Assembly: GCA_965232515.1 (NCBI GenBank)
Contig: CBDDPY010000002.1
Location: 6,912,001-6,976,000, forward strand
Length of the DNA stretch: 64,000 bases
Direction of reading: 5' to 3'
Source of the DNA: Alphaproteobacteria bacterium
GTDB lineage: Bacteria; Pseudomonadota; Alphaproteobacteria; GCA-2731375
Below, piece by piece: positions 1-64,000 of the stretch. A program made the translations under genes and the position numbers. How positions within the stretch are numbered: the stretch's first letter is position 1; each line of letters begins with the position of its first letter. Below the pieces are notes generated by a model. That model was not told the origin of the DNA, searched no databases, and was given only the letters and a program-made list of their open reading frames with translations.

Positions 1-367
1 CGATGGTCGCGCACATCGGCTCTATTGCCGTCAGCACCTCCCATAACTGCTCGAACGTCGTCTCCTGCAGCAGGAAGGCTGTCTTTAGGCGCGCGCCGAT
101 GTCCTCGGCTCGCGGCATGGTTATCCGCAGTTTGTTTCGGCCCTCGGCACGGCGGATGATGCCGGCTTGCTCCAGCAGGCGGATGGCTTCGCGGATGGTC
201 GATCGGCCGACGCTGAACCGGCCGGCGAGGCTGGTTTCGCTCGGCAGCGTGCTGCCGACGGGCAGAGCGCCCGAGAGGACCTGTCGTTCAAGCTCCCGGG
301 CAATTGAACGGAAAGCAGGAAGCGACCGTGCGGCGGCTTCACCTTCGCCATTGAGAATGTCGTCCAC
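1..367 (-). CDS. GntR/FadR-family transcriptional regulator (partial, runs off left edge)
   Basis: Hand translation from GTG at 367: ...LPVGSTLPSETSLAGRFSVGRSTIREAIRLLEQAGII, a GntR wHTH. Not in the ORF track. Confidence 0.85.
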   Translation of the reverse strand, partial: MDDILNGEGEAAARSLPAFRSIARELERQVLSGALPVGSTLPSETSLAGRFSVGRSTIREAIRLLEQAGIIRRAEGRNKLRITMPRAEDIGARLKTAFLLQETTFEQLWEVLTAIEPMCATI

Positions 368-391
368 AATCGACCTCAGCAAGAGATGTTG

Positions 392-2035
392 TCAGGTCAA
401 GCCGGATTGCTTGGCGGAACGTTCGCGCAATTCGCTGCGGCGGATCTTTCCAGTCGGTGTCTTTGGAAGCGAGTCGATGAACTCGATCTCGCGAGGGTAC
501 TTATACGGCGCGGTTTGCGACTTGCAATGATCTTGCAGTTGCTGAGCAAGTGCCGGATCAGCCCCATAACCCTCCCTGACACGAACGTAGGCCTTGACAA
601 TCTCGCCACGCGCTCGATCGGGTTTGCCAACTACCGCGCATTCGGCGACGGCCCTATGCTCGAGCAACACATTCTCGATTTCCGTCGGGCCGATCCGGTA
701 TCCGGCCGAGTTGATGATGTCGTCGAGGCGGCCCCGATACCAGATATAGCCATCATCGTCGCGCACTCCACGATCGCCGGTAATGTACCAGCGGCCTTGG
801 GGACCGTCCCGGAAACAACCGGCGGTGCGGTCGGGCTCGCGCCAATAGCCGAGCATCAGTTGCGGATTGGGCGTCAACAGCGCGATGTCGCCCTCCTCGC
901 CATCTGTGACGGGCAGGCCTTGCGGATCGAGTATTGCCATGACGCTGCCCGGCGCGGGTCGACCCATCGAGCCGGGCTTCAGGGCTTCGCCGGGATAGTT
1001 CAGCACGATCATCAATGCTTCCGTCTGCCCGTAGGCTTCGAAAAGGGGCTTTCCGGTCGCCCCGCGCCAGCGGTCGACAATTGCCGGACCAACGGGCTCG
1101 CCCGCCGAAACGGTCCGTCGGAGGGCGCCGAGGTCGAACCCGGCAGTGTCCTCCCCGGCGATGCGGGCCAGTTCGGTCGCCGGCGCGCAATAAACGGTAA
1201 CACGATGGCGTTCAAGCAGACGAAGCCGCTCGCGCGGATCGAAGGGACCGTCATAAAAGAAGGCGCAGGCGCCGCGTGCCCACGGACCGAACAATATGCT
1301 CGTACCCGCCTTGCTCCAGCCCGTATCGGCGGTGCACCAGATCGTGTCGGTCGGATCAAGAGCCAACCAAAACGCGGCCGACACCCACCAGGAATAAAGG
1401 GCGCGTGAGGCGTGGAGAACCCCTTTGGGAGCGCCGGTCGAGCCCGATGTATAATACATGATCGCAGGGTCCTCGGACGCAACCTTCTCCGCCGCGAACC
1501 GTGCCGGCGCATCAGCGATCATTTCATCAAACTCGATCCATCCAGGCACCGCGCCGACACTGATCCGAACGGACAGATCGTTCGCCAGCGCCGCGAACTT
1601 GTGCGTCTGCTCGGCGCGGCAGATCACCGCCTTCGCGCCTGAATTGGCAACGCGATAGGCGAGATCCCTGGCCATCAGCATCTCGATGCAGGGAATGGGA
1701 ATGGCGCCGATCTTCAGCGTCGCCACCATGGCGATCTGCCATTCGGGAATTCTCGGCAACATGATAACGACAAAGTCACCTTTGCCGAGACCCTGTCTGC
1801 GTAGCGCCGCGCCGAGCCTGTCGGTGATCCGGGCGATGTCGGAAAACATGTATCGCCGTATCCCGCCGACCGCGCTTTCTGCGATCAGTGCAGGACCGTC
1901 TCGCTCGCTGGCCAAGTGATCGACCACGTCAACACCGAAATTGAAGTGATCAGGCACGGCCCAGTCGAAGCCGGCATGGAAACGTTCATATCCCTCACGC
2001 GCCAGGTCCGACGCCGGCTGTATATCGTCCGTCAT
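392..2035 (-). CDS. Acyl-CoA synthetase / AMP-binding enzyme (medium-chain type)
   Basis: YYTSGSTGAPKG, YGQTE, TGD and PKTPTGKIRR adenylation motifs; AGGAG RBS before ATG 2035. Confidence 0.9.
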   Translation of the reverse strand: MTDDIQPASDLAREGYERFHAGFDWAVPDHFNFGVDVVDHLASERDGPALIAESAVGGIRRYMFSDIARITDRLGAALRRQGLGKGDFVVIMLPRIPEWQIAMVATLKIGAIPIPCIEMLMARDLAYRVANSGAKAVICRAEQTHKFAALANDLSVRISVGAVPGWIEFDEMIADAPARFAAEKVASEDPAIMYYTSGSTGAPKGVLHASRALYSWWVSAAFWLALDPTDTIWCTADTGWSKAGTSILFGPWARGACAFFYDGPFDPRERLRLLERHRVTVYCAPATELARIAGEDTAGFDLGALRRTVSAGEPVGPAIVDRWRGATGKPLFEAYGQTEALMIVLNYPGEALKPGSMGRPAPGSVMAILDPQGLPVTDGEEGDIALLTPNPQLMLGYWREPDRTAGCFRDGPQGRWYITGDRGVRDDDGYIWYRGRLDDIINSAGYRIGPTEIENVLLEHRAVAECAVVGKPDRARGEIVKAYVRVREGYGADPALAQQLQDHCKSQTAPYKYPREIEFIDSLPKTPTGKIRRSELRERSAKQSGLT

Positions 2036-2058
2036 ATGGCTCCTACCGGGTGTGCGGG

Positions 2059-2835
2059 TCATCCGGCCATCCATCCTCCATCGATTCCTATGGTTTGACC
2101 GGTGACATATCGCGAGGCATCGCTGGCGAGATAGATCACCGCGCCAGTGATCTCGTCGACCTGCGCAAAACGCCGCATCGGCGTGCGTTGCAGCAGTCGC
2201 TCGCTGAGCATGGAGTGCTCGATCACACCATTGGTGAGGTCGGTCTCTACAAAGCCGGGCGCGACGGCATTTACGCGTACGCCTTTCGGTGCCCAGTCAA
2301 CCGCCATCGCGCGCGTCAAGAGTTCGACTCCACCCTTCGAGGCGCAGTAGGCCGCCGTCTTGGCAAGGCCGACGTTGCCGGCGATGGATGATATGTTGAC
2401 GATGCTGCCGCGGCCGGTGCGCAGCATCTGCCGGCCAAATTCACGGCTGGCGAGAAAGACGCCGGACAGGTTGACGGCAATGATCTCGTTCCACTCGGCC
2501 GTCGATGTGGTTTCGGGCGTCTTGTGGATCGGATTGATCCCCGCATTGTTGACAAGCACGTGGGCCGGGCCGAACCGTTCGCCGACTTGCGTGGCGAGAT
2601 GTATGACATCGCTCTCGATCGACATGTCGGTAACGACGGCCGATGCTTTACCGCCTTTGGCGATGATCTCCTGGCTCGCGGCGCTAAGCGTGTCGAGGGA
2701 GCGCCCGGCCACCACCACCATTGCGCCACATGCCGCCAGATCGGCGGCGATCCTCTTTCCGATGCCGCGCCCGCCACCGGTTACCACGCAGACGCGACCA
2801 GAGAGATCGAACATGTCAGCCGTCCCGGTCATCAC
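2059..2835 (-). CDS. Short-chain dehydrogenase/reductase
   Basis: TGGGRGIG, NNAG, YCASK motifs. Confidence 0.92.
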   Translation of the reverse strand: MMTGTADMFDLSGRVCVVTGGGRGIGKRIAADLAACGAMVVVAGRSLDTLSAASQEIIAKGGKASAVVTDMSIESDVIHLATQVGERFGPAHVLVNNAGINPIHKTPETTSTAEWNEIIAVNLSGVFLASREFGRQMLRTGRGSIVNISSIAGNVGLAKTAAYCASKGGVELLTRAMAVDWAPKGVRVNAVAPGFVETDLTNGVIEHSMLSERLLQRTPMRRFAQVDEITGAVIYLASDASRYVTGQTIGIDGGWMAG

Positions 2836-2901
2836 GGACGGCCTGCCGCACCTGGCGGATTTCGTGTCGCTGTGTCGTTATGCGGCATCCAGCACTCTCA
2901 A

Positions 2902-2916
2902 TGTTTGTCAGACAAA
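2902..2916. promoter_or_regulatory. Putative FadR-type operator TTTGTCAGACAAA
   Basis: Palindrome in a divergent intergenic region; the 13-mer TGTTTGTCAGACA recurs inverted at 7633-7645. Confidence 0.6.
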
Positions 2917-3128
2917 ATTTCTTGCTGAAGTGGCCGGCTGAGTCAAACGATTTGCGCTACCTTCGCACGCAGCCCCAAAAACCCGGGAGATTTGCGCCTT
3001 GATATCCGCCACTTGTCACGATAGAGTTTCAGATCAGGCGCCCATACAGAAAAACTGTCGGATAAAAATGAACGGCGATGAGTTGGGTGATCCATATTCC
3101 TGCACACATATCGGGGTCATGAGGCGGC

Positions 3129-3971
3129 ATGGATTCCTTTCTGGTTGAACCGCAATGGCTTGAGGAACGGATCGGCGATGGCGAAACGGCTGTCATCGAT
3201 TGTTCCTGGTACATTCCGGAAGCGGGAAAGAGCGGATATGAGGAGTTCATCGACGCTCATATCCCCGGAGCGCGCTTCTTCGATCTCGATAGGGCCTCCG
3301 ATCCGGCATCCACCTATGTCAACATGCTGCCGTCGCCCGAACGTTTCGCTGAAACGGTCTCGGCGCTGGGCATCGACAATCAGCAAATGGTCGTCGTCTA
3401 TGACTCGAGCTATGTGTCGGCACGGGTCTGGTGGATGTTCCGCATGTTTGGCCATGATCGCGTGCGTATTCTGAATGGCGGCTGGAAACGATGGCTCGCG
3501 GAAGGCCGCCCGGTCGAACGTGGTGATCCGGCGCCGGCGCCGCGCGCGCCGTTCAAGGCGACGGCACCGACCGGCGGTGTCGCAACATGGCGTGATGTCG
3601 TCGCGGCAATCGACACCGGTGAAGCCGTCGTTGTCGATGCGCGCACGCGGGAACGATTTACCGGAGAGCTGCCGTCGGGCTATCCGGGCGTGGCCGGCGG
3701 ACACATGCCTGGCGCGGTCAACATACCCTGGAGCACAATGCTGCCGCAGAGCGGCGACTTCACTTTCGTCGAGCCGGCTGTCGCAGAGACGGTTTTTCGG
3801 GACGCCGGTGTCGATATCGAGAAACCGATCGTCTCGACCTGCGGCTCGGGCGTAACGGCCGCCATTCTCGTGCTACAGCTCGCCCGGCTTGGAAAAACCG
3901 ATTGGACGCTCTACGACGGTTCCTGGCATGAATGGGGGCAGCGCGACGACTTGCCGAAGCAGTCGCTTTGA
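3129..3971 (+). CDS. sseA: 3-mercaptopyruvate sulfurtransferase (tandem rhodanese)
   Basis: HIPGARFFD, active-site CGSGVTA, LYDGSWHEW. Confidence 0.9.
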   Translation: MDSFLVEPQWLEERIGDGETAVIDCSWYIPEAGKSGYEEFIDAHIPGARFFDLDRASDPASTYVNMLPSPERFAETVSALGIDNQQMVVVYDSSYVSARVWWMFRMFGHDRVRILNGGWKRWLAEGRPVERGDPAPAPRAPFKATAPTGGVATWRDVVAAIDTGEAVVVDARTRERFTGELPSGYPGVAGGHMPGAVNIPWSTMLPQSGDFTFVEPAVAETVFRDAGVDIEKPIVSTCGSGVTAAILVLQLARLGKTDWTLYDGSWHEWGQRDDLPKQSL

Positions 3972-5149
3972 GCTCCGGATCGCGAATACCGAAGTCGGCC
4001 GGCAGCCTTCTGGTGTCGGCGGGCCGGCAGCACGACAGCAGCGCCACCGCGGTCAATCCGCCTATTCATCGCGCGTCCACCTTTTTGTTCAACACGCTCG
4101 ACAAGTTCGAGGCAGCGGGCCGAACACCGTTTGACGGACCCTTTTACGGACGCGTTGGAACGCCATCCATTTTCGCCTTCGAAGAGGCGATGGCCGAACT
4201 GGAAGGGGGGCATCGGACGATCGCGACCGCCTCCGGCCTGGCCGCCATATCGGCGACGCTTCTCGCCTTTATCGAGCAGGGCGATCATGTGCTCGTGGTC
4301 GACACGGTCTATGAGCCGGTTCGGCGGTTTTGCGCCCGGTTGCTGGCGCGGCTGGGCGTCACGATCACCTACTATCACCCTGAGATAGGCGCCGGCATCG
4401 AACAGTTGATCCAGCCACGGACGAAGCTGATCTATATGGAATCGCCGGGCTCCGGCACCTTCGAGGTGCAGGACGTGCCGCAGATCGTCGCCGTGGCGCG
4501 GGCAAAGGGCATCAGGACAGCGCTCGACAACAGCTGGGCCACGCCACTGTTTTTCAAGCCGATTGCGCACGGCGTGGATGTCTCGCTGCAATCGGCCACC
4601 AAGTACATTGTCGGCCATTCCGACGCCATGCTGGGCGCCGCCACGACCACGGCAGAAAGCTATGAGGCAGTGCGCCGGGCGACGCAGGACCTTGGCGCCT
4701 GCGCGGGCTCGGAGGAAGGCAATCTGGGCCTGCGCGGCCTGCGTACGCTGGAGGTTCGGCTTCGACACCAGGAAGCGTCGGCGCTCGAACTGGCGCAATG
4801 GCTCGAAACGCAGCCACAGATCAAGAGGGTGCTGCATCCGGCTTTGCCGTCATTTCCCGGTCATGAGGTGTGGCAGCGCGACTTTGAAGGATCATCTGGC
4901 CTGTTCGCCATCGAACTCGATGGAGACCAGCAGGCCGTGCGCGCCATGGTCGACGGGTTGGCGTTGTTCAAGATCGGATTCAGTTGGGGGGGCTATGAAA
5001 GCCTGGTCCTGCCTGTCAATCCAGGGAAGGCACGCATCGTCGCCAAGCACCCCGGCGCCGGCCCAATTCTGCGTTTGCATATCGGGCTGGAGACGATCGA
5101 CGATCTCAAGGCGGATCTGAGTCTTGGGCTTGCGAGACTGCGCACATAG
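3968..5149 (+). CDS. metC: Cystathionine beta-lyase (PLP C-S lyase)
   Basis: VNPPIHRASTFLF, YGRVGTP, SATKYIVGHSD, FSWGGYESL; TTG start overlaps the sseA stop. Confidence 0.88.
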   Translation: MSSGSRIPKSAGSLLVSAGRQHDSSATAVNPPIHRASTFLFNTLDKFEAAGRTPFDGPFYGRVGTPSIFAFEEAMAELEGGHRTIATASGLAAISATLLAFIEQGDHVLVVDTVYEPVRRFCARLLARLGVTITYYHPEIGAGIEQLIQPRTKLIYMESPGSGTFEVQDVPQIVAVARAKGIRTALDNSWATPLFFKPIAHGVDVSLQSATKYIVGHSDAMLGAATTTAESYEAVRRATQDLGACAGSEEGNLGLRGLRTLEVRLRHQEASALELAQWLETQPQIKRVLHPALPSFPGHEVWQRDFEGSSGLFAIELDGDQQAVRAMVDGLALFKIGFSWGGYESLVLPVNPGKARIVAKHPGAGPILRLHIGLETIDDLKADLSLGLARLRT

Positions 5150-5194
5150 TCTGTGCGAGACGGCCGCAGACCGTATCGGCCGGCGGAAAAGCGG

Positions 5195-6526
5195 TCAAAA
5201 GCCTATCGGCCAGTGATTGATCTTCGAACCGTCGATGAACCGGCTGTGACGGAAGGGCGTCGGATCGACTATCGGGTCTTCACCCGTTATCAGTTCACTT
5301 ATCAGTTGGCCGGCTGCGGGCGCGATGCCGAAGCCGTGGCCGGAATAGCCGGTGGATATGTAAAAGCCCGGGATCGTGTCCACCGCCGAGATGATGGGGA
5401 TGGCATCGGGCGTCACGTCGATCCAGGCGCTCATGCGCTCGTTGACGACAAGATCCTTGAACGCCGGAAACAGTGCTTTGATGTTGATGATCGCCTGATC
5501 GAGAATGGCGTGCGCCGGTTCGGGACGCAGGACGCGGATCTTTTCGAACGGACTGGGACGATCCAACTGCCAGCGTGTTCTGGCGAAGGTTTCCTGCAGG
5601 GAACGCTTGCCGATCCGAAACTTCATGGCGCGCCACTCGTTCTTCAGGGCCGGAACATAGTCGCACAGGTAACGAAGGCTGTCGGGAACGATATCGACCG
5701 GATGCGCCGAGCGCATGGAGATGTTGTAACCATCATCCAGCCGCTTGCGAAATCCGAACCCCTTGCCCGAGCCGCAGCCGGCCGGGCCGCCCGTGATCGG
5801 CCTGGTCCGCATTACCTGCGACAACAGCTTGAGCTGGGGAAGCTTGACACCCTGATTCCGCCCGAAAAGGGTTGACCATACGCCGCCGGCCAGGACCAGG
5901 TTGTCGCAGCGGATGCGGCCCTTTTCGGTGGCGACCTCGCTTACCCGGCCCCCTTGCGTCTCAAAGCCGCGAACGGCGCATCCCTCGACAACCCGCGCGC
6001 CTAGTCGCGCGGCGGCGCGCGCAATCGCCCGGCTTGCGATGTGCGGCTCGGCGAAGCCGTCGCTCGCCGTGTGCAGGCCGCCCGCCCAGCCTCGGGTCGC
6101 GCCCGGTGCGAACCTGCCGATCTCATTCGCGGCGACGTACCGGGTATCGAGATCGAAGCCTTCTACCGCCTTCATCCATCCGTCATATTTCGCCAAGTCC
6201 TTTTCTTCGTCGCAGAAATAGGTGATGCCGCAGACGCGAAAGCCGACATCGACGCCGATGGTCGAGGCATATTCGGCCCAGATCTGCTGGGCGCGGATCA
6301 TCAGCGGAATTTCGCGAGGATCGCGACCCATCTTGCGTACCCAGCCCCAATTGCGGCTCGATTGCTCCTCGCCGATGCTGCCCTTCTCGCAGAGGACGAC
6401 CGGGATATTTCTCTGGGATAGAGACAGCGCGGTGCACGCGCCGACGATGCCGCCACCGACGATAACGACTTGGGTCTCTGCCGGAACCACATCGAAGCCG
6501 TGATCGTGGACGGTTTGAATGTTCAT
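5195..6526 (-). CDS. FAD-dependent oxidoreductase, D-amino acid oxidase/DadA-like family
   Basis: GGGIVG, EQSSRNWGW, TPDAIP, GYSGHGFGIAP. Confidence 0.88.
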   Translation of the reverse strand: MNIQTVHDHGFDVVPAETQVVIVGGGIVGACTALSLSQRNIPVVLCEKGSIGEEQSSRNWGWVRKMGRDPREIPLMIRAQQIWAEYASTIGVDVGFRVCGITYFCDEEKDLAKYDGWMKAVEGFDLDTRYVAANEIGRFAPGATRGWAGGLHTASDGFAEPHIASRAIARAAARLGARVVEGCAVRGFETQGGRVSEVATEKGRIRCDNLVLAGGVWSTLFGRNQGVKLPQLKLLSQVMRTRPITGGPAGCGSGKGFGFRKRLDDGYNISMRSAHPVDIVPDSLRYLCDYVPALKNEWRAMKFRIGKRSLQETFARTRWQLDRPSPFEKIRVLRPEPAHAILDQAIINIKALFPAFKDLVVNERMSAWIDVTPDAIPIISAVDTIPGFYISTGYSGHGFGIAPAAGQLISELITGEDPIVDPTPFRHSRFIDGSKINHWPIGF

Positions 6527-6557
6527 CGCTCGTTTCCCGCTGATTGACGCGCCGGCG

Positions 6558-7505
6558 TCATGACGACTGGAGCTTGGAGTCGATCGCCGGCGTTTTCGCG
6601 TGCTTGCCGTCGGGCGTGAGCGAATGGGCGAAATGATCGACAACAAAATCGTGGAACGTAAGCGCCGCGTTCGAGAGGCTCTCCCTGTCAGCGATCAAGC
6701 CGAGGGAAACCGGTATCGCTGGCATGAACGGCCGATACTCCAGCAGCGGATTGCGCCACAGATGCGGTGAAAAAGGGCTAACGATCGAGAGGCCAAGGCC
6801 GGCGGCAACCAGATTGCACACGGCTTCGTGGGTCGTAGCCTCGATCATCATAACGCGGCTGACGTTTCGTTGCCCGAATAGCGTATCGATTTCAAAACGA
6901 AATGGCGTGCCGCGCGGAAAGCTGATGAAGGAATGGCCGGCAAGGTCGTCGGCACGAACAACGTCCCGGCTTTCAAGTTCGTGCCCCGCGGGAAACACAC
7001 ACAGAACCGGGCGACGGATCAGCTCCTGGACCGATACCGATGCGTTGGCGACCGGCAATGTCGCGAAACCGATGTCACTGCGCCGCGAGGCGACCCATTC
7101 CGCGACGCGATCCTGCGGCAGGCTGTCGAGCCTGACGGCGATGCCGGGATGCTGGAGGCGAAATCGGCCGATTATGTCGGGCAATAATCCGTTGGCGTAA
7201 AGGCCCATTGCCGCAATCGAAACCGATCCGGTGGTGAGGTTCTTGATTGCCTGAACCTGTTGGCCGAGTTCTTCAAGCCCGACAAACAGCCTGTCGACCT
7301 GTTCACACAAATGTCTGGCGTCGTCTGTGGGCTCGATGCCGTTACGCAGGCGACGAAACAGCTTGAAGCCGACGGCCTGCTGAAAATCCAGCATCAACCG
7401 ACTGACGGCTGGCTGGGAAATGCCGAGCAATTCGGCAGCCTTTGTCATGCTGCCAAGTGTGATGACCGCTCTGAACGCCTCAACTTGCCTGATATTGAGC
7501 TGCAT
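6558..7505 (-). CDS. LysR-family transcriptional regulator
   Basis: N-terminal HTH GSMTKAAELLGISQPAVSR; divergent from the Mo-enzyme operon. Confidence 0.93.
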   Translation of the reverse strand: MQLNIRQVEAFRAVITLGSMTKAAELLGISQPAVSRLMLDFQQAVGFKLFRRLRNGIEPTDDARHLCEQVDRLFVGLEELGQQVQAIKNLTTGSVSIAAMGLYANGLLPDIIGRFRLQHPGIAVRLDSLPQDRVAEWVASRRSDIGFATLPVANASVSVQELIRRPVLCVFPAGHELESRDVVRADDLAGHSFISFPRGTPFRFEIDTLFGQRNVSRVMMIEATTHEAVCNLVAAGLGLSIVSPFSPHLWRNPLLEYRPFMPAIPVSLGLIADRESLSNAALTFHDFVVDHFAHSLTPDGKHAKTPAIDSKLQSS

Positions 7506-7565
7506 GTCGGCTCCGACGCGCCGGGAGGATGGATGCGTCCCGTCCGCGTGGCGCGGGCAACGGGA

Positions 7566-7645
7566 CATGAATTTAAGTTATAGCATTTATATTTTTTTCT
7601 GACTAGTTGACGACATAAATATTATATCATAATGTCTGACAAACA
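7566..7645. promoter_or_regulatory. AT-rich divergent promoter region with LysR T-N11-A box (7568-7580) and FadR-like site (7633-7645)
   Basis: ATGAATTTAAGTTAT; TGTCTGACAAACA is the reverse complement of the 2902 site. Confidence 0.5.
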
Positions 7646-7705
7646 AGCTGGACCTTGAAAATTGCGCGACATCGGTACCCTCTTGTCGGCGCGGTCCCAA
7701 CCGCG

Positions 7706-10021
7706 ATGACCATGCAACGCTCGGCTTCGCATTGGGGCGCGTTCCGTGCCGAAGTTGCGGACGGGCAGATCAAAGCCGTCATGCCGTTCGAGCATGATCC
7801 GCGGCCAAGCCCTCTAAATTCGGTCTGGCCGGAGATGGTGACCTCGCCGATGCGGGTGGCCGCTCCCGCGGTGCGCCGCGGTTGGCTCGAGGGCGATGGC
7901 GGCGCCGGGCGCGGCGAGGACGACTTTTTCGAGATTGCATGGGACCGCGCGCTGGATATCGCCGCCGATGAGATTGGGCGTGTCCGGGAAACGTTCGGCA
8001 ATGAGGCGCTTTTCGCTGGTTCATATGGCTGGTCCAGCGCGGGACGTCTGCACCATGCGCGTACTTTGGTGCGCCGCTTCTTCAATTCGATCGGCGGGTT
8101 CACGGATCAGGTAACGAATTATAGCTACGGCGCGGCGATGGCCTTTCTCCCGCGCATTGTCGGCGCGCGAAGCGCGGTCGGCTCTCATCTGACATCGGCG
8201 CGCTCGATCCGCGATCATTGTGATGTGATGCTCGCGTTCGGTGGCCTCCCGGCAAAGAACTGGGAGGTCCAGTCAGGCGGATCGGGCGAACATCGCTATG
8301 GCCTGTTCATGACGGGACTGGCCGGCGGCACGGAACTCTTCAATGTCTCGCCCGTGAAGGCGGACATCGGCAACGACTATCCGAGCCGCTGGATTCCCAT
8401 ACGGCCCAACACCGATACCGCGTTGATGCTAGCGGTGATGCGAGTGCTTGACCGGGAAGGGGCGGTGGATCGGGCGTTCTTGGCGCGCTATTGCGTGGGC
8501 GCTGACATGCTGTGCGACTACCTGGCGGGAAAAACCGATGGGGTGGAAAAAACGCCGCAGTGGGCCAGTCGAATAACAGCCGTTTCGCCCGGGACAATCG
8601 AGGATCTGGCGTTTGGCTTGATCGGTAAGCGGGTTCTGTTGACCGCCAATTGGAGCCTTCAGCGCGCGCGTCATGGCGAGCAACCATATTGGGCGGCGGT
8701 CGCGCTGGCCGCGATGCTCGGTCAGATCGGCCTGCCTGGCGGCGGCTTTGCCTTTGGCTATGGCTCCTCGAACGGTATGGGCAATCCGCGCTTTGACACG
8801 CCGCTCTACAGTTTGCCCGTCGGCGACAATCCGACCGGCTCCGTGATTCCGGTCGCCCGGGTCGCCGATATGCTTCTCACGCCCGGCGGCACGCTTCAGT
8901 TCGATGGACATGCAATCACATATCCCGACATACGCCTTGTCTATTGGGCCGGCGGCAATCCGTTTCATCATCACCAGGATCTGAACCGGCTGCGTGAAGC
9001 TTTCCGCAAGCCGGAAGCTGTCATCGTCAATGAATGTTATTGGACGGCCACAGCTCGGCATGCCGACATCGTTTTCCCCGCTACGACCGCCCTTGAGCGC
9101 AACGATATCGGCGGGGCATCGCGCGATCCGTTCATTCTGGCCATGCACAAGCTGGTGGAGCCGGTAGGTCAGGCGCGTAACGACTATCAGATATTCGCAG
9201 CGCTTGCCGCGCGCCTTGGCGCGCATCAGGCGTTCACCGAAGGGCGGACCGAGGATCAATGGCTGGAGAAGGCGTGGCGGGAGATCTCGGCCCAACTGGC
9301 GGCGCGTGGGATCGTCGCGCCTCAACTGGAGCAATTCTGGGAACGTGGCTATGTCCGCGTTCCCGACCCTGAGGACGATTATGTCATGTTCGCCGATTTC
9401 CGAGCCGATCCGGATCGGCATCGGCTCGGCACGCCCTCCGGCAAGATTGAGCTGTTCAGCCAGCAAGTCGTCGAATTCACCAATGGCGCGCAGCCAGGGC
9501 ACCCAGTCTGGCTGGACCCGGAGGAATGGCTGGGCGCGAAAGCCGCTGATATCCATCCGATCCATTTGCTGACCCCACAGCCGGAACGCCGTTTGCACGC
9601 GCAAATGGACTGGAGCGCCCATAGCCGGTCCGGCAAGCGTCACGGGCGCGAAATTGTCAAAATGCACCGTGACGATGCACGGGCGCGCGGTATTGAAGAT
9701 GGCGACATCGTCCGCCTGTTCAACGACCGCGGAGCATGCCTGGCGGTCGCAGAGCTTGAAACGGCGATGATGCGCGGCGTCGCGCTATTGCCGACCGGAG
9801 CGACCTACGATCCCGAAGGCAATGCCGACCGCAACAGCAATCCAAACGTGCTCACCCGTGACATCGGCACGTCCGAACTCGGCCAAGGGTGCGCGGCGCA
9901 ATCCTGCCTGGTGGAGATTGAGCGGTTCGAGGGCAGTCTTCCCGAACTGCGGATTGAGCGTCCTCCGATAGTGCGTTCGCCGGACGACCTGCCGTACGAA
10001 TTTGCAAGGGCGCGCGCATGA
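7706..10021 (+). CDS. Molybdopterin (bis-MGD) S/N-oxide reductase, BisC/DorA family, cytoplasmic
   Basis: SHWG start, GSYGWSSAG, NYSYGAA (Ser ligand), WAGGNPFHHHQD, TPSGKIEL; no Tat leader and no Fe-S Cys motif. Confidence 0.9.
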   Translation: MTMQRSASHWGAFRAEVADGQIKAVMPFEHDPRPSPLNSVWPEMVTSPMRVAAPAVRRGWLEGDGGAGRGEDDFFEIAWDRALDIAADEIGRVRETFGNEALFAGSYGWSSAGRLHHARTLVRRFFNSIGGFTDQVTNYSYGAAMAFLPRIVGARSAVGSHLTSARSIRDHCDVMLAFGGLPAKNWEVQSGGSGEHRYGLFMTGLAGGTELFNVSPVKADIGNDYPSRWIPIRPNTDTALMLAVMRVLDREGAVDRAFLARYCVGADMLCDYLAGKTDGVEKTPQWASRITAVSPGTIEDLAFGLIGKRVLLTANWSLQRARHGEQPYWAAVALAAMLGQIGLPGGGFAFGYGSSNGMGNPRFDTPLYSLPVGDNPTGSVIPVARVADMLLTPGGTLQFDGHAITYPDIRLVYWAGGNPFHHHQDLNRLREAFRKPEAVIVNECYWTATARHADIVFPATTALERNDIGGASRDPFILAMHKLVEPVGQARNDYQIFAALAARLGAHQAFTEGRTEDQWLEKAWREISAQLAARGIVAPQLEQFWERGYVRVPDPEDDYVMFADFRADPDRHRLGTPSGKIELFSQQVVEFTNGAQPGHPVWLDPEEWLGAKAADIHPIHLLTPQPERRLHAQMDWSAHSRSGKRHGREIVKMHRDDARARGIEDGDIVRLFNDRGACLAVAELETAMMRGVALLPTGATYDPEGNADRNSNPNVLTRDIGTSELGQGCAAQSCLVEIERFEGSLPELRIERPPIVRSPDDLPYEFARARA

Positions 10022-10830
10022 GATTCGATCACTTGGTTCTGCTGGTCCGGGATCTGGACAAGGCCGCCGCCGATTTCGAAAAGCTCGGTTTTGTCGTGCT
10101 GGAACGGAACGACGCCAGTCACGGTTCGACCAGGTTCCGCTTCGTCTCGTTCAACGACGGCGCGTACGTCCTGCTGACGGCCTTTTCCAGCGATGCGGCC
10201 ATGGCTGCGCACCGGCTGGGGTCGGCCCTTGCTGCCGGCGAGGGCTGGGCGGACTACTCTTTTCTGGTCGACGATGTGGGCGCGGTTGGCCAGATGCTCA
10301 AGACCGCGGGAATGCCCGTCGCCGGTCCGGTCGAAGTGGCCAACACGGTGGTTGGCGGACACAGATGGGCGCTTGATCTATTGATGACCGGCCGCGGCGC
10401 GGAGGGTGATGTCGCGCTTCCTTTCCTGGTGTCCAATCGCCAAGGCGCCCGACATCGCATTCCGGGACCTTCCGCACACGCCAATGGGGCCAGCGGCATT
10501 GCCGGGGTCAAGGTGGCGAGCACGGAGCCTGCCGGGGTCGTCGACGGATTGCTCGCCATGGGCGGAAGCAGAATGGTCGGAGAGGCGGCCGATCGGCACG
10601 GCGTCCGTGTCGGCGTATCGAACGGCTGGGTGGATGTCGTTGCCGGCGATGCATCGCCTTCGAGGCCCGAAGGCGGCCTCTTCGAGGTGCACCTTTCCTG
10701 CGATCGGCCCGATCTCCCGCCGGAAGGTGAATTGCTCGACGTCAATCTGATGCACGGCGCGGCCGCGCGACTGATTCCCTCAGGTATGGGGTCCGGCATC
10801 GCCGAAAGACGCGGGAGGCCGGTAACATGA
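10018..10830 (+). CDS. VOC/glyoxalase-like (Glyoxalase_3) protein
   Basis: FDHLVLLVRDLDKAAADFEKLGF; ATGA coupling to upstream gene. Confidence 0.8.
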   Translation: MRFDHLVLLVRDLDKAAADFEKLGFVVLERNDASHGSTRFRFVSFNDGAYVLLTAFSSDAAMAAHRLGSALAAGEGWADYSFLVDDVGAVGQMLKTAGMPVAGPVEVANTVVGGHRWALDLLMTGRGAEGDVALPFLVSNRQGARHRIPGPSAHANGASGIAGVKVASTEPAGVVDGLLAMGGSRMVGEAADRHGVRVGVSNGWVDVVAGDASPSRPEGGLFEVHLSCDRPDLPPEGELLDVNLMHGAAARLIPSGMGSGIAERRGRPVT

Positions 10831-11522
10831 AGGGCACGGATTTGACCGCGAGGGCCGTCTACGAGGCCTGGAAGGAGAAGCCGTCTCTGCCGGCGTTCGG
10901 ATGCGGATCGCGCATATGTCTGCTGAATGTCGATCTGCAGCGTCGCTACACCGACACCGAGACCTTCTCGACCGCCTATGAAGGCGACAGCGACCAGTTT
11001 CGGCTTATCAACGCGATTGCCCGGGCCGTGCGCGACCTGGCCATGCCCGTGGTCTGGACCTATGTGGCCTATTTGCCGGATGGCAGGGATTGTGGCCGCT
11101 GGGGCACCCGAAGCAATGCGCCGATGGCGCTTCAAAACGTTGGCCATCAATCCCCGCAGGCCGAGATCGATGCCCGCCTTGAGGTCGAGCGCGATCACGA
11201 TCTCATGCTGCACAAACGCATGGCGTCGGCGTTTTTCGAGACGCACCTGCCCTCTTATCTCGTCTTCAGCCGCATCGATACGGTGATCGTGACGGGTGGC
11301 GCCACATCGGGATGCGTACGGGCGACCATAGTTGACGCGATGTCACATGGTTATCGCGTGATCGTGCCGGAAGAATGCGTGGCCGATCGCGAAGAGAGCC
11401 CGCACTACGCGGCGCTTTACGACATCGCCGTCAAATATGGCGACGTGCTGCCGGCCGGCAAAGTTCTCGACATTCTCACCTCCATGAAAGTCAGCGAACC
11501 GAAAGCAGCCAATGCTCAATGA
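10827..11522 (+). CDS. Isochorismatase-family cysteine hydrolase (N-carbamoyl/maleamate amidohydrolase-like)
   Basis: Asp (NVDLQ), Lys (HKRMASAF), TSGCVRATIVDA triad. Confidence 0.88.
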   Translation: MKGTDLTARAVYEAWKEKPSLPAFGCGSRICLLNVDLQRRYTDTETFSTAYEGDSDQFRLINAIARAVRDLAMPVVWTYVAYLPDGRDCGRWGTRSNAPMALQNVGHQSPQAEIDARLEVERDHDLMLHKRMASAFFETHLPSYLVFSRIDTVIVTGGATSGCVRATIVDAMSHGYRVIVPEECVADREESPHYAALYDIAVKYGDVLPAGKVLDILTSMKVSEPKAANAQ

Positions 11523-12447
11523 ACCGTTCAGCTACGACTATGCGCCCTATCACCACCGTCCAAAGATCGTGTGGCCGAACGGTGCTCGCATCGCGTTGTG
11601 GGTTGCGCCCAATATCGAGTTCTACGAATACGCACCGCCCGAGAACTCCGCCCGCTCGGTCTGGTATCGCCCCGAGCCCGACATCATCAACTACTCCATG
11701 CGCGATTACGGCAACCGGGTCGGCTTTCACCGCATGGCCGACGTGATAGCGCGCCATGGGATACGCGCCAGCGTTTCGTTGAATGTCGCGGTATGCGACC
11801 ACTTTCCAGACATCATCGAGCGCTGCTGCCAACTGGGCTGGGAGCTGTTCAGCCACGGCATCTACAACACGCGATACTTCTACAATATGAGCGAGGATCA
11901 GCAGCGCGAGGTCATTCGCGACAGTCGCGAGACGATCAAGCGCCATAGCGGCCAGGACCTTGACGGCTGGCTTTCGCCTGCGATTTCAAACGGCGAGACC
12001 ACGCAGGACATCCTGGCCGAGGAGGGCATCAAATACACGCTTGATCTTTTTCACGACGATCAACCCATGCCGGTCAAGGTGCGGTCCGGTAAACGGCTGG
12101 TCAGCGTGCCCTACATGATGGAGGTCAACGATGTGCCGGTCCTGTCTTTCAAGCACACGTCGCCGGCGGCCTATCTCAACATCATCAAGGCGCATTTCGA
12201 CCAACTCTACGAGGAAGGCGCGGAGAGCGGCACCGTCATGTGCGTTCCGTTGCACCCCTATCTGATCGGCCAGCCGCACCGCATCGGCCTGCTTGAAGAG
12301 GCGCTCGACTACATCAAAAGCCATGACGGCGTATGGTTTGCGACCGCGCGCGAAATCGCCGCCTGGTATGAGCGGCATTGTTACGACGCGTTTGTTGAGT
12401 GGATGGAGCCGTTCAATCGCGCGGCCGCCGAAAGGCCGCCCGCATGA
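11512..12447 (+). CDS. Polysaccharide-deacetylase-fold hydrolase, PuuE (allantoinase)-like
   Basis: WPNGARIA, DYGNRVG, ELFSHG, GWLSP, PLHPYLIGQPHR. Confidence 0.85.
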   Translation: MLNEPFSYDYAPYHHRPKIVWPNGARIALWVAPNIEFYEYAPPENSARSVWYRPEPDIINYSMRDYGNRVGFHRMADVIARHGIRASVSLNVAVCDHFPDIIERCCQLGWELFSHGIYNTRYFYNMSEDQQREVIRDSRETIKRHSGQDLDGWLSPAISNGETTQDILAEEGIKYTLDLFHDDQPMPVKVRSGKRLVSVPYMMEVNDVPVLSFKHTSPAAYLNIIKAHFDQLYEEGAESGTVMCVPLHPYLIGQPHRIGLLEEALDYIKSHDGVWFATAREIAAWYERHCYDAFVEWMEPFNRAAAERPPA

Positions 12448-13391
12448 GCGTTCCCGCCGACTATCTCATCTATCCAAAGCGGCGTCCGGGCCCCGATCAC
12501 GATCGCTATGCACATCGCTATCTGGCGACGGCGCCCACCGTCGCTTGGCCGGACGGCAAGCGCTTGCTGATCTGGATCACCATCCATTGCGAGCATTTTC
12601 CGATGGACATGCCCCGGGAGCCGTTTGTCCCGCTCGGCGGCATGGACCGCTTCTATCCGAGCGTTTGGGACTATTCGACGCGCGACTACGGCAACCGGGT
12701 GGGGATCTTCCGGCTGATGCGTGTGCTCGACCGGCATGGTCTCCGCGCAACTGTGGCAATGAACAGCAAAGTTGCGGAGCGCTACCCCTATCTGCTTGAC
12801 GAGATGCTCAAACGCGACTGGGAGATTGCCGCCGGTGGCGTCGATATGAGCAGGCTGCACCACGGCCTGCTATCAGAGGACGAAGAGCGCGCTCAAGTCG
12901 ACGAGGCTTTCACGACGCTGCGGCAGTTGAGCGGCCAGCCGGTCATCGGTTGGCATTCGCCCGCGCATTCCCAGTCCTCGCACACACCCGAACTCGTCGC
13001 CAATGCCGGCGCCCGGTATATCGCCGACTGGATCAATGACGACATGCCTTATCGGTTCGACACCGGGAAGGGTGCGTTGCTCCAATTGCCGCTGTCGTAT
13101 GAGCTTTCGGACCGCAAGATCCTCTTTTTGCACAACCAAAGCGTCGACGATTACGCCGCACAGATCACCTCAGCCTTTGGCTGTCTTGATGCCGAAGCGC
13201 GCCAAAGGGGTGGACGGATCCTGTCGCTGTCCGTGTCACCCTGGGTGATCGGCCAGCCCAGTCGCATCAGCGCGTTCGACCGGCTGCTTGAATTGTTTCT
13301 TTCCCGTGACGGCGTCGCCGGCGCAACCGGCGCGGCGATCTGTGCCGCCTGGGAAAGCCGCGACGGACAGGCCGGCGCGGAGGGCCGGTGA
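12444..13391 (+). CDS. Second PuuE-like protein, degenerate active site
   Basis: WPDGKR, DYGNRVG, GWHSP retained, but EIAAGG and SVSPW at the His positions. Confidence 0.82.
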   Translation: MSVPADYLIYPKRRPGPDHDRYAHRYLATAPTVAWPDGKRLLIWITIHCEHFPMDMPREPFVPLGGMDRFYPSVWDYSTRDYGNRVGIFRLMRVLDRHGLRATVAMNSKVAERYPYLLDEMLKRDWEIAAGGVDMSRLHHGLLSEDEERAQVDEAFTTLRQLSGQPVIGWHSPAHSQSSHTPELVANAGARYIADWINDDMPYRFDTGKGALLQLPLSYELSDRKILFLHNQSVDDYAAQITSAFGCLDAEARQRGGRILSLSVSPWVIGQPSRISAFDRLLELFLSRDGVAGATGAAICAAWESRDGQAGAEGR

Positions 13392-13416
13392 TGGAATCTC
13401 GACAGGAGAGGGTAGG

Positions 13417-14790
13417 GTGAGCGTATCCGCAAGCTGCGCGTTCGGCACCAGCCTGATCGGCTCCCGGGCGCATGGTGCAGAGGCGCGTCCGGAACGATTG
13501 ACCGCGTGCAAGGCGGTGCAGGCGATCAAGGACGGGCAGCTAACGGCTGAGACGCTGGCAAAGGCATGTCTCGACAGGATCGAGCGGCGAGACCCCGAGA
13601 TACGCGCCTGGACCCATGTAGACCGCGACCTCGTCCTTGGCCAGGCGCGCGCGCGAGACGCGCAGGCAGAACGCGGCCCGCTACATGGCGTGCCGATCGG
13701 CGTCAAGGACGTGATCTTCACGCGGGACATGCCCACGACCTATAACTCGCCGCATTTCGACGGCTTCTTTCCAAAGCTCGACGCGGCGAGCGTCTCTGTC
13801 CTGCGCGCCGCCGGCGCGATCATCATCGGCAAAAACGATACGGTTGAATTCGCCGTCAACGGTCGCCGCGCCCAGACCCGCAATCCGCATGACACAAATC
13901 GTACGCCGGGCGGGTCGTCGAGTGGTTCGGCCGCGGCGGTCGCCGACTTTCATGTGCCGCTTGCCATCGGCACCCAGACCGGTGGTTCGGTCATCCGTCC
14001 GGCATCCTATTGCGGTGTCTATGCCATGAAGCCGACATGGAACGCCGTTCCCCATGAAGGCTTCAAGGTCTGCGCGGCGAGCATGGACACGTTGGGCTGG
14101 TATGGTCGCTCCGTCGACGATCTCGAATTGCTTTGCGATGTCTTCGAACTGCACGATGACGAATGTCCGTCTCTCGACACGCTCGACGGCGCCTCGATCG
14201 CCGTCTGCCACTCGCCGGTTTGGGATCAGGCGCTTCCCGAGACCCGAGGCGCACTGACGCGATGCGTTGAGTTGCTGCGCGCGGCGGGCGCCAGGATTTT
14301 CGATCTGGAGCTCGACGAGCGGTTCGATCGGTTGGCCGCTGCCCACAAGACGATCATGCAAAGCGAGATGCGCAGCGCTTTTCTCGCCGAGAAGGCGCGC
14401 TTCGGCGACAGGCTTTATCCGGAATTGCAGCAGATCTTGCGCAACGACGCGGGCCTCACTCGTGCCGTTCAGCTGCGGGCGTATGATCTCGTCGCTCAAT
14501 GTCGAGCCCGCTTCGACGCACTGGCATCGCGCTTTGCGGCCGTCCTCACGCCGAGTACAGCCGGCGTCGCCCCGCAAGGGCTCGACGATACCGGAGCCGC
14601 GACGTTCAATCGGATTTGGACGCTGCTTCATACGCCTTGCATCAATCTGCCCGGCTTCGTTGGCCCAAGCAAATTGCCGGTAGGGTTGACGCTGACCGGG
14701 CCGCGCTTCTCGGATCGTGGCCTTGTCGCCACCGCCAAACTGGTGGCCGGTCTGATGCCGCGACAAAGGGAGATAGCGGGGCCGCCATGA
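13417..14790 (+). CDS. Amidase-signature family enzyme (start approximate)
   Basis: GVKD, PGGSSSGSAAAVA, GTQTGGSVIRPAS. Confidence 0.9.
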   Translation: MSVSASCAFGTSLIGSRAHGAEARPERLTACKAVQAIKDGQLTAETLAKACLDRIERRDPEIRAWTHVDRDLVLGQARARDAQAERGPLHGVPIGVKDVIFTRDMPTTYNSPHFDGFFPKLDAASVSVLRAAGAIIIGKNDTVEFAVNGRRAQTRNPHDTNRTPGGSSSGSAAAVADFHVPLAIGTQTGGSVIRPASYCGVYAMKPTWNAVPHEGFKVCAASMDTLGWYGRSVDDLELLCDVFELHDDECPSLDTLDGASIAVCHSPVWDQALPETRGALTRCVELLRAAGARIFDLELDERFDRLAAAHKTIMQSEMRSAFLAEKARFGDRLYPELQQILRNDAGLTRAVQLRAYDLVAQCRARFDALASRFAAVLTPSTAGVAPQGLDDTGAATFNRIWTLLHTPCINLPGFVGPSKLPVGLTLTGPRFSDRGLVATAKLVAGLMPRQREIAGPP

Positions 14791-15141
14791 TCGGGAAACA
14801 TCGCAAGCGCTTCGGTCCCCGTGGCGACCGATCTCTGCATATGCCGTCACAGCGATCCGTTTTTACCGGACAGAGATATCACGGAGATCAGGATGCGGTT
14901 TCGTTGAGAGATCTGCAAATCCACCAAAACCGCCAGTTACGCCGTGAGATCGGAGTCCGATGCCGGGCAGGGTTCCTGTCGGACGCGAAGAGTGCTGGTG
15001 AGTCACGTCCTCGCTCGGCACCTGGGGCTGGCACGTAAACCGGGCACCGTCGACTTGGCACCCCTCCGAGCTCCGCTCGATGGAGGGGCTCGGTCGTGAA
15101 CAACAGATGGTTGGGAAACAACCCTTAACGGAGGCAGAACA

Positions 15142-16770
15142 ATGAGCAAATCTCGTTTTCGATTGAACCGCAGGACGATGATCAAGGGCATGACGGCAGG
15201 CGCGGCCATGCCGTTTGTTCTGTCGCCGTCGAGCCATGCGCTTGGCAGCAGCGCCAAACATGGCGGTACGCTGACCACCGTGGCCTGGCCGGGCACGACC
15301 TATATGAACTCGGCGATCACGACCTCGGGACCCGAGGCATTCCTGTCGCCGAAGATGTTCGACGGCCTGCTCGGCTACGATTTCGGGATGAAGGGCAAGC
15401 CCGCTCTGGCGACGGACTGGAGCATCTCCGAGGACGGATTGCGTGTCACCTTCAATCTGCGACCCAACGTCAAATGGCATGACGGGCATCCGTTCACCTC
15501 GCGTGATGTGGCATTCACGTTCATGGAGGTCATCAAGGTGCACCATGGGCGCGGGCGTACGCTGTTCGCCGATCTGCTCGAGGTGGAGACGCCCGATGAC
15601 CTGACGGCGATCTTTGTGTTGAGGCGGCCGGCGCCGGCCATGATGAAGGCGCTCGACGGGCGTGAATCGCCGATCTTGCCGAGTCATCTCTATGCGGGCA
15701 CCGACATTCGGGAAAATCCGCACAATATCGATCCGGTCGGCACCGGTGCATTCAAGCTTGTCAGCCACGAGCGCGGCGTCAGTGTCGTCATGGAGCGCAA
15801 TCCGGACTATTGGGACGGCGATCTGCCCTATCTCGACCGTATCATCGTCCAATACATCTCCGATCCGTCGACGCGCACCGCCATGCTGGAAGCGGAACAG
15901 GCCGACGTCGTCTTCCTTAACTTCCTTCCGGCGCTTGACACGCTGCGTCTCGCCGAGAAGCCCGAATTCTCGATCGACCTGAAGGGCTATGAAACGTCGG
16001 TCAGCCAGCAGCAGATGGACTTCAATCTCGAGCATCCGATCCTCAAGGACGCGCGCGTGCGCCACGCGATCGCACACGCCATCGATCGGGCCTGGATCGT
16101 CAAGAACGTCTGGCATGGTTTCGGAGAGCCGGGCGCCACGCCGCTGCATCACGAACAAGTGTCGTTCTACAATACCGATGGTGTTCCGGACTATGAATTC
16201 AATCCGAGCAGGTCGGAAGCTTTGCTCGACGAGGCGGGATATCCGCGCGGCTCCAACGGCAGGCGTTTCGAATTGACGATCGACCCGACGCCCTATGGCA
16301 ACGAGTCGGTGATTGCCGCCGAGTATATGCGCGAGCAAATGCGCCAGATCGGGATCGATCTGAAGATCCGCACCCAGGACTTTGCCGTGTTCATCAAGCG
16401 GGTCTGGACCGATCGTGATTTCGATCTGTCCCTATATACGGCCGCCATGGGAGCCGATCCGACGATCGGTGTTCAGCGCTTCTACTGGTCGAAGAACTTC
16501 AAGCCGGGTGTGGCGTTCTCCAACGGTTCGAGCTATTCGAATCCGGAAGTCGACGCGTTGCTGGAGGCCTCGCAGGTCGAACTCGATCTGGCCACCCGCC
16601 AGCAGCAGTTCCATGAGTTCCAGAAGATCGCCATGACGGAGCTGCCGACGCTGCCCATCGTCTCGACAACCCGCGCCACGATCGCGCATCGCAAGGTCAA
16701 GGACCACACGGTCGATGCACTGGGTTCGCTGGGGAACCTCGCCCATTGCTGGATCGATGAGAGCGCGTGA
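15142..16770 (+). CDS. Peptide/nickel-type ABC transporter substrate-binding protein (family 5), Tat signal
   Basis: NRRTMIK twin-arginine leader; LRPNVKWHDG, PVGTGAF; GGAGG RBS. Confidence 0.92.
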   Translation: MSKSRFRLNRRTMIKGMTAGAAMPFVLSPSSHALGSSAKHGGTLTTVAWPGTTYMNSAITTSGPEAFLSPKMFDGLLGYDFGMKGKPALATDWSISEDGLRVTFNLRPNVKWHDGHPFTSRDVAFTFMEVIKVHHGRGRTLFADLLEVETPDDLTAIFVLRRPAPAMMKALDGRESPILPSHLYAGTDIRENPHNIDPVGTGAFKLVSHERGVSVVMERNPDYWDGDLPYLDRIIVQYISDPSTRTAMLEAEQADVVFLNFLPALDTLRLAEKPEFSIDLKGYETSVSQQQMDFNLEHPILKDARVRHAIAHAIDRAWIVKNVWHGFGEPGATPLHHEQVSFYNTDGVPDYEFNPSRSEALLDEAGYPRGSNGRRFELTIDPTPYGNESVIAAEYMREQMRQIGIDLKIRTQDFAVFIKRVWTDRDFDLSLYTAAMGADPTIGVQRFYWSKNFKPGVAFSNGSSYSNPEVDALLEASQVELDLATRQQQFHEFQKIAMTELPTLPIVSTTRATIAHRKVKDHTVDALGSLGNLAHCWIDESA

Positions 16771-17807
16771 GTGAATTGACGTCAGGCGCCGCAACACCGG
16801 ACCGCAACGCCCTGCCGGGCTTGCGTTTCTTGCTGGGTCCCTTGCCTCGGTACGTGTTGCGGCGTCTGAGTCAGGCGTTTTTGGTGATGCTGCTGGTCGT
16901 TGTCGGCAGCTTCGTTCTGGTCAAGATGGCGCCTGGCGACCTGGTGGACGTGCTTGCCGGCAATGCCGACATGACCGCCGAGCAGATGACCGCCCTGCGC
17001 GAGCGCTATGGTCTCGACCAGCCCGCATGGGTCCAGTTGTTGCGGTACATGTACAGCCTTGCGACGCTGGATTTCGGCTACTCGCCATTGAACGCCGCGC
17101 CGGTGCTGGACATCATTCTCGCCCGCTGGCCCGTCACCGCGTTGCTGGTGATCTCGTCGGTGCTCATTTCCATGACCGTGGGAACCGTCATGGGCGTCGT
17201 TGCAGCGCGAAATGCGGGAAACCCGGTGGATCTATCGATCTCGCTGCTCATGCTGTTCTTCTATGCGACGCCGACATTCATCATCGCTATCGGGCTCATC
17301 CTCGTCTTTTCGGTTTTTCTGGGGGTGATGCCGATCGCCGGTTTCTCGACCGTCGGCGCCGACTACACGGGACTTCGCTATGTCTGGGATGTCGTCAGCC
17401 ATTTGACGATGCCGGTGCTGGCGCTGTGCACCTTTTTTATCGCCATTTACGGGCGCATCGGGCGCGCCGCCATGCTCGAAGTGCTCACGCTCGACTATGT
17501 GCGCACCGCCCGCGCCAAGGGCTTGAGCGAACGGCGGGTCATCTACGTTCATGCGCTGCGGAATGCCATGCTGCCGCTAGTCACCATGGCCGGCCTTCAG
17601 GTCAGTTCCTTGGTCGGCGGGGCCGTGCTGATCGAGACCATCTTCGGCTTGCCCGGGATGGGCCGCACCGCGTTCGATGCCGTGTTTGAACGCGATACCA
17701 ATCTGCTGCTCGGTGTCGTCTTTATCAGTTCGCTCAGTGTCGTCGTTGTGAATTTCGTTATCGACATGCTCTACATGGCGCTGGATCCGCGCGTGGAGCT
17801 TGCGTGA
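16767..17807 (+). CDS. ABC permease (DppB-like)
   Basis: DYVRTARAKGL loop, hydrophobic helices. Confidence 0.92.
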   Translation: MSELTSGAATPDRNALPGLRFLLGPLPRYVLRRLSQAFLVMLLVVVGSFVLVKMAPGDLVDVLAGNADMTAEQMTALRERYGLDQPAWVQLLRYMYSLATLDFGYSPLNAAPVLDIILARWPVTALLVISSVLISMTVGTVMGVVAARNAGNPVDLSISLLMLFFYATPTFIIAIGLILVFSVFLGVMPIAGFSTVGADYTGLRYVWDVVSHLTMPVLALCTFFIAIYGRIGRAAMLEVLTLDYVRTARAKGLSERRVIYVHALRNAMLPLVTMAGLQVSSLVGGAVLIETIFGLPGMGRTAFDAVFERDTNLLLGVVFISSLSVVVVNFVIDMLYMALDPRVELA

Positions 17808-18649
17808 TGTCCGGCCGCCAATCCCTGCTGTGGCGTCTTGTCAGTCACCCCAGCGGTCTGGTCGGGCTGACACTGATCGTGCTGGCCGTTGCCATGGCGG
17901 TCCTCGCCGATTGGTTTTACGCTTCCGGCCCGTGGACCCTGGCCGGGCAACCGAGGCTTTGGCCCGGTCAAGACCCGGCCTTTCCGCTCGGCACGGATTC
18001 GCTCGGACGCGACCTGGCCGCCGGGCTCTTCCACGGCGCCCGCGTGTCCCTCGCGGTCGGCATCGCCGCGGCGGCGGTATCGGTTGTCATCGGTACCATC
18101 GTTGGCGGCCTGAGCGGGTACTATGGCGGTTGGCTGGACGATATCTTGATGCGGCTGACCGATGCGATGCAGACAGTTCCTTCCTTTCTGTCGGCGATCG
18201 CCATCGTCGGCATTCTCGGACCGTCGCTGTCGACGATCATCGTCGCCATCGCCATCGTGTCCTGGCCGATGATTGCCAGGCTGGTCAGAGCGGAGTTCTT
18301 GCGGCTGCGCACCTACGATTTCGTGCAGTCATGCAAGATCATCGGCATGTCCGACATACGCATAATCTTCGGCCAGATCCTGCCCAACTGCCTGGCGCCG
18401 ATCATTGTCGCGTCTTCGGTACTTGTCGCCACCGCGATCATCGTCGAGGCCAGCCTGTCCTTTCTGGGGTTGGGCGATCCTAACGTCATGAGCTGGGGCA
18501 CCATCCTGGGCAATGGGCGGTCCTCCCTGCGCACGGCCTGGTATATGACGGCCATTCCGGCCGTGGCGCTGGTGGCGACTGTGCTGGCGCTCAACCTGAT
18601 TGGCGACGCGCTAAACGACGTGCTCAATCCACGTCTCAAGGAGCGCTGA
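17804..18649 (+). CDS. ABC permease (DppC-like)
   Basis: PLGTDSLGRD, EASLSFLGLG, SWG. Confidence 0.92.
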   Translation: MMSGRQSLLWRLVSHPSGLVGLTLIVLAVAMAVLADWFYASGPWTLAGQPRLWPGQDPAFPLGTDSLGRDLAAGLFHGARVSLAVGIAAAAVSVVIGTIVGGLSGYYGGWLDDILMRLTDAMQTVPSFLSAIAIVGILGPSLSTIIVAIAIVSWPMIARLVRAEFLRLRTYDFVQSCKIIGMSDIRIIFGQILPNCLAPIIVASSVLVATAIIVEASLSFLGLGDPNVMSWGTILGNGRSSLRTAWYMTAIPAVALVATVLALNLIGDALNDVLNPRLKER

Positions 18650-19638
18650 TGGTCGATACCGCGACGGATGTTCCGCTGCTTACGGTGCGCGATCTTTCCA
18701 TTCAGTATGGGGACGGCGTGGCGCTGATGGAACAGGTCGGCTTCTTCGTCGAGCGCGGCGAGACCGTGGGCCTGGTCGGCGAATCGGGATGCGGCAAGTC
18801 GTTGACCGCGCTCGCGGTGATGGGGCTGATGGCGCAGAATCTGCGCATCTGCCAGGGCAGTATCGAACTTGACGGTGTTGATCTCGTGCAAATGCCCGAC
18901 GCCAGTCTGCGCAGGCTGCGCGGCGAGCGCATGGCGATGATTTTTCAGGAGCCGCTGACCGCGCTCAACCCGGTGATGACCGTCGGTGCGCAGGTCGTCG
19001 AGGTGCTGAGGGCGCATCGTCGGATGACCCGGGCCGAGGCTGCCCGCCGGGCTGTCGAACTCTTGGAGCTCGTGCGGATTCCCGACGCGGCCGCTCGCTT
19101 CGGCGACTACCCGCACCGGCTTTCGGGCGGCATGCGCCAGCGCGTGGTCATCGCCATCGCCATCGCCTGCAATCCGGCGCTGCTGATTGCGGACGAACCG
19201 ACGACCGCGCTCGACGTCACCGTGCAGGCGCAGATCCTGCAATTGCTAAAGCGGCTGCAACAAGACGCCAATCTCGGCTTGTTGTTCATCACCCATGATC
19301 TCGGCGTGGTGCGTCAAATCGCCGATCGTATCGTCGTCATGTATGCCGGCTCGGTGGTCGAGGAAGGACCGGTCGATGCCGTGCTCGACAATCCCCGTCA
19401 CCCCTATACAACCGGCCTTCTCTCCGCCAGGCCCCACGGCAGCTATTCGGAGTGCGGGCATCGGTTGGCCGACATAAAGGGCACGGTGCCGGCGCCACAC
19501 GAACGGCCGACGGGTTGTTTGTTTGAGCCGCGCTGTGTCAATGCCCAACCCGACTGCCGGCAAAGCCCCCCGCCGCGCACGGCATTCAACGATCACCGCG
19601 CGCTGCGATGTTATCACCCAGCAGGGAGTCGGAACTGA
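18649..19638 (+). CDS. ABC ATPase (DppD-like)
   Basis: [25 protein letters not shown]. Confidence 0.93.
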
Positions 19639-19641
19639 TCG

Positions 19642-20664
19642 ATGAGCCGTGTCGTCGAGATAACCGATCTCAAAGTCTATCATCGCACCCCGCATGGACC
19701 CCTGCGCGCCGTGGACGGGGTCACGCTGCATGTCGATAGCGGCGAGACGCTGGGTCTGGTGGGTGAATCGGGCTGCGGGAAATCGACGCTTGCACGCTGC
19801 ATCGTGGGCATAAACCGGCCCAGCCAAGGCACAACCATGCTCGGCGGGCAGGGTCTTGGTGGCGGTCGGGCGAACCGACTGGCAAGAGCTCGAGCGGTCC
19901 AGATGGTGTTTCAGGATCCAAGTGGTTCGCTTAATCCCAGGCTGAAGGTCGGACGGATCATCGCTGAACCACTGCTGGTCCATCGTCTTGGCACGACGGC
20001 GCAGCGACGGACCCGTGTCGAGGAAATCGCCGCGCAGGTCGGACTGACACCGCACCACCTGGAACGTTTTCCGCACGAACTGTCGGGTGGACAGCGGCAA
20101 CGGGTGAGCATCGCCCGGGCCCTGGCGCTGGAGCCGGGGCTGCTCGTCTGCGACGAAGCGGTATCGGCGCTCGATGTGTCGGTTCAGGCCCAGGTGCTCA
20201 ATCTGCTGCTCGACCTGCAAAAGCGGCTCAATGTTGCGTTCCTGTTCATCTCACACGATCTTTCAGTGGTGCGCTATATCGCACACCGTATCGCGGTGAT
20301 GTATCTGGGCCGCATCGTGGAGACCGGGCTGGTGGACGCGGTCTGGAAGCGGCGCGTCCATCCCTATACCCGCGCGCTTATCAACGCCATCCCCGACGAG
20401 CAGGTGCGGCGCGAAAACACCGAACTGCTGGAAGGTGACGTGCCGAGCCCGGTCAACCCGCCGTCAGGCTGCACGTTTAGAACGCGCTGTCCATTCGCGC
20501 GCGCCAGATGCGCCGAAGAAGTACCGCAGTTGCAGGATCGTGGCGGCGGACTGTCTGTCGCCTGCCATTTCGCCGAGGCAATCGAGGCAAGCGGCACGGC
20601 CAATGAGGCGGCGCGGCCACCGCAGCTGGAGACACATCCCGGCGCCTCTCTGACGGGCATGTGA
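19642..20664 (+). CDS. ABC ATPase (DppF-like)
   Basis: [25 protein letters not shown]. Confidence 0.93.
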   Translation: MSRVVEITDLKVYHRTPHGPLRAVDGVTLHVDSGETLGLVGESGCGKSTLARCIVGINRPSQGTTMLGGQGLGGGRANRLARARAVQMVFQDPSGSLNPRLKVGRIIAEPLLVHRLGTTAQRRTRVEEIAAQVGLTPHHLERFPHELSGGQRQRVSIARALALEPGLLVCDEAVSALDVSVQAQVLNLLLDLQKRLNVAFLFISHDLSVVRYIAHRIAVMYLGRIVETGLVDAVWKRRVHPYTRALINAIPDEQVRRENTELLEGDVPSPVNPPSGCTFRTRCPFARARCAEEVPQLQDRGGGLSVACHFAEAIEASGTANEAARPPQLETHPGASLTGM

Positions 20665-20688
20665 CGGCGAGCGGCCGGAGGACTGGCG

Positions 20689-20910
20689 ATGGATCGGCAA
20701 GCAATGGTCAATTTCATCCGCGATTGGCATGGCATCACGCCGCCCGACCCCGTCGCGCTCGCTTTCGCAGAAGACATCGCCAGGATAATCGCCGCATTCG
20801 AAGCCCTCGAGCCGGCGCCGTTCGAGGGCGAGCCATCTGATTTTTCCGACGTTCTCGAGGCGTTCGGCGAGTGGAGGGCGGGACGTGACCCATCAGCCTC
20901 CACCAAGTGA
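20689..20910 (+). CDS. Small protein (73 aa), putative amidase partner subunit (AtzG/GatC-like)
   Basis: GGAGG RBS, in-operon position directly before an amidase, C-terminal EGEPSDF. Confidence 0.65.
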   Translation: MDRQAMVNFIRDWHGITPPDPVALAFAEDIARIIAAFEALEPAPFEGEPSDFSDVLEAFGEWRAGRDPSASTK

Positions 20911-22345
20911 ACGCGAAGCGATCACGCTCACTGATGCCGCCCGCCTGCTTGCGGCGGGAGCGATCGACGCGGTCGGCCTGGCGACCCGATGTCTGGACCA
21001 AATCGCGCGCGACGAAGGCGCGATCAACGCCTTCATCTGGCATGACCGGGAAGCGGCGCTGGCGCGCGCCGGATGGGCCGACACGCAACGGCGGCAGCGA
21101 ACCGCCCTGCCGGCGCTGCTCGGCATTCCGATGGCCCATAAAGACATGTTTGATCTTGCCGGCCGGCGGTCTACATGCGGCGCGGCGATCCGGCGCGACG
21201 AAAGACCCACCGGCTTGGCGACGGCGGTCGGCCGGCTCGAGGAGGCCGGCGCTGTTACGCTGGGCGGGCTGAACATGTCCGAATTCGCACAAGGCACGAC
21301 CGGACATAACCGCCATTTCGGCGATTGTCGTAATCCGTGGAATCCGGCCTTCGTCAGTGGCGGCTCGTCGTCCGGGTCGGGCGCGGCCGTCGCTTCGGGC
21401 ATGGTGCTGGCCTCGCTTGGCTCCGATTCAGGGGGGTCGGTCCGCATTCCGGCATCCTGCTGCGGGGTGACCGGCCTCAAGCCCACCTATGGCCGCGTCA
21501 GCCGGTTCGGTGTGATGCCGCTGGCCTTTTCCGTGGACTGTATCGGGCCGCTGGCGCGCAGCGCGCGCGACTGTGCGCTGGTGATGGCGGCAATTGCCGG
21601 CCCTGATCCGCTCGACAGGACGAGCAGCACCGCGCCGGTGGACGACTACATCGCCGTGCTTGACGGCGCACGCGGCGGTGATTTGTCCGATTGCCGTATC
21701 GGCGTGCCACGCAACGGCTTCTTCGAACATGTCGACACATCGGTTATGGACGGGTTCGAGCGGGCAGTGGATGTTCTTTCGGGCCGTGGCGCGCAACTGC
21801 GCGCGATCGATCTGCCGGTGATGGACGCGGTCGCTGCCTATTCGGCGGTTGTCAGCCGGGTTGAGCTTGCGAGCTTTCACAAACCCTGGATGCGCGGCCG
21901 GCCGGCCGACTACGGCACTAGCGTCAGTGCGCGCATGTATCCGGCTTATGCGATTCCCGGGGTCCATTACGTCGAGGCGCTGCGCCGCCGCGGCGCGGTG
22001 TTGCGCGCCTTCGCCAGCGACGTGTTCAGCGATGTCGATCTGATCGCCGCGCCCACCATAGCCAATACCGTTCCGACGCGCGCGGAAACCGATGTCGAAA
22101 GCGGGCGGCCCGGCGCGGTGGCGAGGTTTCTGTCGCTGTCGGCCAATACGCGGCCGTTCAGCTATCTGGGCCTGCCGGCGATCAGCGCCCCGTGTGGGTT
22201 CGACGCCAATGGCCTGCCGGTTGGCCTACAGCTCGTCGGGCGGCCGTTCGCCGAAGCGCGCCTGCTGCGGGCGGCCGACGCCTATCAGCGCGACACGGAC
22301 TGGCATCTCCTGGCGCCGGCCGGCGCCGCTATCGCATCGGCTTGA
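20885..22345 (+). CDS. Amidase-signature family enzyme (GatA/AtzE-like)
   Basis: AHKD, SGGSSSGSG, GSDSGGSVRIPAS. Confidence 0.9.
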   Translation: MTHQPPPSEREAITLTDAARLLAAGAIDAVGLATRCLDQIARDEGAINAFIWHDREAALARAGWADTQRRQRTALPALLGIPMAHKDMFDLAGRRSTCGAAIRRDERPTGLATAVGRLEEAGAVTLGGLNMSEFAQGTTGHNRHFGDCRNPWNPAFVSGGSSSGSGAAVASGMVLASLGSDSGGSVRIPASCCGVTGLKPTYGRVSRFGVMPLAFSVDCIGPLARSARDCALVMAAIAGPDPLDRTSSTAPVDDYIAVLDGARGGDLSDCRIGVPRNGFFEHVDTSVMDGFERAVDVLSGRGAQLRAIDLPVMDAVAAYSAVVSRVELASFHKPWMRGRPADYGTSVSARMYPAYAIPGVHYVEALRRRGAVLRAFASDVFSDVDLIAAPTIANTVPTRAETDVESGRPGAVARFLSLSANTRPFSYLGLPAISAPCGFDANGLPVGLQLVGRPFAEARLLRAADAYQRDTDWHLLAPAGAAIASA

Positions 22346-22363
22346 AGGAGAAGAGGCACCAAA

Positions 22364-22570
22364 ATGGATAGCGAGCTCGAACGCAGCTTTGTGGAAGGGT
22401 TTCGGCGGGCGGGACTGAGCTTGCCGACCGAACGTTTCGACCTGATGGTGCGGGCGTTTGCAGGCTATCGCGAGCTCGCCGCACATCTTGAGGCGCCGAT
22501 GCGCTATGACGACGAGCCGGCGGGACTATATCGGCCGGTCAGCGGTCGCGACACCGACGAAGCCCGTTAG
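22364..22570 (+). CDS. Small protein (68 aa), putative amidase partner subunit (AtzG/GatC-like)
   Basis: GAGG RBS, AGLSLPTER...DDEPAGLY, stop 1 nt before the next amidase start. Confidence 0.7.
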   Translation: MDSELERSFVEGFRRAGLSLPTERFDLMVRAFAGYRELAAHLEAPMRYDDEPAGLYRPVSGRDTDEAR

Positions 22571-22571
22571 C

Positions 22572-23963
22572 GTGGCCGACGCCGTTCCGACGCTGGCCGA
22601 AGCGTCACGCTTGATCGCGGCCGGCGCGCTGTCGCCGGTCGAACTCACGCAGGCTGCGCTCGCGCGGGTCGAGGCGCTCGATCCCCTGCTTCACGCCTTC
22701 ATCACCATTTTGCCCGAGCGCGCCCTGGCGGCCGCGCGCACTGCCGAGGCGGAACTGGCCAGAGGAGAACGCCGCGGTCCGCTGCACGGAATCCCCTACG
22801 CGCTCAAGGACATTATCGATGTCGCTGGCATTGCGACCACCGCGCACTCGCGGTTGCTGCGTGACAACGTCGCCGGCGCGGATGCCGGTGTGACCACACG
22901 ACTGGAAGCGGCCGGCATGGTGCTGCTCGGCAAGACGTCGCTGCACGAATTCGCGCGCGGAGGACCAGGCGACCACTTGCCCTGGCCCAATGCACAGAAC
23001 CCATGGAATGCGGATCATTCGTGTGGCGGATCGAGCTCCGGTTCGGCGGTGGCGGTTGCCTCCGGCATGGTCGGCCTTGCGATCGGCACCGATACGGGCG
23101 GTTCGGTGCGTTTTCCGGCCGCCTGTACAGGCATTGTCGGCCTCAAGCCCACATATGGCTACGTCAGCCGGCGTGGCGTCATACCGCTGAGCTTCAGCCT
23201 CGATCATGTCGGCCCGCTGACGCGCACCGTGGCCGATTGCGCATTGGCGCTTGCGGTGATGGCGGAGCATGATGGCCGCGATGCCGGCTCGACGGCGGCT
23301 GGGTCCGTCGAGGGCCTGTCGGTCGTTGGCGCCCCGGTTGCGGGCATGCGGATCGGCGTCGCGCGTGCCTACGACGCCGAATCGGCCGTCGACGACGAGC
23401 AGCACGAGGCGGTTGAGCGGGCCGTTGCTGCACTTTCGCAGCTCGGCGCAGAGGTCAGCGATGTAGCGTTGCCGCGCCGCGATCTCTATGATGCGGCGGC
23501 ATGGACGATCATCCTGGCGGAGGGATTCTCGGTTCACCAGCACGACTTGCGGCAGCGGGCGGACCAATATGGGCGCACCGCGCGCGAGCGGTTGAGCATC
23601 GGCGCGTTCGTAACGGCCGCCGACTATGTTCAAGCCCAACGCCTGCGCGCGCTCCTAATTGCGGAGACCGACAACGCGCTGATGGGATTCGACGCCTTGC
23701 TGTGCGCCGGGGCGGTCAGCGCGCCGCCGAGGCTCGATCAGGTCGATGATGGCCCATGGCGTGGGAAGCACCCCATCACCGCGCCTTTCAATCTGACCGG
23801 ACACCCGGCGCTTGCGGTACCCGCCGGCATCGCCGCCAACGGGCTGCCCTTGTCGGTGCAGCTTGTCGGCAAGTGCTTTGACGAGGCGAAGCTGCTGCGC
23901 ATCGGCCATGCGCTCGAGCAATCGGTGGAGTTGGGCGACTTTCAGCCGCCATGGACGCGTTAG
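22572..23963 (+). CDS. Amidase-signature family enzyme (GatA/AtzE-like)
   Basis: GPLHGIPYALKD, GGSSSGS, GTDTGGSVRFPAA. Confidence 0.9.
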   Translation: MADAVPTLAEASRLIAAGALSPVELTQAALARVEALDPLLHAFITILPERALAAARTAEAELARGERRGPLHGIPYALKDIIDVAGIATTAHSRLLRDNVAGADAGVTTRLEAAGMVLLGKTSLHEFARGGPGDHLPWPNAQNPWNADHSCGGSSSGSAVAVASGMVGLAIGTDTGGSVRFPAACTGIVGLKPTYGYVSRRGVIPLSFSLDHVGPLTRTVADCALALAVMAEHDGRDAGSTAAGSVEGLSVVGAPVAGMRIGVARAYDAESAVDDEQHEAVERAVAALSQLGAEVSDVALPRRDLYDAAAWTIILAEGFSVHQHDLRQRADQYGRTARERLSIGAFVTAADYVQAQRLRALLIAETDNALMGFDALLCAGAVSAPPRLDQVDDGPWRGKHPITAPFNLTGHPALAVPAGIAANGLPLSVQLVGKCFDEAKLLRIGHALEQSVELGDFQPPWTR

Positions 23964-24067
23964 CGTCGCTGCAGGGACGCGAATGGCGGTCAGTCGCGAA
24001 TAACTTCGATGTACGCGAGCAGAATGTCATCCTACTCTGCCTATTCTTGAACTTCAGGCGGTTTGAG

Positions 24068-24870
24068 GGCATTGACACGTTAACTACTGCGGTTGGCCGT
24101 AATGGTCCGCACCATGCATCAGACTGCGGCACAGCTGTGCCGCCAGACAGCAAACGTCTCGGCCCGGAACGCCTTGAAGATACGGCGTGGCAGGAGGTGG
24201 CGTTAGATGTAGAAGGCGTTCTGGATGGCGGCGTGGATCGACAGGAATCGTTGGGCTGAACCCGGCGACTTGAAACGCTGCTGTTTTCGCTCACGTCGAC
24301 GAACCGGTTGGTGTGAGTTTTCCGCTCGATTGTTTGCACGCAAGCCCCGATCATGGACTGCGGAAAGCCGCTCTTTGCGGATGGCGGCGAGGTACGATTT
24401 GAGCTTGTCCGTGGTGATGCGCTTCGGCGCAAAGCCCTGTTTCTTCAGCAGTTTTCTAAGCAATCTCCTCGCCGATCGAGCGCAGCGCCGGCGCTGGACC
24501 AGGAAGTCGAGCACCTCACCCTCGTCATCGACTGCCCGCCACAGCCAGTACTTTCGATTGCGTATCCGAATGGCCATCTCGTCAAGATGCCAGCGAGCGC
24601 TGGCACGCGGACGGCTGTGGCGAAGATTGCGGGCGATCAGCCGCCCAAACTTCAGAAACCAGCGCCGGACCGTCTCATTCGAAACATCGATGCCACGCTC
24701 AGCCAGTATCTCTTCAACGTCGCGAAACGATAGCGTGAACCGGGCATAGAGCCAGATCGCATGTCGGATAATTTCCGCCGGAAAGCGATGTCGCTTGAAG
24801 GATATCGGTGTCATCCGGCGACGGTAGCGACGCCTGATCGCTCCGCCTAGGCACTTAACGTATCAATGCC
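24068..24870 (-). mobile_element. IS6-family insertion sequence, copy 1 (803 bp)
   Basis: 16-bp terminal IRs GGCATTGA(C/T)ACGTTAA; contains an IS6 transposase. Confidence 0.93.
24203..24814 (-). CDS. IS6-family DDE transposase, C-terminally shortened by TAA
   Basis: FKRHRFP, WHLDEM, ITTDKL, NNRAENSH. Confidence 0.9.
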   Translation of the reverse strand: MTPISFKRHRFPAEIIRHAIWLYARFTLSFRDVEEILAERGIDVSNETVRRWFLKFGRLIARNLRHSRPRASARWHLDEMAIRIRNRKYWLWRAVDDEGEVLDFLVQRRRCARSARRLLRKLLKKQGFAPKRITTDKLKSYLAAIRKERLSAVHDRGLRANNRAENSHQPVRRRERKQQRFKSPGSAQRFLSIHAAIQNAFYI

Positions 24871-24970
24871 GACAATCGTGCACATGTTTAGCGATCATGA
24901 CCGCGGTATGAGCTATCGGCTCGCAGATCACCTCGCCGCCGATCACGGATCGTCGGCGGCTTTCGCATGA

Positions 24971-25855
24971 TCAGGGGTCATCGAGACAACGCTCAGACAC
25001 CGAACCACCGCAGCAAGCAAGCCTAACCGCGGTCGCGATCGGACTCGACGGATCAAGGTATTGGTCCATGATGTTGAAATGATGATATCCGGGCAGGATA
25101 TGGACTTCCGGATCGTGGCCGTGCTGGCGCAGATGACGTGCATAGTCGAAGCTCTGGTCGACCCATGCCCATGGTTCTTGACCGCCGGCAAAGATCCAGA
25201 CCGGGCACGTCGATCGCAGCGGCAGCACCAATGCATTGTTTCGCGCCACGATGGCATCGTCGAGTTTAAGGTCGGGCGCCACACTTGTTTGGCGAGCCGG
25301 CTCCGGGTTGTAGATTCCGCTGATGACGACCGCGCCCTTTATCAAGTCCCGCGGCCTTCCGCGCTCCTGCCAATCCGTTGCCAGCGCCATTGCGCAAAGA
25401 TGCGCACCGGCCGAATTTCCGGAAACACTGATTGCATCGGGACGACCGCCATATTCGCTTATGTTGCCGTAGCACCATGAGATCGCATCCAGCGCCGAAG
25501 CAGTGACTCCGTCGAGCGTTGCCTCGGGGCACAGATGATAGTTGGCGGTCACTACGGTTACCCCGCGCTGGACGAGATCACGTGCTATGAAGGCAAAGTT
25601 GGCCTTGTCTTGCGCACGCCAATAGCCGCCGTGAAAGAAGATGTGCACTGGCGATCCGGCCGCAGCAGGGAATATATCGAGACCGTGCAGCTCGCCGTCG
25701 CCATACTTCACGTCCAGATGCGCGGCCATGGTTTGCCGGCAGACTTGGCTCACCTGGTTGCGATAGGTCTGGAAGCTGGCGAAGTCGACGACCGATTTTT
25801 GCGGGTTGTAGTGGTATTCGCACTCTTCGGCGCTCATGCTTTGCCATATCGACAT
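24971..25855 (-). CDS. Alpha/beta hydrolase, arylformamidase (kynurenine formamidase)-like
   Basis: FFHGGYW, GNSAG nucleophile, HHF. Confidence 0.85.
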   Translation of the reverse strand: MSIWQSMSAEECEYHYNPQKSVVDFASFQTYRNQVSQVCRQTMAAHLDVKYGDGELHGLDIFPAAAGSPVHIFFHGGYWRAQDKANFAFIARDLVQRGVTVVTANYHLCPEATLDGVTASALDAISWCYGNISEYGGRPDAISVSGNSAGAHLCAMALATDWQERGRPRDLIKGAVVISGIYNPEPARQTSVAPDLKLDDAIVARNNALVLPLRSTCPVWIFAGGQEPWAWVDQSFDYARHLRQHGHDPEVHILPGYHHFNIMDQYLDPSSPIATAVRLACCGGSVSERCLDDP

Positions 25856-25856
25856 G

Positions 25857-26729
25857 TCATTCGCCCGAAAAGCAGGGTTCCGGGAAGCCGATCACGCCGG
25901 TGTCGGTGACGGCGAACAGGCTGCCGGCGAGCGGCTGTTCGCGAAGCCCCGTTCCGTCCAGGAAACGGCGGCTTGTAGCGACATAGAGAACATCAAGGTC
26001 CGCCCCTCCAAACGTGCACATGGTCGGATGCTTGACCGGCAGTTCGATGCGCCTTTCCAACCGTCCCCTGGGATCGAAGCAACAAACCGAGCCGTCGTGG
26101 ATCATCGCGCACCAATAGTTGCCGTCGCGGTCCACGGTCGCGCCGTCGACCCTGCCCACCATGTCGTCGGTCCGGAAGAAAATGCGCTTGTTGTCGACAT
26201 TGCCTGTCTCGATGTCATAGTCGTAGGCGTAGACTACCAAGGCCCGTGTATCGGCGAAGTACATCGTTTCGTCGTCAGGGCTCCATGCCAAGCCGTTCGA
26301 AACCGTGATGCCGTCGTCCAGGCGGTGCGTCGACCAATCCGGATCAAGACGCCATAGGACCCCGGCGCCGGGCGCGAAGTTCCGATCCATGGTGCCCACG
26401 AGATAACGGCCACGCCGATCGCATTTTCCATCGTTGAATATGATATCGGGACCGGGTTGAGGATTGACGACCTGTTCCACCGCGACCGGATCAAGCGACA
26501 CCCGGCAGAAACCTGATTGCAGACCGGCGACGATCCCCCCTCTGCGGTCAAAGACCAGGGAGCCGATGATCTCCGGCATCTTCCACGACTGCACGCCGCC
26601 GGTGTTCGGATCGTACCGGCGGATCATTGGACCATACGCATCAACCCAGTACAGGCGACGCTCGGCCGGATTCCAGATGACGCCCTCGCCCAGTATGTCC
26701 TTGGTTTGCGCCACGCACGTGATGTCCAT
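25857..26729 (-). CDS. SMP-30/gluconolactonase family lactonase
   Basis: LGEG, FNDGKCD, SNGLAWSPD, DGATVD. Confidence 0.9.
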   Translation of the reverse strand: MDITCVAQTKDILGEGVIWNPAERRLYWVDAYGPMIRRYDPNTGGVQSWKMPEIIGSLVFDRRGGIVAGLQSGFCRVSLDPVAVEQVVNPQPGPDIIFNDGKCDRRGRYLVGTMDRNFAPGAGVLWRLDPDWSTHRLDDGITVSNGLAWSPDDETMYFADTRALVVYAYDYDIETGNVDNKRIFFRTDDMVGRVDGATVDRDGNYWCAMIHDGSVCCFDPRGRLERRIELPVKHPTMCTFGGADLDVLYVATSRRFLDGTGLREQPLAGSLFAVTDTGVIGFPEPCFSGE

Positions 26730-26739
26730 TCTCTGATCC

Positions 26740-27561
26740 CTAGTTGTCGTCGGTATCCTGGAGGCCCCGACCGACGAGGATGACGGCCAGCGAGGCGATG
26801 ATGAGCGCCAGGCCTGGATACAGCGCCATCCACGGCGCGATCAGCAGGTAGTCCTTGCTTTCCTGCAGGCTGGCGCCCCAATCCGGGGTCGGCGGCTGGA
26901 CGCCGAGACCCAGGAAGCCGAGAGCCGCCTGCACCTGGAGCGCGAGAGGAAACAGGATGATGTATTGGGTGGCGATGCTGGGCAGGATGTTGGGCAGTAT
27001 GTGGCGCAACAGGACGCGATCGTGTCCTGCGCCGAGCGCCTGCGCAGCCTCGATATAGGGCGTGGCGCTTTCGACCATCGTCGTCGACCGTGCGGCTCGA
27101 AAGAAAAGCGGCAGGTAGACGACCGATAGCGCTAAGACCAGATAAGCCACGTTCGAGCCCAGGATGCCGGTGACCATGACACCGAGAAAGATCGGCGGAA
27201 AACTGAGGATCACCTCGATCGACTGGCCTGAGGAGATGTCGGTCCAGCCCCTGGCATAGCCGGCCAGGGAACCAGCCAGACCGCCGACAATCGCGGAAAG
27301 AAGCAACGAGCCCGACACGATACCCAACGTGGTCCTTGCGCCGTGCACCACGCGCGCAAAGACGTCGCGCCCGACATGGTCCGTACCGAACAAGTGGTCG
27401 CCGGACGGCGCTTGCAGCGCGTTCGCCACATCGATCGCCTCGGGCGGGTGGATCGCAAACATGCCCGGCGCGGCGACCACGACCAGCAGTGCCGTAATCA
27501 TCGTCATTCCGGTCGCGAGCCCCGGTCGGGACCGGAGGCGAACAAGAGCGGTCGGGCTCAT
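26740..27561 (-). CDS. Peptide-type ABC permease (DppC-like)
   Basis: FGTDHVGRD, FLGLGVQPPTPDWG. Confidence 0.9.
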   Translation of the reverse strand: MSPTALVRLRSRPGLATGMTMITALLVVVAAPGMFAIHPPEAIDVANALQAPSGDHLFGTDHVGRDVFARVVHGARTTLGIVSGSLLLSAIVGGLAGSLAGYARGWTDISSGQSIEVILSFPPIFLGVMVTGILGSNVAYLVLALSVVYLPLFFRAARSTTMVESATPYIEAAQALGAGHDRVLLRHILPNILPSIATQYIILFPLALQVQAALGFLGLGVQPPTPDWGASLQESKDYLLIAPWMALYPGLALIIASLAVILVGRGLQDTDDN

Positions 27562-28499
27562 GTTCTCAACCTCGGGTCGATTGCCCGATAGAGCAGGTCG
27601 ACAACGAGATTTACGAGGGTGGCCGAGACGAGAACCGCCAGCAGTGCACCTTGGACAACCGGAAAATCCCTTGCATTCAAGGCGCTGACCAGAAGGCGGC
27701 CGAGCCCCGGCAGTCCGAAGATGGATTCGATGACGACGACGCCACCCAGAATCTGGATGAAGATCAACCCCATGAAGGTCGACAGCGGCACCAGGATGTT
27801 GCGCAGGACATGACGCAGGAGGACCCGGCGCATCGGCATGCCGCGGGCGCGGGCTGCACGCACATACTCCTGTCCCAGCGCTGCGACCACGTGTTGGCGG
27901 ACAAATTGCGCGTAGGCCGCGATCTGCAGGAAAGCCAAACTTAGTATGGGCAGCATCAGGATGATCAGGTTCTCCGTGATCGAATGTAGCGGCGAGACAT
28001 AGATTGTCGGGGGGGACCAGCCGAGGAGCTCGGATACACCGAACAGCAGCATCAGCCCGATCCAGAAGACCGGCGTCGCAAGCGCAACGACGTTGAAAGA
28101 CTGAACTGCCGTATCGAGTGCGCTGCCCGGCCAGCGGCCCACGATGAGGCCCAGCGGTATTCCGGCCAACGCTGAGAACGCCAGAACCAGAAAGGCAAGT
28201 TGCAGGGAAACCAGGAACGCCGATGCTACCAGGCCGGTGACCGGCGCGCCCAACCGCCAGGAAACACCCAGGTCACCCTGCAACACACGTCCCAGCCAAT
28301 CGAGATACTGGACATGGATCGGTTCATCCAGGCCGAAGAACCGCCTGAGAACCGCCTCGCCTTCGCTGCCGCCCAACTGTCCCATCATCTGCTCGACGAT
28401 ATCGCCGGGCACGGCGCGGACCATTGCGAACACCACGACGCTCGCAAGGAACAGCGTGACAATCGATGCCGCCAATCGGCGAAGGACGAACGGCGCCAT
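27558..28499 (-). CDS. Peptide-type ABC permease (DppB-like)
   Basis: EYVRAARARG, IFGLPGLG. Confidence 0.9.
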   Translation of the reverse strand: MAPFVLRRLAASIVTLFLASVVVFAMVRAVPGDIVEQMMGQLGGSEGEAVLRRFFGLDEPIHVQYLDWLGRVLQGDLGVSWRLGAPVTGLVASAFLVSLQLAFLVLAFSALAGIPLGLIVGRWPGSALDTAVQSFNVVALATPVFWIGLMLLFGVSELLGWSPPTIYVSPLHSITENLIILMLPILSLAFLQIAAYAQFVRQHVVAALGQEYVRAARARGMPMRRVLLRHVLRNILVPLSTFMGLIFIQILGGVVVIESIFGLPGLGRLLVSALNARDFPVVQGALLAVLVSATLVNLVVDLLYRAIDPRLRT

Positions 28500-28509
28500 G
28501 ACAAATGCG

Positions 28510-30111
28510 TCAGACGTCCAGCCAGGTCTTCACGAGGCCGAAATGCCAGCCGATCGGATGCATGCGGTGGTTCCTGACCTTGTCGGAGACCACGATCAGA
28601 TGATCGGCACCGAACAGCATGATTGTCGGCACGCTCTCCGCGAGTCGCATCTGAAACTGATCATAGATCGACTTGCGCTGTTCATAAGTCAGCGCCGCGC
28701 GGCCCCGATCGAGCAGCGCACTGGCGACATCGTCGTTCCAGTTCCGAAAGTCAGCGCCCTCCGGCTGCTTGCGGAAATGGCGGTAGTAAAGGATGTTGGG
28801 GTCGGGTGGCGTCCCCCAATCGTTGAGCGTAAAGCCCATCTGGCGCGATCGGAAGTTGGTCAGCCAGGTGCCGAGATCGACGCGATTGATGTTTGCCCTT
28901 ATGCCGCCGGCGGCCAGTTGCTGGACCAGGGTCAACGCCGCCGGCTCCATCCATTCATAGCCAATGATCGTCGTCAGGTCGATGTCGAAGCCCTCGGGGT
29001 GACCGGCCTGGGCAAGCAGCGCTTTCGCGCCCGCCACGTCCACGGCCTGGTTCGGCAATTGCTCGATGGGAACGCCCCAACGCTCCTGCATACCCGGAAC
29101 CATGGTGCCAAGCCGCCGGCCGTAGCCCGCGATCCCAGCCTGCATGACGGCATTGCGGTCGATGAGAAGGGCGATGGCCCGTCGGACGCGCTCGTCCGTT
29201 AACGGGCCGTGGGCGCAGTCGAGATCGAGCGTCTTCTGGTTGAGGGAGATCGAACGCTGCACGGAGAGCCCCTCGGCGCCCTCCAACTGCCGTGCGTCCT
29301 GAGGCCGGACCAGTACGGCCATGTCGACACGACCGTTCTTCACCGCGACCAGCATGCCAGCGCTGTTCGGGATGAAATTCACGATGATCTCGTCGAGATA
29401 CGGCAACCCAGGCTGCCAGTAGTCGGGGTTGCGCTCCATCCGGATGAAGCTGTTCTGCCGGAACTCCGCCATGCGGAAGGGGCCGGTGCCGACGCTGGAG
29501 CTGTTCAGCAGAGCCCGGGCGTTCGGCCGATCGTACCAACCGCGCGGAATCGGTGACGCATTGCGGTGGGTCAGGGTAATGAGAAATGCCGAATTCGGCC
29601 CTTTCAGGGTCACTCTGACGACATGCGTGTCCAGAACCTCGACCTGCGCCACGTCGGCGAAATCGCGTGCGCCGATCGTGCCGTTTTCCGGATTGCGCAT
29701 ATAGTCCAGGCTGTACTTGACGTCCTCGGCTTCGAACGGCTCGCCGGTGTGAAAGGTCACCCCTTTACGCAGATTGAACGTGTAGGTCGTGGCGTCCGTC
29801 GAAATCTCCCAGCCTTCGGCGAGAAGCGGGTGAGGATTGCCCGCCGGGTCGGCATATACGAGTGTCTGGTACATCAGAACCGCAACGAAATTCACGGCCT
29901 CACCCGCCTGGTGATAGATGTCCATCGAGGGCGGTTCGATCAACGAGCCGACCGTAAGCCGACCGCCGCTCTTCGCCGCCCGGTCGGCCGCACCGTAGAG
30001 CACGGCATCGCCGGCGAATGCCTGCCGGGAAGACAATGGCGCGCCCAGCAATCCTGCAAGAGGTGCAAGCGCAACACCCTTGAGCAGTGTTCTTCTATAG
30101 ATGTCAGGCAT
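28510..30111 (-). CDS. Peptide-type ABC substrate-binding protein, Tat signal
   Basis: YRRTLLK leader; LRKGVTFHTG, VGTGPF. Confidence 0.9.
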   Translation of the reverse strand: MPDIYRRTLLKGVALAPLAGLLGAPLSSRQAFAGDAVLYGAADRAAKSGGRLTVGSLIEPPSMDIYHQAGEAVNFVAVLMYQTLVYADPAGNPHPLLAEGWEISTDATTYTFNLRKGVTFHTGEPFEAEDVKYSLDYMRNPENGTIGARDFADVAQVEVLDTHVVRVTLKGPNSAFLITLTHRNASPIPRGWYDRPNARALLNSSSVGTGPFRMAEFRQNSFIRMERNPDYWQPGLPYLDEIIVNFIPNSAGMLVAVKNGRVDMAVLVRPQDARQLEGAEGLSVQRSISLNQKTLDLDCAHGPLTDERVRRAIALLIDRNAVMQAGIAGYGRRLGTMVPGMQERWGVPIEQLPNQAVDVAGAKALLAQAGHPEGFDIDLTTIIGYEWMEPAALTLVQQLAAGGIRANINRVDLGTWLTNFRSRQMGFTLNDWGTPPDPNILYYRHFRKQPEGADFRNWNDDVASALLDRGRAALTYEQRKSIYDQFQMRLAESVPTIMLFGADHLIVVSDKVRNHRMHPIGWHFGLVKTWLDV

Positions 30112-31057
30112 TGGCTCCTCCGTTCAGCCCATTGGCTTGTCGAACACAGTCGGCGACGATTTCGCGTGGCGAAAAACGCGGCGCGAAACCCGTCTCGGCC
30201 GCAAGACGCTTGGACGAGACCAAAGGGTAGGCCTCGTCCGCTTCCACCTTCGAAAGGCGCACGTCCAGGTCCGGGCGCAGATGCGTCACGACATCAACGA
30301 TCTCGCCGATATCCGTCGCGCCACCGTTGACGTGGTAAAGCGCTGACAACGGCTCCGGCCTGAGGCACAGGCCGAGAAACGCCGTGGCGACGTCCTCGAC
30401 ATGGACGATGTCGAAGGACCGAGAGCCCCAGCTCAATTTCACGGGCCCGTCCGCCGGCCGATGCGCGAACAACCGCTTGAGCGGGTCCAGAACTCCCGAA
30501 TAGGGATGCCGCGGCCCCAAGACCAGGGTCGGGCGCACAGCGGCGATATCCACGCCCATCACGTCATGGGCATAGATGGAAACCCGCTCGGCCAGCGCTT
30601 TCGTCAGCCCATAGATGTTGCACGGCCGTACCGTCGCGTCCTCGTCGACGGTCACCTTGGCGTTTCCCGCCGTCCGGCCGAGCGCGACCGTCGAGCTCGA
30701 CCAGACGATCCGCCGCACGTCATGTTCCAGTGCGGCTTCGACGACGTTTCTGAGGCCGTCCACATTGACCGCGAATGCTGCGTCCCGGTCCGCCTCGGCC
30801 GATATCGCCAGACCGGTCGCAGGCCGGCTGAACGCGGCAAGAGAGACGATCGCACAGGGGCCGACGCGCCCGACCGCCTCGGACAGCGCAACCCGATCGG
30901 CAACCGATCCGGTTATGAGCTCAATGCCGTCATGCAGCGCATCGCCACCGCCCGCGAGATCAAAACCGGCAACGGCGATACCCTTACGCCGGAGGGCGGC
31001 GACGACAGCCTGTCCGAGAAACCCGCACGCACCGACGACAAGAACCCGCTGAACCAT
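30104..31057 (-). CDS. NAD-dependent epimerase/dehydratase/dehydrogenase (extended SDR)
   Basis: GACGFLG, SSS, YGLTK. Confidence 0.85.
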   Translation of the reverse strand: MVQRVLVVGACGFLGQAVVAALRRKGIAVAGFDLAGGGDALHDGIELITGSVADRVALSEAVGRVGPCAIVSLAAFSRPATGLAISAEADRDAAFAVNVDGLRNVVEAALEHDVRRIVWSSSTVALGRTAGNAKVTVDEDATVRPCNIYGLTKALAERVSIYAHDVMGVDIAAVRPTLVLGPRHPYSGVLDPLKRLFAHRPADGPVKLSWGSRSFDIVHVEDVATAFLGLCLRPEPLSALYHVNGGATDIGEIVDVVTHLRPDLDVRLSKVEADEAYPLVSSKRLAAETGFAPRFSPREIVADCVRQANGLNGGANA

Positions 31058-31066
31058 CGGCCGTCC

Positions 31067-32059
31067 CTATCCCGCCGACCGAAGCGGAAGGTCGTCGCGG
31101 ATGCAGGCCGTCGCCCGTCCGCCGCCCTTCGGTCTCAGTTTCATCGGCGCATGCCGGCAGTCGGCGATCGCGTAGGGACAGCGCGGATGGAAAACACATC
31201 CCGACGGCGGCGCGATCGGATTAGGCGGCTCCCCCTGCAGAACGATCCTGCGGCGCTTCCTGGTCCCGGGATGGCTGGGCATCGCGTCCAGAAGGGCCTC
31301 GGTATAGGGGTGGGCCGGCGCGCCAAAGACCTCGTCGCTCGCGCCGGTCTCGACCAGATGCCCCAGATAGAGGACGGCGATCCGTCCCGCGAGTTGATGA
31401 ACGACGCGTAGATCATGGCTGATGAACAGCATCGCCAGATCGGTCTTTTCCTGAAGCGCCTTCAGCAGATCGACGATCTCGGCCTGGATGGACACGTCCA
31501 GCGCCGAAACCGGTTCGTCGGCGACGATGATGCGCGGTTCGACGGAGAGCGCGCGCGCAATGGCAACGCGCTGTCGTTGTCCACCTGAAAGCGCCTTGGG
31601 ATAACGGCGGCCGAACGCGGGATCGAGCCCCACGCGTTTCAGCGACGCGGCGACTCGGTCCGGCAGCTCGGATCGCGATGCCAGCCCGTGCAGGCGCATT
31701 CCCTCGGCGATCGTCGATCCGATACGCATCTTGGGGTTCAGGCTGGCATAGGGGTCCTGGAAGACCGGCTGCATCTGCCGCCTCAGGGGACGAAGCTGCC
31801 GTACGGTGAGCCCGGTTATCGGACGCCCATCGAACGAAACCTCACCGGACGACGGCTGCAGAAGCCGGATTGCCAGCCGGCCGAGCGTCGACTTGCCCGA
31901 CCCGGATTCCCCGACAAGCCCCAAGACCTCGCCTTCGTGGAGGTCGAAGCTGGCCTCCGAAACGGCGTGCACGACGCCGCTGGCGCGGCCCAACCAGCTC
32001 GCGCTGCGGCCGAACGACTTGCTGACCGCGTCGACCTTGAGGAGCGGCTGCGCCGTCAT
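31067..32059 (-). CDS. ABC ATPase (DppF-like)
   Basis: [16 protein letters not shown]. Confidence 0.92.
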   Translation of the reverse strand: MTAQPLLKVDAVSKSFGRSASWLGRASGVVHAVSEASFDLHEGEVLGLVGESGSGKSTLGRLAIRLLQPSSGEVSFDGRPITGLTVRQLRPLRRQMQPVFQDPYASLNPKMRIGSTIAEGMRLHGLASRSELPDRVAASLKRVGLDPAFGRRYPKALSGGQRQRVAIARALSVEPRIIVADEPVSALDVSIQAEIVDLLKALQEKTDLAMLFISHDLRVVHQLAGRIAVLYLGHLVETGASDEVFGAPAHPYTEALLDAMPSHPGTRKRRRIVLQGEPPNPIAPPSGCVFHPRCPYAIADCRHAPMKLRPKGGGRATACIRDDLPLRSAG

Positions 32060-33099
32060 GGCGACGCGTCCTGCCAGCGCAAGCACCGCGACTGCCAGTC
32101 GGGGTTCGTCTCGACAAGCGGCAGATGGTCTTCGCAGCGCGGCTCCGCCAACGGACAGCGTGCGCGAAAACGGCATCCCTCGAACGCATCATCAATCACC
32201 GGCACGATTCCCGACCTCGCGCGCCGATGCGCCACGGGCGCCTGGCCCGCCGGGTCGGGGAGACTCGCGAGCAGAGAAGCCGTATAGGGGTGCCGCGGCG
32301 CGACCAGCACGGCGCTCGCCTCGCCCTGTTCGACGAGTTGGCCGGCGTACATGACCAGCACCCGATCGGCGAAATCGGCGACTACGCCCAAGTCGTGGGT
32401 CACGAGTATGATGGCAAGCCCGCGCTCTCGCTGCAGTTCCTTGAGCAGATCAAGGATCTGCGCCTGAATGGTGACATCGAGCGCGGTGGTCGGTTCATCG
32501 GCGATCAGCAGCAGCGGCTCACCGGCAAGGGCGATCGCGATCATCACACGCTGGCGCATGCCGCCGGACAATTGATGCGGGTAGTCGCATGCCCTGTGCT
32601 CGGGCGCCGCGATGCCAACCTGGCGCAGCAATTCGACCGCCTCGGCCCAGGCCGCCTTGCGATCATAGCCGCGATGCAACTGGACGGTTTCCGCGATCTG
32701 GTCCCCGACACGGAACAATGGGTTCAGGCTGGCGCTCGCATCCTGGAAGATCATCGCCAGATCGCCGCCACGAATCCGGCCGAGCGTGCGCTCGTCGGCC
32801 GTCATCAGATCGCATTCGGCGCCCGTCCGGTCAAAAAACGAAACCGATCCGGACATCCGGACATTTCTCCCGTCAAGCAGCCGCATGACCGACAGCATCG
32901 AGACAGACTTGCCCGACCCGGACTCGCCGACGATGGCAAGCGTCTCTCCAGGGGTGACCCGGAAGGAAAGGTCGTCAACGGCATGGACGGTGTGCGTGCT
33001 GCCCCGGAAACAGGTCGTCAGACCATGCACCCCCAACGTGCCGGGCAACACCGTGGCCGAAACGTCTTCACGCACCGCCAGCGCCGGCGGGCCCGTCAT
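32056..33099 (-). CDS. ABC ATPase (DppD-like; start approximate)
   Basis: [25 protein letters not shown]. Confidence 0.9.
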
Positions 33100-33979
33100 G
33101 ACCACGCCCGCCCTCTTGCGCTGCGCCGGCGCCTTGTTCCGCCACCACCCTGAAACGTGCGGCCGTTGCGTCGGCGCCGTTGAAAAGCAGCGCGCAATCG
33201 CTGGTAACGGACACGAAATCAAAGCCGGCGCGAAGATGCTGCTCCGCGACATCACCATTGGGCGCAAGCACACCTGAAGATTTGCCCATGGTCCGCACGC
33301 GCTCACGCGCGTCTCGAATGGCCTCCATCACCCGAGGGTGATCCGGCCGACCGATGTGACCAAGGCTCGCGGCTAGGTCACTTGGTCCGAAAAACAAGGC
33401 GTCCACACCATCGACCGCAGCAATTTCTTCTAGCCGATCCAGCGCGCCGCGCGTCTCTATCTGCACGATCAAAAACAGATCTTGATGCGCATGCTGCAGA
33501 TAATTTTTCATTCGGCCGTAGCGGCTGGCCCGATGCATCAGCGCAACCCCGCGATGGCCGTGCGGCGGATAACGCATCGCGGCCACAGCTTGCGAAGCTT
33601 CCTCACCGCTTTGGACGAACGGCAGCATCACGGTGCGTACACCGGCATCCAGATACTTCTTGAGGAGAACGGAGTCGTTCCACGCGAGGCGAACGATCGG
33701 GACAAGAGATTTGCCCTCTAACGTCCTCAAATGCGACATCGCGTCGGCGAGCGTTAGCGGCGCATGCTCTCCGTCGATCAGAACCCAGTCAAACCCGGAA
33801 TAGGCCAACCCCTCAATCGCGTGCACCGAATTGAGCATCGACCAAATTCCCACAAGCGGTCGCTTGCAGGCCAAAGCATTCCGAAACGGATTGCCGTCCA
33901 AGGTCTCTTTAGACGTTGCATGATTGTCCACGACCTGAAACACCCTCCCCGATCCCCCGAACGGTAGCAGAGGGTTCAT
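33068..33979 (-). CDS. HpcH/HpaI (GarL/RhmA-like) class II aldolase (start uncertain)
   Basis: IDGEHAP, YPPHGHRG, VQIET, FFGPSDL. Confidence 0.9.
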   Translation of the reverse strand: MNPLLPFGGSGRVFQVVDNHATSKETLDGNPFRNALACKRPLVGIWSMLNSVHAIEGLAYSGFDWVLIDGEHAPLTLADAMSHLRTLEGKSLVPIVRLAWNDSVLLKKYLDAGVRTVMLPFVQSGEEASQAVAAMRYPPHGHRGVALMHRASRYGRMKNYLQHAHQDLFLIVQIETRGALDRLEEIAAVDGVDALFFGPSDLAASLGHIGRPDHPRVMEAIRDARERVRTMGKSSGVLAPNGDVAEQHLRAGFDFVSVTSDCALLFNGADATAARFRVVAEQGAGAAQEGGRGHDGPAGAGGA

Positions 33980-33995
33980 ATCGTCGCAACAATTA

Positions 33996-34030
33996 TATCA
34001 TCAGTAGAGATTTTATATCACTGGATGATA
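33996..34030. promoter_or_regulatory. Tandem putative IclR operators (TATCA-N5-TGATA-like)
   Basis: TATCATCAGTAGAGA and TATCACTGGATGATA; a near copy TATCACCAGTTGAGA lies at 35423-35437. Confidence 0.55.
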
Positions 34031-34045
34031 CTTTATTGCTGATGC

Positions 34046-34540
34046 TCAATCCGCCGGCGCGATTTCGAGGATCATCTCGATCTCCACGGTCATGTTCCCG
34101 GGCAGGCTGGGCACGCCAACAGCCGATCGCGCATGCCGGCCCCGCTCGCCGAACACCGCCCGCATCAGTTCGGAGCAGCCGTCGATGACCTCGGAATGAT
34201 GCTCAAAGTGCGGCGCGGCATTCACCAAACCCAGAATCCTGACGACCCGCGCGACACGCTCAAGCGTGCCAAGCTCCTGCTTCACGACAGCCAGTAGATT
34301 CGGGCCCGTGACCAGCGCATGTTCGCGACCTTCAGCGAGGGAAAAATCAATCCCGATCTTCCCCGCCGGGCGCGTTCCGTCGGGACGGCGCGGACCTTTC
34401 CCCGATAAATGCAATTGCGCCCCGCCGCGCGCCGCGTGCTCATACAGCCCCGCGCGCGCAGGTGGGGCAGGAAGCATCAGACCGAGCCGAGCGAGCCGTT
34501 GTTCGGCGCTTGCCGCCCTGGCTTCATGGCTCGCCGCCAT
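34046..34540 (-). CDS. RidA/YjgF-family protein
   Basis: GRHARSAVGVPSLPGNMTVEIE. Confidence 0.88.
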   Translation of the reverse strand: MAASHEARAASAEQRLARLGLMLPAPPARAGLYEHAARGGAQLHLSGKGPRRPDGTRPAGKIGIDFSLAEGREHALVTGPNLLAVVKQELGTLERVARVVRILGLVNAAPHFEHHSEVIDGCSELMRAVFGERGRHARSAVGVPSLPGNMTVEIEMILEIAPAD

Positions 34541-35372
34541 CCGTGCCCCCGTTCCATCCAAGGGCGAGAGAAACCTGGAACGCCGACTCCTTCACGACAT
34601 CGATCAACTCTCTGAAGCGGGCACTCTCGACCGAAACGCCGATTGTCGAGATGCTGAGGCCGGCAATCGTGCGGCCGGCGGAATCTCGGACCGGCGCGGC
34701 CGCGCACGTGACCAGCTCGTTGTACTCGCGGTCATCGATGGCATAGTCATTCTGCCTGATGCGGGCCAACTCTTCCTGAAAGGCCGACATGGAGGTAATG
34801 GTCTGGGGCGTCGCCCGTCGCATGCCGGCCGAACGGAGAATCCGCTCGATTTCTGCTGGCTGCTGGTGGAACGCGGCCAGCACCTTTCCCAGGCCATTGC
34901 AATGTATCGGTCGCCTGGAGCCGATCTGCGTGTTGATCCGCAACGGTTGCTCCGGCGGCTCGACCTTCTCGATGTAGGCGATGCTTTCATCGGCCAGGAT
35001 GGCCATCTGCACCGTTTCGTTCGTTGTCCTGCACGCCTCCTCCATGATCGGCCGCGCCACGTCGCGCACATCAAGCTGCCGCTGCGCACGAGTGGCGATG
35101 TCCAGCAGTGCGGGTCCGATACTCCATTTCTTATCGGCGGCGACGGCGACAAATCCGCCGCGTTCCAACGCCTTGAGAAAGCGTGCCACCGTGGCCTTGT
35201 GCAATTCGGCCTTCCCGCTCAACTCGGTGAGTGTCAGACCGGCGGAATGAACGGACAGGCAGCGGAGGATGTGCATCGTCCGATCGATGACACGAAACGC
35301 GTTCGACGCGTTGCGCCTGGAATCCTGGCCGTGCTCGGCGACCACACTTGGACCGTTCACATCGGACACCAT
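34524..35372 (-). CDS. IclR-family transcriptional regulator (start approximate)
   Basis: LTLTELSGKAELHKATVARFL HTH; GLGKVLAA; CAAAPVRD. Confidence 0.92.
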   Translation of the reverse strand: MVSDVNGPSVVAEHGQDSRRNASNAFRVIDRTMHILRCLSVHSAGLTLTELSGKAELHKATVARFLKALERGGFVAVAADKKWSIGPALLDIATRAQRQLDVRDVARPIMEEACRTTNETVQMAILADESIAYIEKVEPPEQPLRINTQIGSRRPIHCNGLGKVLAAFHQQPAEIERILRSAGMRRATPQTITSMSAFQEELARIRQNDYAIDDREYNELVTCAAAPVRDSAGRTIAGLSISTIGVSVESARFRELIDVVKESAFQVSLALGWNGGTDGGEP

Positions 35373-35453
35373 TGCAAAGTAACTCGGATCCGTTTCATAT
35401 CTTGTGACTTGATAATATTCGGTATCACCAGTTGAGACGACAGGCAAGCCGGA

Positions 35454-36566
35454 ATGCGACACTGTCCAAAGGTCACTATCCGCCGCGTTACGGCCTTTCT
35501 ATTCCGCGCGCCGATAGAGGTCCCCGTGCGCACGTCATTCGGTGTCATGATCGATCGGCCTATGTTGTACCTGCAGGTCGAGGATCATGAGGGCGCCACA
35601 GGATTAGGCGAGGTCTGGTGCAATTTCCCCTCTGTCGGCGCTGAGCATCGCAAGCATCTTGCCGAAACGGTCGTCGGGCCGTTGCTCGTCGATATCGGAG
35701 AGATCAGGCCCGGGGAGGTCTGCGAGACACTGATGGACCGGCTTCACGTCCTGGGGATCCAATCCGGTGAATGGGGACCGCTCCGCCAAGTGTCCGCAGG
35801 ATTGGATGCCGCGTGCCACGATCTGGCGGCGCGTCGGTCCGGCCTGCCCCTGTGGCGTTATCTCAACGAGCAAGCGGTGGGATGCATCCAATGCTACGCC
35901 AGTGGCATCGGACCGGAAACACCCGACACAGCGGCGGCAGGAGCCATGAAACAGGGCCACGTAGCGTTCAAGGTCAAGTTGGGCTTTGGAGATGAAACCG
36001 ATGCCCGTACGCTGGCGAACACGCGCGCAACGATCGGCCCGGGCAGGTGTCTCATGGCCGACGCCAATCAGGCATGGAAGATAGACCGCGCCCTGGCGCT
36101 CGCGCCGACGTTCTCGGCCTACGAGCTTACATGGCTGGAGGAGCCGTTGCGCGCCGACCGGCCGATTGACGAATGGAAGCGTTTGGCGGCGGTTGCGCCG
36201 ATGCCGCTCGCAGGAGGAGAAAACTTGGCGGGGCCATCGGACTTCAACGCGGCTATGACGCCTGCCTACCTGGGCTATCTCCAGCCGGACGTCGCAAAAT
36301 GGGGCGGCGTGTCAGGCTGTTTCGCGGTTGCCAGGCAAGCGGAAGCGAAAGGCTTGGTGTACTGCCCGCACTTTCTCGGCGGTGCCGTTGGCCTAATGAC
36401 GTCGGCGCACTTGCTGGCTGCGGTCGGCGGCGCCGGATTTCTAGAGGTTGACGTCAATCCCAACGAAATCAGGGATGCACAGCTTTGCGGGGTGTTCACC
36501 GTCCGAGATGGCAGGATACAACTTGGCGACCAATCCGGGATCGGAATCGATCTGGATCAGCGATAA
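35454..36566 (+). CDS. Enolase-superfamily (mandelate racemase/acid-sugar dehydratase) enzyme
   Basis: FKVK, ADANQAW, WLEEP, GGEN, CPH. Confidence 0.9.
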   Translation: MRHCPKVTIRRVTAFLFRAPIEVPVRTSFGVMIDRPMLYLQVEDHEGATGLGEVWCNFPSVGAEHRKHLAETVVGPLLVDIGEIRPGEVCETLMDRLHVLGIQSGEWGPLRQVSAGLDAACHDLAARRSGLPLWRYLNEQAVGCIQCYASGIGPETPDTAAAGAMKQGHVAFKVKLGFGDETDARTLANTRATIGPGRCLMADANQAWKIDRALALAPTFSAYELTWLEEPLRADRPIDEWKRLAAVAPMPLAGGENLAGPSDFNAAMTPAYLGYLQPDVAKWGGVSGCFAVARQAEAKGLVYCPHFLGGAVGLMTSAHLLAAVGGAGFLEVDVNPNEIRDAQLCGVFTVRDGRIQLGDQSGIGIDLDQR

Positions 36567-36791
36567 AGGCCAAGGGCGGGTTTGGATTCGTTCGTACCTC
36601 AGCCGATCGGCTATGACGCTTCTGAGCGCATGCCGGATTTAGGAAGGGCGCTTTGCTCACCGTCTCCTTATCGATAACGGCATCTCCCTGAGTTTCTCGC
36701 ACTCTGGGAGAATCTACGAGCAACGCGTTCTCCAAAACATTCAACGGCAGATTGCGCATCGAACGCTTGGATATGAAATAGCCCATGGGCC

Positions 36792-37594
36792 GGCATTGAT
36801 ACGTTAAGTGCCTAGGCGGAGCGATCAGGCGTCGCTACCGTCGCCGGATGACACCGATATCCTTCAAGCGACATCGCTTTCCGGCGGAAATTATCCGACA
36901 TGCGATCTGGCTCTATGCCCGGTTCACGCTATCGTTTCGCGACGTTGAAGAGATACTGGCTGAGCGTGGCATCGATGTTTCGAATGAGACGGTCCGGCGC
37001 TGGTTTCTGAAGTTTGGGCGGCTGATCGCCCGCAATCTTCGCCACAGCCGTCCGCGTGCCAGCGCTCGCTGGCATCTTGACGAGATGGCCATTCGGATAC
37101 GCAATCGAAAGTACTGGCTGTGGCGGGCAGTCGATGACGAGGGTGAGGTGCTCGACTTCCTGGTCCAGCGCCGGCGCTGCGCTCGATCGGCGAGGAGATT
37201 GCTTAGAAAACTGCTGAAGAAACAGGGCTTTGCGCCGAAGCGCATCACCACGGACAAGCTCAAATCGTACCTCGCCGCCATCCGCAAAGAGCGGCTTTCC
37301 GCAGTCCATGATCGGGGCTTGCGTGCAAACAATCGAGCGGAAAACTCACACCAACCGGTTCGTCGACGTGAGCGAAAACAGCAGCGTTTCAAGTCGCCGG
37401 GTTCAGCCCAACGATTCCTGTCGATCCACGCCGCCATCCAGAACGCCTTCTACATCTAACGCCACCTCCTGCCACGCCGTATCTTCAAGGCGTTCCGGGC
37501 CGAGACGTTTGCTGTCTGGCGGCACAGCTGTGCCGCAGTCTGATGCATGGTGCGGACCATTACGGCCAACCGCAGTAGTTAACGTGTCAATGCC
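36792..37594 (+). mobile_element. IS6-family insertion sequence, copy 2 (inverted relative to copy 1)
   Basis: Same IRs, same length, identical translated transposase. Confidence 0.93.
36848..37459 (+). CDS. IS6-family DDE transposase, C-terminally shortened by TAA
   Basis: Same 203-aa protein as 24203-24814. Confidence 0.9.
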   Translation: MTPISFKRHRFPAEIIRHAIWLYARFTLSFRDVEEILAERGIDVSNETVRRWFLKFGRLIARNLRHSRPRASARWHLDEMAIRIRNRKYWLWRAVDDEGEVLDFLVQRRRCARSARRLLRKLLKKQGFAPKRITTDKLKSYLAAIRKERLSAVHDRGLRANNRAENSHQPVRRRERKQQRFKSPGSAQRFLSIHAAIQNAFYI

Positions 37595-37648
37595 GATGTA
37601 ATCCTGGCATCCTTCTGGATAGACTTGAATCGTGCTTCGCATCACTAG

Positions 37649-37730
37649 TTTTCGCGTTCAACGTTGGACCTATACGGCAATCTTCAAGAATCTGAACTCT
37701 CGTTGGTTGCGGGCCCCCGCAACCAAACCA
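37649..37730 (+). pseudogene. Possible C-terminal relic of a large serine recombinase with att-like palindrome
   Basis: Frame reads LDLYGNLQESELSLVAGPRNQ; perfect 11-bp IR TTGGTTGCGGG-CC-CCCGCAACCAA at 37703-37726. Confidence 0.5.
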
Positions 37731-37930
37731 GACCAAATCAAGCAATAATTTCAAGGGCTTGTGGGAGTCTGTTTTTCACTGACCCCGCAGCCAATTGCGG
37801 CGGCTTCTGGAAACCGTGATTTTCGTTGGCTATGAGGGGCCGCCTGATGAATTTGCTATGAATAACCCTGAATTTCGCAGGTCGAAGGAAGCTCGTCCGG
37901 TTAGTTCTGAAGTGAACTCGGGGCTTCACC

Positions 37931-38412
37931 TAGAGCAAGATCGGGCTAGCTGGAATCGATAGGGGATTCCCGACGCGGGCTGAGATGTGATTGAAGATGT
38001 CTGCTGTAGAAGGAGGCCAGCAGACATGGCGCGACCTCTATCGAACGATCTTCGCGAACGTGTTGTGGCCCGGCATGAGGCGGGCGAGAGCATCCGGGCT
38101 GTAGCGGCGCTGTTTGGCGTGGCGCCGTCGACGGTCTCGAAGTGGGCGCAGCGGCGGCGCCGAACGGGCAGCGTGGCGCCGGAGAAGTTCGGCGGCCATC
38201 GACAGCCTCTGCTGGAGCCGCATCGGGCTTGGATCGAAGCCCGCTTTGGGGAGAGGCCCGAGTTGAGCTTGCAGGGTCTCCGAGCGGAGTTGGCGGCGCG
38301 CGGGGTCCAGGTGAGCTATGGCGCGGTCCAGAAGTTCGTGCGTGACGCCGGGCTCAGCTTCAAAAAAAACCGCGTTCGCCAGTGAGCAGGACCGGCCCGA
38401 CGTTGCCCGCCG
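37931..38412 (+). mobile_element. Truncated IS630-family element (left end, OrfA, A8 frameshift site; DDE domain missing)
   Basis: TAGAGC.. end; OrfA 38026-38385 MARPLSNDLRERVV; A8 at 38362-38369 then -1 frame KKTAFASEQDRPDVARR. Confidence 0.85.
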
Positions 38413-38478
38413 CGCGGATGAACCGGCGGCGCGACATGGCGCGCGGGCTAGCATGGCTCACGGTGGGTCGTCCTCGCA

Positions 38479-39150
38479 TCAGGCAGTGATCGGTGGGTGG
38501 TAGACAGTCACCGGCGGCGGCGACCCCTCGTACCGGCGCAGGTCGACGAGACAGGTCTGGGCGGCGCATCCCTGGCCGAGGCGGGAGGTACCGCGATCCT
38601 CGATCAGCATGTTCGCATTGCCGTGGCGGTCGAGGCCGGTCTCGGGATCGCGGTCGAGCCAAGCCCCTTCATAAACCACGACGACGCCGGGGCGGATCTG
38701 GTCGGTAACATTGGCGCCCGCCAACATCCGGCCACGCGCGTTGAAGACCTCGACGATGTCGCCGGAGCGGATGCCCCGGGACGCCGCATCGTCGGGGTTG
38801 ATCATGATCGGCTCGCGCCCGGCGATCTTCGCGGCCTTGGCAAGCGGCGCGTTGTCCATCTGGCTGTGCAGGCGCCATCTCGGGTGGCTGGAGACCAGAT
38901 GCAGCGGCGTTTCGACCGACGCGGCGCCCAGCCATTCCCGCGGCTCTAACCAGACAGGATGGCCCGGACAATCGCTGTAGCCGAAGCCGGCAATGGTCTC
39001 GGAGAAAAGCTCGATCCTGCCGGAGGGCGTTCTGAGCGGGAACCCGTCCGGAGCCTGCCGGAAATCGCCGAGGAAAACAAAGTCCCGATCGCCGGCGGGC
39101 AGCTCGAGCGCGCCCATTTCCCAGAACACGTCGAAGTCCGGCAGTTCGTA
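38479..39150 (-). pseudogene. C-terminal fragment of a second BisC-type molybdopterin oxidoreductase
   Basis: LRTPSGRIELFSE, RLHSQMD, TSRLGQGCAAQTCLV, paralogous to the 7706-10021 C-terminus; N-terminal three quarters absent. Confidence 0.85.
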
Positions 39151-39280
39151 CGCTTTGATGCACGGGTGGAAGTGCTGTTGCGGGATGCCATTGTGGCTTC
39201 TCAGATGCCGTTCCGCCTGGCTCCAGAAATTCTCGATCCCGTTGACGTGGTTGGCGTCGTTGGCGTCATCGGCGAACAGA
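39151..39280 (-). mobile_element. IS1595-family transposase relic
   Basis: Hand translation LFADDANDANHVNGIENFWSQAERHLRSHNGIPQQHF resembles the NHINGIENFWSQAKR motif. Confidence 0.7.
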
Positions 39281-39324
39281 CGCGGAACGCCCGTCTCCGG
39301 TCGCCGTGGACCGCGCTCTCAGAT

Positions 39325-39347
39325 TGTAAATTGTTTGACAATATACA
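39325..39347. promoter_or_regulatory. Putative GntR operator overlapping TTGACA upstream of the TRAP operon
   Basis: TGTAAATTGT-TTG-ACAATATACA, inverted repeat matching at 9 of 10 positions. Confidence 0.55.
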
Positions 39348-39418
39348 GAAGACGGTATTTGCTGCTGCGCGCGCTGAGCGAAAAAAGAAACGCGGCGCTT
39401 CAACAGAGAGGAAATACC

Positions 39419-40450
39419 ATGCCAAATCATCACAATTCCCGCACGTGCGAGCCTGACCGCCGTCGCGGGCTCCTGCTGGGCGCTTTGCTTCTCTCAATTT
39501 GGGCCCTGTTCTTCCCCGCCAGCGACGCCGCCGCTCAGGAATGGCCCGAACTTTCGTTCCGCGTGACCATGACGGTCTCCTCCGATGAGCCGTTGGGCCA
39601 AGGGGTGTCGCACTTCATAAGGCGGCTCGAAGAGGAAACGGATGGGAACGTAACGGTCGATTTCTTCCCGTCCGGGCAGCTGGGACAGGATCTCGAGGTT
39701 TTCGAGCAACTCTCCGATGGGACGGTGCAGATGCACGCCTCGGGCTTTGGTATCAATGCGAACTACAATTCGTTCTATGCCCCGTGGCTTTTCAGCAGCT
39801 TTGATCACGTTCAACGCGTGTTGGAGAGCAACATGGCTCAGCGCTGGAACGATGATCTCAGGGCGGAGCGCGGCGTCACCGTCCTGATGGCTTATCCGCG
39901 TGCAGCACGTCACATCACCAGCAACGGGCGGCCGATTGTGACGCCCGAGGACCTCAAGGGCCTGCGGATGCGCGTGCCCCAAATCCCGATCCTGTTCGAG
40001 ACTTTCGCCGAACTGGGCACCAACGCGGTCGCCATGAGTTTTGGCGAGGTCTATTCCAGTCTGCAGGCCGGTCTGATCGAGGGGCAGGAGAATCCGCTGC
40101 CCACCATCGCCGGCTTTTCAATCCAGGAAGTCCAAGGCTACATCAGCCTTACGCGGCATGTGCTCGCACCGGAGTATATCTACGTGCATTCCGAGTGGTG
40201 GGAAGGCCTTCCCGAGCACCTTCGCACGCTGATGACGGAGCTCCTTGTCGAGGGTCAAGAGATCGCGGCCGCCGCAACGGCCGAAGCCGAAGAAAAGATC
40301 GCCGCCGATATCCGTGCGGCGGGTGGAACCGAGATCGTCGAGTCCAACGTCGAGGCCTTCACGACCGCGGCTCGTCCGATCCTCGACCGCATCGGGCCGC
40401 AACACCTCGGCGAAGAGACCTACCGCGTCATCGTCGATCTCGCCGACTAG
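39419..40450 (+). CDS. dctP: TRAP transporter substrate-binding protein
   Basis: FPSGQLG, DLKGLRMRVP, EVYSSLQAGLIEGQENP; GAGG RBS. Confidence 0.92.
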   Translation: MPNHHNSRTCEPDRRRGLLLGALLLSIWALFFPASDAAAQEWPELSFRVTMTVSSDEPLGQGVSHFIRRLEEETDGNVTVDFFPSGQLGQDLEVFEQLSDGTVQMHASGFGINANYNSFYAPWLFSSFDHVQRVLESNMAQRWNDDLRAERGVTVLMAYPRAARHITSNGRPIVTPEDLKGLRMRVPQIPILFETFAELGTNAVAMSFGEVYSSLQAGLIEGQENPLPTIAGFSIQEVQGYISLTRHVLAPEYIYVHSEWWEGLPEHLRTLMTELLVEGQEIAAAATAEAEEKIAADIRAAGGTEIVESNVEAFTTAARPILDRIGPQHLGEETYRVIVDLAD

Positions 40451-40458
40451 ATCTGGCG

Positions 40459-40986
40459 ATGCTCCTGGACCGCATGACAGGCGGCCGTCGCTGGCTCGCC
40501 ACCCTCTTCATGGGGGTGGCGGCGCTCATGGGCGGCGCTCTGCTTGCATTGCTTGTGGGCAATGTGGGCGCGCGTGCGATCGGGGGTAACCCGGTCTGGG
40601 TGAGCGAAACGGCTCGCGTTCTCTTCGTTTGGGGAACCGCGCTGGGAATGATTTCGGTTTCCCTGTCCGGGCAGCATTTTCGCGTAGACCTGATGAACAA
40701 GGGTCCGGCAGAGGAGGAAGCCGGGGCTGGTCCGTGGGAACTCGTTCTCCAGCTCTCGGTCTGCGCCGTTCTTGCCTACATCGCCTGGTTCGCGTTCCCG
40801 ACGATACAACGAGCGGCGAGCCAGCCCATGGCCTCGATACCCCTGACCTACGGCGCCTTGCGCTCGGCGCTTGTCATGGCTCTCGCAGGCATGCTGACAG
40901 CTCATCTCTGGCGCGCGCTCGAAGTGATCATCTTCCTTTCGACAAGGCATTCAATACCAGACCAAAGCTCTGGAAGAACGGGCTGA
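40459..40986 (+). CDS. dctQ: TRAP small permease
   Basis: WVSETARVLFVW, HFRVD, four hydrophobic segments. Confidence 0.85.
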   Translation: MLLDRMTGGRRWLATLFMGVAALMGGALLALLVGNVGARAIGGNPVWVSETARVLFVWGTALGMISVSLSGQHFRVDLMNKGPAEEEAGAGPWELVLQLSVCAVLAYIAWFAFPTIQRAASQPMASIPLTYGALRSALVMALAGMLTAHLWRALEVIIFLSTRHSIPDQSSGRTG

Positions 40987-40989
40987 GCG

Positions 40990-42279
40990 TTGTTCGAGAT
41001 CGCCCCCCCTTTGCTTGTTCTCGGGACGCTTGTCGTTCTGATCATGCTGCGCATGCCGGTCGTCTTCGCCATCGGCGTCGCGGTTTGCCTCTATTTCGTC
41101 GATCAGAGGCTGCCGCCCGCCAACATCGCCGTGCGTATGGGATCGGCGCTGGACGCCAGCGTGCTCATGGCAATCCCGCTCTACCTCATGGCCGGTGAGT
41201 TCATGAACCGGTCCGGAGCGACCGCGAGGCTCGTCAAGTCGGCCGAAGCGTGTCTGAGCTGGATGCGAGGCGGACTAGCCCAGGCAAACATCCTCTCGTC
41301 GCTCGTTTTCGCGGGAATGTCGGGCTCCGCACTGGCCGACTCGGCCGGCATCGGGAAGATCATGATTCCTGCGATGAAGGCGCGCGGCTACGACCCCGGA
41401 TTCGCCGCCGCGGTGACCGCGTCTTCTTCAATAATCGGCCCTGTTTTCCCGCCAAGCATTCCCATGATCGTCTTTGGATCGATTACGGGCACATCCGTTG
41501 GCGCCTTGTTCCTTGGAGGTGTTCTTCCAGGCTTGGCTCTCACTTTCGCCCTGATGGTGTGGGTATGGTTCGCGGCACGGAAGATGGCGCTGACCGACAG
41601 CGAGGGCGTGGCGCCTTCCGCATCCGCCATCCTGCGCACCCTCGGGGAGGCGGCGCTGCCGTTGGCAACGCCGGTCATCATCCTTTCGGGAATATTCTGG
41701 GGCTACATGACCCCGACCGAAGCCGGAGCGGTCGCGGCACTCTACGCGGCTCTTCTCGGCGCTCTCGTCTACAGAACCGTCTCGTGGAGAGATCTTCTCG
41801 AAGGATCAGGCCGCGCGATGGTGCTGACGGCGGCCGTCATGGCGCTGCTGGCGATCGCCGCGGTACTCGGCTGGATCATCACACTCGAAGGTATTGCCCG
41901 CGACGTCAGCGCACTACTCGGTGGGCGGGACGCAAGCCTGGTGCTGGTCGTCCTGACTATCGTCGTAGCCATGCTTGTCGTCGGGATGTTCATGGATTCC
42001 ACGGCGGCCATGCTTGTCTTCGTGCCCGTCTTTTCGCAAATCGCAATCGACGCGGGTCTTGCTCCGGTACAGTTCGGCATTCTGGTCATTGTCGCGCTTC
42101 TCATCGGTCTCATCACGCCGCCCGTGGGGTTCTGTCTTTTTGTGACGGCCTCGATCGCCGAGATCCCCGTGACTCGCGTGATCCGAGCCGCCTTGCCGCT
42201 GATCCTCCCAATTCTGCTTGTCCTGGCAGGCATCGTCGCCGTCCCGGCCATGACGACCTGGCTACCCGGTCTGATGTGA
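40990..42279 (+). CDS. dctM: TRAP large permease
   Basis: GMSGSALAD, PPSIPMI, TPTEAG, ITPPVG. Confidence 0.93.
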   Translation: MFEIAPPLLVLGTLVVLIMLRMPVVFAIGVAVCLYFVDQRLPPANIAVRMGSALDASVLMAIPLYLMAGEFMNRSGATARLVKSAEACLSWMRGGLAQANILSSLVFAGMSGSALADSAGIGKIMIPAMKARGYDPGFAAAVTASSSIIGPVFPPSIPMIVFGSITGTSVGALFLGGVLPGLALTFALMVWVWFAARKMALTDSEGVAPSASAILRTLGEAALPLATPVIILSGIFWGYMTPTEAGAVAALYAALLGALVYRTVSWRDLLEGSGRAMVLTAAVMALLAIAAVLGWIITLEGIARDVSALLGGRDASLVLVVLTIVVAMLVVGMFMDSTAAMLVFVPVFSQIAIDAGLAPVQFGILVIVALLIGLITPPVGFCLFVTASIAEIPVTRVIRAALPLILPILLVLAGIVAVPAMTTWLPGLM

Positions 42280-42291
42280 AAAGAGGCCCCG

Positions 42292-43671
42292 ATGACACCA
42301 AGTTTACCAGACAGCGAGCTTCGCATCCTTTCCCACGGCATGCTGGGCTACGGGTTTCCAGTTGCCTCGCTCGAGCGCGCTATCGAAATCGGCCTTGATT
42401 TGATCGCCGTGGATGCGGGGAGCACGGATGCCGGTCCCTTCTATCTTGGGAGCGGCGCGCTTTTCGGCGCGCGTGAGATGGTCGTGCGGGACCTTCATAT
42501 GCTGGTCGAAGCGCAGGAGAATACCGGCGCGCCGATCATCATAGGTTCAGCCGGCGGCGCCGGGACGAACCGCCAGGTCGACGTCCTGCTCGAGGCGCTG
42601 TCCGAGGTGCTTATCGAGCGTGGGCTTTCCAAGAAAGTGGCGGTAATCCGCAGCGAGCTGGACAAGTCCATGGTTCACGGATCGCTCGACGAAGGCCGTG
42701 TCCGGACATTTGAGACCGAAGAAGCCTTGACGCACGGCGACATCGACGCGTCCCGCCACATCGTCGCACAGATCGGCCCCGAACCCATAATGGCGGCGCT
42801 CCGGAAAAAGCCAGACATCGTCATATCCGGCCGGGCCTGGGATGTCGCCAACGTGGCGGCGCTTCCGGTTTCGCTCGGCTACCCGAAAGGCCTCGCCTAT
42901 CATCTGGGCAAAATCCTTGAGTGTGGCGGACAGGCGGCGTTGCCTGTCGAGGGTTCGGACCTGCTGGTCGGGCGGCTCGCGTCCGATAGCTTCATCGTCG
43001 AGAGCCCACACGCCCGGAAGGTCTGTACGGTCGAATCGGTCTCCGCGCATACCCTTTACGAAAAAATCAATCCCATGCGGTTGCCCGGTCCGGGCGGCAT
43101 CGTGGATCTGACCAGAGCGCATTTCGAACAGATCGACGATGCGCGAGTCCGCGTCACCGGAAGCGGCTTCGAACCTTCTCCGGATTACACCTTGAAACTG
43201 GAGGGCGCGCGCCAGGTGGGTTTTCGACACGTCGCCATTGGCGGGATAAGAGATCCGCGCATGATTTCTCAAATCGAGCAGATCGAAGCCGAGATGCGAT
43301 CCCGGCTCGCGCAAAACCTGGAAGGACGGGTCGAGCCCGACGCCTATACGCTGACGATCCATCGTTATGGCCTCGACGGCGTGATGGGGCCTCTCGAGCC
43401 AATTCGGAAGCCGGGGCACGAACTGGGGCTTTTGGTGGACGCGGTCGGCGATACGCCTGAAATCGCTGAAACCGTCTGTGCGATGGCACGGTCGTTGCTT
43501 TTGCATTGGGGCTTCCCCGGCCGCATCGCCACGGCCGGCAACATGGCTTTCCCGTTCTCGCCGGCCGATCTTCCGGCCGGCAGGGTCTACGAGTTCAACA
43601 TCTATCACTTGATGGAAGTGGACGATCCGATCACCCTCTTTCCGTTCGAGATCCTGGAGATGCCTCGATGA
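42292..43671 (+). CDS. AtuA-like (DUF1446) protein
   Basis: GMLGYGFP, DAGSTDAGPFYLG, GKILECG, AHTLYEK, ATAGNMAFPFSP. Confidence 0.82.
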   Translation: MTPSLPDSELRILSHGMLGYGFPVASLERAIEIGLDLIAVDAGSTDAGPFYLGSGALFGAREMVVRDLHMLVEAQENTGAPIIIGSAGGAGTNRQVDVLLEALSEVLIERGLSKKVAVIRSELDKSMVHGSLDEGRVRTFETEEALTHGDIDASRHIVAQIGPEPIMAALRKKPDIVISGRAWDVANVAALPVSLGYPKGLAYHLGKILECGGQAALPVEGSDLLVGRLASDSFIVESPHARKVCTVESVSAHTLYEKINPMRLPGPGGIVDLTRAHFEQIDDARVRVTGSGFEPSPDYTLKLEGARQVGFRHVAIGGIRDPRMISQIEQIEAEMRSRLAQNLEGRVEPDAYTLTIHRYGLDGVMGPLEPIRKPGHELGLLVDAVGDTPEIAETVCAMARSLLLHWGFPGRIATAGNMAFPFSPADLPAGRVYEFNIYHLMEVDDPITLFPFEILEMPR

Positions 43672-43976
43672 AGCTGGGAGAAATCGCGAAGGTCGTCCGC
43701 AGCAAGAATGCCGGTCCGTTCATCTTGACGTTCGACGTCATTTTGGCAGACGCAGAGGCTTTCGAGCGGCTACGTGCGAGCGCAACCCTAACACGCGAGA
43801 CCGTGGCGCGGGCGTACAGGGTCTCGCCCAACGAGATCCTCGAATTCGACTACTACCCCTTTGCAAACGCCGTCAAGTTCTCGCTCCGCCGTCCGGTGCC
43901 CTCTGGCGCTCCACGCGACACCGACGTCTACGGCGCTCAGCAGCATGTGCCATTGCTTGAGATAGAGATTGGTTGA
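43668..43976 (+). CDS. DUF4387-like small protein
   Basis: RSKNAGPF, DVYGAQQHVPL; ATGA-coupled to the AtuA-like gene. Confidence 0.82.
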   Translation: MKLGEIAKVVRSKNAGPFILTFDVILADAEAFERLRASATLTRETVARAYRVSPNEILEFDYYPFANAVKFSLRRPVPSGAPRDTDVYGAQQHVPLLEIEIG

Positions 43977-44775
43977 GCCTTCTCTCCCCGATCTGTCCGA
44001 GGCCGAGGCGAAAGGCGAGACGGCCGCTCTCTTCGATCGCATACGAGCCGAGAGCGGATCGGCGCTCGTAAACTACGTCTGGCGACATTTGGCGACGATC
44101 CCCGGAGGGGCGGCGCTGTGGTGCTGGGATGTCGCGATGGCAAACGATACGTCGCGCGCGCAGGCAGCGATCGCAACCGTTGCGGATCGGGAAGCCGCGG
44201 GCCTGGCTGGACCTCGACCGAGCTTCGCGTTCGCTGATCCTGTCGTGGTGCGCCTTCTCGAAGCATACAACCGAAACAACGCGGCAAATCTGGCGCGTGT
44301 CTCATTGCTGCTAGCGGCACTAGATGCGCCAACCGACCGTCACATCCGGCGAACGCAGGAAGAGCCGCAAGAGGAGGCTCCGCCGTGCAGTCCCGCTCGG
44401 GATTCCGGCCTGCCGCCGCTCCCGGAACCGGCCGACCTGTCCGAGACGGATCGGTCGGCCGCGGAACGCCTTGCAGAAGCGGGGCCCGCGGCGGGTTGTG
44501 GCGTGAGTCCCAGTCTCTGGCGCCATCTTACGGTGCACCACGGACTGTTGCCGCGCCTCGCTCCCGAGCTCTCGACGGTCCTCGGCAGCACGACCTTTGC
44601 GGCAGCGCATGATCAGGTCCGAAGCACCGCCAGACCAGACAATCGGCCGCGGCTACCGGACAGATCGGTTGAATTCGACGTAGCGGCCGTCAGACGCAGC
44701 CTCGAAGCTTTCGCGGCGCGCATCGCCGAGCTCACGCTGGCAGGCCGTGTCGTGGTCCGCTGGTGCTCTTCATGA
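43969..44775 (+). CDS. Hypothetical protein with DehI/AhpD-like internal duplication
   Basis: EAEAKGETAALFDRIR..VNYVWRHLA, second half SPSLWRHLT. Confidence 0.6.
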   Translation: MVEPSLPDLSEAEAKGETAALFDRIRAESGSALVNYVWRHLATIPGGAALWCWDVAMANDTSRAQAAIATVADREAAGLAGPRPSFAFADPVVVRLLEAYNRNNAANLARVSLLLAALDAPTDRHIRRTQEEPQEEAPPCSPARDSGLPPLPEPADLSETDRSAAERLAEAGPAAGCGVSPSLWRHLTVHHGLLPRLAPELSTVLGSTTFAAAHDQVRSTARPDNRPRLPDRSVEFDVAAVRRSLEAFAARIAELTLAGRVVVRWCSS

Positions 44776-44795
44776 CCCGACAGCAAAAGGACAAC

Positions 44796-46127
44796 ATGCC
44801 GATGACGCTCGCTGAAACAGTCGAACTGCAACTTGCCCGCCAGGCGAGATTGAATCCTGAACTCCGGGCGCTGATTACCACTATGGATGCCGAAGCGCGT
44901 CACGACGCGGCCCGGACTACGGCCGCCGGTCCCCTCTCGGGACTTACCGTGTCGGTCAAGGACAACATCGATGTCGCGGGCGTGCGTAGCACTGCCGGTT
45001 CTACATTCTTCGCGGACCGCGTCGCCAACGCCGATGCCACAGTGTCGGCCAGGCTTCGTTCGGCTGGGGGGGTCATGATCGGGAAGGCGAACCTGCACGA
45101 GTTCGCTTTTGGCGGGACCACGCAGAACCCCCACCACGGGCGATGCCGAAATCCATGGGATACGGAGCGGATCCCAGGCGGGTCGTCGGGGGGATCCGGA
45201 GCTTCCGTGGCCGCTGGGATGTGCGACGTGTCGCTTGGTACGGACACCGGCGGGTCGATCCGGATTCCGGCGGCATTGAACGGCGTAGTGGGTCTGCGCC
45301 CCACTGTCGGACGTGTGCCGAACACCGGATCGGTCCCTGTCTCGGAACAGTTCGACACGATCGGTCCGCTCGCCTACTCGGCTCGGGACGCCGCAGCGGT
45401 GTTCGAGGCGATCGCGGGATATGATCCCAAGTGCGAGATGAGCGTCAACCACCCGGTGGAGAGCTGGACATCGATCCGCGCGCGTGGCCTAGGGGGGCTG
45501 AAGGTCGGAATCCCCCGGACGTTCTTCTTCGAGAGCATCGATCCGGAAGTGGAATCCGCTGTCCGTGCGCTGATAGGAACCCTCTCGGACCTCGGTCTCT
45601 TCGTGCATGAGATCGATCTGCCGGGGGCAGAGCACATCCACGCACAGTTGAGCAACGTTCTCCTCTGCGATGCAGCCGCGTACCACAGAAGGCGATTGGA
45701 GGAGGCGCCGGGCCGTTTTGGCGAGGATGTCAGAGAGCGCATGATGATCGGCTACAAAACCACCGGGCTGGATTACGCCGATGGACTCTTCGCTCAGAGG
45801 CAATGGCGGCGTCAGATTGAAGAGCTGTTCCAGGCGGTTGATCTGGTTGTCACCCCCACCGTAGGCTTCGCGGCACCGAGAATTTCCGAAAGCGCCCGTA
45901 TGATCGAGGCAACCCGGGGACTGACGCGTCTGACATTCCCATGGTCCTTTGCGCAGGTGCCGGCGCTTAGCCTGCCTTGCGGCTTTACCGGTGAAGGACT
46001 TCCGATCGGCGGACAGCTTGTTGGGCGGCACTTCGAAGAAGCACTGCTCTTCGCGGTCGCAGACGCCGTGCAGGAGGTGACGGAGTTTCACAAGAACCGA
46101 CCGGCGCTCTGGATCGATCATCCATAA
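44796..46127 (+). CDS. Amidase-signature family enzyme
   Basis: SVKD, PGGSSGGSG, GTDTGGSIRIPAA. Confidence 0.9.
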   Translation: MPMTLAETVELQLARQARLNPELRALITTMDAEARHDAARTTAAGPLSGLTVSVKDNIDVAGVRSTAGSTFFADRVANADATVSARLRSAGGVMIGKANLHEFAFGGTTQNPHHGRCRNPWDTERIPGGSSGGSGASVAAGMCDVSLGTDTGGSIRIPAALNGVVGLRPTVGRVPNTGSVPVSEQFDTIGPLAYSARDAAAVFEAIAGYDPKCEMSVNHPVESWTSIRARGLGGLKVGIPRTFFFESIDPEVESAVRALIGTLSDLGLFVHEIDLPGAEHIHAQLSNVLLCDAAAYHRRRLEEAPGRFGEDVRERMMIGYKTTGLDYADGLFAQRQWRRQIEELFQAVDLVVTPTVGFAAPRISESARMIEATRGLTRLTFPWSFAQVPALSLPCGFTGEGLPIGGQLVGRHFEEALLFAVADAVQEVTEFHKNRPALWIDHP

Positions 46128-46141
46128 CTCTCCGAGAAATC

Positions 46142-46855
46142 ATGAACACAGAGAAAACCACGCCGCTCCGCCTTGAACGCCGCCCCTCGTTGACACGCGC
46201 CGCGGCCAACCGTCTGCGGAAGGCCATCGTGGAAGGCGAGCTCCATCAGGGGCAGCATCTGGTTGAAACTGACATGGCGGAGAAGCTCGGGATCAGCCGG
46301 GGGCCGCTCAGGGAGGCGTTCAAGCTGCTCGCGGCCGAGGGACTCCTCGAGATCCGGCAGGAACGGGGGGTATTCGTACCCAGACATTCCGACGTCGAGG
46401 TCGAGCAAATGATCATTGCGCGCGCGATGATCGAGGGAACCGCCGCACGTCTCTTCGTTCTTCGCGCCGATCCGCAGATGCGAACTCGCCTTGAGGAGTT
46501 ACTGGCAGCGATGGAGGTCGAGGCCGAGAGCGCCGACACGAGCGCATGGCGCGAGGTCGACTGGAGGTTTCACGAAACGGTTCTTGTAGGCTCTGGCAAT
46601 CCTTTCCTCAGACGGGCCTGGGCAACAATCGGCACGCTCTTGCGCGTCTACATGATGCAGATGAACCGGCTCTACGACGAGCAAAGAGCGCAAGCCATGG
46701 AAAACCACAGACGTCTTGCAAAGGCGTTGCTGGGGGATGATCCAGCCGAAGCCGAGGCGCTATTCCGGAGAATAATTTTAACCACCGGCTACTTCGTTCT
46801 TGGCCGAAATGCGCCCGCTGGACTTGTCGATGAAGACGAGAACAAGGAGACGTGA
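46142..46855 (+). CDS. GntR-family regulator (FCD domain)
   Basis: ETDMAEKLGISRGPLREAF; DWRFH, SGNPFL. Confidence 0.92.
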   Translation: MNTEKTTPLRLERRPSLTRAAANRLRKAIVEGELHQGQHLVETDMAEKLGISRGPLREAFKLLAAEGLLEIRQERGVFVPRHSDVEVEQMIIARAMIEGTAARLFVLRADPQMRTRLEELLAAMEVEAESADTSAWREVDWRFHETVLVGSGNPFLRRAWATIGTLLRVYMMQMNRLYDEQRAQAMENHRRLAKALLGDDPAEAEALFRRIILTTGYFVLGRNAPAGLVDEDENKET

Positions 46856-46959
46856 TGTCACCTTTCCAGCGGCTGAAGGAGGAGATCGCAGTCACCGACA
46901 CAGCCCTGTGCGACGGGCTGCAAACTTACCCTAAGTGTATTCGCTCGAGATCACGCTAG
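46855..46959 (+). pseudogene. Possible N-terminal stub of an HMG-CoA-lyase-like (DRE-TIM) enzyme
   Basis: TGATG-coupled 34-codon ORF MSPFQRLKEEIAVTDTALCDGLQTYP, similar to the D-x-x-x-RDGLQ motif. Confidence 0.5.
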
Positions 46960-47361
46960 GCGTTCTCGAGGCTATCGTCGGAGCTGAACTCAGGATCGAC
47001 AGAGCTCACCTTTTTCGTGCGCCCTGATTGATTTGCTATCTTAAAACGCAGAACGCATTACAAAGCTCGAAACTGAATCAGCAAAGTAATGAAATTCTCC
47101 CCTGATTGCGAATTGTCGTGGTTTGAGGTGAGCGGTGGGGGGCCGGCGTGGACCAGTTGGTTGTCTTGGCGGCCCCTTCGGATGCCTATGCTCGTCGCAA
47201 TCAGGGAATCGACAGCCACGCAACAGCTGGCAGACTGGCGCTCAACGGCGACTCCGGCCGGATGCGCGTGAAGTCGATCGCAAACATCTCAACGAGCGCA
47301 TGCGTGGAAGGGACGGCGGATTTCGGCGCTGTCATCTGCGTGCGCTTGCGTAGCACGTTCG

Positions 47362-47472
47362 GAGATCCCCAGCATGATGGCCGAGGTCGACGCGCTGGCC
47401 GGACAAAGAATCATTCTGGACTATTTTCTCAAGCCCGTCGCCAAGGTCCGGAAAAAGGCCTTCCGCCAGTAG
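47362..47472 (+). pseudogene. C-terminal fragment of an HlyD-family type I secretion adaptor
   Basis: EIPSMMAEVDALAGQRIILDYFLKPVAKVRKKAFRQ* resembles the PGMxAEVDI..G.R..LDY.LKP...AFRE tail. Confidence 0.65.
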
Positions 47473-47648
47473 GCACTGGTGCCGCGCAGGGATGTGCCTG
47501 CTTCCCGCGGCATCTGCCGTTTGCTCGCTTGCTGCCGCGGTTTCTCCGCTTCGTGCCTTGTGCCGGGTTCGGTCCGACCAACGAAAAGATAGAGATACCA
47601 ATATAGGCCTTTCTCCATCGCCTTGTAATGGTGGGGAAAAAAGACCGG

Positions 47649-47765
47649 TCGATAGCGTTCCTGAGACAGGGCTCCTTCCGCAAGTTCCCGGTTGAACGGA
47701 AGGCCCAGGATGGTGTCTCGCAGCGCTCTGGTTTCCGCCCACGCGTATTCGGTGAACTTGCTCAT
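47649..47765 (-). pseudogene. tenA: TenA (thiaminase II) N-terminal fragment
   Basis: MSKFTEYAW...LPFNRELAEGALSQERYR then similarity is lost; ATGA-coupled to thiD. Confidence 0.72.
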
Positions 47766-48601
47766 GCGGTTTGGCGCTCCGGCAAATGGTCGGGCCACAA
47801 AGCATGGAAGTGATGCACCGGACCGTGGCCGTGACCCACATCGAGATGGCCACTCTCGCGGATGGCGTCGGTAGTGTAGCGCTTGGCCTCTTTAACGGCA
47901 TCTTCAACGGAAGAATGTCGTGGCAGAAGGGCCGCGATGGCGGCCGATAGCGTACAGCCTGTCCCGTGCGTGTTTTTCGTTGCGATACGATTGGCTTTTA
48001 GTTCGATGACGTCTTTCCCGTCAAACAGCAAGTCGGAACTGGTGGTCCCCTCCAGATGCCCGCCCTTGAGCAGAACGTGCGAGGGGCCGAGGTCGTGAAG
48101 GGCGCGCACGGTATCGTGCATGGCGTCAAAGGTCTTTGGTGTGTCTCGTCCGAGCAGGACGCCCGCTTCCGGAAGGTTCGGTGTAACGACCCTGGCGATC
48201 GGCAAAAGTTGATCGCGGACCGTTTCGATCGCCGTATCGTCCAGCAGCCGGTCGCCGCTCTTCGCCACCATCACTGGATCGAGGACGATGTTCGTGGCTT
48301 CATATCGTTGAAGGCGATCAACGATTATCGCGGCGACCTCCGCCGTATGCACCATTCCAATTTTCAAGGCATCGACTCGCACGTCAGAGAAAACGCTATC
48401 GATCTGCGCGGCGACGAAATCCACAGGCACGGCATGGACGAAATCGACGCCGCGCGTGTTCTGCGCAACAAGCGCTGTTATGACTGACATGCCGTAGGCG
48501 CCAAGGGCTGAGAAAGCCTTCAAGTCCGCCTGTATCCCTGCACTGCCGGTGGGATCGGTGCCGGCGATCGTCAGCAAGTTCGGGATTTTCGAAAGGGACA
48601 C
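47762..48601 (-). CDS. thiD: HMP/HMP-P kinase
   Basis: IAGTDPTGSAGIQADLK, DPVMVAKSG, THGTGCTLS. Confidence 0.93.
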   Translation of the reverse strand: MSLSKIPNLLTIAGTDPTGSAGIQADLKAFSALGAYGMSVITALVAQNTRGVDFVHAVPVDFVAAQIDSVFSDVRVDALKIGMVHTAEVAAIIVDRLQRYEATNIVLDPVMVAKSGDRLLDDTAIETVRDQLLPIARVVTPNLPEAGVLLGRDTPKTFDAMHDTVRALHDLGPSHVLLKGGHLEGTTSSDLLFDGKDVIELKANRIATKNTHGTGCTLSAAIAALLPRHSSVEDAVKEAKRYTTDAIRESGHLDVGHGHGPVHHFHALWPDHLPERQTA

Positions 48602-48652
48602 GGTATCTTGTCTCTCAAGTTTGCCTTTGCCGCCGGTGCACAAGCTGTTCGT

Positions 48653-49102
48653 TCACTGGCCTTCGAAATGGAGCACGATCTCGCGTGGCCGAGGCTTTCG
48701 GCGATGCTCGAAGAGAAAGATGCCCTGGTAGCGTCCGAGCAACAGTTCTCCTTCGAAGATGGGGACCGCTAAATTGGTCTGCGTGAGCGCACCCTTGATG
48801 TGGGCGGGCATGTCGTCAGGCCCTTCCGCGTCATGACGGTAGAGCTCGATGTCTTCAGGCACTTGCGCCGCGAAGAAATCTTCCAGATCGCGCAGAACGT
48901 CGAAGTCTTCGTTTTCCTGGATGAGAAGCGACGCCGATGTATGCCGTATAAAGAGCGTCAGCAGCCCGGACGACAGAGAGTTTGCTTCAGCCCAATCCTG
49001 AATGTCCCCGGTGATCTCGTACAGCCCTTGTTTAGGCGTCGTCACGGTATGACGCGCTTGGGCGAATATTTTGAAGTATTGGGGCGATGTGACCGCATCC
49101 AT
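48653..49102 (-). CDS. yjbQ: YjbQ/UPF0047 protein (secondary thiamine-phosphate synthase activity in homologs)
   Basis: HTSASLLIQEN, HDAEGPDDMPAHIK, GRYQGIFLFEHR. Confidence 0.88.
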   Translation of the reverse strand: MDAVTSPQYFKIFAQARHTVTTPKQGLYEITGDIQDWAEANSLSSGLLTLFIRHTSASLLIQENEDFDVLRDLEDFFAAQVPEDIELYRHDAEGPDDMPAHIKGALTQTNLAVPIFEGELLLGRYQGIFLFEHRRKPRPREIVLHFEGQ

Positions 49103-49113
49103 ATCAATCTTCC

Positions 49114-49461
49114 TCAATAGCGGGGCATGTCCGGTTCTATATGGCGCGACCATGCGTCGATCCCGCCGACAAGGTTCCAAGCGTTGTCAAATCCGTTCTT
49201 GCGAAGAAACTCCGTCACCATGGCGCTGCGTATGCCGTGATGGCAGACAACGATGAGCGGGTTCTTGCGGGGCAGCCCCTCGAGTTCGTTTGGAACTTGC
49301 TGCATCGAAATGGTGGCGCTGCCATCAATGATGCACACGGCCAGTTCCTCCGGTTCCCGAATATCGAGCACCAGGTGGGGAGCCCCGTCGTTTCGCATTT
49401 CGGCGAGTTGATGAACGCCGATATCGTGACTTGTTTCCTGCATCTCGTCCGCCCCGCTCAT
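49114..49461 (-). CDS. Single-domain rhodanese
   Basis: LDIREPEE, CHHGIRS, GGIDAW. Confidence 0.88.
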   Translation of the reverse strand: MSGADEMQETSHDIGVHQLAEMRNDGAPHLVLDIREPEELAVCIIDGSATISMQQVPNELEGLPRKNPLIVVCHHGIRSAMVTEFLRKNGFDNAWNLVGGIDAWSRHIEPDMPRY

Positions 49462-49494
49462 GTATAGACACCAAGCGTTGCCGGGGTCGTTCGT

Positions 49495-49743
49495 CTAGTA
49501 ATTGATCGCATCCAGGAACACACAATCCGGCGGATCGGCCTCGCGCGGACCAAGGCGTTCGTCGTATCGGAACAAAGTCGCGCAGTAAGGACAGAGGATC
49601 GTGTCGTCCTTCCCCATGTCGAGATAGATGTGCGGGTGGTCCTGGGGCGCAGAAGCGCCGGCGCACTTAAACTCCTTCGTGCCGATGCGAATCTCCGAAA
49701 CTCCGTGATCGTTCTTGAACTTTGCATAGTTTTCATGGGCCAT
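49495..49743 (-). CDS. zf-CHCC zinc-finger protein (NDUFS6-like)
   Basis: C..DHPHIYL..CPYC. Confidence 0.82.
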   Translation of the reverse strand: MAHENYAKFKNDHGVSEIRIGTKEFKCAGASAPQDHPHIYLDMGKDDTILCPYCATLFRYDERLGPREADPPDCVFLDAINY

Positions 49744-49945
49744 TTCGCCCAGCCAACTCGTTCTCGATGATGCCAACTTCCGTAAACTGATGTTCCAGCG
49801 ACCGGTCGGTCAGCATGCCGCTGTCGATCAGCTTGCGAAGCTCGCCGAGCTTCGTCTCAAGTTCAGCCTTGCTGAACTTCGCCCAAGGATTCGCTTCCTT
49901 TGGCGATAGGCTCGTTTCCGGGCGCACGCACGACCGCTGCGTCAT
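49733..49945 (-). CDS. Small hypothetical protein (start uncertain)
   Basis: Fills the gap in the operon, ATGA-coupled to nfu, amphipathic helical sequence. Confidence 0.5.
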   Translation of the reverse strand: MTQRSCVRPETSLSPKEANPWAKFSKAELETKLGELRKLIDSGMLTDRSLEHQFTEVGIIENELAGRNGP

Positions 49946-50493
49946 ACCGGCCGCACTTCGATGACTTCCGGGACGTAGTGACGAAGCATGTTCTCGATGC
50001 CGGCCTTCAGCGTCGCGGTCGAACTCGGGCATCCAGAACAGGACCCCTGCATGTGCAGGTAGACCACGCCTTCCTCGAAGCCGTGAAACAGTATGTCGCC
50101 GCCATCTTGGGCCACCGCCGGCCGGACGCGCGTATCGAGGAGCTCTTTGATCTGAGCGACGAGTTCGTCGTCCTCATCCGATGCCGCGTGCGCCGAAACC
50201 GCGCCGTCATCGGTGAAGAGTGGCGCGCCGGACGTAAAATGCTCCATGATCAAACCGAGCACTGACGGCTTGAGAACCTGCCACGACTGATCGTCCGTCT
50301 TCGTCACGGTAATGAAGTCGGCGCCGAAGAAGACGCCGTTGACGCCGGCAACCTCGTACAAACGGCCCGCCAATGGCGAAGCCGCAGCATCCTCGCGTGT
50401 CGGAAAGTTGGCGGTGCCATTTTCCATCACGGACTGGCCCGGCAGGAACTTGAGGGTTGCTGGGTTCGGCGTCTCTTCGGTTTGGATGAACAT
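49942..50493 (-). CDS. NifU-family (Nfu) Fe-S carrier
   Basis: MFIQTEETPNPATLKFLPG; VRPAVAQDGGDI; GSCSGCPSS. Confidence 0.93.
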   Translation of the reverse strand: MFIQTEETPNPATLKFLPGQSVMENGTANFPTREDAAASPLAGRLYEVAGVNGVFFGADFITVTKTDDQSWQVLKPSVLGLIMEHFTSGAPLFTDDGAVSAHAASDEDDELVAQIKELLDTRVRPAVAQDGGDILFHGFEEGVVYLHMQGSCSGCPSSTATLKAGIENMLRHYVPEVIEVRPV

Positions 50494-50534
50494 GGTTCAA
50501 CGCTTCTCGTTCGATCGGTTGGTTCGCTTGGGCG

Positions 50535-50932
50535 TCATGCGACGTTCCCCATTCCCGAAAGGTCGGTCACGCTCCAGAAGGCGGTAGCGGCGGCGAACAT
50601 GGCGCCGTGAGATGCCGTCGCGTCCGGGCTCGACGGGTCGTCGTCGAAGCGCCCGAGTTCTTTGGCGATGTCGAAAAAGCCGGACGCCGGCAGCCCGCCC
50701 CGCGCGCGACTGATGACGAGCGCGGCAATGAAGGGATGGTCGTTGGCCGCATCTTCCCGCATCAGCCATTCGAGGGCTTCCGTGACCTGATGATCGTGTT
50801 CGGCGGCTCGAGCTCCAAGGCTTCGGCAAGCGCCTAGTAGTTGATCGGTTCACCATGCACCGCGATCCGTCGAAGGTAAGTCCGGACACGTCCGGCCAGT
50901 GCTTGCGTTGTTGGCACATTGTTTTCCAGCAT
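50535..50932 (-). pseudogene. Disrupted hypothetical protein (nonsense plus frameshift)
   Basis: ATG 50932, TAG at 50836-50834, frame change near 50790, then EALEWLMREDAANDHPFIAALVISRARGGLPASGFF. Confidence 0.65.
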
Positions 50933-50937
50933 GACCG

Positions 50938-51258
50938 TCATGACACGCCCTTTGCGAGATCGAAGAGGCTGAAGGGGTCATTCGCGGGCTTGGTTTCGAG
51001 AACCGGTAATGGGTCCTCGAACAGCCTGCCGTCGGATTCGATCACGACGCGCCAAACCCGCGCCCGATAGCGGAATGTGAGACGGGTCCGACCGGCGTCT
51101 TCGTTTTCACCAGTTTCAGTGACGCTCATAACCAAGCCCTTGGCCATGTTCTCCCTCAGAGCCTCAGTGCTGAGGCCCAGCTTGGGCGCCAGTGCCTCGG
51201 CCTCGACGGTAATCTCGCCGTCATTGACACGGATGGCTGTTGATGAAAGTGGGGTCAT
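50938..51258 (-). CDS. DUF6522-like small protein
   Basis: ETGENEDAGRTRLTFRY..RVVIESDG. Confidence 0.7.
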   Translation of the reverse strand: MTPLSSTAIRVNDGEITVEAEALAPKLGLSTEALRENMAKGLVMSVTETGENEDAGRTRLTFRYRARVWRVVIESDGRLFEDPLPVLETKPANDPFSLFDLAKGVS

Positions 51259-51260
51259 CG

Positions 51261-51854
51261 CTAGGCCGTCCCAACGCGTGGCGGCCCGGCTTTGCCGGAT
51301 TCGAAATTGATGCAGAGCTGCTCCAGCTCGTCGGCCGTAAGAGCCTCCTTCACGAAGCCGCATTCATACGCGTTCATGCCCTCCTGGCAGCAGCCGTCTC
51401 CTGCGAAATGCACGCACGTCTCGCACGTGCCGAAAAGCGGTTTACCCGTCTGCAACGCAACACTGCCAAGCAAACGCTGAAGCACGACGGAAAAACTGCC
51501 GCGGACGCCCGGGGGTAAAGCGTCCGCGGCCCGAACCAGAGCTTCGATGGGGTCATCGTTCAGAAGAGCCCTGGCTTTCTTTGTGAGGTCCAGTCTCACG
51601 CTTCGGCCATCGGTCTTCGATCGGGTCTGTTTCAGATAGCCGTCGGCGACCAAGCCTTTGATGGTTTGAGAGGCGGTGCCCCGCGTTGTGCCGTGAAACG
51701 CCGCAAACGCCGATGGTGTGCGCGAAAAGCGATTGGCCCGCGCGAAATACCTCAATCCGGCCCACTGGACCGGCGTCAAGCCACCCACGAGTCCGTCGCC
51801 CGACGCGATCCGTCCGAGATGAAGAATCAATTCGGCGATAACGCGGCTGTCCAT
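51261..51854 (-). CDS. MarR-family regulator with Cys-rich C-terminal extension
   Basis: LTPVQW..TRGTASQTI..DGRS..LT; tail CETCVHF..CC..EC..LC; AAGGAG RBS. Confidence 0.88.
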   Translation of the reverse strand: MDSRVIAELILHLGRIASGDGLVGGLTPVQWAGLRYFARANRFSRTPSAFAAFHGTTRGTASQTIKGLVADGYLKQTRSKTDGRSVRLDLTKKARALLNDDPIEALVRAADALPPGVRGSFSVVLQRLLGSVALQTGKPLFGTCETCVHFAGDGCCQEGMNAYECGFVKEALTADELEQLCINFESGKAGPPRVGTA

Positions 51855-51895
51855 GTCGCACTCCTTGTCCATGGGGTCGCTCAGGTCATTAGATA

Positions 51896-51968
51896 ATAGC
51901 GATTTCAAACTATATTGACAAGATTATGATTTCGGTTCCATACTAAAATAGTATGGTTTCAAAACTAT
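51896..51968. promoter_or_regulatory. Divergent marR/rrf2 promoter-operator
   Basis: TTGACA (51915) N18 CATACT; perfect IR CCATACTA-AAA-TAGTATGG (51938-51956); repeated TTTCAAA(A)CTAT. Confidence 0.6.
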
Positions 51969-51998
51969 CTAGCCAATAGATGGCGGAGGTAAAGGAAG

Positions 51999-52487
51999 AT
52001 GCGGATCAGCAGCAGCGCCTACATGGGTGTCGAGACACTGGTGCGCTTGGCGGTGCAGAGCGCGGACAAGCCTTGCTCGACGAGAGGGCTCGCCGAGTGG
52101 ATCAATCGGTCCGTGTCATATACGGAAACCCTCATGGCGCAGTTGCGCAAGGCGGGCCTTGTCGTCTCCCGACAGGGGCCAGGCGGCGGCTACGTTCTTG
52201 CCAGGCCGGCACACCGGATCACGGTTGCGGAAATCTTCGAGGCCGTCGACGCGCCATCGGACTTTGCCAACCGTCCGCTCAACGCCGACACGCTCGAAGA
52301 AGAGGACGTTCGCGATCTTCATGGCACGGACCTCCTCTGGGTGGCGCTGAAGAGCTACGTCCTGTTGTTCCTGAACGGTGTTTCGCTCGCCGACCTCACT
52401 CCGGAGACAGACAGTCTGGTCGGCGACGGCACCAACGACAACGTCCCGGTTTATCCCGTGGATATGGATTCGACAATGCAGCACTGA
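51999..52487 (+). CDS. Rrf2-family (IscR-like) regulator
   Basis: SVSYTETLMAQLRKAGLVVSRQGPGGGYVLARP, ITVAEIFEAVD. Confidence 0.9.
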   Translation: MRISSSAYMGVETLVRLAVQSADKPCSTRGLAEWINRSVSYTETLMAQLRKAGLVVSRQGPGGGYVLARPAHRITVAEIFEAVDAPSDFANRPLNADTLEEEDVRDLHGTDLLWVALKSYVLLFLNGVSLADLTPETDSLVGDGTNDNVPVYPVDMDSTMQH

Positions 52488-52551
52488 ACGCCTTCGATCG
52501 CCATTCCGAAGCTGCTGCGAACAACGCGCAGCAACATCATCAGGAGATCTT

Positions 52552-52773
52552 ATGCCGATATCGGAAACCGACCTCGAAAACGCCCTGAAGGAAAAATTCC
52601 CCGACGCGCAAATCGCATGTCGTGACCTTGCCGGCGATCAGGACCATTGGGAGGTCAGCATCGTCGATCCCGTCTTTGAAGGGCGGTCGCGCATTCTGCA
52701 ACACAAGATGGTCCAAGAGGCGGTGGTCGAACACGACATTCACGCGCTCTCGATCAAAACAGCAGCAAAGTGA
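52552..52773 (+). CDS. bolA: BolA-family protein
   Basis: [27 protein letters not shown]; AGGAG RBS. Confidence 0.9.
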
Positions 52774-52784
52774 AGGAGGACTCC

Positions 52785-53120
52785 ATGGGTCAGAATACAG
52801 TTCTCGAGACGATCAAGTCGCAAGTCACCGAAAACGATGTCGTTCTTTACATGAAAGGCACGAAGGAGATGCCGCAGTGCGGGTTTTCATCGGCGGTATC
52901 GAAGCTGCTCACGGAACTCCAACTGCCCTATCTGGCCGTCAACGTGCTTGACAGCCCGGACCTCCGCGAAGGGATCAAGGAATTCACCGACTGGCCGACG
53001 ATCCCTCAGCTCTACGTCAAGGGTGAGTTTGTCGGCGGCTACGACATCGTTCGGGAATCCTACGAGGACGGCGAGCTTGAATACCTTCTGAAAGACAAGG
53101 GCCTGCTTACGCAGGGTTAG
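52785..53120 (+). CDS. grxD: Monothiol glutaredoxin (Grx4)
   Basis: [22 protein letters not shown]. Confidence 0.93.
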
Positions 53121-53131
53121 AGGAAGTCCAT

Positions 53132-53476
53132 ATGCAGACGGCGGCCCTGGCGACAAGGATCAACACACAAGACGCTCATGACGATGGCGTAACGGAGCGG
53201 CGCTCTGACTTGCGCCTTTTGCCAAAGCCAGAAAAACACATCTCAGCGATCCAAGGTCACGTCGTCCACGTTTGCTTCCCGGTGGTTGTTCCCGGTGAAG
53301 ACGGGCGCGTCATTCCGTTCGGTAGATACGAACTTACCGTCTCTCCTCAAAACGGATCTCCGGGCACGACACCGGAAAAGGTGATGTTGGCGAATCTGGA
53401 CAACGGCGCCCGTGTCGCTCTGTCGGTCCTGGAACTAACAGCGATCGCGCGCGATCCGGATGTCGAGATTATCTGA
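53132..53476 (+). CDS. Hypothetical protein
   Basis: GAGG RBS, fills the operon gap; no family recognised. Confidence 0.55.
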
Positions 53477-53477
53477 G

Positions 53478-54257
53478 ATGGTGCAACTTCGCTTACCCGT
53501 CAATTCAAGGATCACCGCCGGACATGTCTGGCCGGGGCCTCATGATTGTATCCGCCCGAAATCTCTCAAGGTGTACCGTTGGAACCCGGACGACGAGCAA
53601 AACCCTCGCCTGGACACATACGAGATTGATCTCGACACCTGCGGTCCGATGGTTCTGGACGCGCTCATCAAGATCAAAAACGAGATTGACCCGACACTGA
53701 CGTTTCGCCGCTCTTGCCGCGAAGGTATCTGCGGTTCCTGTGCGATGAATATCGACGGCACCAATACGCTTGCCTGCACGCAGCCAATCACCGACATCAA
53801 AGGCGACGTGAAGGTCTATCCGCTGCCGCATATGGGCGTCATCAAGGATCTGGTGCCAGATCTGACACACGCCTATGCGCAATACGCGTCAATCGAGCCG
53901 TGGCTCAAGACGGTGACGCCCGAGCCGGAGCGCGAACGTCTTCAAAGTCCGGAGGACCGGGCGAAACTGAACGGGTTGGAAGATTGCATCCTCTGCTTTT
54001 GCTGCACCACAAGCTGTCCGAGCTACTGGTGGAATGGCGACCGCTACCTCGGCCCAGCCGTGCTCTTGCAAGCCTACCGCTGGCTCAGCGACAGCCGCGA
54101 TGAAGCGACCGGCGAACGTCTCGATCAGCTCGAAGACCCGTTCCGGCTCTATCGCTGCCACACGATCATGAACTGCGCGCAGACCTGCCCCAAGGGCCTC
54201 AACCCCGCAAAGGCGATCGCGGAGATCAAGAAACTCATGGTGGAACGCCGGATGTGA
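53478..54257 (+). CDS. sdhB: Succinate dehydrogenase iron-sulfur subunit (orphan)
   Basis: [34 protein letters not shown] all intact. Confidence 0.95.
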
Positions 54258-54415
54258 AGCTGAACGGAAAACCATGCCGATGACAAACCTATTCGTCAGA
54301 TCACTGATCGTTTCCTCGCACTCACACCTGAGCGTCCGGCCAAACCCTTTCGCATCACGCTCATCTCGCAGCTCGTGGAACACGACCGCCGATCCGACCA
54401 AGCAAGCAGCCAGGA

Positions 54416-55429
54416 TTGCAGCCTTTGATTCTAAGCCAGCATTTGGTCCGGTTCCGAGCGCTCCTGCCCGGGCTTCTGGTGAGCGCCACCGTCGCGATTA
54501 CCGCGACGTTTCTTTCGGAGCATTATGGCGCGCCGGTAATGCTGTTCGCGCTCCTGCTCGGGATGGCCTTCAACTTCCTGGCCGACGAACCGCAATGCAG
54601 TGCGGGCGTCACCTTCACATCCAGCGCCGTGCTACGGCTTGGCGTCGCACTCCTGGGCGCCAGGATCACGGCCGACGAGGTGTTGAAACTCGGCTATGGC
54701 CCGCTGCTGCTCACCGTTTGCGGAGTCCTGCTGACCATTGCGTTCGGCATGTTTCTGGCCCGCCGCATGGGTCTGACGCGGGACTTCGGGATACTGACAG
54801 GCGCAGCCGTGGGCATTTGCGGCGCATCGGCCGCGCTTGCTGTTGCGTCAGTGCTGCCGCGTCACAAACACGGGCTGCAGGAACGCGATACGATCTTTGC
54901 CGTTCTTGGCGTGACCGCACTCAGCACGGTCGCGATGATCGTCTATCCGATCATCGTTGTGTCGCTGGATTTCGACGACCTGAAGGCCGGGATGTTCCTT
55001 GGGGCGACGATACACGACGTGGCCCAGGTGGTTGGCGCCGGCTACACGATTTCCGAACCGGCGGGCGAAGCCGCCACGGTCACGAAGCTCCTGCGCGTCG
55101 CGCTTCTGGTTCCCGTCGTAATCGCCATAACTTTGATCCTGTCTCGCGGCCGGCACACTGGCCATGGCAAATGTCCATCCTTTCCACTGTTCCTTTTTGC
55201 TTTCGTTGTCTTCGTCATCTTGAACAGTCTGGGCTTCATTCCGGAGCCGCTGCGCGCCGGAATGGAAGCCGCGTCTCGCTGGGCGCTCGTCGCGGCGATC
55301 GCCGCCCTCGGCATCAAGACCTCGCTCAAGGACCTCGCCGCGGTCGGACCCAAGGCGCTCATCCTGTTGATTGCCGAGACGTTCTGGATCGCAGCTCTGG
55401 CTCTCTCGGTCTTGTTGCTGATCGTTTGA
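54416..55429 (+). CDS. YeiH / putative sulfate exporter family membrane protein
   Basis: LRLGVALLG, ICGASAA, GATIHDVAQVVGAG, TKLLRV. Confidence 0.88.
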   Translation: MQPLILSQHLVRFRALLPGLLVSATVAITATFLSEHYGAPVMLFALLLGMAFNFLADEPQCSAGVTFTSSAVLRLGVALLGARITADEVLKLGYGPLLLTVCGVLLTIAFGMFLARRMGLTRDFGILTGAAVGICGASAALAVASVLPRHKHGLQERDTIFAVLGVTALSTVAMIVYPIIVVSLDFDDLKAGMFLGATIHDVAQVVGAGYTISEPAGEAATVTKLLRVALLVPVVIAITLILSRGRHTGHGKCPSFPLFLFAFVVFVILNSLGFIPEPLRAGMEAASRWALVAAIAALGIKTSLKDLAAVGPKALILLIAETFWIAALALSVLLLIV

Positions 55430-55524
55430 CGTAAACCTCGAAAGGACACCTTGCCGATGATGAACTCGATGACCTCACAGCGCATTCATTCAGGGGCGCT
55501 TCATGCGCGACCGAGAGGCCGTCC

Positions 55525-55854
55525 ATGACCTTCGTCGTCACCGAAGCGTGCATCAAGTGCAAGTACATGGACTGTGTCGAGGTCTGCCCCGTCGATTGCT
55601 TCTACGAAGGCGAGAACATGCTCGTCATCCACCCCGACGAGTGCATCGATTGCGGTGTCTGCGAACCGGAATGCCCGGCGGAAGCCATTCTGCCGGATAC
55701 GGATCAAGGCGCTGACGCATGGCTCCAACTCAATCGTGACTATTCCGACAAATGGCCGAACATAACTCAGAAAGGCGAATCCCCGCCGGACGCAGAGAAG
55801 TATGACGGAATGCCGAACAAGTTCGAAGAGCATTTCAGTTCCAACCCCGGCTAG
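55525..55854 (+). CDS. fdxA: 7Fe ferredoxin
   Basis: [17 protein letters not shown]...[12 protein letters not shown]. Confidence 0.93.
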
Positions 55855-55906
55855 GTGAACAGTGCGAGCAAACTGATAGGAGTCACAGAAATAGGTCTGG
55901 CAAGAA

Positions 55907-56428
55907 ATGAGGCATCACAATCTCATTTCCACGGAAGACACCGTTCTCGTCTTCATCGATTGCCGCGACAAAGCAATCGCTAACGGCGCGCCCTTTGATA
56001 TGCGCGCTATTGCGGACAACTGGGTTGAGCTCGCCACATCGGCCCTTGAATGGCGCGTTCCCATCATCGCAACGATGATGCAGCACGCCGAACTTAACGG
56101 CGCGAGCACGCTAGTGGATCAGATCCCCAGTATCGAAGCGATTGAACGCATAGGCGTAAACCCATGGGACCATGAACCCTTTGCGGAGGCGATTGCCGCG
56201 ACATCAAGACGTCGGCTTGTTCTCGCAGGCAGTTTTACGGAAGGAGCGGTCACGTTTGCCGCGCTAAGCGCTCTTCACGAAGGATACGACACCTACGTCG
56301 CCCATGATGCGTCTATCGGCGCGACCACCTCAGATCACGAAACCGCCGTCGCCCGAATGCGGCAAGCAGGTGCGGTTCCCGTTACATGCCGTCAGCTTCT
56401 CCTCGAATGGGGGCGGAATATTTCCTGA
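55907..56428 (+). CDS. Isochorismatase-fold (YcaC-like) protein lacking the catalytic Cys
   Basis: FIDC, NPWD, AGSFTEGAV, DASIG, RMRQAGA, EW. Confidence 0.75.
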   Translation: MRHHNLISTEDTVLVFIDCRDKAIANGAPFDMRAIADNWVELATSALEWRVPIIATMMQHAELNGASTLVDQIPSIEAIERIGVNPWDHEPFAEAIAATSRRRLVLAGSFTEGAVTFAALSALHEGYDTYVAHDASIGATTSDHETAVARMRQAGAVPVTCRQLLLEWGRNIS

Positions 56429-56518
56429 ATTCGAAAAAGCGGGGGTCGGCGCACAAGCCGGCCATTATTGAACCCTCTATTTACTTGCAAAATTGTCACA
56501 TAAGAAAAGAGCAATCAT

Positions 56519-57202
56519 TTGAAGACGACTTTGTTCATTACATCCTCGGGTACGGAGATCGGCAAGACATTCGTGAGTTCCCTGATTATTCGGCAATTGC
56601 GCAGACAAGGATATGCTGTCGAGGCGCTCAAGCCGGTGATTAGCGGGTTGACCGCTGACGATTTCACCAACAGCGACACAGCTCTCTTGCTTAATGCGCT
56701 TGAGAGACCGGTCACCACTAAAACCATCGAGCAGATGTCACCCTGGCGTTTCAAGGCGGCCCTGTCGCCGGATATGGCAGCCGCCAAGGAAGGTCGTGAA
56801 GTATCGTTCGGCGCCCTTGTCGAATACTGCACGGCCGCGCGAGCAATTGCCGAAGATGTACTGCTTATCGAAGGCGTGGGTGGTGTCATGGTGCCGCTGG
56901 ATCAAAACAACTTGGTGATCGATTGGATCGCGGCTCTTGCGCAACGAACAAACGTGCGTCCCGTTCTCGTGGTCGGCTCTTATCTTGGCACGCTAAGTCA
57001 CACGTTCACCGCAGCCGCCGTCTTGGCTGAACGCGGCGTGCCGCTTGTTGCCGTCATCGTGAGCGAGACTTTAGACAGTACGGTAGAACTATCGGCAACC
57101 GTGGATGCCATGATCCGTTTTCTTCCCGATGTTCCTATTGTTACGCTGCCTCACCTAAGCGCCGATGCTGTAAACGCACCGGATTTGACGTTTTTTTGCT
57201 AG
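56519..57202 (+). CDS. bioD: Dethiobiotin synthase
   Basis: GTEIGKT, KPVISG, LSPDMAA, IEGVGG, YLGTLSHT. Confidence 0.9.
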   Translation: MKTTLFITSSGTEIGKTFVSSLIIRQLRRQGYAVEALKPVISGLTADDFTNSDTALLLNALERPVTTKTIEQMSPWRFKAALSPDMAAAKEGREVSFGALVEYCTAARAIAEDVLLIEGVGGVMVPLDQNNLVIDWIAALAQRTNVRPVLVVGSYLGTLSHTFTAAAVLAERGVPLVAVIVSETLDSTVELSATVDAMIRFLPDVPIVTLPHLSADAVNAPDLTFFC

Positions 57203-57230
57203 ACCGTCCCCGGTTAGGGGGACGGTCTAG
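57199..57230. terminator. 13-bp perfect hairpin between convergent bioD and metE
   Basis: CTAGACCGTCCCC-GGTTAG-GGGGACGGTCTAG; no clear U-tract on either strand. Confidence 0.5.
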
Positions 57231-57236
57231 GAGACA

Positions 57237-59531
57237 TCAGGCGGACCGCGCTCTCAGCTTGCGCGCCGCTTCGACCATGTTGACGAGGGCGGGGCGTACC
57301 TCGTCCCATTTGCGGGTCTTGAGGCCGCAATCCGGATTGACCCAGATCTGATCCGGCGCCAGGCGCTCTTCGGCTTTGGCGAGCAGCGCCGCCATCTCGT
57401 CGACCGGCGGGCAGCGTGGCGCGTGGATGTCGTAGACGCCCGGACCGATCTCGTTCGGGTAACGGTAGTCGGTGAAGGCATCCAGCAGCTCCATTTTCGA
57501 GCGTGCCGTCTCGATGGAGATGACATCGGCGTCGAGCGCGCCGATCGCTTCGATGATGTCGTTGAACTCCGAATAGCACATATGGGTGTGGATCTGGGTC
57601 GCGTCATCCACTCCAGACGAGGCGAGCCGGAAGGATGCGACCGCCCAGTCCAGATAGCGCGCCCAATCGCCGCGCCGCAGCGGCAAACCTTCACGCAGCG
57701 CGGGCTCGTCGATCTGGATAATACCGATGCCGGCGCGCTCCAGATCGGCCACTTCATCGCGCAGCGCAAGGGCGATCTGGCGGCAGGTGTCCTCGCGCGG
57801 CTGGTCGTCGCGCACGAAGGACCATTGGAGCATGGTCACGGGCCCGGTCAGCATGCCTTTCATCGGCTTGTCCGTCAGCGATTGGGCGTAGGCGGACCAC
57901 TCGACGGTCATCGGCGCGGGCCGTGACACGTCGCCGAAGATGATCGGCGGGCGCACGTAGCGCGATCCGTAGCTCTGCACCCAGGCATGCTTGGTGAAGG
58001 CGTAGCCGGCGAGTTGCTCGCCGAAATACTGCACCATGTCGTTGCGCTCGAACTCGCCATGCACCAGCACATCGATGCCGATCTCTTCCTGCCAGCGCAC
58101 CGCCGCTTCGGTCTGGTCGCGCAGAAAGTCCCGATAGTCCGCATCGCCAAGACGGCCCTTGGCATGGCCCGCACGGGCCTTGCGCACGTCCTCAGTTTGA
58201 GGAAACGATCCGATCGTCGTGGTGGGGAAGGCCGGCAACGACAAACGTGCTCGCTGCGCCTGTCGGCGCGCTGTGAAGTCGCCGTGCCTGCGGGTCATGC
58301 CAGGCGTCACCGCTTGCAGCCGGGCCTGGATGGCCTCGTCATGGATCTTCCTCGATGTCGCGCGCGAGGCCACGGCGGCGGCGGACGCCGCAAGTTGGTC
58401 CTTGACCGCGTCCCGGCCCTGGTCGAGCGCCCGGCCAAGGGCGACGATCTCGTCCAGCTTCTGGACGGCGAAGGCGAGCCAGCTTTTCAGATCGGCGTCC
58501 AGATCGGGCTCCAGCTCCAGGTCGATCGGCACGTGGAGCAAGGAGCAGGACGGTCCGATCATGACCCGTTCGGCGCCGCGTTCTTCCATGACGGGTTCGA
58601 TCCGGTCCAGCAGGGCCGGTAGATCGGCACGCCAGATATTGCGGCCGTCGATGGCGCCCAGCGACAGCACAAGTTCGGCCGGCGCCTTGGCCAGCAGGTC
58701 GGCGACCTGGTCGGGTGCTCGCGCCAGATCCACATGCAGGCCGGCGACGGGCAGGGCCAGCGCCGTATCCAGAGCGTCGTCCAGCCCGCCGAAATAGGTC
58801 GTCAGCAGCAGCCTGACGCCGGCGGTCCCGGCCAGCGTCTCATAGGCGCGCTTGAAGGCGCCGCGTGCCGCGTCGTCCAGGTCGAGCACCAGACAGGGCT
58901 CGTCGATCTGCACCCAGTCAGCGCCCTCGGCAGCCAGCCGCCGCAGAAGATCGGTATAGACCGGAAGCAGTCCGGGCAGCAGCGACAGCGGATCCAGCGC
59001 CTCGTCCTTGCTCTTGCCCAGCAGCAGGTAGCTGACCGGGCCCAGCAAGACCGGCCTGGTGTTAAAGCCGAGCGCTTTCGCCTCACGGAACTCGTCGACC
59101 GGCTTGGTCGCCGCGAGCGTGAAGGTCTGACCGCGGGAGAATTCCGGCACCATGTAGTGATAGTTGGTGTCGAACCATTTGGTCATCTCCAGGGCGGGAA
59201 GGTCCCCACCGGCCCGGCCGCGGGTGCCGCGCGCCATGGCGAAATAGGTGTCCAGCGAGGGCGCGCCGCCGGACCAGCCGTACAAATCGGGGATTGCGCC
59301 GACCATGACGCTAGTGTCCAGGACGTGATCGTAAAGCGAGAAGTCATTACTCGGGATATGGGCGATGCCGGCGGCGTGCTGACGCGCCCAGGCCGCGGCT
59401 CGCAATGCGGCCGCGTCGTCAAGCAAGTCTTGCGTGCCAGTCTTGCCGGCCCAATGGCTCTCCAAAGCCTTCTTCAGTTCCCGGCGTGGGCCGATACGAG
59501 GAAAGCCGAGGGAGCTGGTCGTTATAGACAT
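57237..59531 (-). CDS. metE: Cobalamin-independent methionine synthase
   Basis: GFPRIGPRRELK, MTKWFDTNYHY, HTHMCYSE, WVNPDCGLKTR. Confidence 0.97.
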   Translation of the reverse strand: MSITTSSLGFPRIGPRRELKKALESHWAGKTGTQDLLDDAAALRAAAWARQHAAGIAHIPSNDFSLYDHVLDTSVMVGAIPDLYGWSGGAPSLDTYFAMARGTRGRAGGDLPALEMTKWFDTNYHYMVPEFSRGQTFTLAATKPVDEFREAKALGFNTRPVLLGPVSYLLLGKSKDEALDPLSLLPGLLPVYTDLLRRLAAEGADWVQIDEPCLVLDLDDAARGAFKRAYETLAGTAGVRLLLTTYFGGLDDALDTALALPVAGLHVDLARAPDQVADLLAKAPAELVLSLGAIDGRNIWRADLPALLDRIEPVMEERGAERVMIGPSCSLLHVPIDLELEPDLDADLKSWLAFAVQKLDEIVALGRALDQGRDAVKDQLAASAAAVASRATSRKIHDEAIQARLQAVTPGMTRRHGDFTARRQAQRARLSLPAFPTTTIGSFPQTEDVRKARAGHAKGRLGDADYRDFLRDQTEAAVRWQEEIGIDVLVHGEFERNDMVQYFGEQLAGYAFTKHAWVQSYGSRYVRPPIIFGDVSRPAPMTVEWSAYAQSLTDKPMKGMLTGPVTMLQWSFVRDDQPREDTCRQIALALRDEVADLERAGIGIIQIDEPALREGLPLRRGDWARYLDWAVASFRLASSGVDDATQIHTHMCYSEFNDIIEAIGALDADVISIETARSKMELLDAFTDYRYPNEIGPGVYDIHAPRCPPVDEMAALLAKAEERLAPDQIWVNPDCGLKTRKWDEVRPALVNMVEAARKLRARSA

Positions 59532-59796
59532 AAGGGAAACCTTTCACAGTCGCGCGCAACCTAGGCGACGCGTTCGTTAATGTTCGAGAAATGGGACGCC
59601 TGCGGATGTACCGTGCGTGGCCACGGCGGTTCCCGGGCGGACACCCGGCGGACATCACAACGCTGGAAAGGCAACATCATCAGCATACCCCATAGTCGAT
59701 TGGGGTAGAGCCGAGCGGACGCTTGCGGAGAACCGGAAGGCGGAACCTTCCGGTGCATGCGACCCACCGGGACACCCCGCCCGAGGACGTTCACAT

Positions 59797-59995
59797 CTGT
59801 CGCGGCAGGTCTCCTGGCTCGCGGGTCGGTGTGGCTGTCCGGCCTTCCCGACGCGTTCGCACGTCAGTGACCCATATCGACAGCAGCTCGCCGCTTACAG
59901 TTGCGGGGGCAGCTCCGGCTTTGCCGCCCATAGCGGCGCACCGGATTCCCTCTTAGCTTTCGGCCGGTTAGCGGCCGAAAGAACCGTGACAAGAG
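59797..59995 (-). ncRNA. Cobalamin riboswitch upstream of metE
   Basis: Minus strand has AAGAGGGAATCCGGTG, GCCCCCGCAACTGTAA, GGGAAGG and B12 box GAGCCAGGAGACCTGCC; TTGACA-N18-TAAATT just upstream. Confidence 0.93.
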
Positions 59996-60098
59996 TAATT
60001 TAGAGATCGAACACTGACCATGTCAACAGAAATATAAAGATATCCTTATGTTTTGATATCTGATTGCTGGCTGAGGACAAACCCGCCACGTCGGTTGC

Positions 60099-60983
60099 TC
60101 ACGGATTACAGAAGAGACAGTTCTGCGGAGAGGTTTTTTCTAGACCATCGCGACGTGCTCTCTCCTCGAGATGATCGCACACAGCGCATCCGAAGACCTC
60201 GTACCGCACCATCTCCGTCGGCGCGCCACAGAGTTCGCAGGGCAGTCCTTTGACCGTACCCGTCCGACCCCACCCTGGCGCCGAGCAGGACGGACATTGC
60301 GTCGCCAGCCGCCGCGCAAGCTTGAAAGCCAACCGGCGGATGGCGCGCATGCGCGTGGGATTAAGATGGGCGCGCATATCGGGCTCGACCCACGCAACGC
60401 CGTCATCGGAACGAGCAGTTGCCTCGGCCATCGCTGTCTTCAAGTCGTCAGCACTGGTCACGCCTTTCGCGATCGGCTTGCCGGGACCGTTCTCGTTTGT
60501 TCGCACGATCAGCCCATGAGTGGGAAAGCCCACGCGGGGGAGCCATTCGGCGAGTTCGTCAATATTGCGAGCCTCGTAATGGCCGTAGTTAGTGTTCTCG
60601 CAGATGAAGCTCTCAGTCAGGACGAAGCCTCGTTCGTCATCGACGAAAGTTAGGAGTTCGACGCCGGCCGGAATGAAGGGTATGAACGGATGCGGACCGA
60701 AACTACCTTCGCTGGCGATCCCAAAGGACAGCCCAGTAATCTCCATGCCCAACCGCGCCTTCCGTTCGCAGACCTCCAAGGGTGTGCCCTCGCGCGGAAC
60801 CTCGCCCGTAAAGGTCCCCAGGGTATCCGTGTCGAGACCGGACGGTGCCAGCACCTCCAAGCCGAGCGCGAAACGGAAGGGCCGTACGATCGCCTGTTCC
60901 TTCGCATGCTTGGTTGCCAAGCAGGCTATTCGTTCACAATAGACCGTCACGTCGTCTGATTGGTTCGGCCGGCAAACCGCCAC
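60099..60983 (-). CDS. DUF6671-like protein with C-terminal CxxC zinc-ribbon motifs
   Basis: ATKHAKE, DTDTLGTFTGEV, ASEGSFGPHP, DMRAHLNPTRM, four CxxC. Confidence 0.75.
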   Translation of the reverse strand: MAVCRPNQSDDVTVYCERIACLATKHAKEQAIVRPFRFALGLEVLAPSGLDTDTLGTFTGEVPREGTPLEVCERKARLGMEITGLSFGIASEGSFGPHPFIPFIPAGVELLTFVDDERGFVLTESFICENTNYGHYEARNIDELAEWLPRVGFPTHGLIVRTNENGPGKPIAKGVTSADDLKTAMAEATARSDDGVAWVEPDMRAHLNPTRMRAIRRLAFKLARRLATQCPSCSAPGWGRTGTVKGLPCELCGAPTEMVRYEVFGCAVCDHLEERARRDGLEKTSPQNCLFCNP

Positions 60984-62044
60984 GCCAGGGTTTCGCTCGC
61001 GTGGAACGGAACGACGTGAACGTTGTCATCGCCCATCAGCTCGGGCACGTCCTGCGCCTCTCGCCGCAGCGTGACCGTTCCCTCGTTGAGCGGGAGGCCG
61101 TAAAAGCCTGGGCCGAACTCCGATGCGAAAGCCTCCAGCCGGTCGAGGGCGCCTTCCTCTTCGAACGTCTGGGCGTAACTCTCGAGTGCCGTCGGCGCAC
61201 TGAAAATACCGGCGCAGCCGCAGGCGCTTTCCTTTTCATGCTTCTGGTGGGGTGCTGAGTCGGTCCCGAGGAAAAACTTGGGGCTGCCCGATGTCGCCGC
61301 TTTGCGTAGCATCTCTTTGTGATGGCGGCGCTTGGCAACGGGCAGGCAGTAGGCGTGCGGGCGCAGCCCACCTTCGAACATGGCGTTGCGGTCGATCCGC
61401 AGGTGATGCGCCGTAATCGTTGCCGCCAGGTTCGGTCCCGCCGCCTCGGCGAAGCGAACCGAGTCTTCGGTGGTGATATGCTCCAGCACCACCTTGAGGC
61501 CGGGGAAGGCCGCCAGGACCGGTGTCAGAACCTTGTCAAGGAACACGGCCTCCCGGTCGAAGATGTCGATATCCGGCGACACCACTTCGCCATGCACCAA
61601 GAGCGGCATGCCAATGGCCTCCATGCGCTCCAGCACCGGCCAGATCTTGCGCACATCCGTGACGCCATCCGCGGAATTGGTCGTGGCCCCCGCCGGATAG
61701 AGTTTACATGCCGTAAAGACGCCGTCCTTGAAGCCTGTCGCGATCTCTTCTGGATCGATCTCATCGGTGAGGTAAGCCGTCATCAGCGGCGTGAAGCGGC
61801 ATCCTGCGGGCAGCGCATCCAGAATGCGCGTTCGATAAGCCTCGGCCGCGGCGGCCGTCGTCACCGGCGGAACCAGGTTCGGCATCACGATGGCGCGGGC
61901 AAACTGCCGGGCGGTGTAGTTGGCGGCGAAGGCCAACATGGCGCCATCACGGAAATGCACGTGCCAATCGTCCGGCTCGCGCAGTATCAAAACGTCATCA
62001 GTATCGTGGGACGGCTCTTGGCTCCCATTGTCTCGAAGACTCAC
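60947..62044 (-). CDS. pyrC: Dihydroorotase (E. coli-type)
   Basis: PDDWHVHFRDG, KLYPAGATTNS, EHITT, FLGTDSAPH. Confidence 0.95.
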   Translation of the reverse strand: MSLRDNGSQEPSHDTDDVLILREPDDWHVHFRDGAMLAFAANYTARQFARAIVMPNLVPPVTTAAAAEAYRTRILDALPAGCRFTPLMTAYLTDEIDPEEIATGFKDGVFTACKLYPAGATTNSADGVTDVRKIWPVLERMEAIGMPLLVHGEVVSPDIDIFDREAVFLDKVLTPVLAAFPGLKVVLEHITTEDSVRFAEAAGPNLAATITAHHLRIDRNAMFEGGLRPHAYCLPVAKRRHHKEMLRKAATSGSPKFFLGTDSAPHQKHEKESACGCAGIFSAPTALESYAQTFEEEGALDRLEAFASEFGPGFYGLPLNEGTVTLRREAQDVPELMGDDNVHVVPFHASETLAWRFAGRTNQTT

Positions 62045-62836
62045 TTATTTTCCTTATCCCGATACTTGCGGCTCATACAAACACCCTGCACAAAAACGCC
62101 CAAAGACAATGATCGGTCAACCAACGAGTTGCGTGGCACTTTCCACTTTTTGTCCAAGACCTTCATCTGGTCAGCAAGTTTGAAACGTCAATCGATCTCT
62201 CCCCGGTGCGTGATACTTTTTATCGATGCCTTTCATGACGATTTCGCATCTGTCCCTGCCAATCCCCTATAAGTCATGGGGTTCCGGTGCTGAGCCGCTA
62301 GCACAGTGCTTTGGCAGGCCCACCTTTTCTTGCATTTCACGGTCCGATCAGCGTAGATGATTCCGCCCGGCGCAAAATCGTCGGATGGGGACCGCTAACC
62401 CCCTGAAAAGCCAAGGCGGCCGTGTGATCGGCGCGCCCCTAATCTGCTTGCCCATCCGTTCAGCACGGCCGGATGGCGGCGGAATATCCAGGGCCCCGGC
62501 CTATTGCCCAGCGGGAATCCAAGACGCAAGCTACGAAGGACAGGCTGAGCAGTAGCCAGCCGATGGAATCATGTAGAGCTACATCGGCACGACAAACTCG
62601 AGATATTCCTTATGCATGTTATCGGGTATTGGCGGATCAGCGTAGAAAACCGTCGCGGCCAATGTGACGGTACGGCGTATGCAGAGCTTTCTTCGATCCA
62701 AGGTCGACAAAGCGATCGCGCCGGTTAGCTATGAGATAAAGGCGGGTGCTTGACACATCCACGCCCTGACATCCAGGCAGACTAACCAGCTTTCTTCGTG
62801 AGCTGGCGAAACACGGCTGATAGTCGTGGTTCTGCG

Positions 62837-64000
62837 CTAGAACCTGATACCAAGTGATCCAATGAAGGTGCGGCCTGGCGCCGGGAGTATCCATTGGCCA
62901 AGTGCCGGTACGTAAGCCACATCGGTCACATTGTTGACCGCGAACCGCAGATTTACATGGCTGCCAAGTGCGTAGGAGCCGTAGATGTCGTAGACGGTGT
63001 ACCCATCGGTCACATAGGTGCCGGCGAGGCTGCCGTAAGCTGGCAATCCTCGCGTCGCATGCTTTGCGCGACCGCCCGCGATTAGCCTTTGGTCGAACAA
63101 CCTCACGCCGGCATCGATGGTGAACTGCGTCTCGGGCGGTACAAACAGAACGCCTGGCTCCGCCTCGTGTGACTCATCGTTATATGTGTAGGTATCGGCC
63201 CATTCTGTTTCGAGAAAGGTGACTGCTCCACCTATGTAGAACAGGCCGGCATCGTAACTTGCCTCAAACTCGAGACCCCTCATTCGAGTTGTGTCGTCAA
63301 GATTCACATGGGCGTAGTATTCGAAGTCGGTTTCAGAGCGATAGATTTGGCCGATCGTTATGTAGTCCTCGATTTCGCGATAAAAACCGACGAACTTCAT
63401 ACGGAATTTATCCCCTGCCAGGAGCACGTCGTCGTGGGAAAGGTTGGCGCCAACTTCCAATGTCCAGCTCCGCTCCGGTTCAAGCAAGGGATTCGGCGCG
63501 AACTCGTTGTTGGTGGCGCCGGGATGTCCGCCGGTGGCAAAGGCCTCCATGATCGTGGGCGGACGATACCCCTGGGAATATTTGACGAAGGGTTGCAGCC
63601 AGTCGAAGGGCTTTACCGCGACCAAGGCGGTCGGCAAGAGCGCGCCGCCGGAGAGATCGACGTCGACGGAGGCGGTGTCCTGCTCCCACGGTCCATAGGC
63701 TCTTCTTTCCACTGTAATATCGGGGGGACAAACTTCAATTGGTCCTAACACCGGGTGGTTGACAGAGAAGCATGGTCCCCCCGGCACAACGACTTCCACC
63801 ACTTCCGACGTCCGTGTCCGGTCTCCGAATATCCGTGTGGTCCCGCCAAGTTCGTAATAATCGTAGCGCAGACCGCCCGAGACGGTCAGCCAGTCGCCGT
63901 ACTCCCATGTCGAATTGGTGAAGCCGCTGACGACATCGCGACGGCCGCTGGGGTTCAGCCCGCGATAACCGTAGCTCAGGTCCACACCCAGGCTCTCGTC
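62837..64000 (-). CDS. TonB-dependent heme/hemoglobin-type receptor (C-terminal part; runs off right edge)
   Basis: YRPP..H..NPLLEPE (FRAP/NPNL-like), NNVTD, PGRTF, terminal F; frame open to 64000. Confidence 0.85.
   Translation of the reverse strand, partial: DESLGVDLSYGYRGLNPSGRRDVVSGFTNSTWEYGDWLTVSGGLRYDYYELGGTTRIFGDRTRTSEVVEVVVPGGPCFSVNHPVLGPIEVCPPDITVERRAYGPWEQDTASVDVDLSGGALLPTALVAVKPFDWLQPFVKYSQGYRPPTIMEAFATGGHPGATNNEFAPNPLLEPERSWTLEVGANLSHDDVLLAGDKFRMKFVGFYREIEDYITIGQIYRSETDFEYYAHVNLDDTTRMRGLEFEASYDAGLFYIGGAVTFLETEWADTYTYNDESHEAEPGVLFVPPETQFTIDAGVRLFDQRLIAGGRAKHATRGLPAYGSLAGTYVTDGYTVYDIYGSYALGSHVNLRFAVNNVTDVAYVPALGQWILPAPGRTFIGSLGIRF

Follow-up and report, generated by a model that had tools for sequence, protein, structure and literature searches.

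Gene content of the locus

The 64-kb window, i.e., the whole stretch of DNA analyzed here, lies on the main 7.33-Mb chromosome. Gene identities were assigned by matches to Pfam and NCBIfam profiles. Its core module extends over 47.76-55.85 kb, from thiD to fdxA, and comprises two divergent operons. The minus-strand operon begins with a MarR-family regulator of 197 aa (51261-51854, -; PF12802, 41.3 bits against a cut-off of 27), whose start was chosen by homologue lengths (197-200 aa). It is followed by a DUF6522 protein (50938-51258, -; PF20132, 73.5 bits), a small frameshifted gene in two reading frames (unk130; 50535-50941, -), the Fe-S cluster carrier Nfu (49942-50493, -; Nfu_N and NifU domains, PF08712 and PF01106) and a small conserved ORF of 71 aa with no match in Pfam or NCBIfam (orf71; 49733-49948, -). 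Next are a zf-CHCC (NDUFS6-like) zinc-finger protein (49495-49743, -; PF10276, 43.7 bits, cut-off 27), a single-domain rhodanese, or sulfurtransferase (49114-49461, -; PF00581, 60.3 bits), YjbQ/UPF0047 (48653-49105, -; TIGR00149, 118.4 bits, cut-off 67.75) and, as distal cargo, the HMP/HMP-P kinase ThiD (47762-48643, -; TIGR00097, 337 bits).

The plus-strand operon opens with an Rrf2-family regulator (51999-52487, +; PF02082, 93.9 bits), followed by BolA (52552-52773, +; PF01722, 35.6 bits), a Grx4-type monothiol glutaredoxin (grxD; 52770-53120, +; TIGR00365, 138.2 bits, cut-off 117.1) and an ORF of 114 aa with no match in Pfam, NCBIfam or Atlas (orf114; 53132-53476, +). An orphan succinate dehydrogenase Fe-S subunit, SdhB (53460-54257, +; NF004616, 376.4 bits, cut-off 228), comes next, and the Cys motifs for all three Fe-S clusters can be read from its translation. 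A YeiH-family membrane protein (54416-55429, +; PF03601, 226.5 bits) and an FdxA-type ferredoxin (55525-55854, +; NF045490, 172.4 bits, cut-off 135) complete the core.

Outside it lie an isochorismatase-family gene (55907-56428, +), an orphan bioD (56519-57202, +), metE (57237-59531, -), a cobalamin riboswitch ahead of metE (59787-60003, -; 129.5 bits, cut-off 31.5), a DUF6671 gene (60099-60983, -), a type II pyrC overlapping the latter (60947-62044, -; TIGR00856, 444 bits) and a TonB-dependent receptor gene (62837-63985, -). Given the riboswitch, an ORF at 59617-60003 is spurious. Nearly the entire gene list of a first-pass annotation was confirmed by the profile matches, and sdhB and bioD do stand locally without sdhCDA and bioABF. 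The tenA that it named was not recovered; 46856-47761 (906 bp) holds only two ORFs, neither with a Pfam match. The isochorismatase-family gene, the riboswitch and the frameshifted gene had been overlooked.

A MarR regulator with a four-cysteine C-terminal domain

The window MarR carries an extra C-terminal domain of ~55 aa with four cysteines (C144, C147, C165 and C181), all of them invariant in 31 diverse sequences from alpha-, beta- and gammaproteobacteria. A Foldseek search with its AF2 model matched MarR structures over ~130-150 columns only, with AdcR as the top match; the four-Cys tail has no solved relative. Model confidence in this domain was low: blocks from residue 131 onward averaged 33-74, with values <50 at 156-160 and 184-197. 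The NCBIfam scan gave weak FabT, LdtR and BilQ matches only, and no SufR model. The predicted winged-helix dimer fold is shared with AdcR/ZitR and OhrR, which, however, have no counterpart to the tail. A 2024 review (PMC11672702) names Zn-sensing MarRs as the only characterized metalloregulatory members of the family.

The first-pass annotation had described the MarR/Rrf2 pair as Cys-rich, which holds for the MarR but not for the Rrf2, with its one Cys. The three-Cys cluster motif is absent from the window Rrf2, which scored 73.5 bits against the IscR model (cut-off 207.55). When 20 module-linked Rrf2 proteins were aligned with two host Rrf2 proteins bearing the three-Cys motif, the former displayed a conserved non-Cys motif of their own. 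Elsewhere in the host genome, at 0.264 Mb, another Rrf2 that does have the three Cys adjoins sufB.

Recurrence of the module in other bacteria

We sampled 160 MarR loci, 80 from genomes and 80 from metagenomes; many lie on short contigs, which makes the counts minimum values, and MAGs related to one another do not represent independent observations. Neighbors of MarR at the genome loci were unk130 (26), Grx4 (25), A-type carrier (22), Nfu (22), rhodanese (19), Rrf2 (18), SufB (14), zf-CHCC (12), MoaA (11), FdxA (10) and SufS (9), along with orphan NuoI (7), SdhB (5) and NuoB (4), and Mrp (3). The metagenome loci had the same neighbor set. MarR was divergent from sufB/C/D/S in 14/80 genome and 16/80 metagenome loci. 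The recurring theme of these neighborhoods is Fe-S cluster supply.

Smaller components recurred as well. DUF6522 follows marR in 6/80 genome and 19/80 metagenome loci, orf71 accompanies zf-CHCC in 10/80 and 7/80, respectively, and thiD occupies the same position in L017 and L120. ORFs of the orf114 type precede sdhB in L022, L025, L127 and L184, and orf114 always lies immediately before module-linked sdhB. Recurrence of yeiH was seen in three of the 160 loci, including L122 (93%), where it lies between sdhB and fdxA, and L121 (87%), where it is divergent from marR. NuoB directly adjoins NuoI in L035, L073 and L074; the host nuo operon has 7.4 kb between them. The repeated presence of orphan SdhB, NuoB and NuoI fits the idea of 'spare parts' put forward in the first-pass annotation.

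Operator-like sites follow the MarR gene

Three 19-bp operator-like sites (51894-51912, 51927-51945 and 51949-51967; PWM scores of 29.4, 19.3 and 28.2 bits) cover the back-to-back promoter-like hexamers of marR and rrf2 (51915-51944(+) and 51921-51893(-)). Using a PWM seeded only from these three sites and then refined on the same upstream regions in which it is counted, we found 145 sites of at least 16 bits in 21.4 kb upstream of marR, as compared with 23 in the remaining 903 kb. The latter 23 sit at other intergenic positions of MarR loci. Ten sampled ORFs flanking non-marR sites were assigned by Pfam: Mrp/NUBPL, NuoB, an A-type carrier and a Grx-carrier-rhodanese fusion were among them, the rest being three SerA-like proteins, one phosphotransferase and two ORFs without a family. 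One of the SerA-like ORFs is short and matches the catalytic domain only. In the present genome, sites of at least 17 bits were confined to the two divergent intergenic regions plus one outlier (C2:7009599), and a reversed-genome control gave six scores of at least 16 bits vs ten in the real genome. Where rrf2 is not a neighbor (58 loci), all but one locus still have a site (57), indicating that the operator follows MarR.

These data bear on an alternative that we regard as unlikely, if deserving of attention, namely that the four cysteines hold structural zinc or form disulfides and the MarR senses an oxidant or small ligand in an OhrR-like manner, or else that the Rrf2 is the true Fe-S regulator via a partner. 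C144 and C147, which come first among the invariant cysteines, are arranged as C-x2-C, a spacing typical of zinc sites. Oxidation- and Zn-sensing MarRs are, moreover, known kinds, as set out in the above review (PMC11672702). The Rrf2 is itself conserved, being kept in 18/80 genome and 15/80 metagenome loci with its own non-Cys motif; the operator motif, however, accompanies MarR even where Rrf2 is missing. Against a zinc or oxidant sensor stands the neighborhood of MarR, which consists overwhelmingly of genes for Fe-S assembly and Fe-S carriers, among them suf operons, and this is the pattern of the cluster-sensing regulators IscR and SufR.

A second copy of the module and the origin of the core

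A syntenic paralogue of the core (copy B) was found 3.56 Mb away at C2:3397552-3401818, with protein identities of 57-85% (yjbQ 74%, rhodanese 71%, zf-CHCC 77%, orf71 57%, nfu 85%, marR 74%, rrf2 72%, grxD 61% and fdxA 83%) and a nearly identical operator region between marR and rrf2. The genome also holds a third nfu at C2:4542013 (71% to the window Nfu), a further fdxA paralogue (76% to the window FdxA), another bolA-grxD pair at 0.47 Mb, two more thiD-like genes and another sdhB, which follows sdhA at 5.09 Mb; this sdhB and the additional bolA-grxD pair are thus found with their customary partner genes. Only two copies of zf-CHCC are present, each within a MarR module. Chromosomal paralogues, as proposed in the first-pass annotation, thus exist for ten gene types: nfu, grxD, bolA, fdxA, sdhB, thiD, yjbQ, rhodanese, rrf2 and marR.

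As to unk130, the commonest neighbor of MarR, it encodes a conserved winged-helix-like protein of ~120 aa of no named family, and is intact in copy B. In the window, two tblastn pieces of it meet at ~50786-50792; the contig of a related strain has one extra base following 50792, whereas the sequence from a second sample is that of the window. In view of this frameshift, the window copy of the module may be partly decayed.

The core has a GC content of 58.5%, within the lowest 2% of same-size windows; the genome averages 65.5%, and copy B has 66.6%. GC3 is 0.60-0.78 in the window core, compared with 0.77-0.91 for copy B and 0.89-0.91 for host sdhAB. GC is low across the whole window and ~190 kb around it, amid many unrelated catabolic genes. 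In the SdhB tree, the window protein pairs (98/90) with SdhB proteins encoded in modules of Aurantimonas and of an alphaproteobacterial MAG, and the host's other SdhB with that of a same-genus genome (100/95). In the MarR tree, the window protein falls in a five-row set with L017, L018, L019 and L021 (SH-aLRT 98), the hosts of which are Tepidamorphus, Eilatimonas and an alphaproteobacterial MAG, and copy B falls outside. Both window proteins thus group with module-linked genes from other orders rather than with those native to the host. A search of the same-genus genome (81% complete) found no MarR, and 4/18 family members have it, all as distant versions.

Composition and trees agree with the foreign origin suggested for the core in the first-pass annotation, and the core appears to have been gained by horizontal transfer, as the second copy of an unstudied gene module that is widespread. 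That this is an ordinary native housekeeping cluster merely resembling an island we consider highly improbable. Its location on the main chromosome would suit such a cluster, as would our failure to find a mobile-element boundary around the core (no flanking repeats, no adjacent integrase); the reading is nevertheless contradicted by paralogy, with most genes in two or three copies, by the bottom-2% GC, by the foreign positions in the SdhB and MarR trees and by the distribution of MarR among relatives.

The outer genes are mostly neighbors of the core

In the first-pass annotation, the 14.4 kb from 47.6 to 62.0 kb, metE, pyrC and bioD included, had been taken as a single unit; with the isochorismatase-family gene added, this would be one co-regulated island replacing metallo- and thiol-enzymes poisoned by one stressor. 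Several observations speak for such an island. Within the lineage metE, bioD and type II pyrC are atypical (present in 1, 3 and 4, respectively, of a set of 21 related genomes that includes the one studied here), and their GC3 values are all below that of the host (0.60 for bioD, as for the isochorismatase-family gene). All genes from rrf2 to bioD share a strand and are separated by 52-158 bp, and the terminator count is not above shuffles. In L121, pyrC follows rhodanese within the marR operon (85% identity). Finally, bioD has no partner genome-wide, since bioA, bioB and bioF gave no match above the curated cut-off (genome 96% complete), extending what had been claimed locally.

We nonetheless judge the single island improbable. 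Recurrence, as expected in the first-pass annotation, was seen in many genomes for the MarR-centered assembly, but metE, bioD, the isochorismatase-family gene and DUF6671 were each in 0/160 MarR loci, and pyrC was in none of the 159 other than L121. The PWM scan of the window found no operator ahead of bioD, metE, pyrC, the isochorismatase-family gene or DUF6671, nor ahead of sdhB, yeiH or fdxA. Two RNA runs yielded no reads from the window. With its own cobalamin riboswitch, and with metH elsewhere (C2:6346741), metE is in an ordinary arrangement, and co-location in a low-GC region of ~190 kb with many unrelated catabolic genes requires no common function. The lack of recurrence, the missing operators and the metE riboswitch leave the 14.4-kb unit unsupported; the proposed Zn enzymes do not recur as part of it (pyrC in a single locus), and nothing points to one named poison. 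Most outer genes are thus neighbors of the core: metE with its riboswitch lies outside the module, the isochorismatase-family gene and bioD are not recurrent parts of it, and pyrC/DUF6671 are accessory, with a doubtful link.

A predicted MarR-type regulon for Fe-S homeostasis

Taken together, the data point to a previously undescribed, predicted MarR-type Fe-S homeostasis regulon. The explanation that we favor, and hold to be probable as a whole, is a MarR-controlled Fe-S backup module whose window copy was acquired horizontally within a large low-GC region. The MarR, with its four-Cys C-terminal domain, would act as a repressor at the 19-bp pseudo-palindromic operators over the divergent promoters, controlling marR-DUF6522-(unk130)-nfu-orf71-zfCHCC-rhodanese-yjbQ-thiD on one side and rrf2-bolA-grxD-orf114-sdhB-yeiH-fdxA on the other. 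Its Cys domain may hold an Fe-S cluster or otherwise be thiol- or metal-reactive, and the repressor would leave the DNA when clusters are scarce or damaged. Derepression would then yield extra Nfu, Grx4/BolA, sulfurtransferase and ferredoxin, as well as fresh SdhB, possibly as a replacement part for succinate dehydrogenase.

Such a regulon would resemble that of IscR, among whose targets are suf and carriers of the A and Nfu types, in that a probably autoregulated regulator sits at Fe-S biogenesis and carrier genes with palindromic operators over promoters; it differs in that the operator follows MarR rather than Rrf2, and in that the three Cys that bind the cluster are absent from the window Rrf2. 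In cyanobacteria and actinobacteria, SufR is a repressor adjoining sufBCDS, with a C-terminal Cys set holding an Fe-S cluster (cf. PMC6034842). Here, too, the regulator can lie next to suf genes and has a C-terminal Cys set, but it belongs to another DNA-binding family and its linked genes also reach respiratory-complex subunits. Extra copies of vulnerable Fe-S enzymes under a stress regulator recall the fumarase and aconitase swaps of E. coli, in which isozymes are substituted in times of stress; the copies here are instead single Fe-S subunits (SdhB in the window, NuoB and NuoI at other loci) that lack the remaining subunits of their complexes, and a literature search found no description of orphan Fe-S subunit backup copies. 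The zf-CHCC domain is shared with NDUFS6, which mitochondria and alphaproteobacteria have as an accessory subunit of complex I. According to a review, NDUFS6 binds zinc and stabilizes Fe-S clusters in its vicinity, and its original role may have been that of an Fe-S assembly factor (PMC8762328). Unlike NDUFS6, the zf-CHCC protein here is encoded at a distance from the nuo genes, in an Fe-S carrier operon predicted to be under MarR, and the genome has two copies of it.

Gene content of the region

Pfam and NCBIfam scans of the window (C2:6912001-6976000 on chromosome C2, 7.33 Mb, GC 65.5%) identified nearly all of the genes named in a first-pass annotation made from the sequence, although tenA, also listed there, was absent from the ORF scans. 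The minus strand carries thiD, yjbQ, a single-domain rhodanese gene, zf-CHCC, a 71-aa ORF (orf71), nfu, a frameshifted small gene (unk130), a DUF6522 gene and marR. On the plus strand, the rrf2 side comprises rrf2, bolA, the gene for a Grx4-type glutaredoxin (grxD), a 114-aa ORF (orf114, with no Atlas match), sdhB, a gene for a YeiH-family membrane protein, fdxA, an isochorismatase-family gene and bioD, while metE, a DUF6671 gene, type II pyrC and a TonB-dependent receptor gene lie distally on the minus strand. The Grx4 assignment passed its equivalog cut-off (TIGR00365, 138.2 bits vs. 117.1). The sdhB product is SdhB by profile (NF004616, 376.4 bits vs. a cut-off of 228), and its translation contains the cysteine motifs for 2Fe-2S, 4Fe-4S and 3Fe-4S clusters. 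As had been noted at first pass, neither sdhC, sdhD nor sdhA is present in the window. Two stretches of lower GC, at 46856-47761 (906 bp, 0.58) and 62045-62836 (792 bp, 0.54), contained no recognizable gene or Rfam match. Two polyA RNA runs yielded 0 reads over 44001-64000.

Spare copies in the genome

Each window product was compared with the whole genome by tblastn. The core module (window 47.76-55.85 kb, copy A) has a second, syntenic and more compact counterpart, copy B, at C2:3397552-3401818, with 57-85% identity to the window copy and the order yjbQ-rhodanese-zfCHCC-orf71-nfu-unk130-marR facing rrf2-grxD-fdxA. Third copies of nfu (4.54 Mb, 71% identity) and fdxA (5.57 Mb, 76%) were also detected, so the chromosomal paralogues expected at first pass do exist for core genes. 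The other sdhB, at 5.09 Mb (78% identity), directly follows the sdhA at C2:5091187; bolA-grxD also occurs at 0.47 Mb, and the main suf operon, at 0.264 Mb, adjoins an Rrf2 gene encoding three cysteines. By the same searches, bioD, metE, type II pyrC and yeiH are single-copy.

A second sdhA stands alone at C2:2113208-2114968 (7181-8971 of L098, a stretch of this genome). It is full-length (896.6 bits, over the cut-off), is 71% identical to the operon copy and is directly preceded by an HxlR-type regulator gene (L098 6719-7168). No sdhB, sdhC or sdhD homologue was found near it, and the genome therefore holds an orphan sdhA plus an orphan sdhB.

A MarR-family regulator with a four-cysteine C-terminal domain

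The MarR protein (51261-51854, minus strand) matched PF12802 with 41.3 bits (cut-off 27), and Foldseek returned 114 PDB matches at E≤0.001, the listed rows being almost all MarR-family or winged-helix regulators. The start was placed at 51854 because the homologues, all named simply "MarR family", are 197-200 aa long. At 197 aa the protein is unlike the compact MarRs of ~140-150 aa, in which the sensing site lies in the dimer body. Residues from ~140 onwards constitute an extra four-Cys domain, i.e., this is a MarR-family member with an added module. Across 31 sequences drawn from three classes of proteobacteria, all four cysteines, a C-x2-C pair and two further residues, are conserved without exception. 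In the AF2 model (mean pLDDT 77), the MarR fold extends to approximately residue 136 and the tail is poorly defined; similarly, solved MarRs aligned by Foldseek over ~130-150 columns only, and no solved relative of the four-Cys tail was found by sequence. Relatives of the protein were present in at least 564 stretches of one-genome-per-species collections (tblastn, E≤1e-3), and 1372 protein clusters matched it at E≤1e-10.

What is known of how Fe-S cluster supply is controlled comes mainly from IscR, SufR and RirA. The present protein resembles SufR only in its placement beside suf and in its C-terminal cysteine set, whereas no SufR model was among its NCBIfam matches at E≤0.001. [quoted passage not shown]

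Rrf2 and other partner proteins

The divergently encoded Rrf2 protein (51999-52487, plus strand) matched PF02082 (93.9 bits vs. 30) and TIGR00738 (87.8 bits vs. 73.3), but scored below the cut-offs for the Fe-S sensors IscR (73.5 vs. 207.55) and NsrR (20.2 vs. 182). Contrary to its earlier description as Cys-rich, it has a single cysteine and lacks the three-Cys cluster motif; the cluster-Cys region was without cysteine in 20 module-linked Rrf2 proteins, whereas two host Rrf2 proteins have three. With scores below the equivalog cut-offs and no set of three ligand cysteines, it was rejected as an Fe-S sensor of the IscR, NsrR or RirA type.

The unk130 gene (50535-50941), a conserved partner gene of marR with a product of ~120 aa, is frameshifted near 50786-50792. 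An additional base follows 50792 in related-strain contigs (run X4) but not in a second sample (X3), which matches the window. Its product had no Pfam or NCBIfam match, no PDB sequence match and no Foldseek match at E≤0.001, and fell in unnamed clusters only in the Atlas. VIA aligned it with generic winged-helix domains, including several O6-alkylguanine transferases, at Z scores of 5-6, which are below the trustworthy level.

Recurrence of the module in other bacteria

We examined the neighbours of marR in 80 genome loci, the best 80 of at least 564 stretches that a pattern scan returned from a collection with a single genome for each species, counting tblastn matches that covered at least half of the query. 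The most frequent neighbours were unk130 (26/80), Grx4 (25), an A-type carrier and Nfu (22 each), rhodanese (19) and Rrf2 (18), followed by SufB (14), zf-CHCC (12), MoaA (11), orf71 and FdxA (10 each) and SufS (9). NuoI was found in seven loci, DUF6522 and a SerA-like protein in six each, yjbQ and SdhB in five each, NuoB in four, thiD, orf114 and Mrp/NUBPL in three each, and bolA in one; metE, pyrC, bioD, yeiH, isochorismatase and DUF6671 were each found in 0/80. A set of 80 metagenome loci, only 28 of which were of at least 7 kb, gave the same picture and added yeiH (three loci) and pyrC (one), with metE, bioD, isochorismatase and DUF6671 again in 0/80. The MarR-centred assembly proposed at first pass thus recurs, with Fe-S genes, among the 160 loci.

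Individual loci resembled the window copy closely. The order sdhB-orf114-grxD-bolA-rrf2 facing marR-DUF6522-unk130-nfu in L127 is a close look-alike of the window copy, and L122 carries rrf2-sdhB-yeiH-fdxA, the last three with 92-95% identity to it. In L121, marR is directly divergent from yeiH-fdxA, and the place that thiD has in the window, after rhodanese, is taken by pyrC (85%). Two loci were found per genome for L018/L019, L020/L027, L024/L036 and L031/L035, and two marR genes lie within one locus in L024 and L026. In beta- and gammaproteobacteria, MarR adjoins suf operons.

NuoB directly adjoins NuoI in L035, L073 and L074, and in L141 both lie after marR with ~400 bp between them; the host nuo operon has them 7.4 kb apart. 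These orphan NuoB-NuoI pairs beside MarR lie at L073 1925-3926, L035 11084-12141, L074 4344-5238 and L141 3308-4656, the L073 pair being immediately preceded by an orphan SdhB and having two operator sites ahead of it. In Eilatimonas milleporae (L021 10140-11402), MarR-DUF6522 stands beside a HipA-type kinase gene, with no Fe-S carrier gene within 8 kb.

A candidate operator

The marR-rrf2 spacer is almost identical between copies A and B. A 19-bp pseudo-palindrome emerged from a matrix that had been seeded by coordinate from three window sites (51894-51912, 51927-51945 and 51949-51967); these sites cover promoter-like hexamers of both orientations. In the 80 genome loci, candidate sites of at least 16 bits numbered 145 in the 21.4 kb upstream of marR vs. 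23 in the remaining 903 kb, these counts being taken in the same regions on which the matrix was refined. The 23 others sit at other intergenic places of MarR loci. By Pfam, 10 sampled ORFs flanking them comprised Mrp/NUBPL, NuoB, an A-type carrier, a Grx-carrier-rhodanese fusion, a phosphotransferase, two without family and three SerA-like ORFs, one of which is short and matches in the catalytic domain only. The site was kept in 57/58 loci without an rrf2 neighbour, and the motif therefore goes with MarR.

Throughout the genome, sites of at least 17 bits occurred only in the two marR-rrf2 spacers and once more, at C2:7009599 in a transfer-gene region; none lay ahead of sdhB, yeiH, fdxA, bioD, metE or pyrC. 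A reversed-genome control gave six sites of at least 16 bits vs. 10 in the real genome. The operator-like site at C2:7009599 scores 23.9 bits and is just ahead of an AlpA-like ORF.

Foreign origin and genomic setting

The core has a GC content of 58.5%, among the lowest 2% of same-size windows, vs. 66.6% for copy B. Similarly, GC3 is 0.60-0.78 in window genes, 0.77-0.91 in copy B and 0.89-0.91 in host sdhAB. The low-GC region runs from an rRNA operon at 6.88 Mb (~6.885) to ~7.075 Mb and includes two tyrosine recombinases, at 7.032 and 7.069 Mb, together with relaxase-, TraF- and AlpA-like ORFs at 7.009-7.013 Mb, recognized by eye in the translated sequence. Between 6.9 and 7.1 Mb the tRNA-Met end had no second copy, and no flanking repeats were found around the core (46-58.5 kb). 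Also by eye, C2:7008646-7013065 (8646-13065 of L097, a stretch of this genome) holds ORFs resembling a DUF2285-type regulator, an AlpA-like HTH protein, a TraF-type signal peptidase and a relaxase of 644 aa.

Gene trees placed the SdhB and MarR of the window away from the host lineage, the incongruence anticipated at first pass. In a 24-row SdhB tree, the host 5.09-Mb protein paired with that of a same-genus genome (100/95), and window SdhB with the module-linked SdhB of Aurantimonas and an alphaproteobacterial MAG (98/90). In an 81-row MarR tree, the window copy fell in a starred five-row set (SH-aLRT 98) with L017, L018, L019 and L021. Copy B lies outside this set, and the two copies are therefore not a recent in-genome duplication. 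MarR was present in 7/31 related genomes searched, the window's own included; the same-genus genome (81% complete) gave no match. DNA synteny with five relatives was limited to single conserved genes scattered over different contigs. Taken together, the multiple copies per genome and the foreign composition show that the module transfers between lineages.

A possible Fe-S homeostasis regulon

What the neighbours have in common is a role in Fe-S assembly (Suf), as Fe-S carriers, in sulfur transfer or as Fe-S cluster proteins. Among them are the carriers Nfu, Grx4/BolA, A-type and Mrp, the cluster proteins FdxA, MoaA, SdhB, NuoB and NuoI, and an NDUFS6-like zinc protein. Given this theme, the core can be read as a putative Fe-S homeostasis regulon under MarR, which would act like IscR or SufR while belonging to neither family. 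Its family also differs from that of RirA. Among MarRs, it would be the first to be linked with the sensing of Fe-S clusters.

Orphan copies of SdhB, NuoB and NuoI prompt the question of whether Fe-S subunits of respiratory complexes are renewed separately from the rest of the complex. We put forward, as a tentative and rather doubtful possibility, that this is a widespread mobile regulon in which a MarR with its own Fe-S (or thiol) sensor domain would govern stress-time Fe-S assembly, and in which SdhB, NuoB, NuoI and the NDUFS6-like protein would be swapped into damaged complexes I and II, i.e., repair by subunit exchange and not by rebuilding the cluster in place. NDUFS6 stabilizes complex I clusters and may have begun as an assembly factor, according to a review (PMC8762328).

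Our literature search, outside which lay supplements and subscription journals, brought up no paper that describes a MarR-type regulator for Fe-S or suf genes, orphan SdhB/NuoB/NuoI sets or DUF6522, and none assigning suf control to this MarR; a description of the regulator with its orphan subunit sets may nevertheless exist.

Outer genes

The first-pass annotation had joined metE, bioD and pyrC with the core in a single 14.4-kb island of spare parts. The spare-parts idea stands for the Fe-S subunits, but metE, bioD, isochorismatase and DUF6671, in 0/160 MarR loci, share the foreign region with nothing to tie them to the module, and metE, bioD and pyrC lack an operator. For pyrC and yeiH there is a limited link to the module. 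Among 21 related genomes, the window's own included, metE was found in one, bioD in three and type II pyrC in four; the outer genes belong to the accessory gene content of this lineage.

Upstream of metE is a cobalamin riboswitch (RF00174, 59787-60003, minus strand, 129.5 bits vs. 31.5, model positions 1-189 of 189), in view of which an ORF at 59617-60003 was rejected as a gene. The same genome holds metH and two type I dihydroorotase-like genes above cut-off. By score, bioD (56519-57202) encodes a true dethiobiotin synthase (122 bits vs. 83.3). Searches of 12 family relatives gave no bioD. In the window it comes after the isochorismatase-family gene, both having very low GC3 (0.60). The description of bioD without bioABF holds genome-wide: none of the three was above cut-off in this 96%-complete genome, the best scores being 41.4 vs. 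225 for bioB, 335.4 vs. 405 for bioA and 321.3 vs. 426.45 for bioF. The DUF6671 gene (60099-60983) is without a paralogue in this genome; it shares 37 bp with the end of pyrC, and its product ends in several C-x2-C pairs.

The remainder of the window, at 1-46127, is a catabolic and transport stretch with at least four amidase genes (13288, 20885, 22458 and 44763), the chromosome having seven more amidase paralogues elsewhere, including two in the window. Also encoded in this stretch are two SBP_bac_5 binding proteins, a TRAP DctP protein, a molybdopterin oxidoreductase, a Cys/Met PLP enzyme and an AtuA-like protein.
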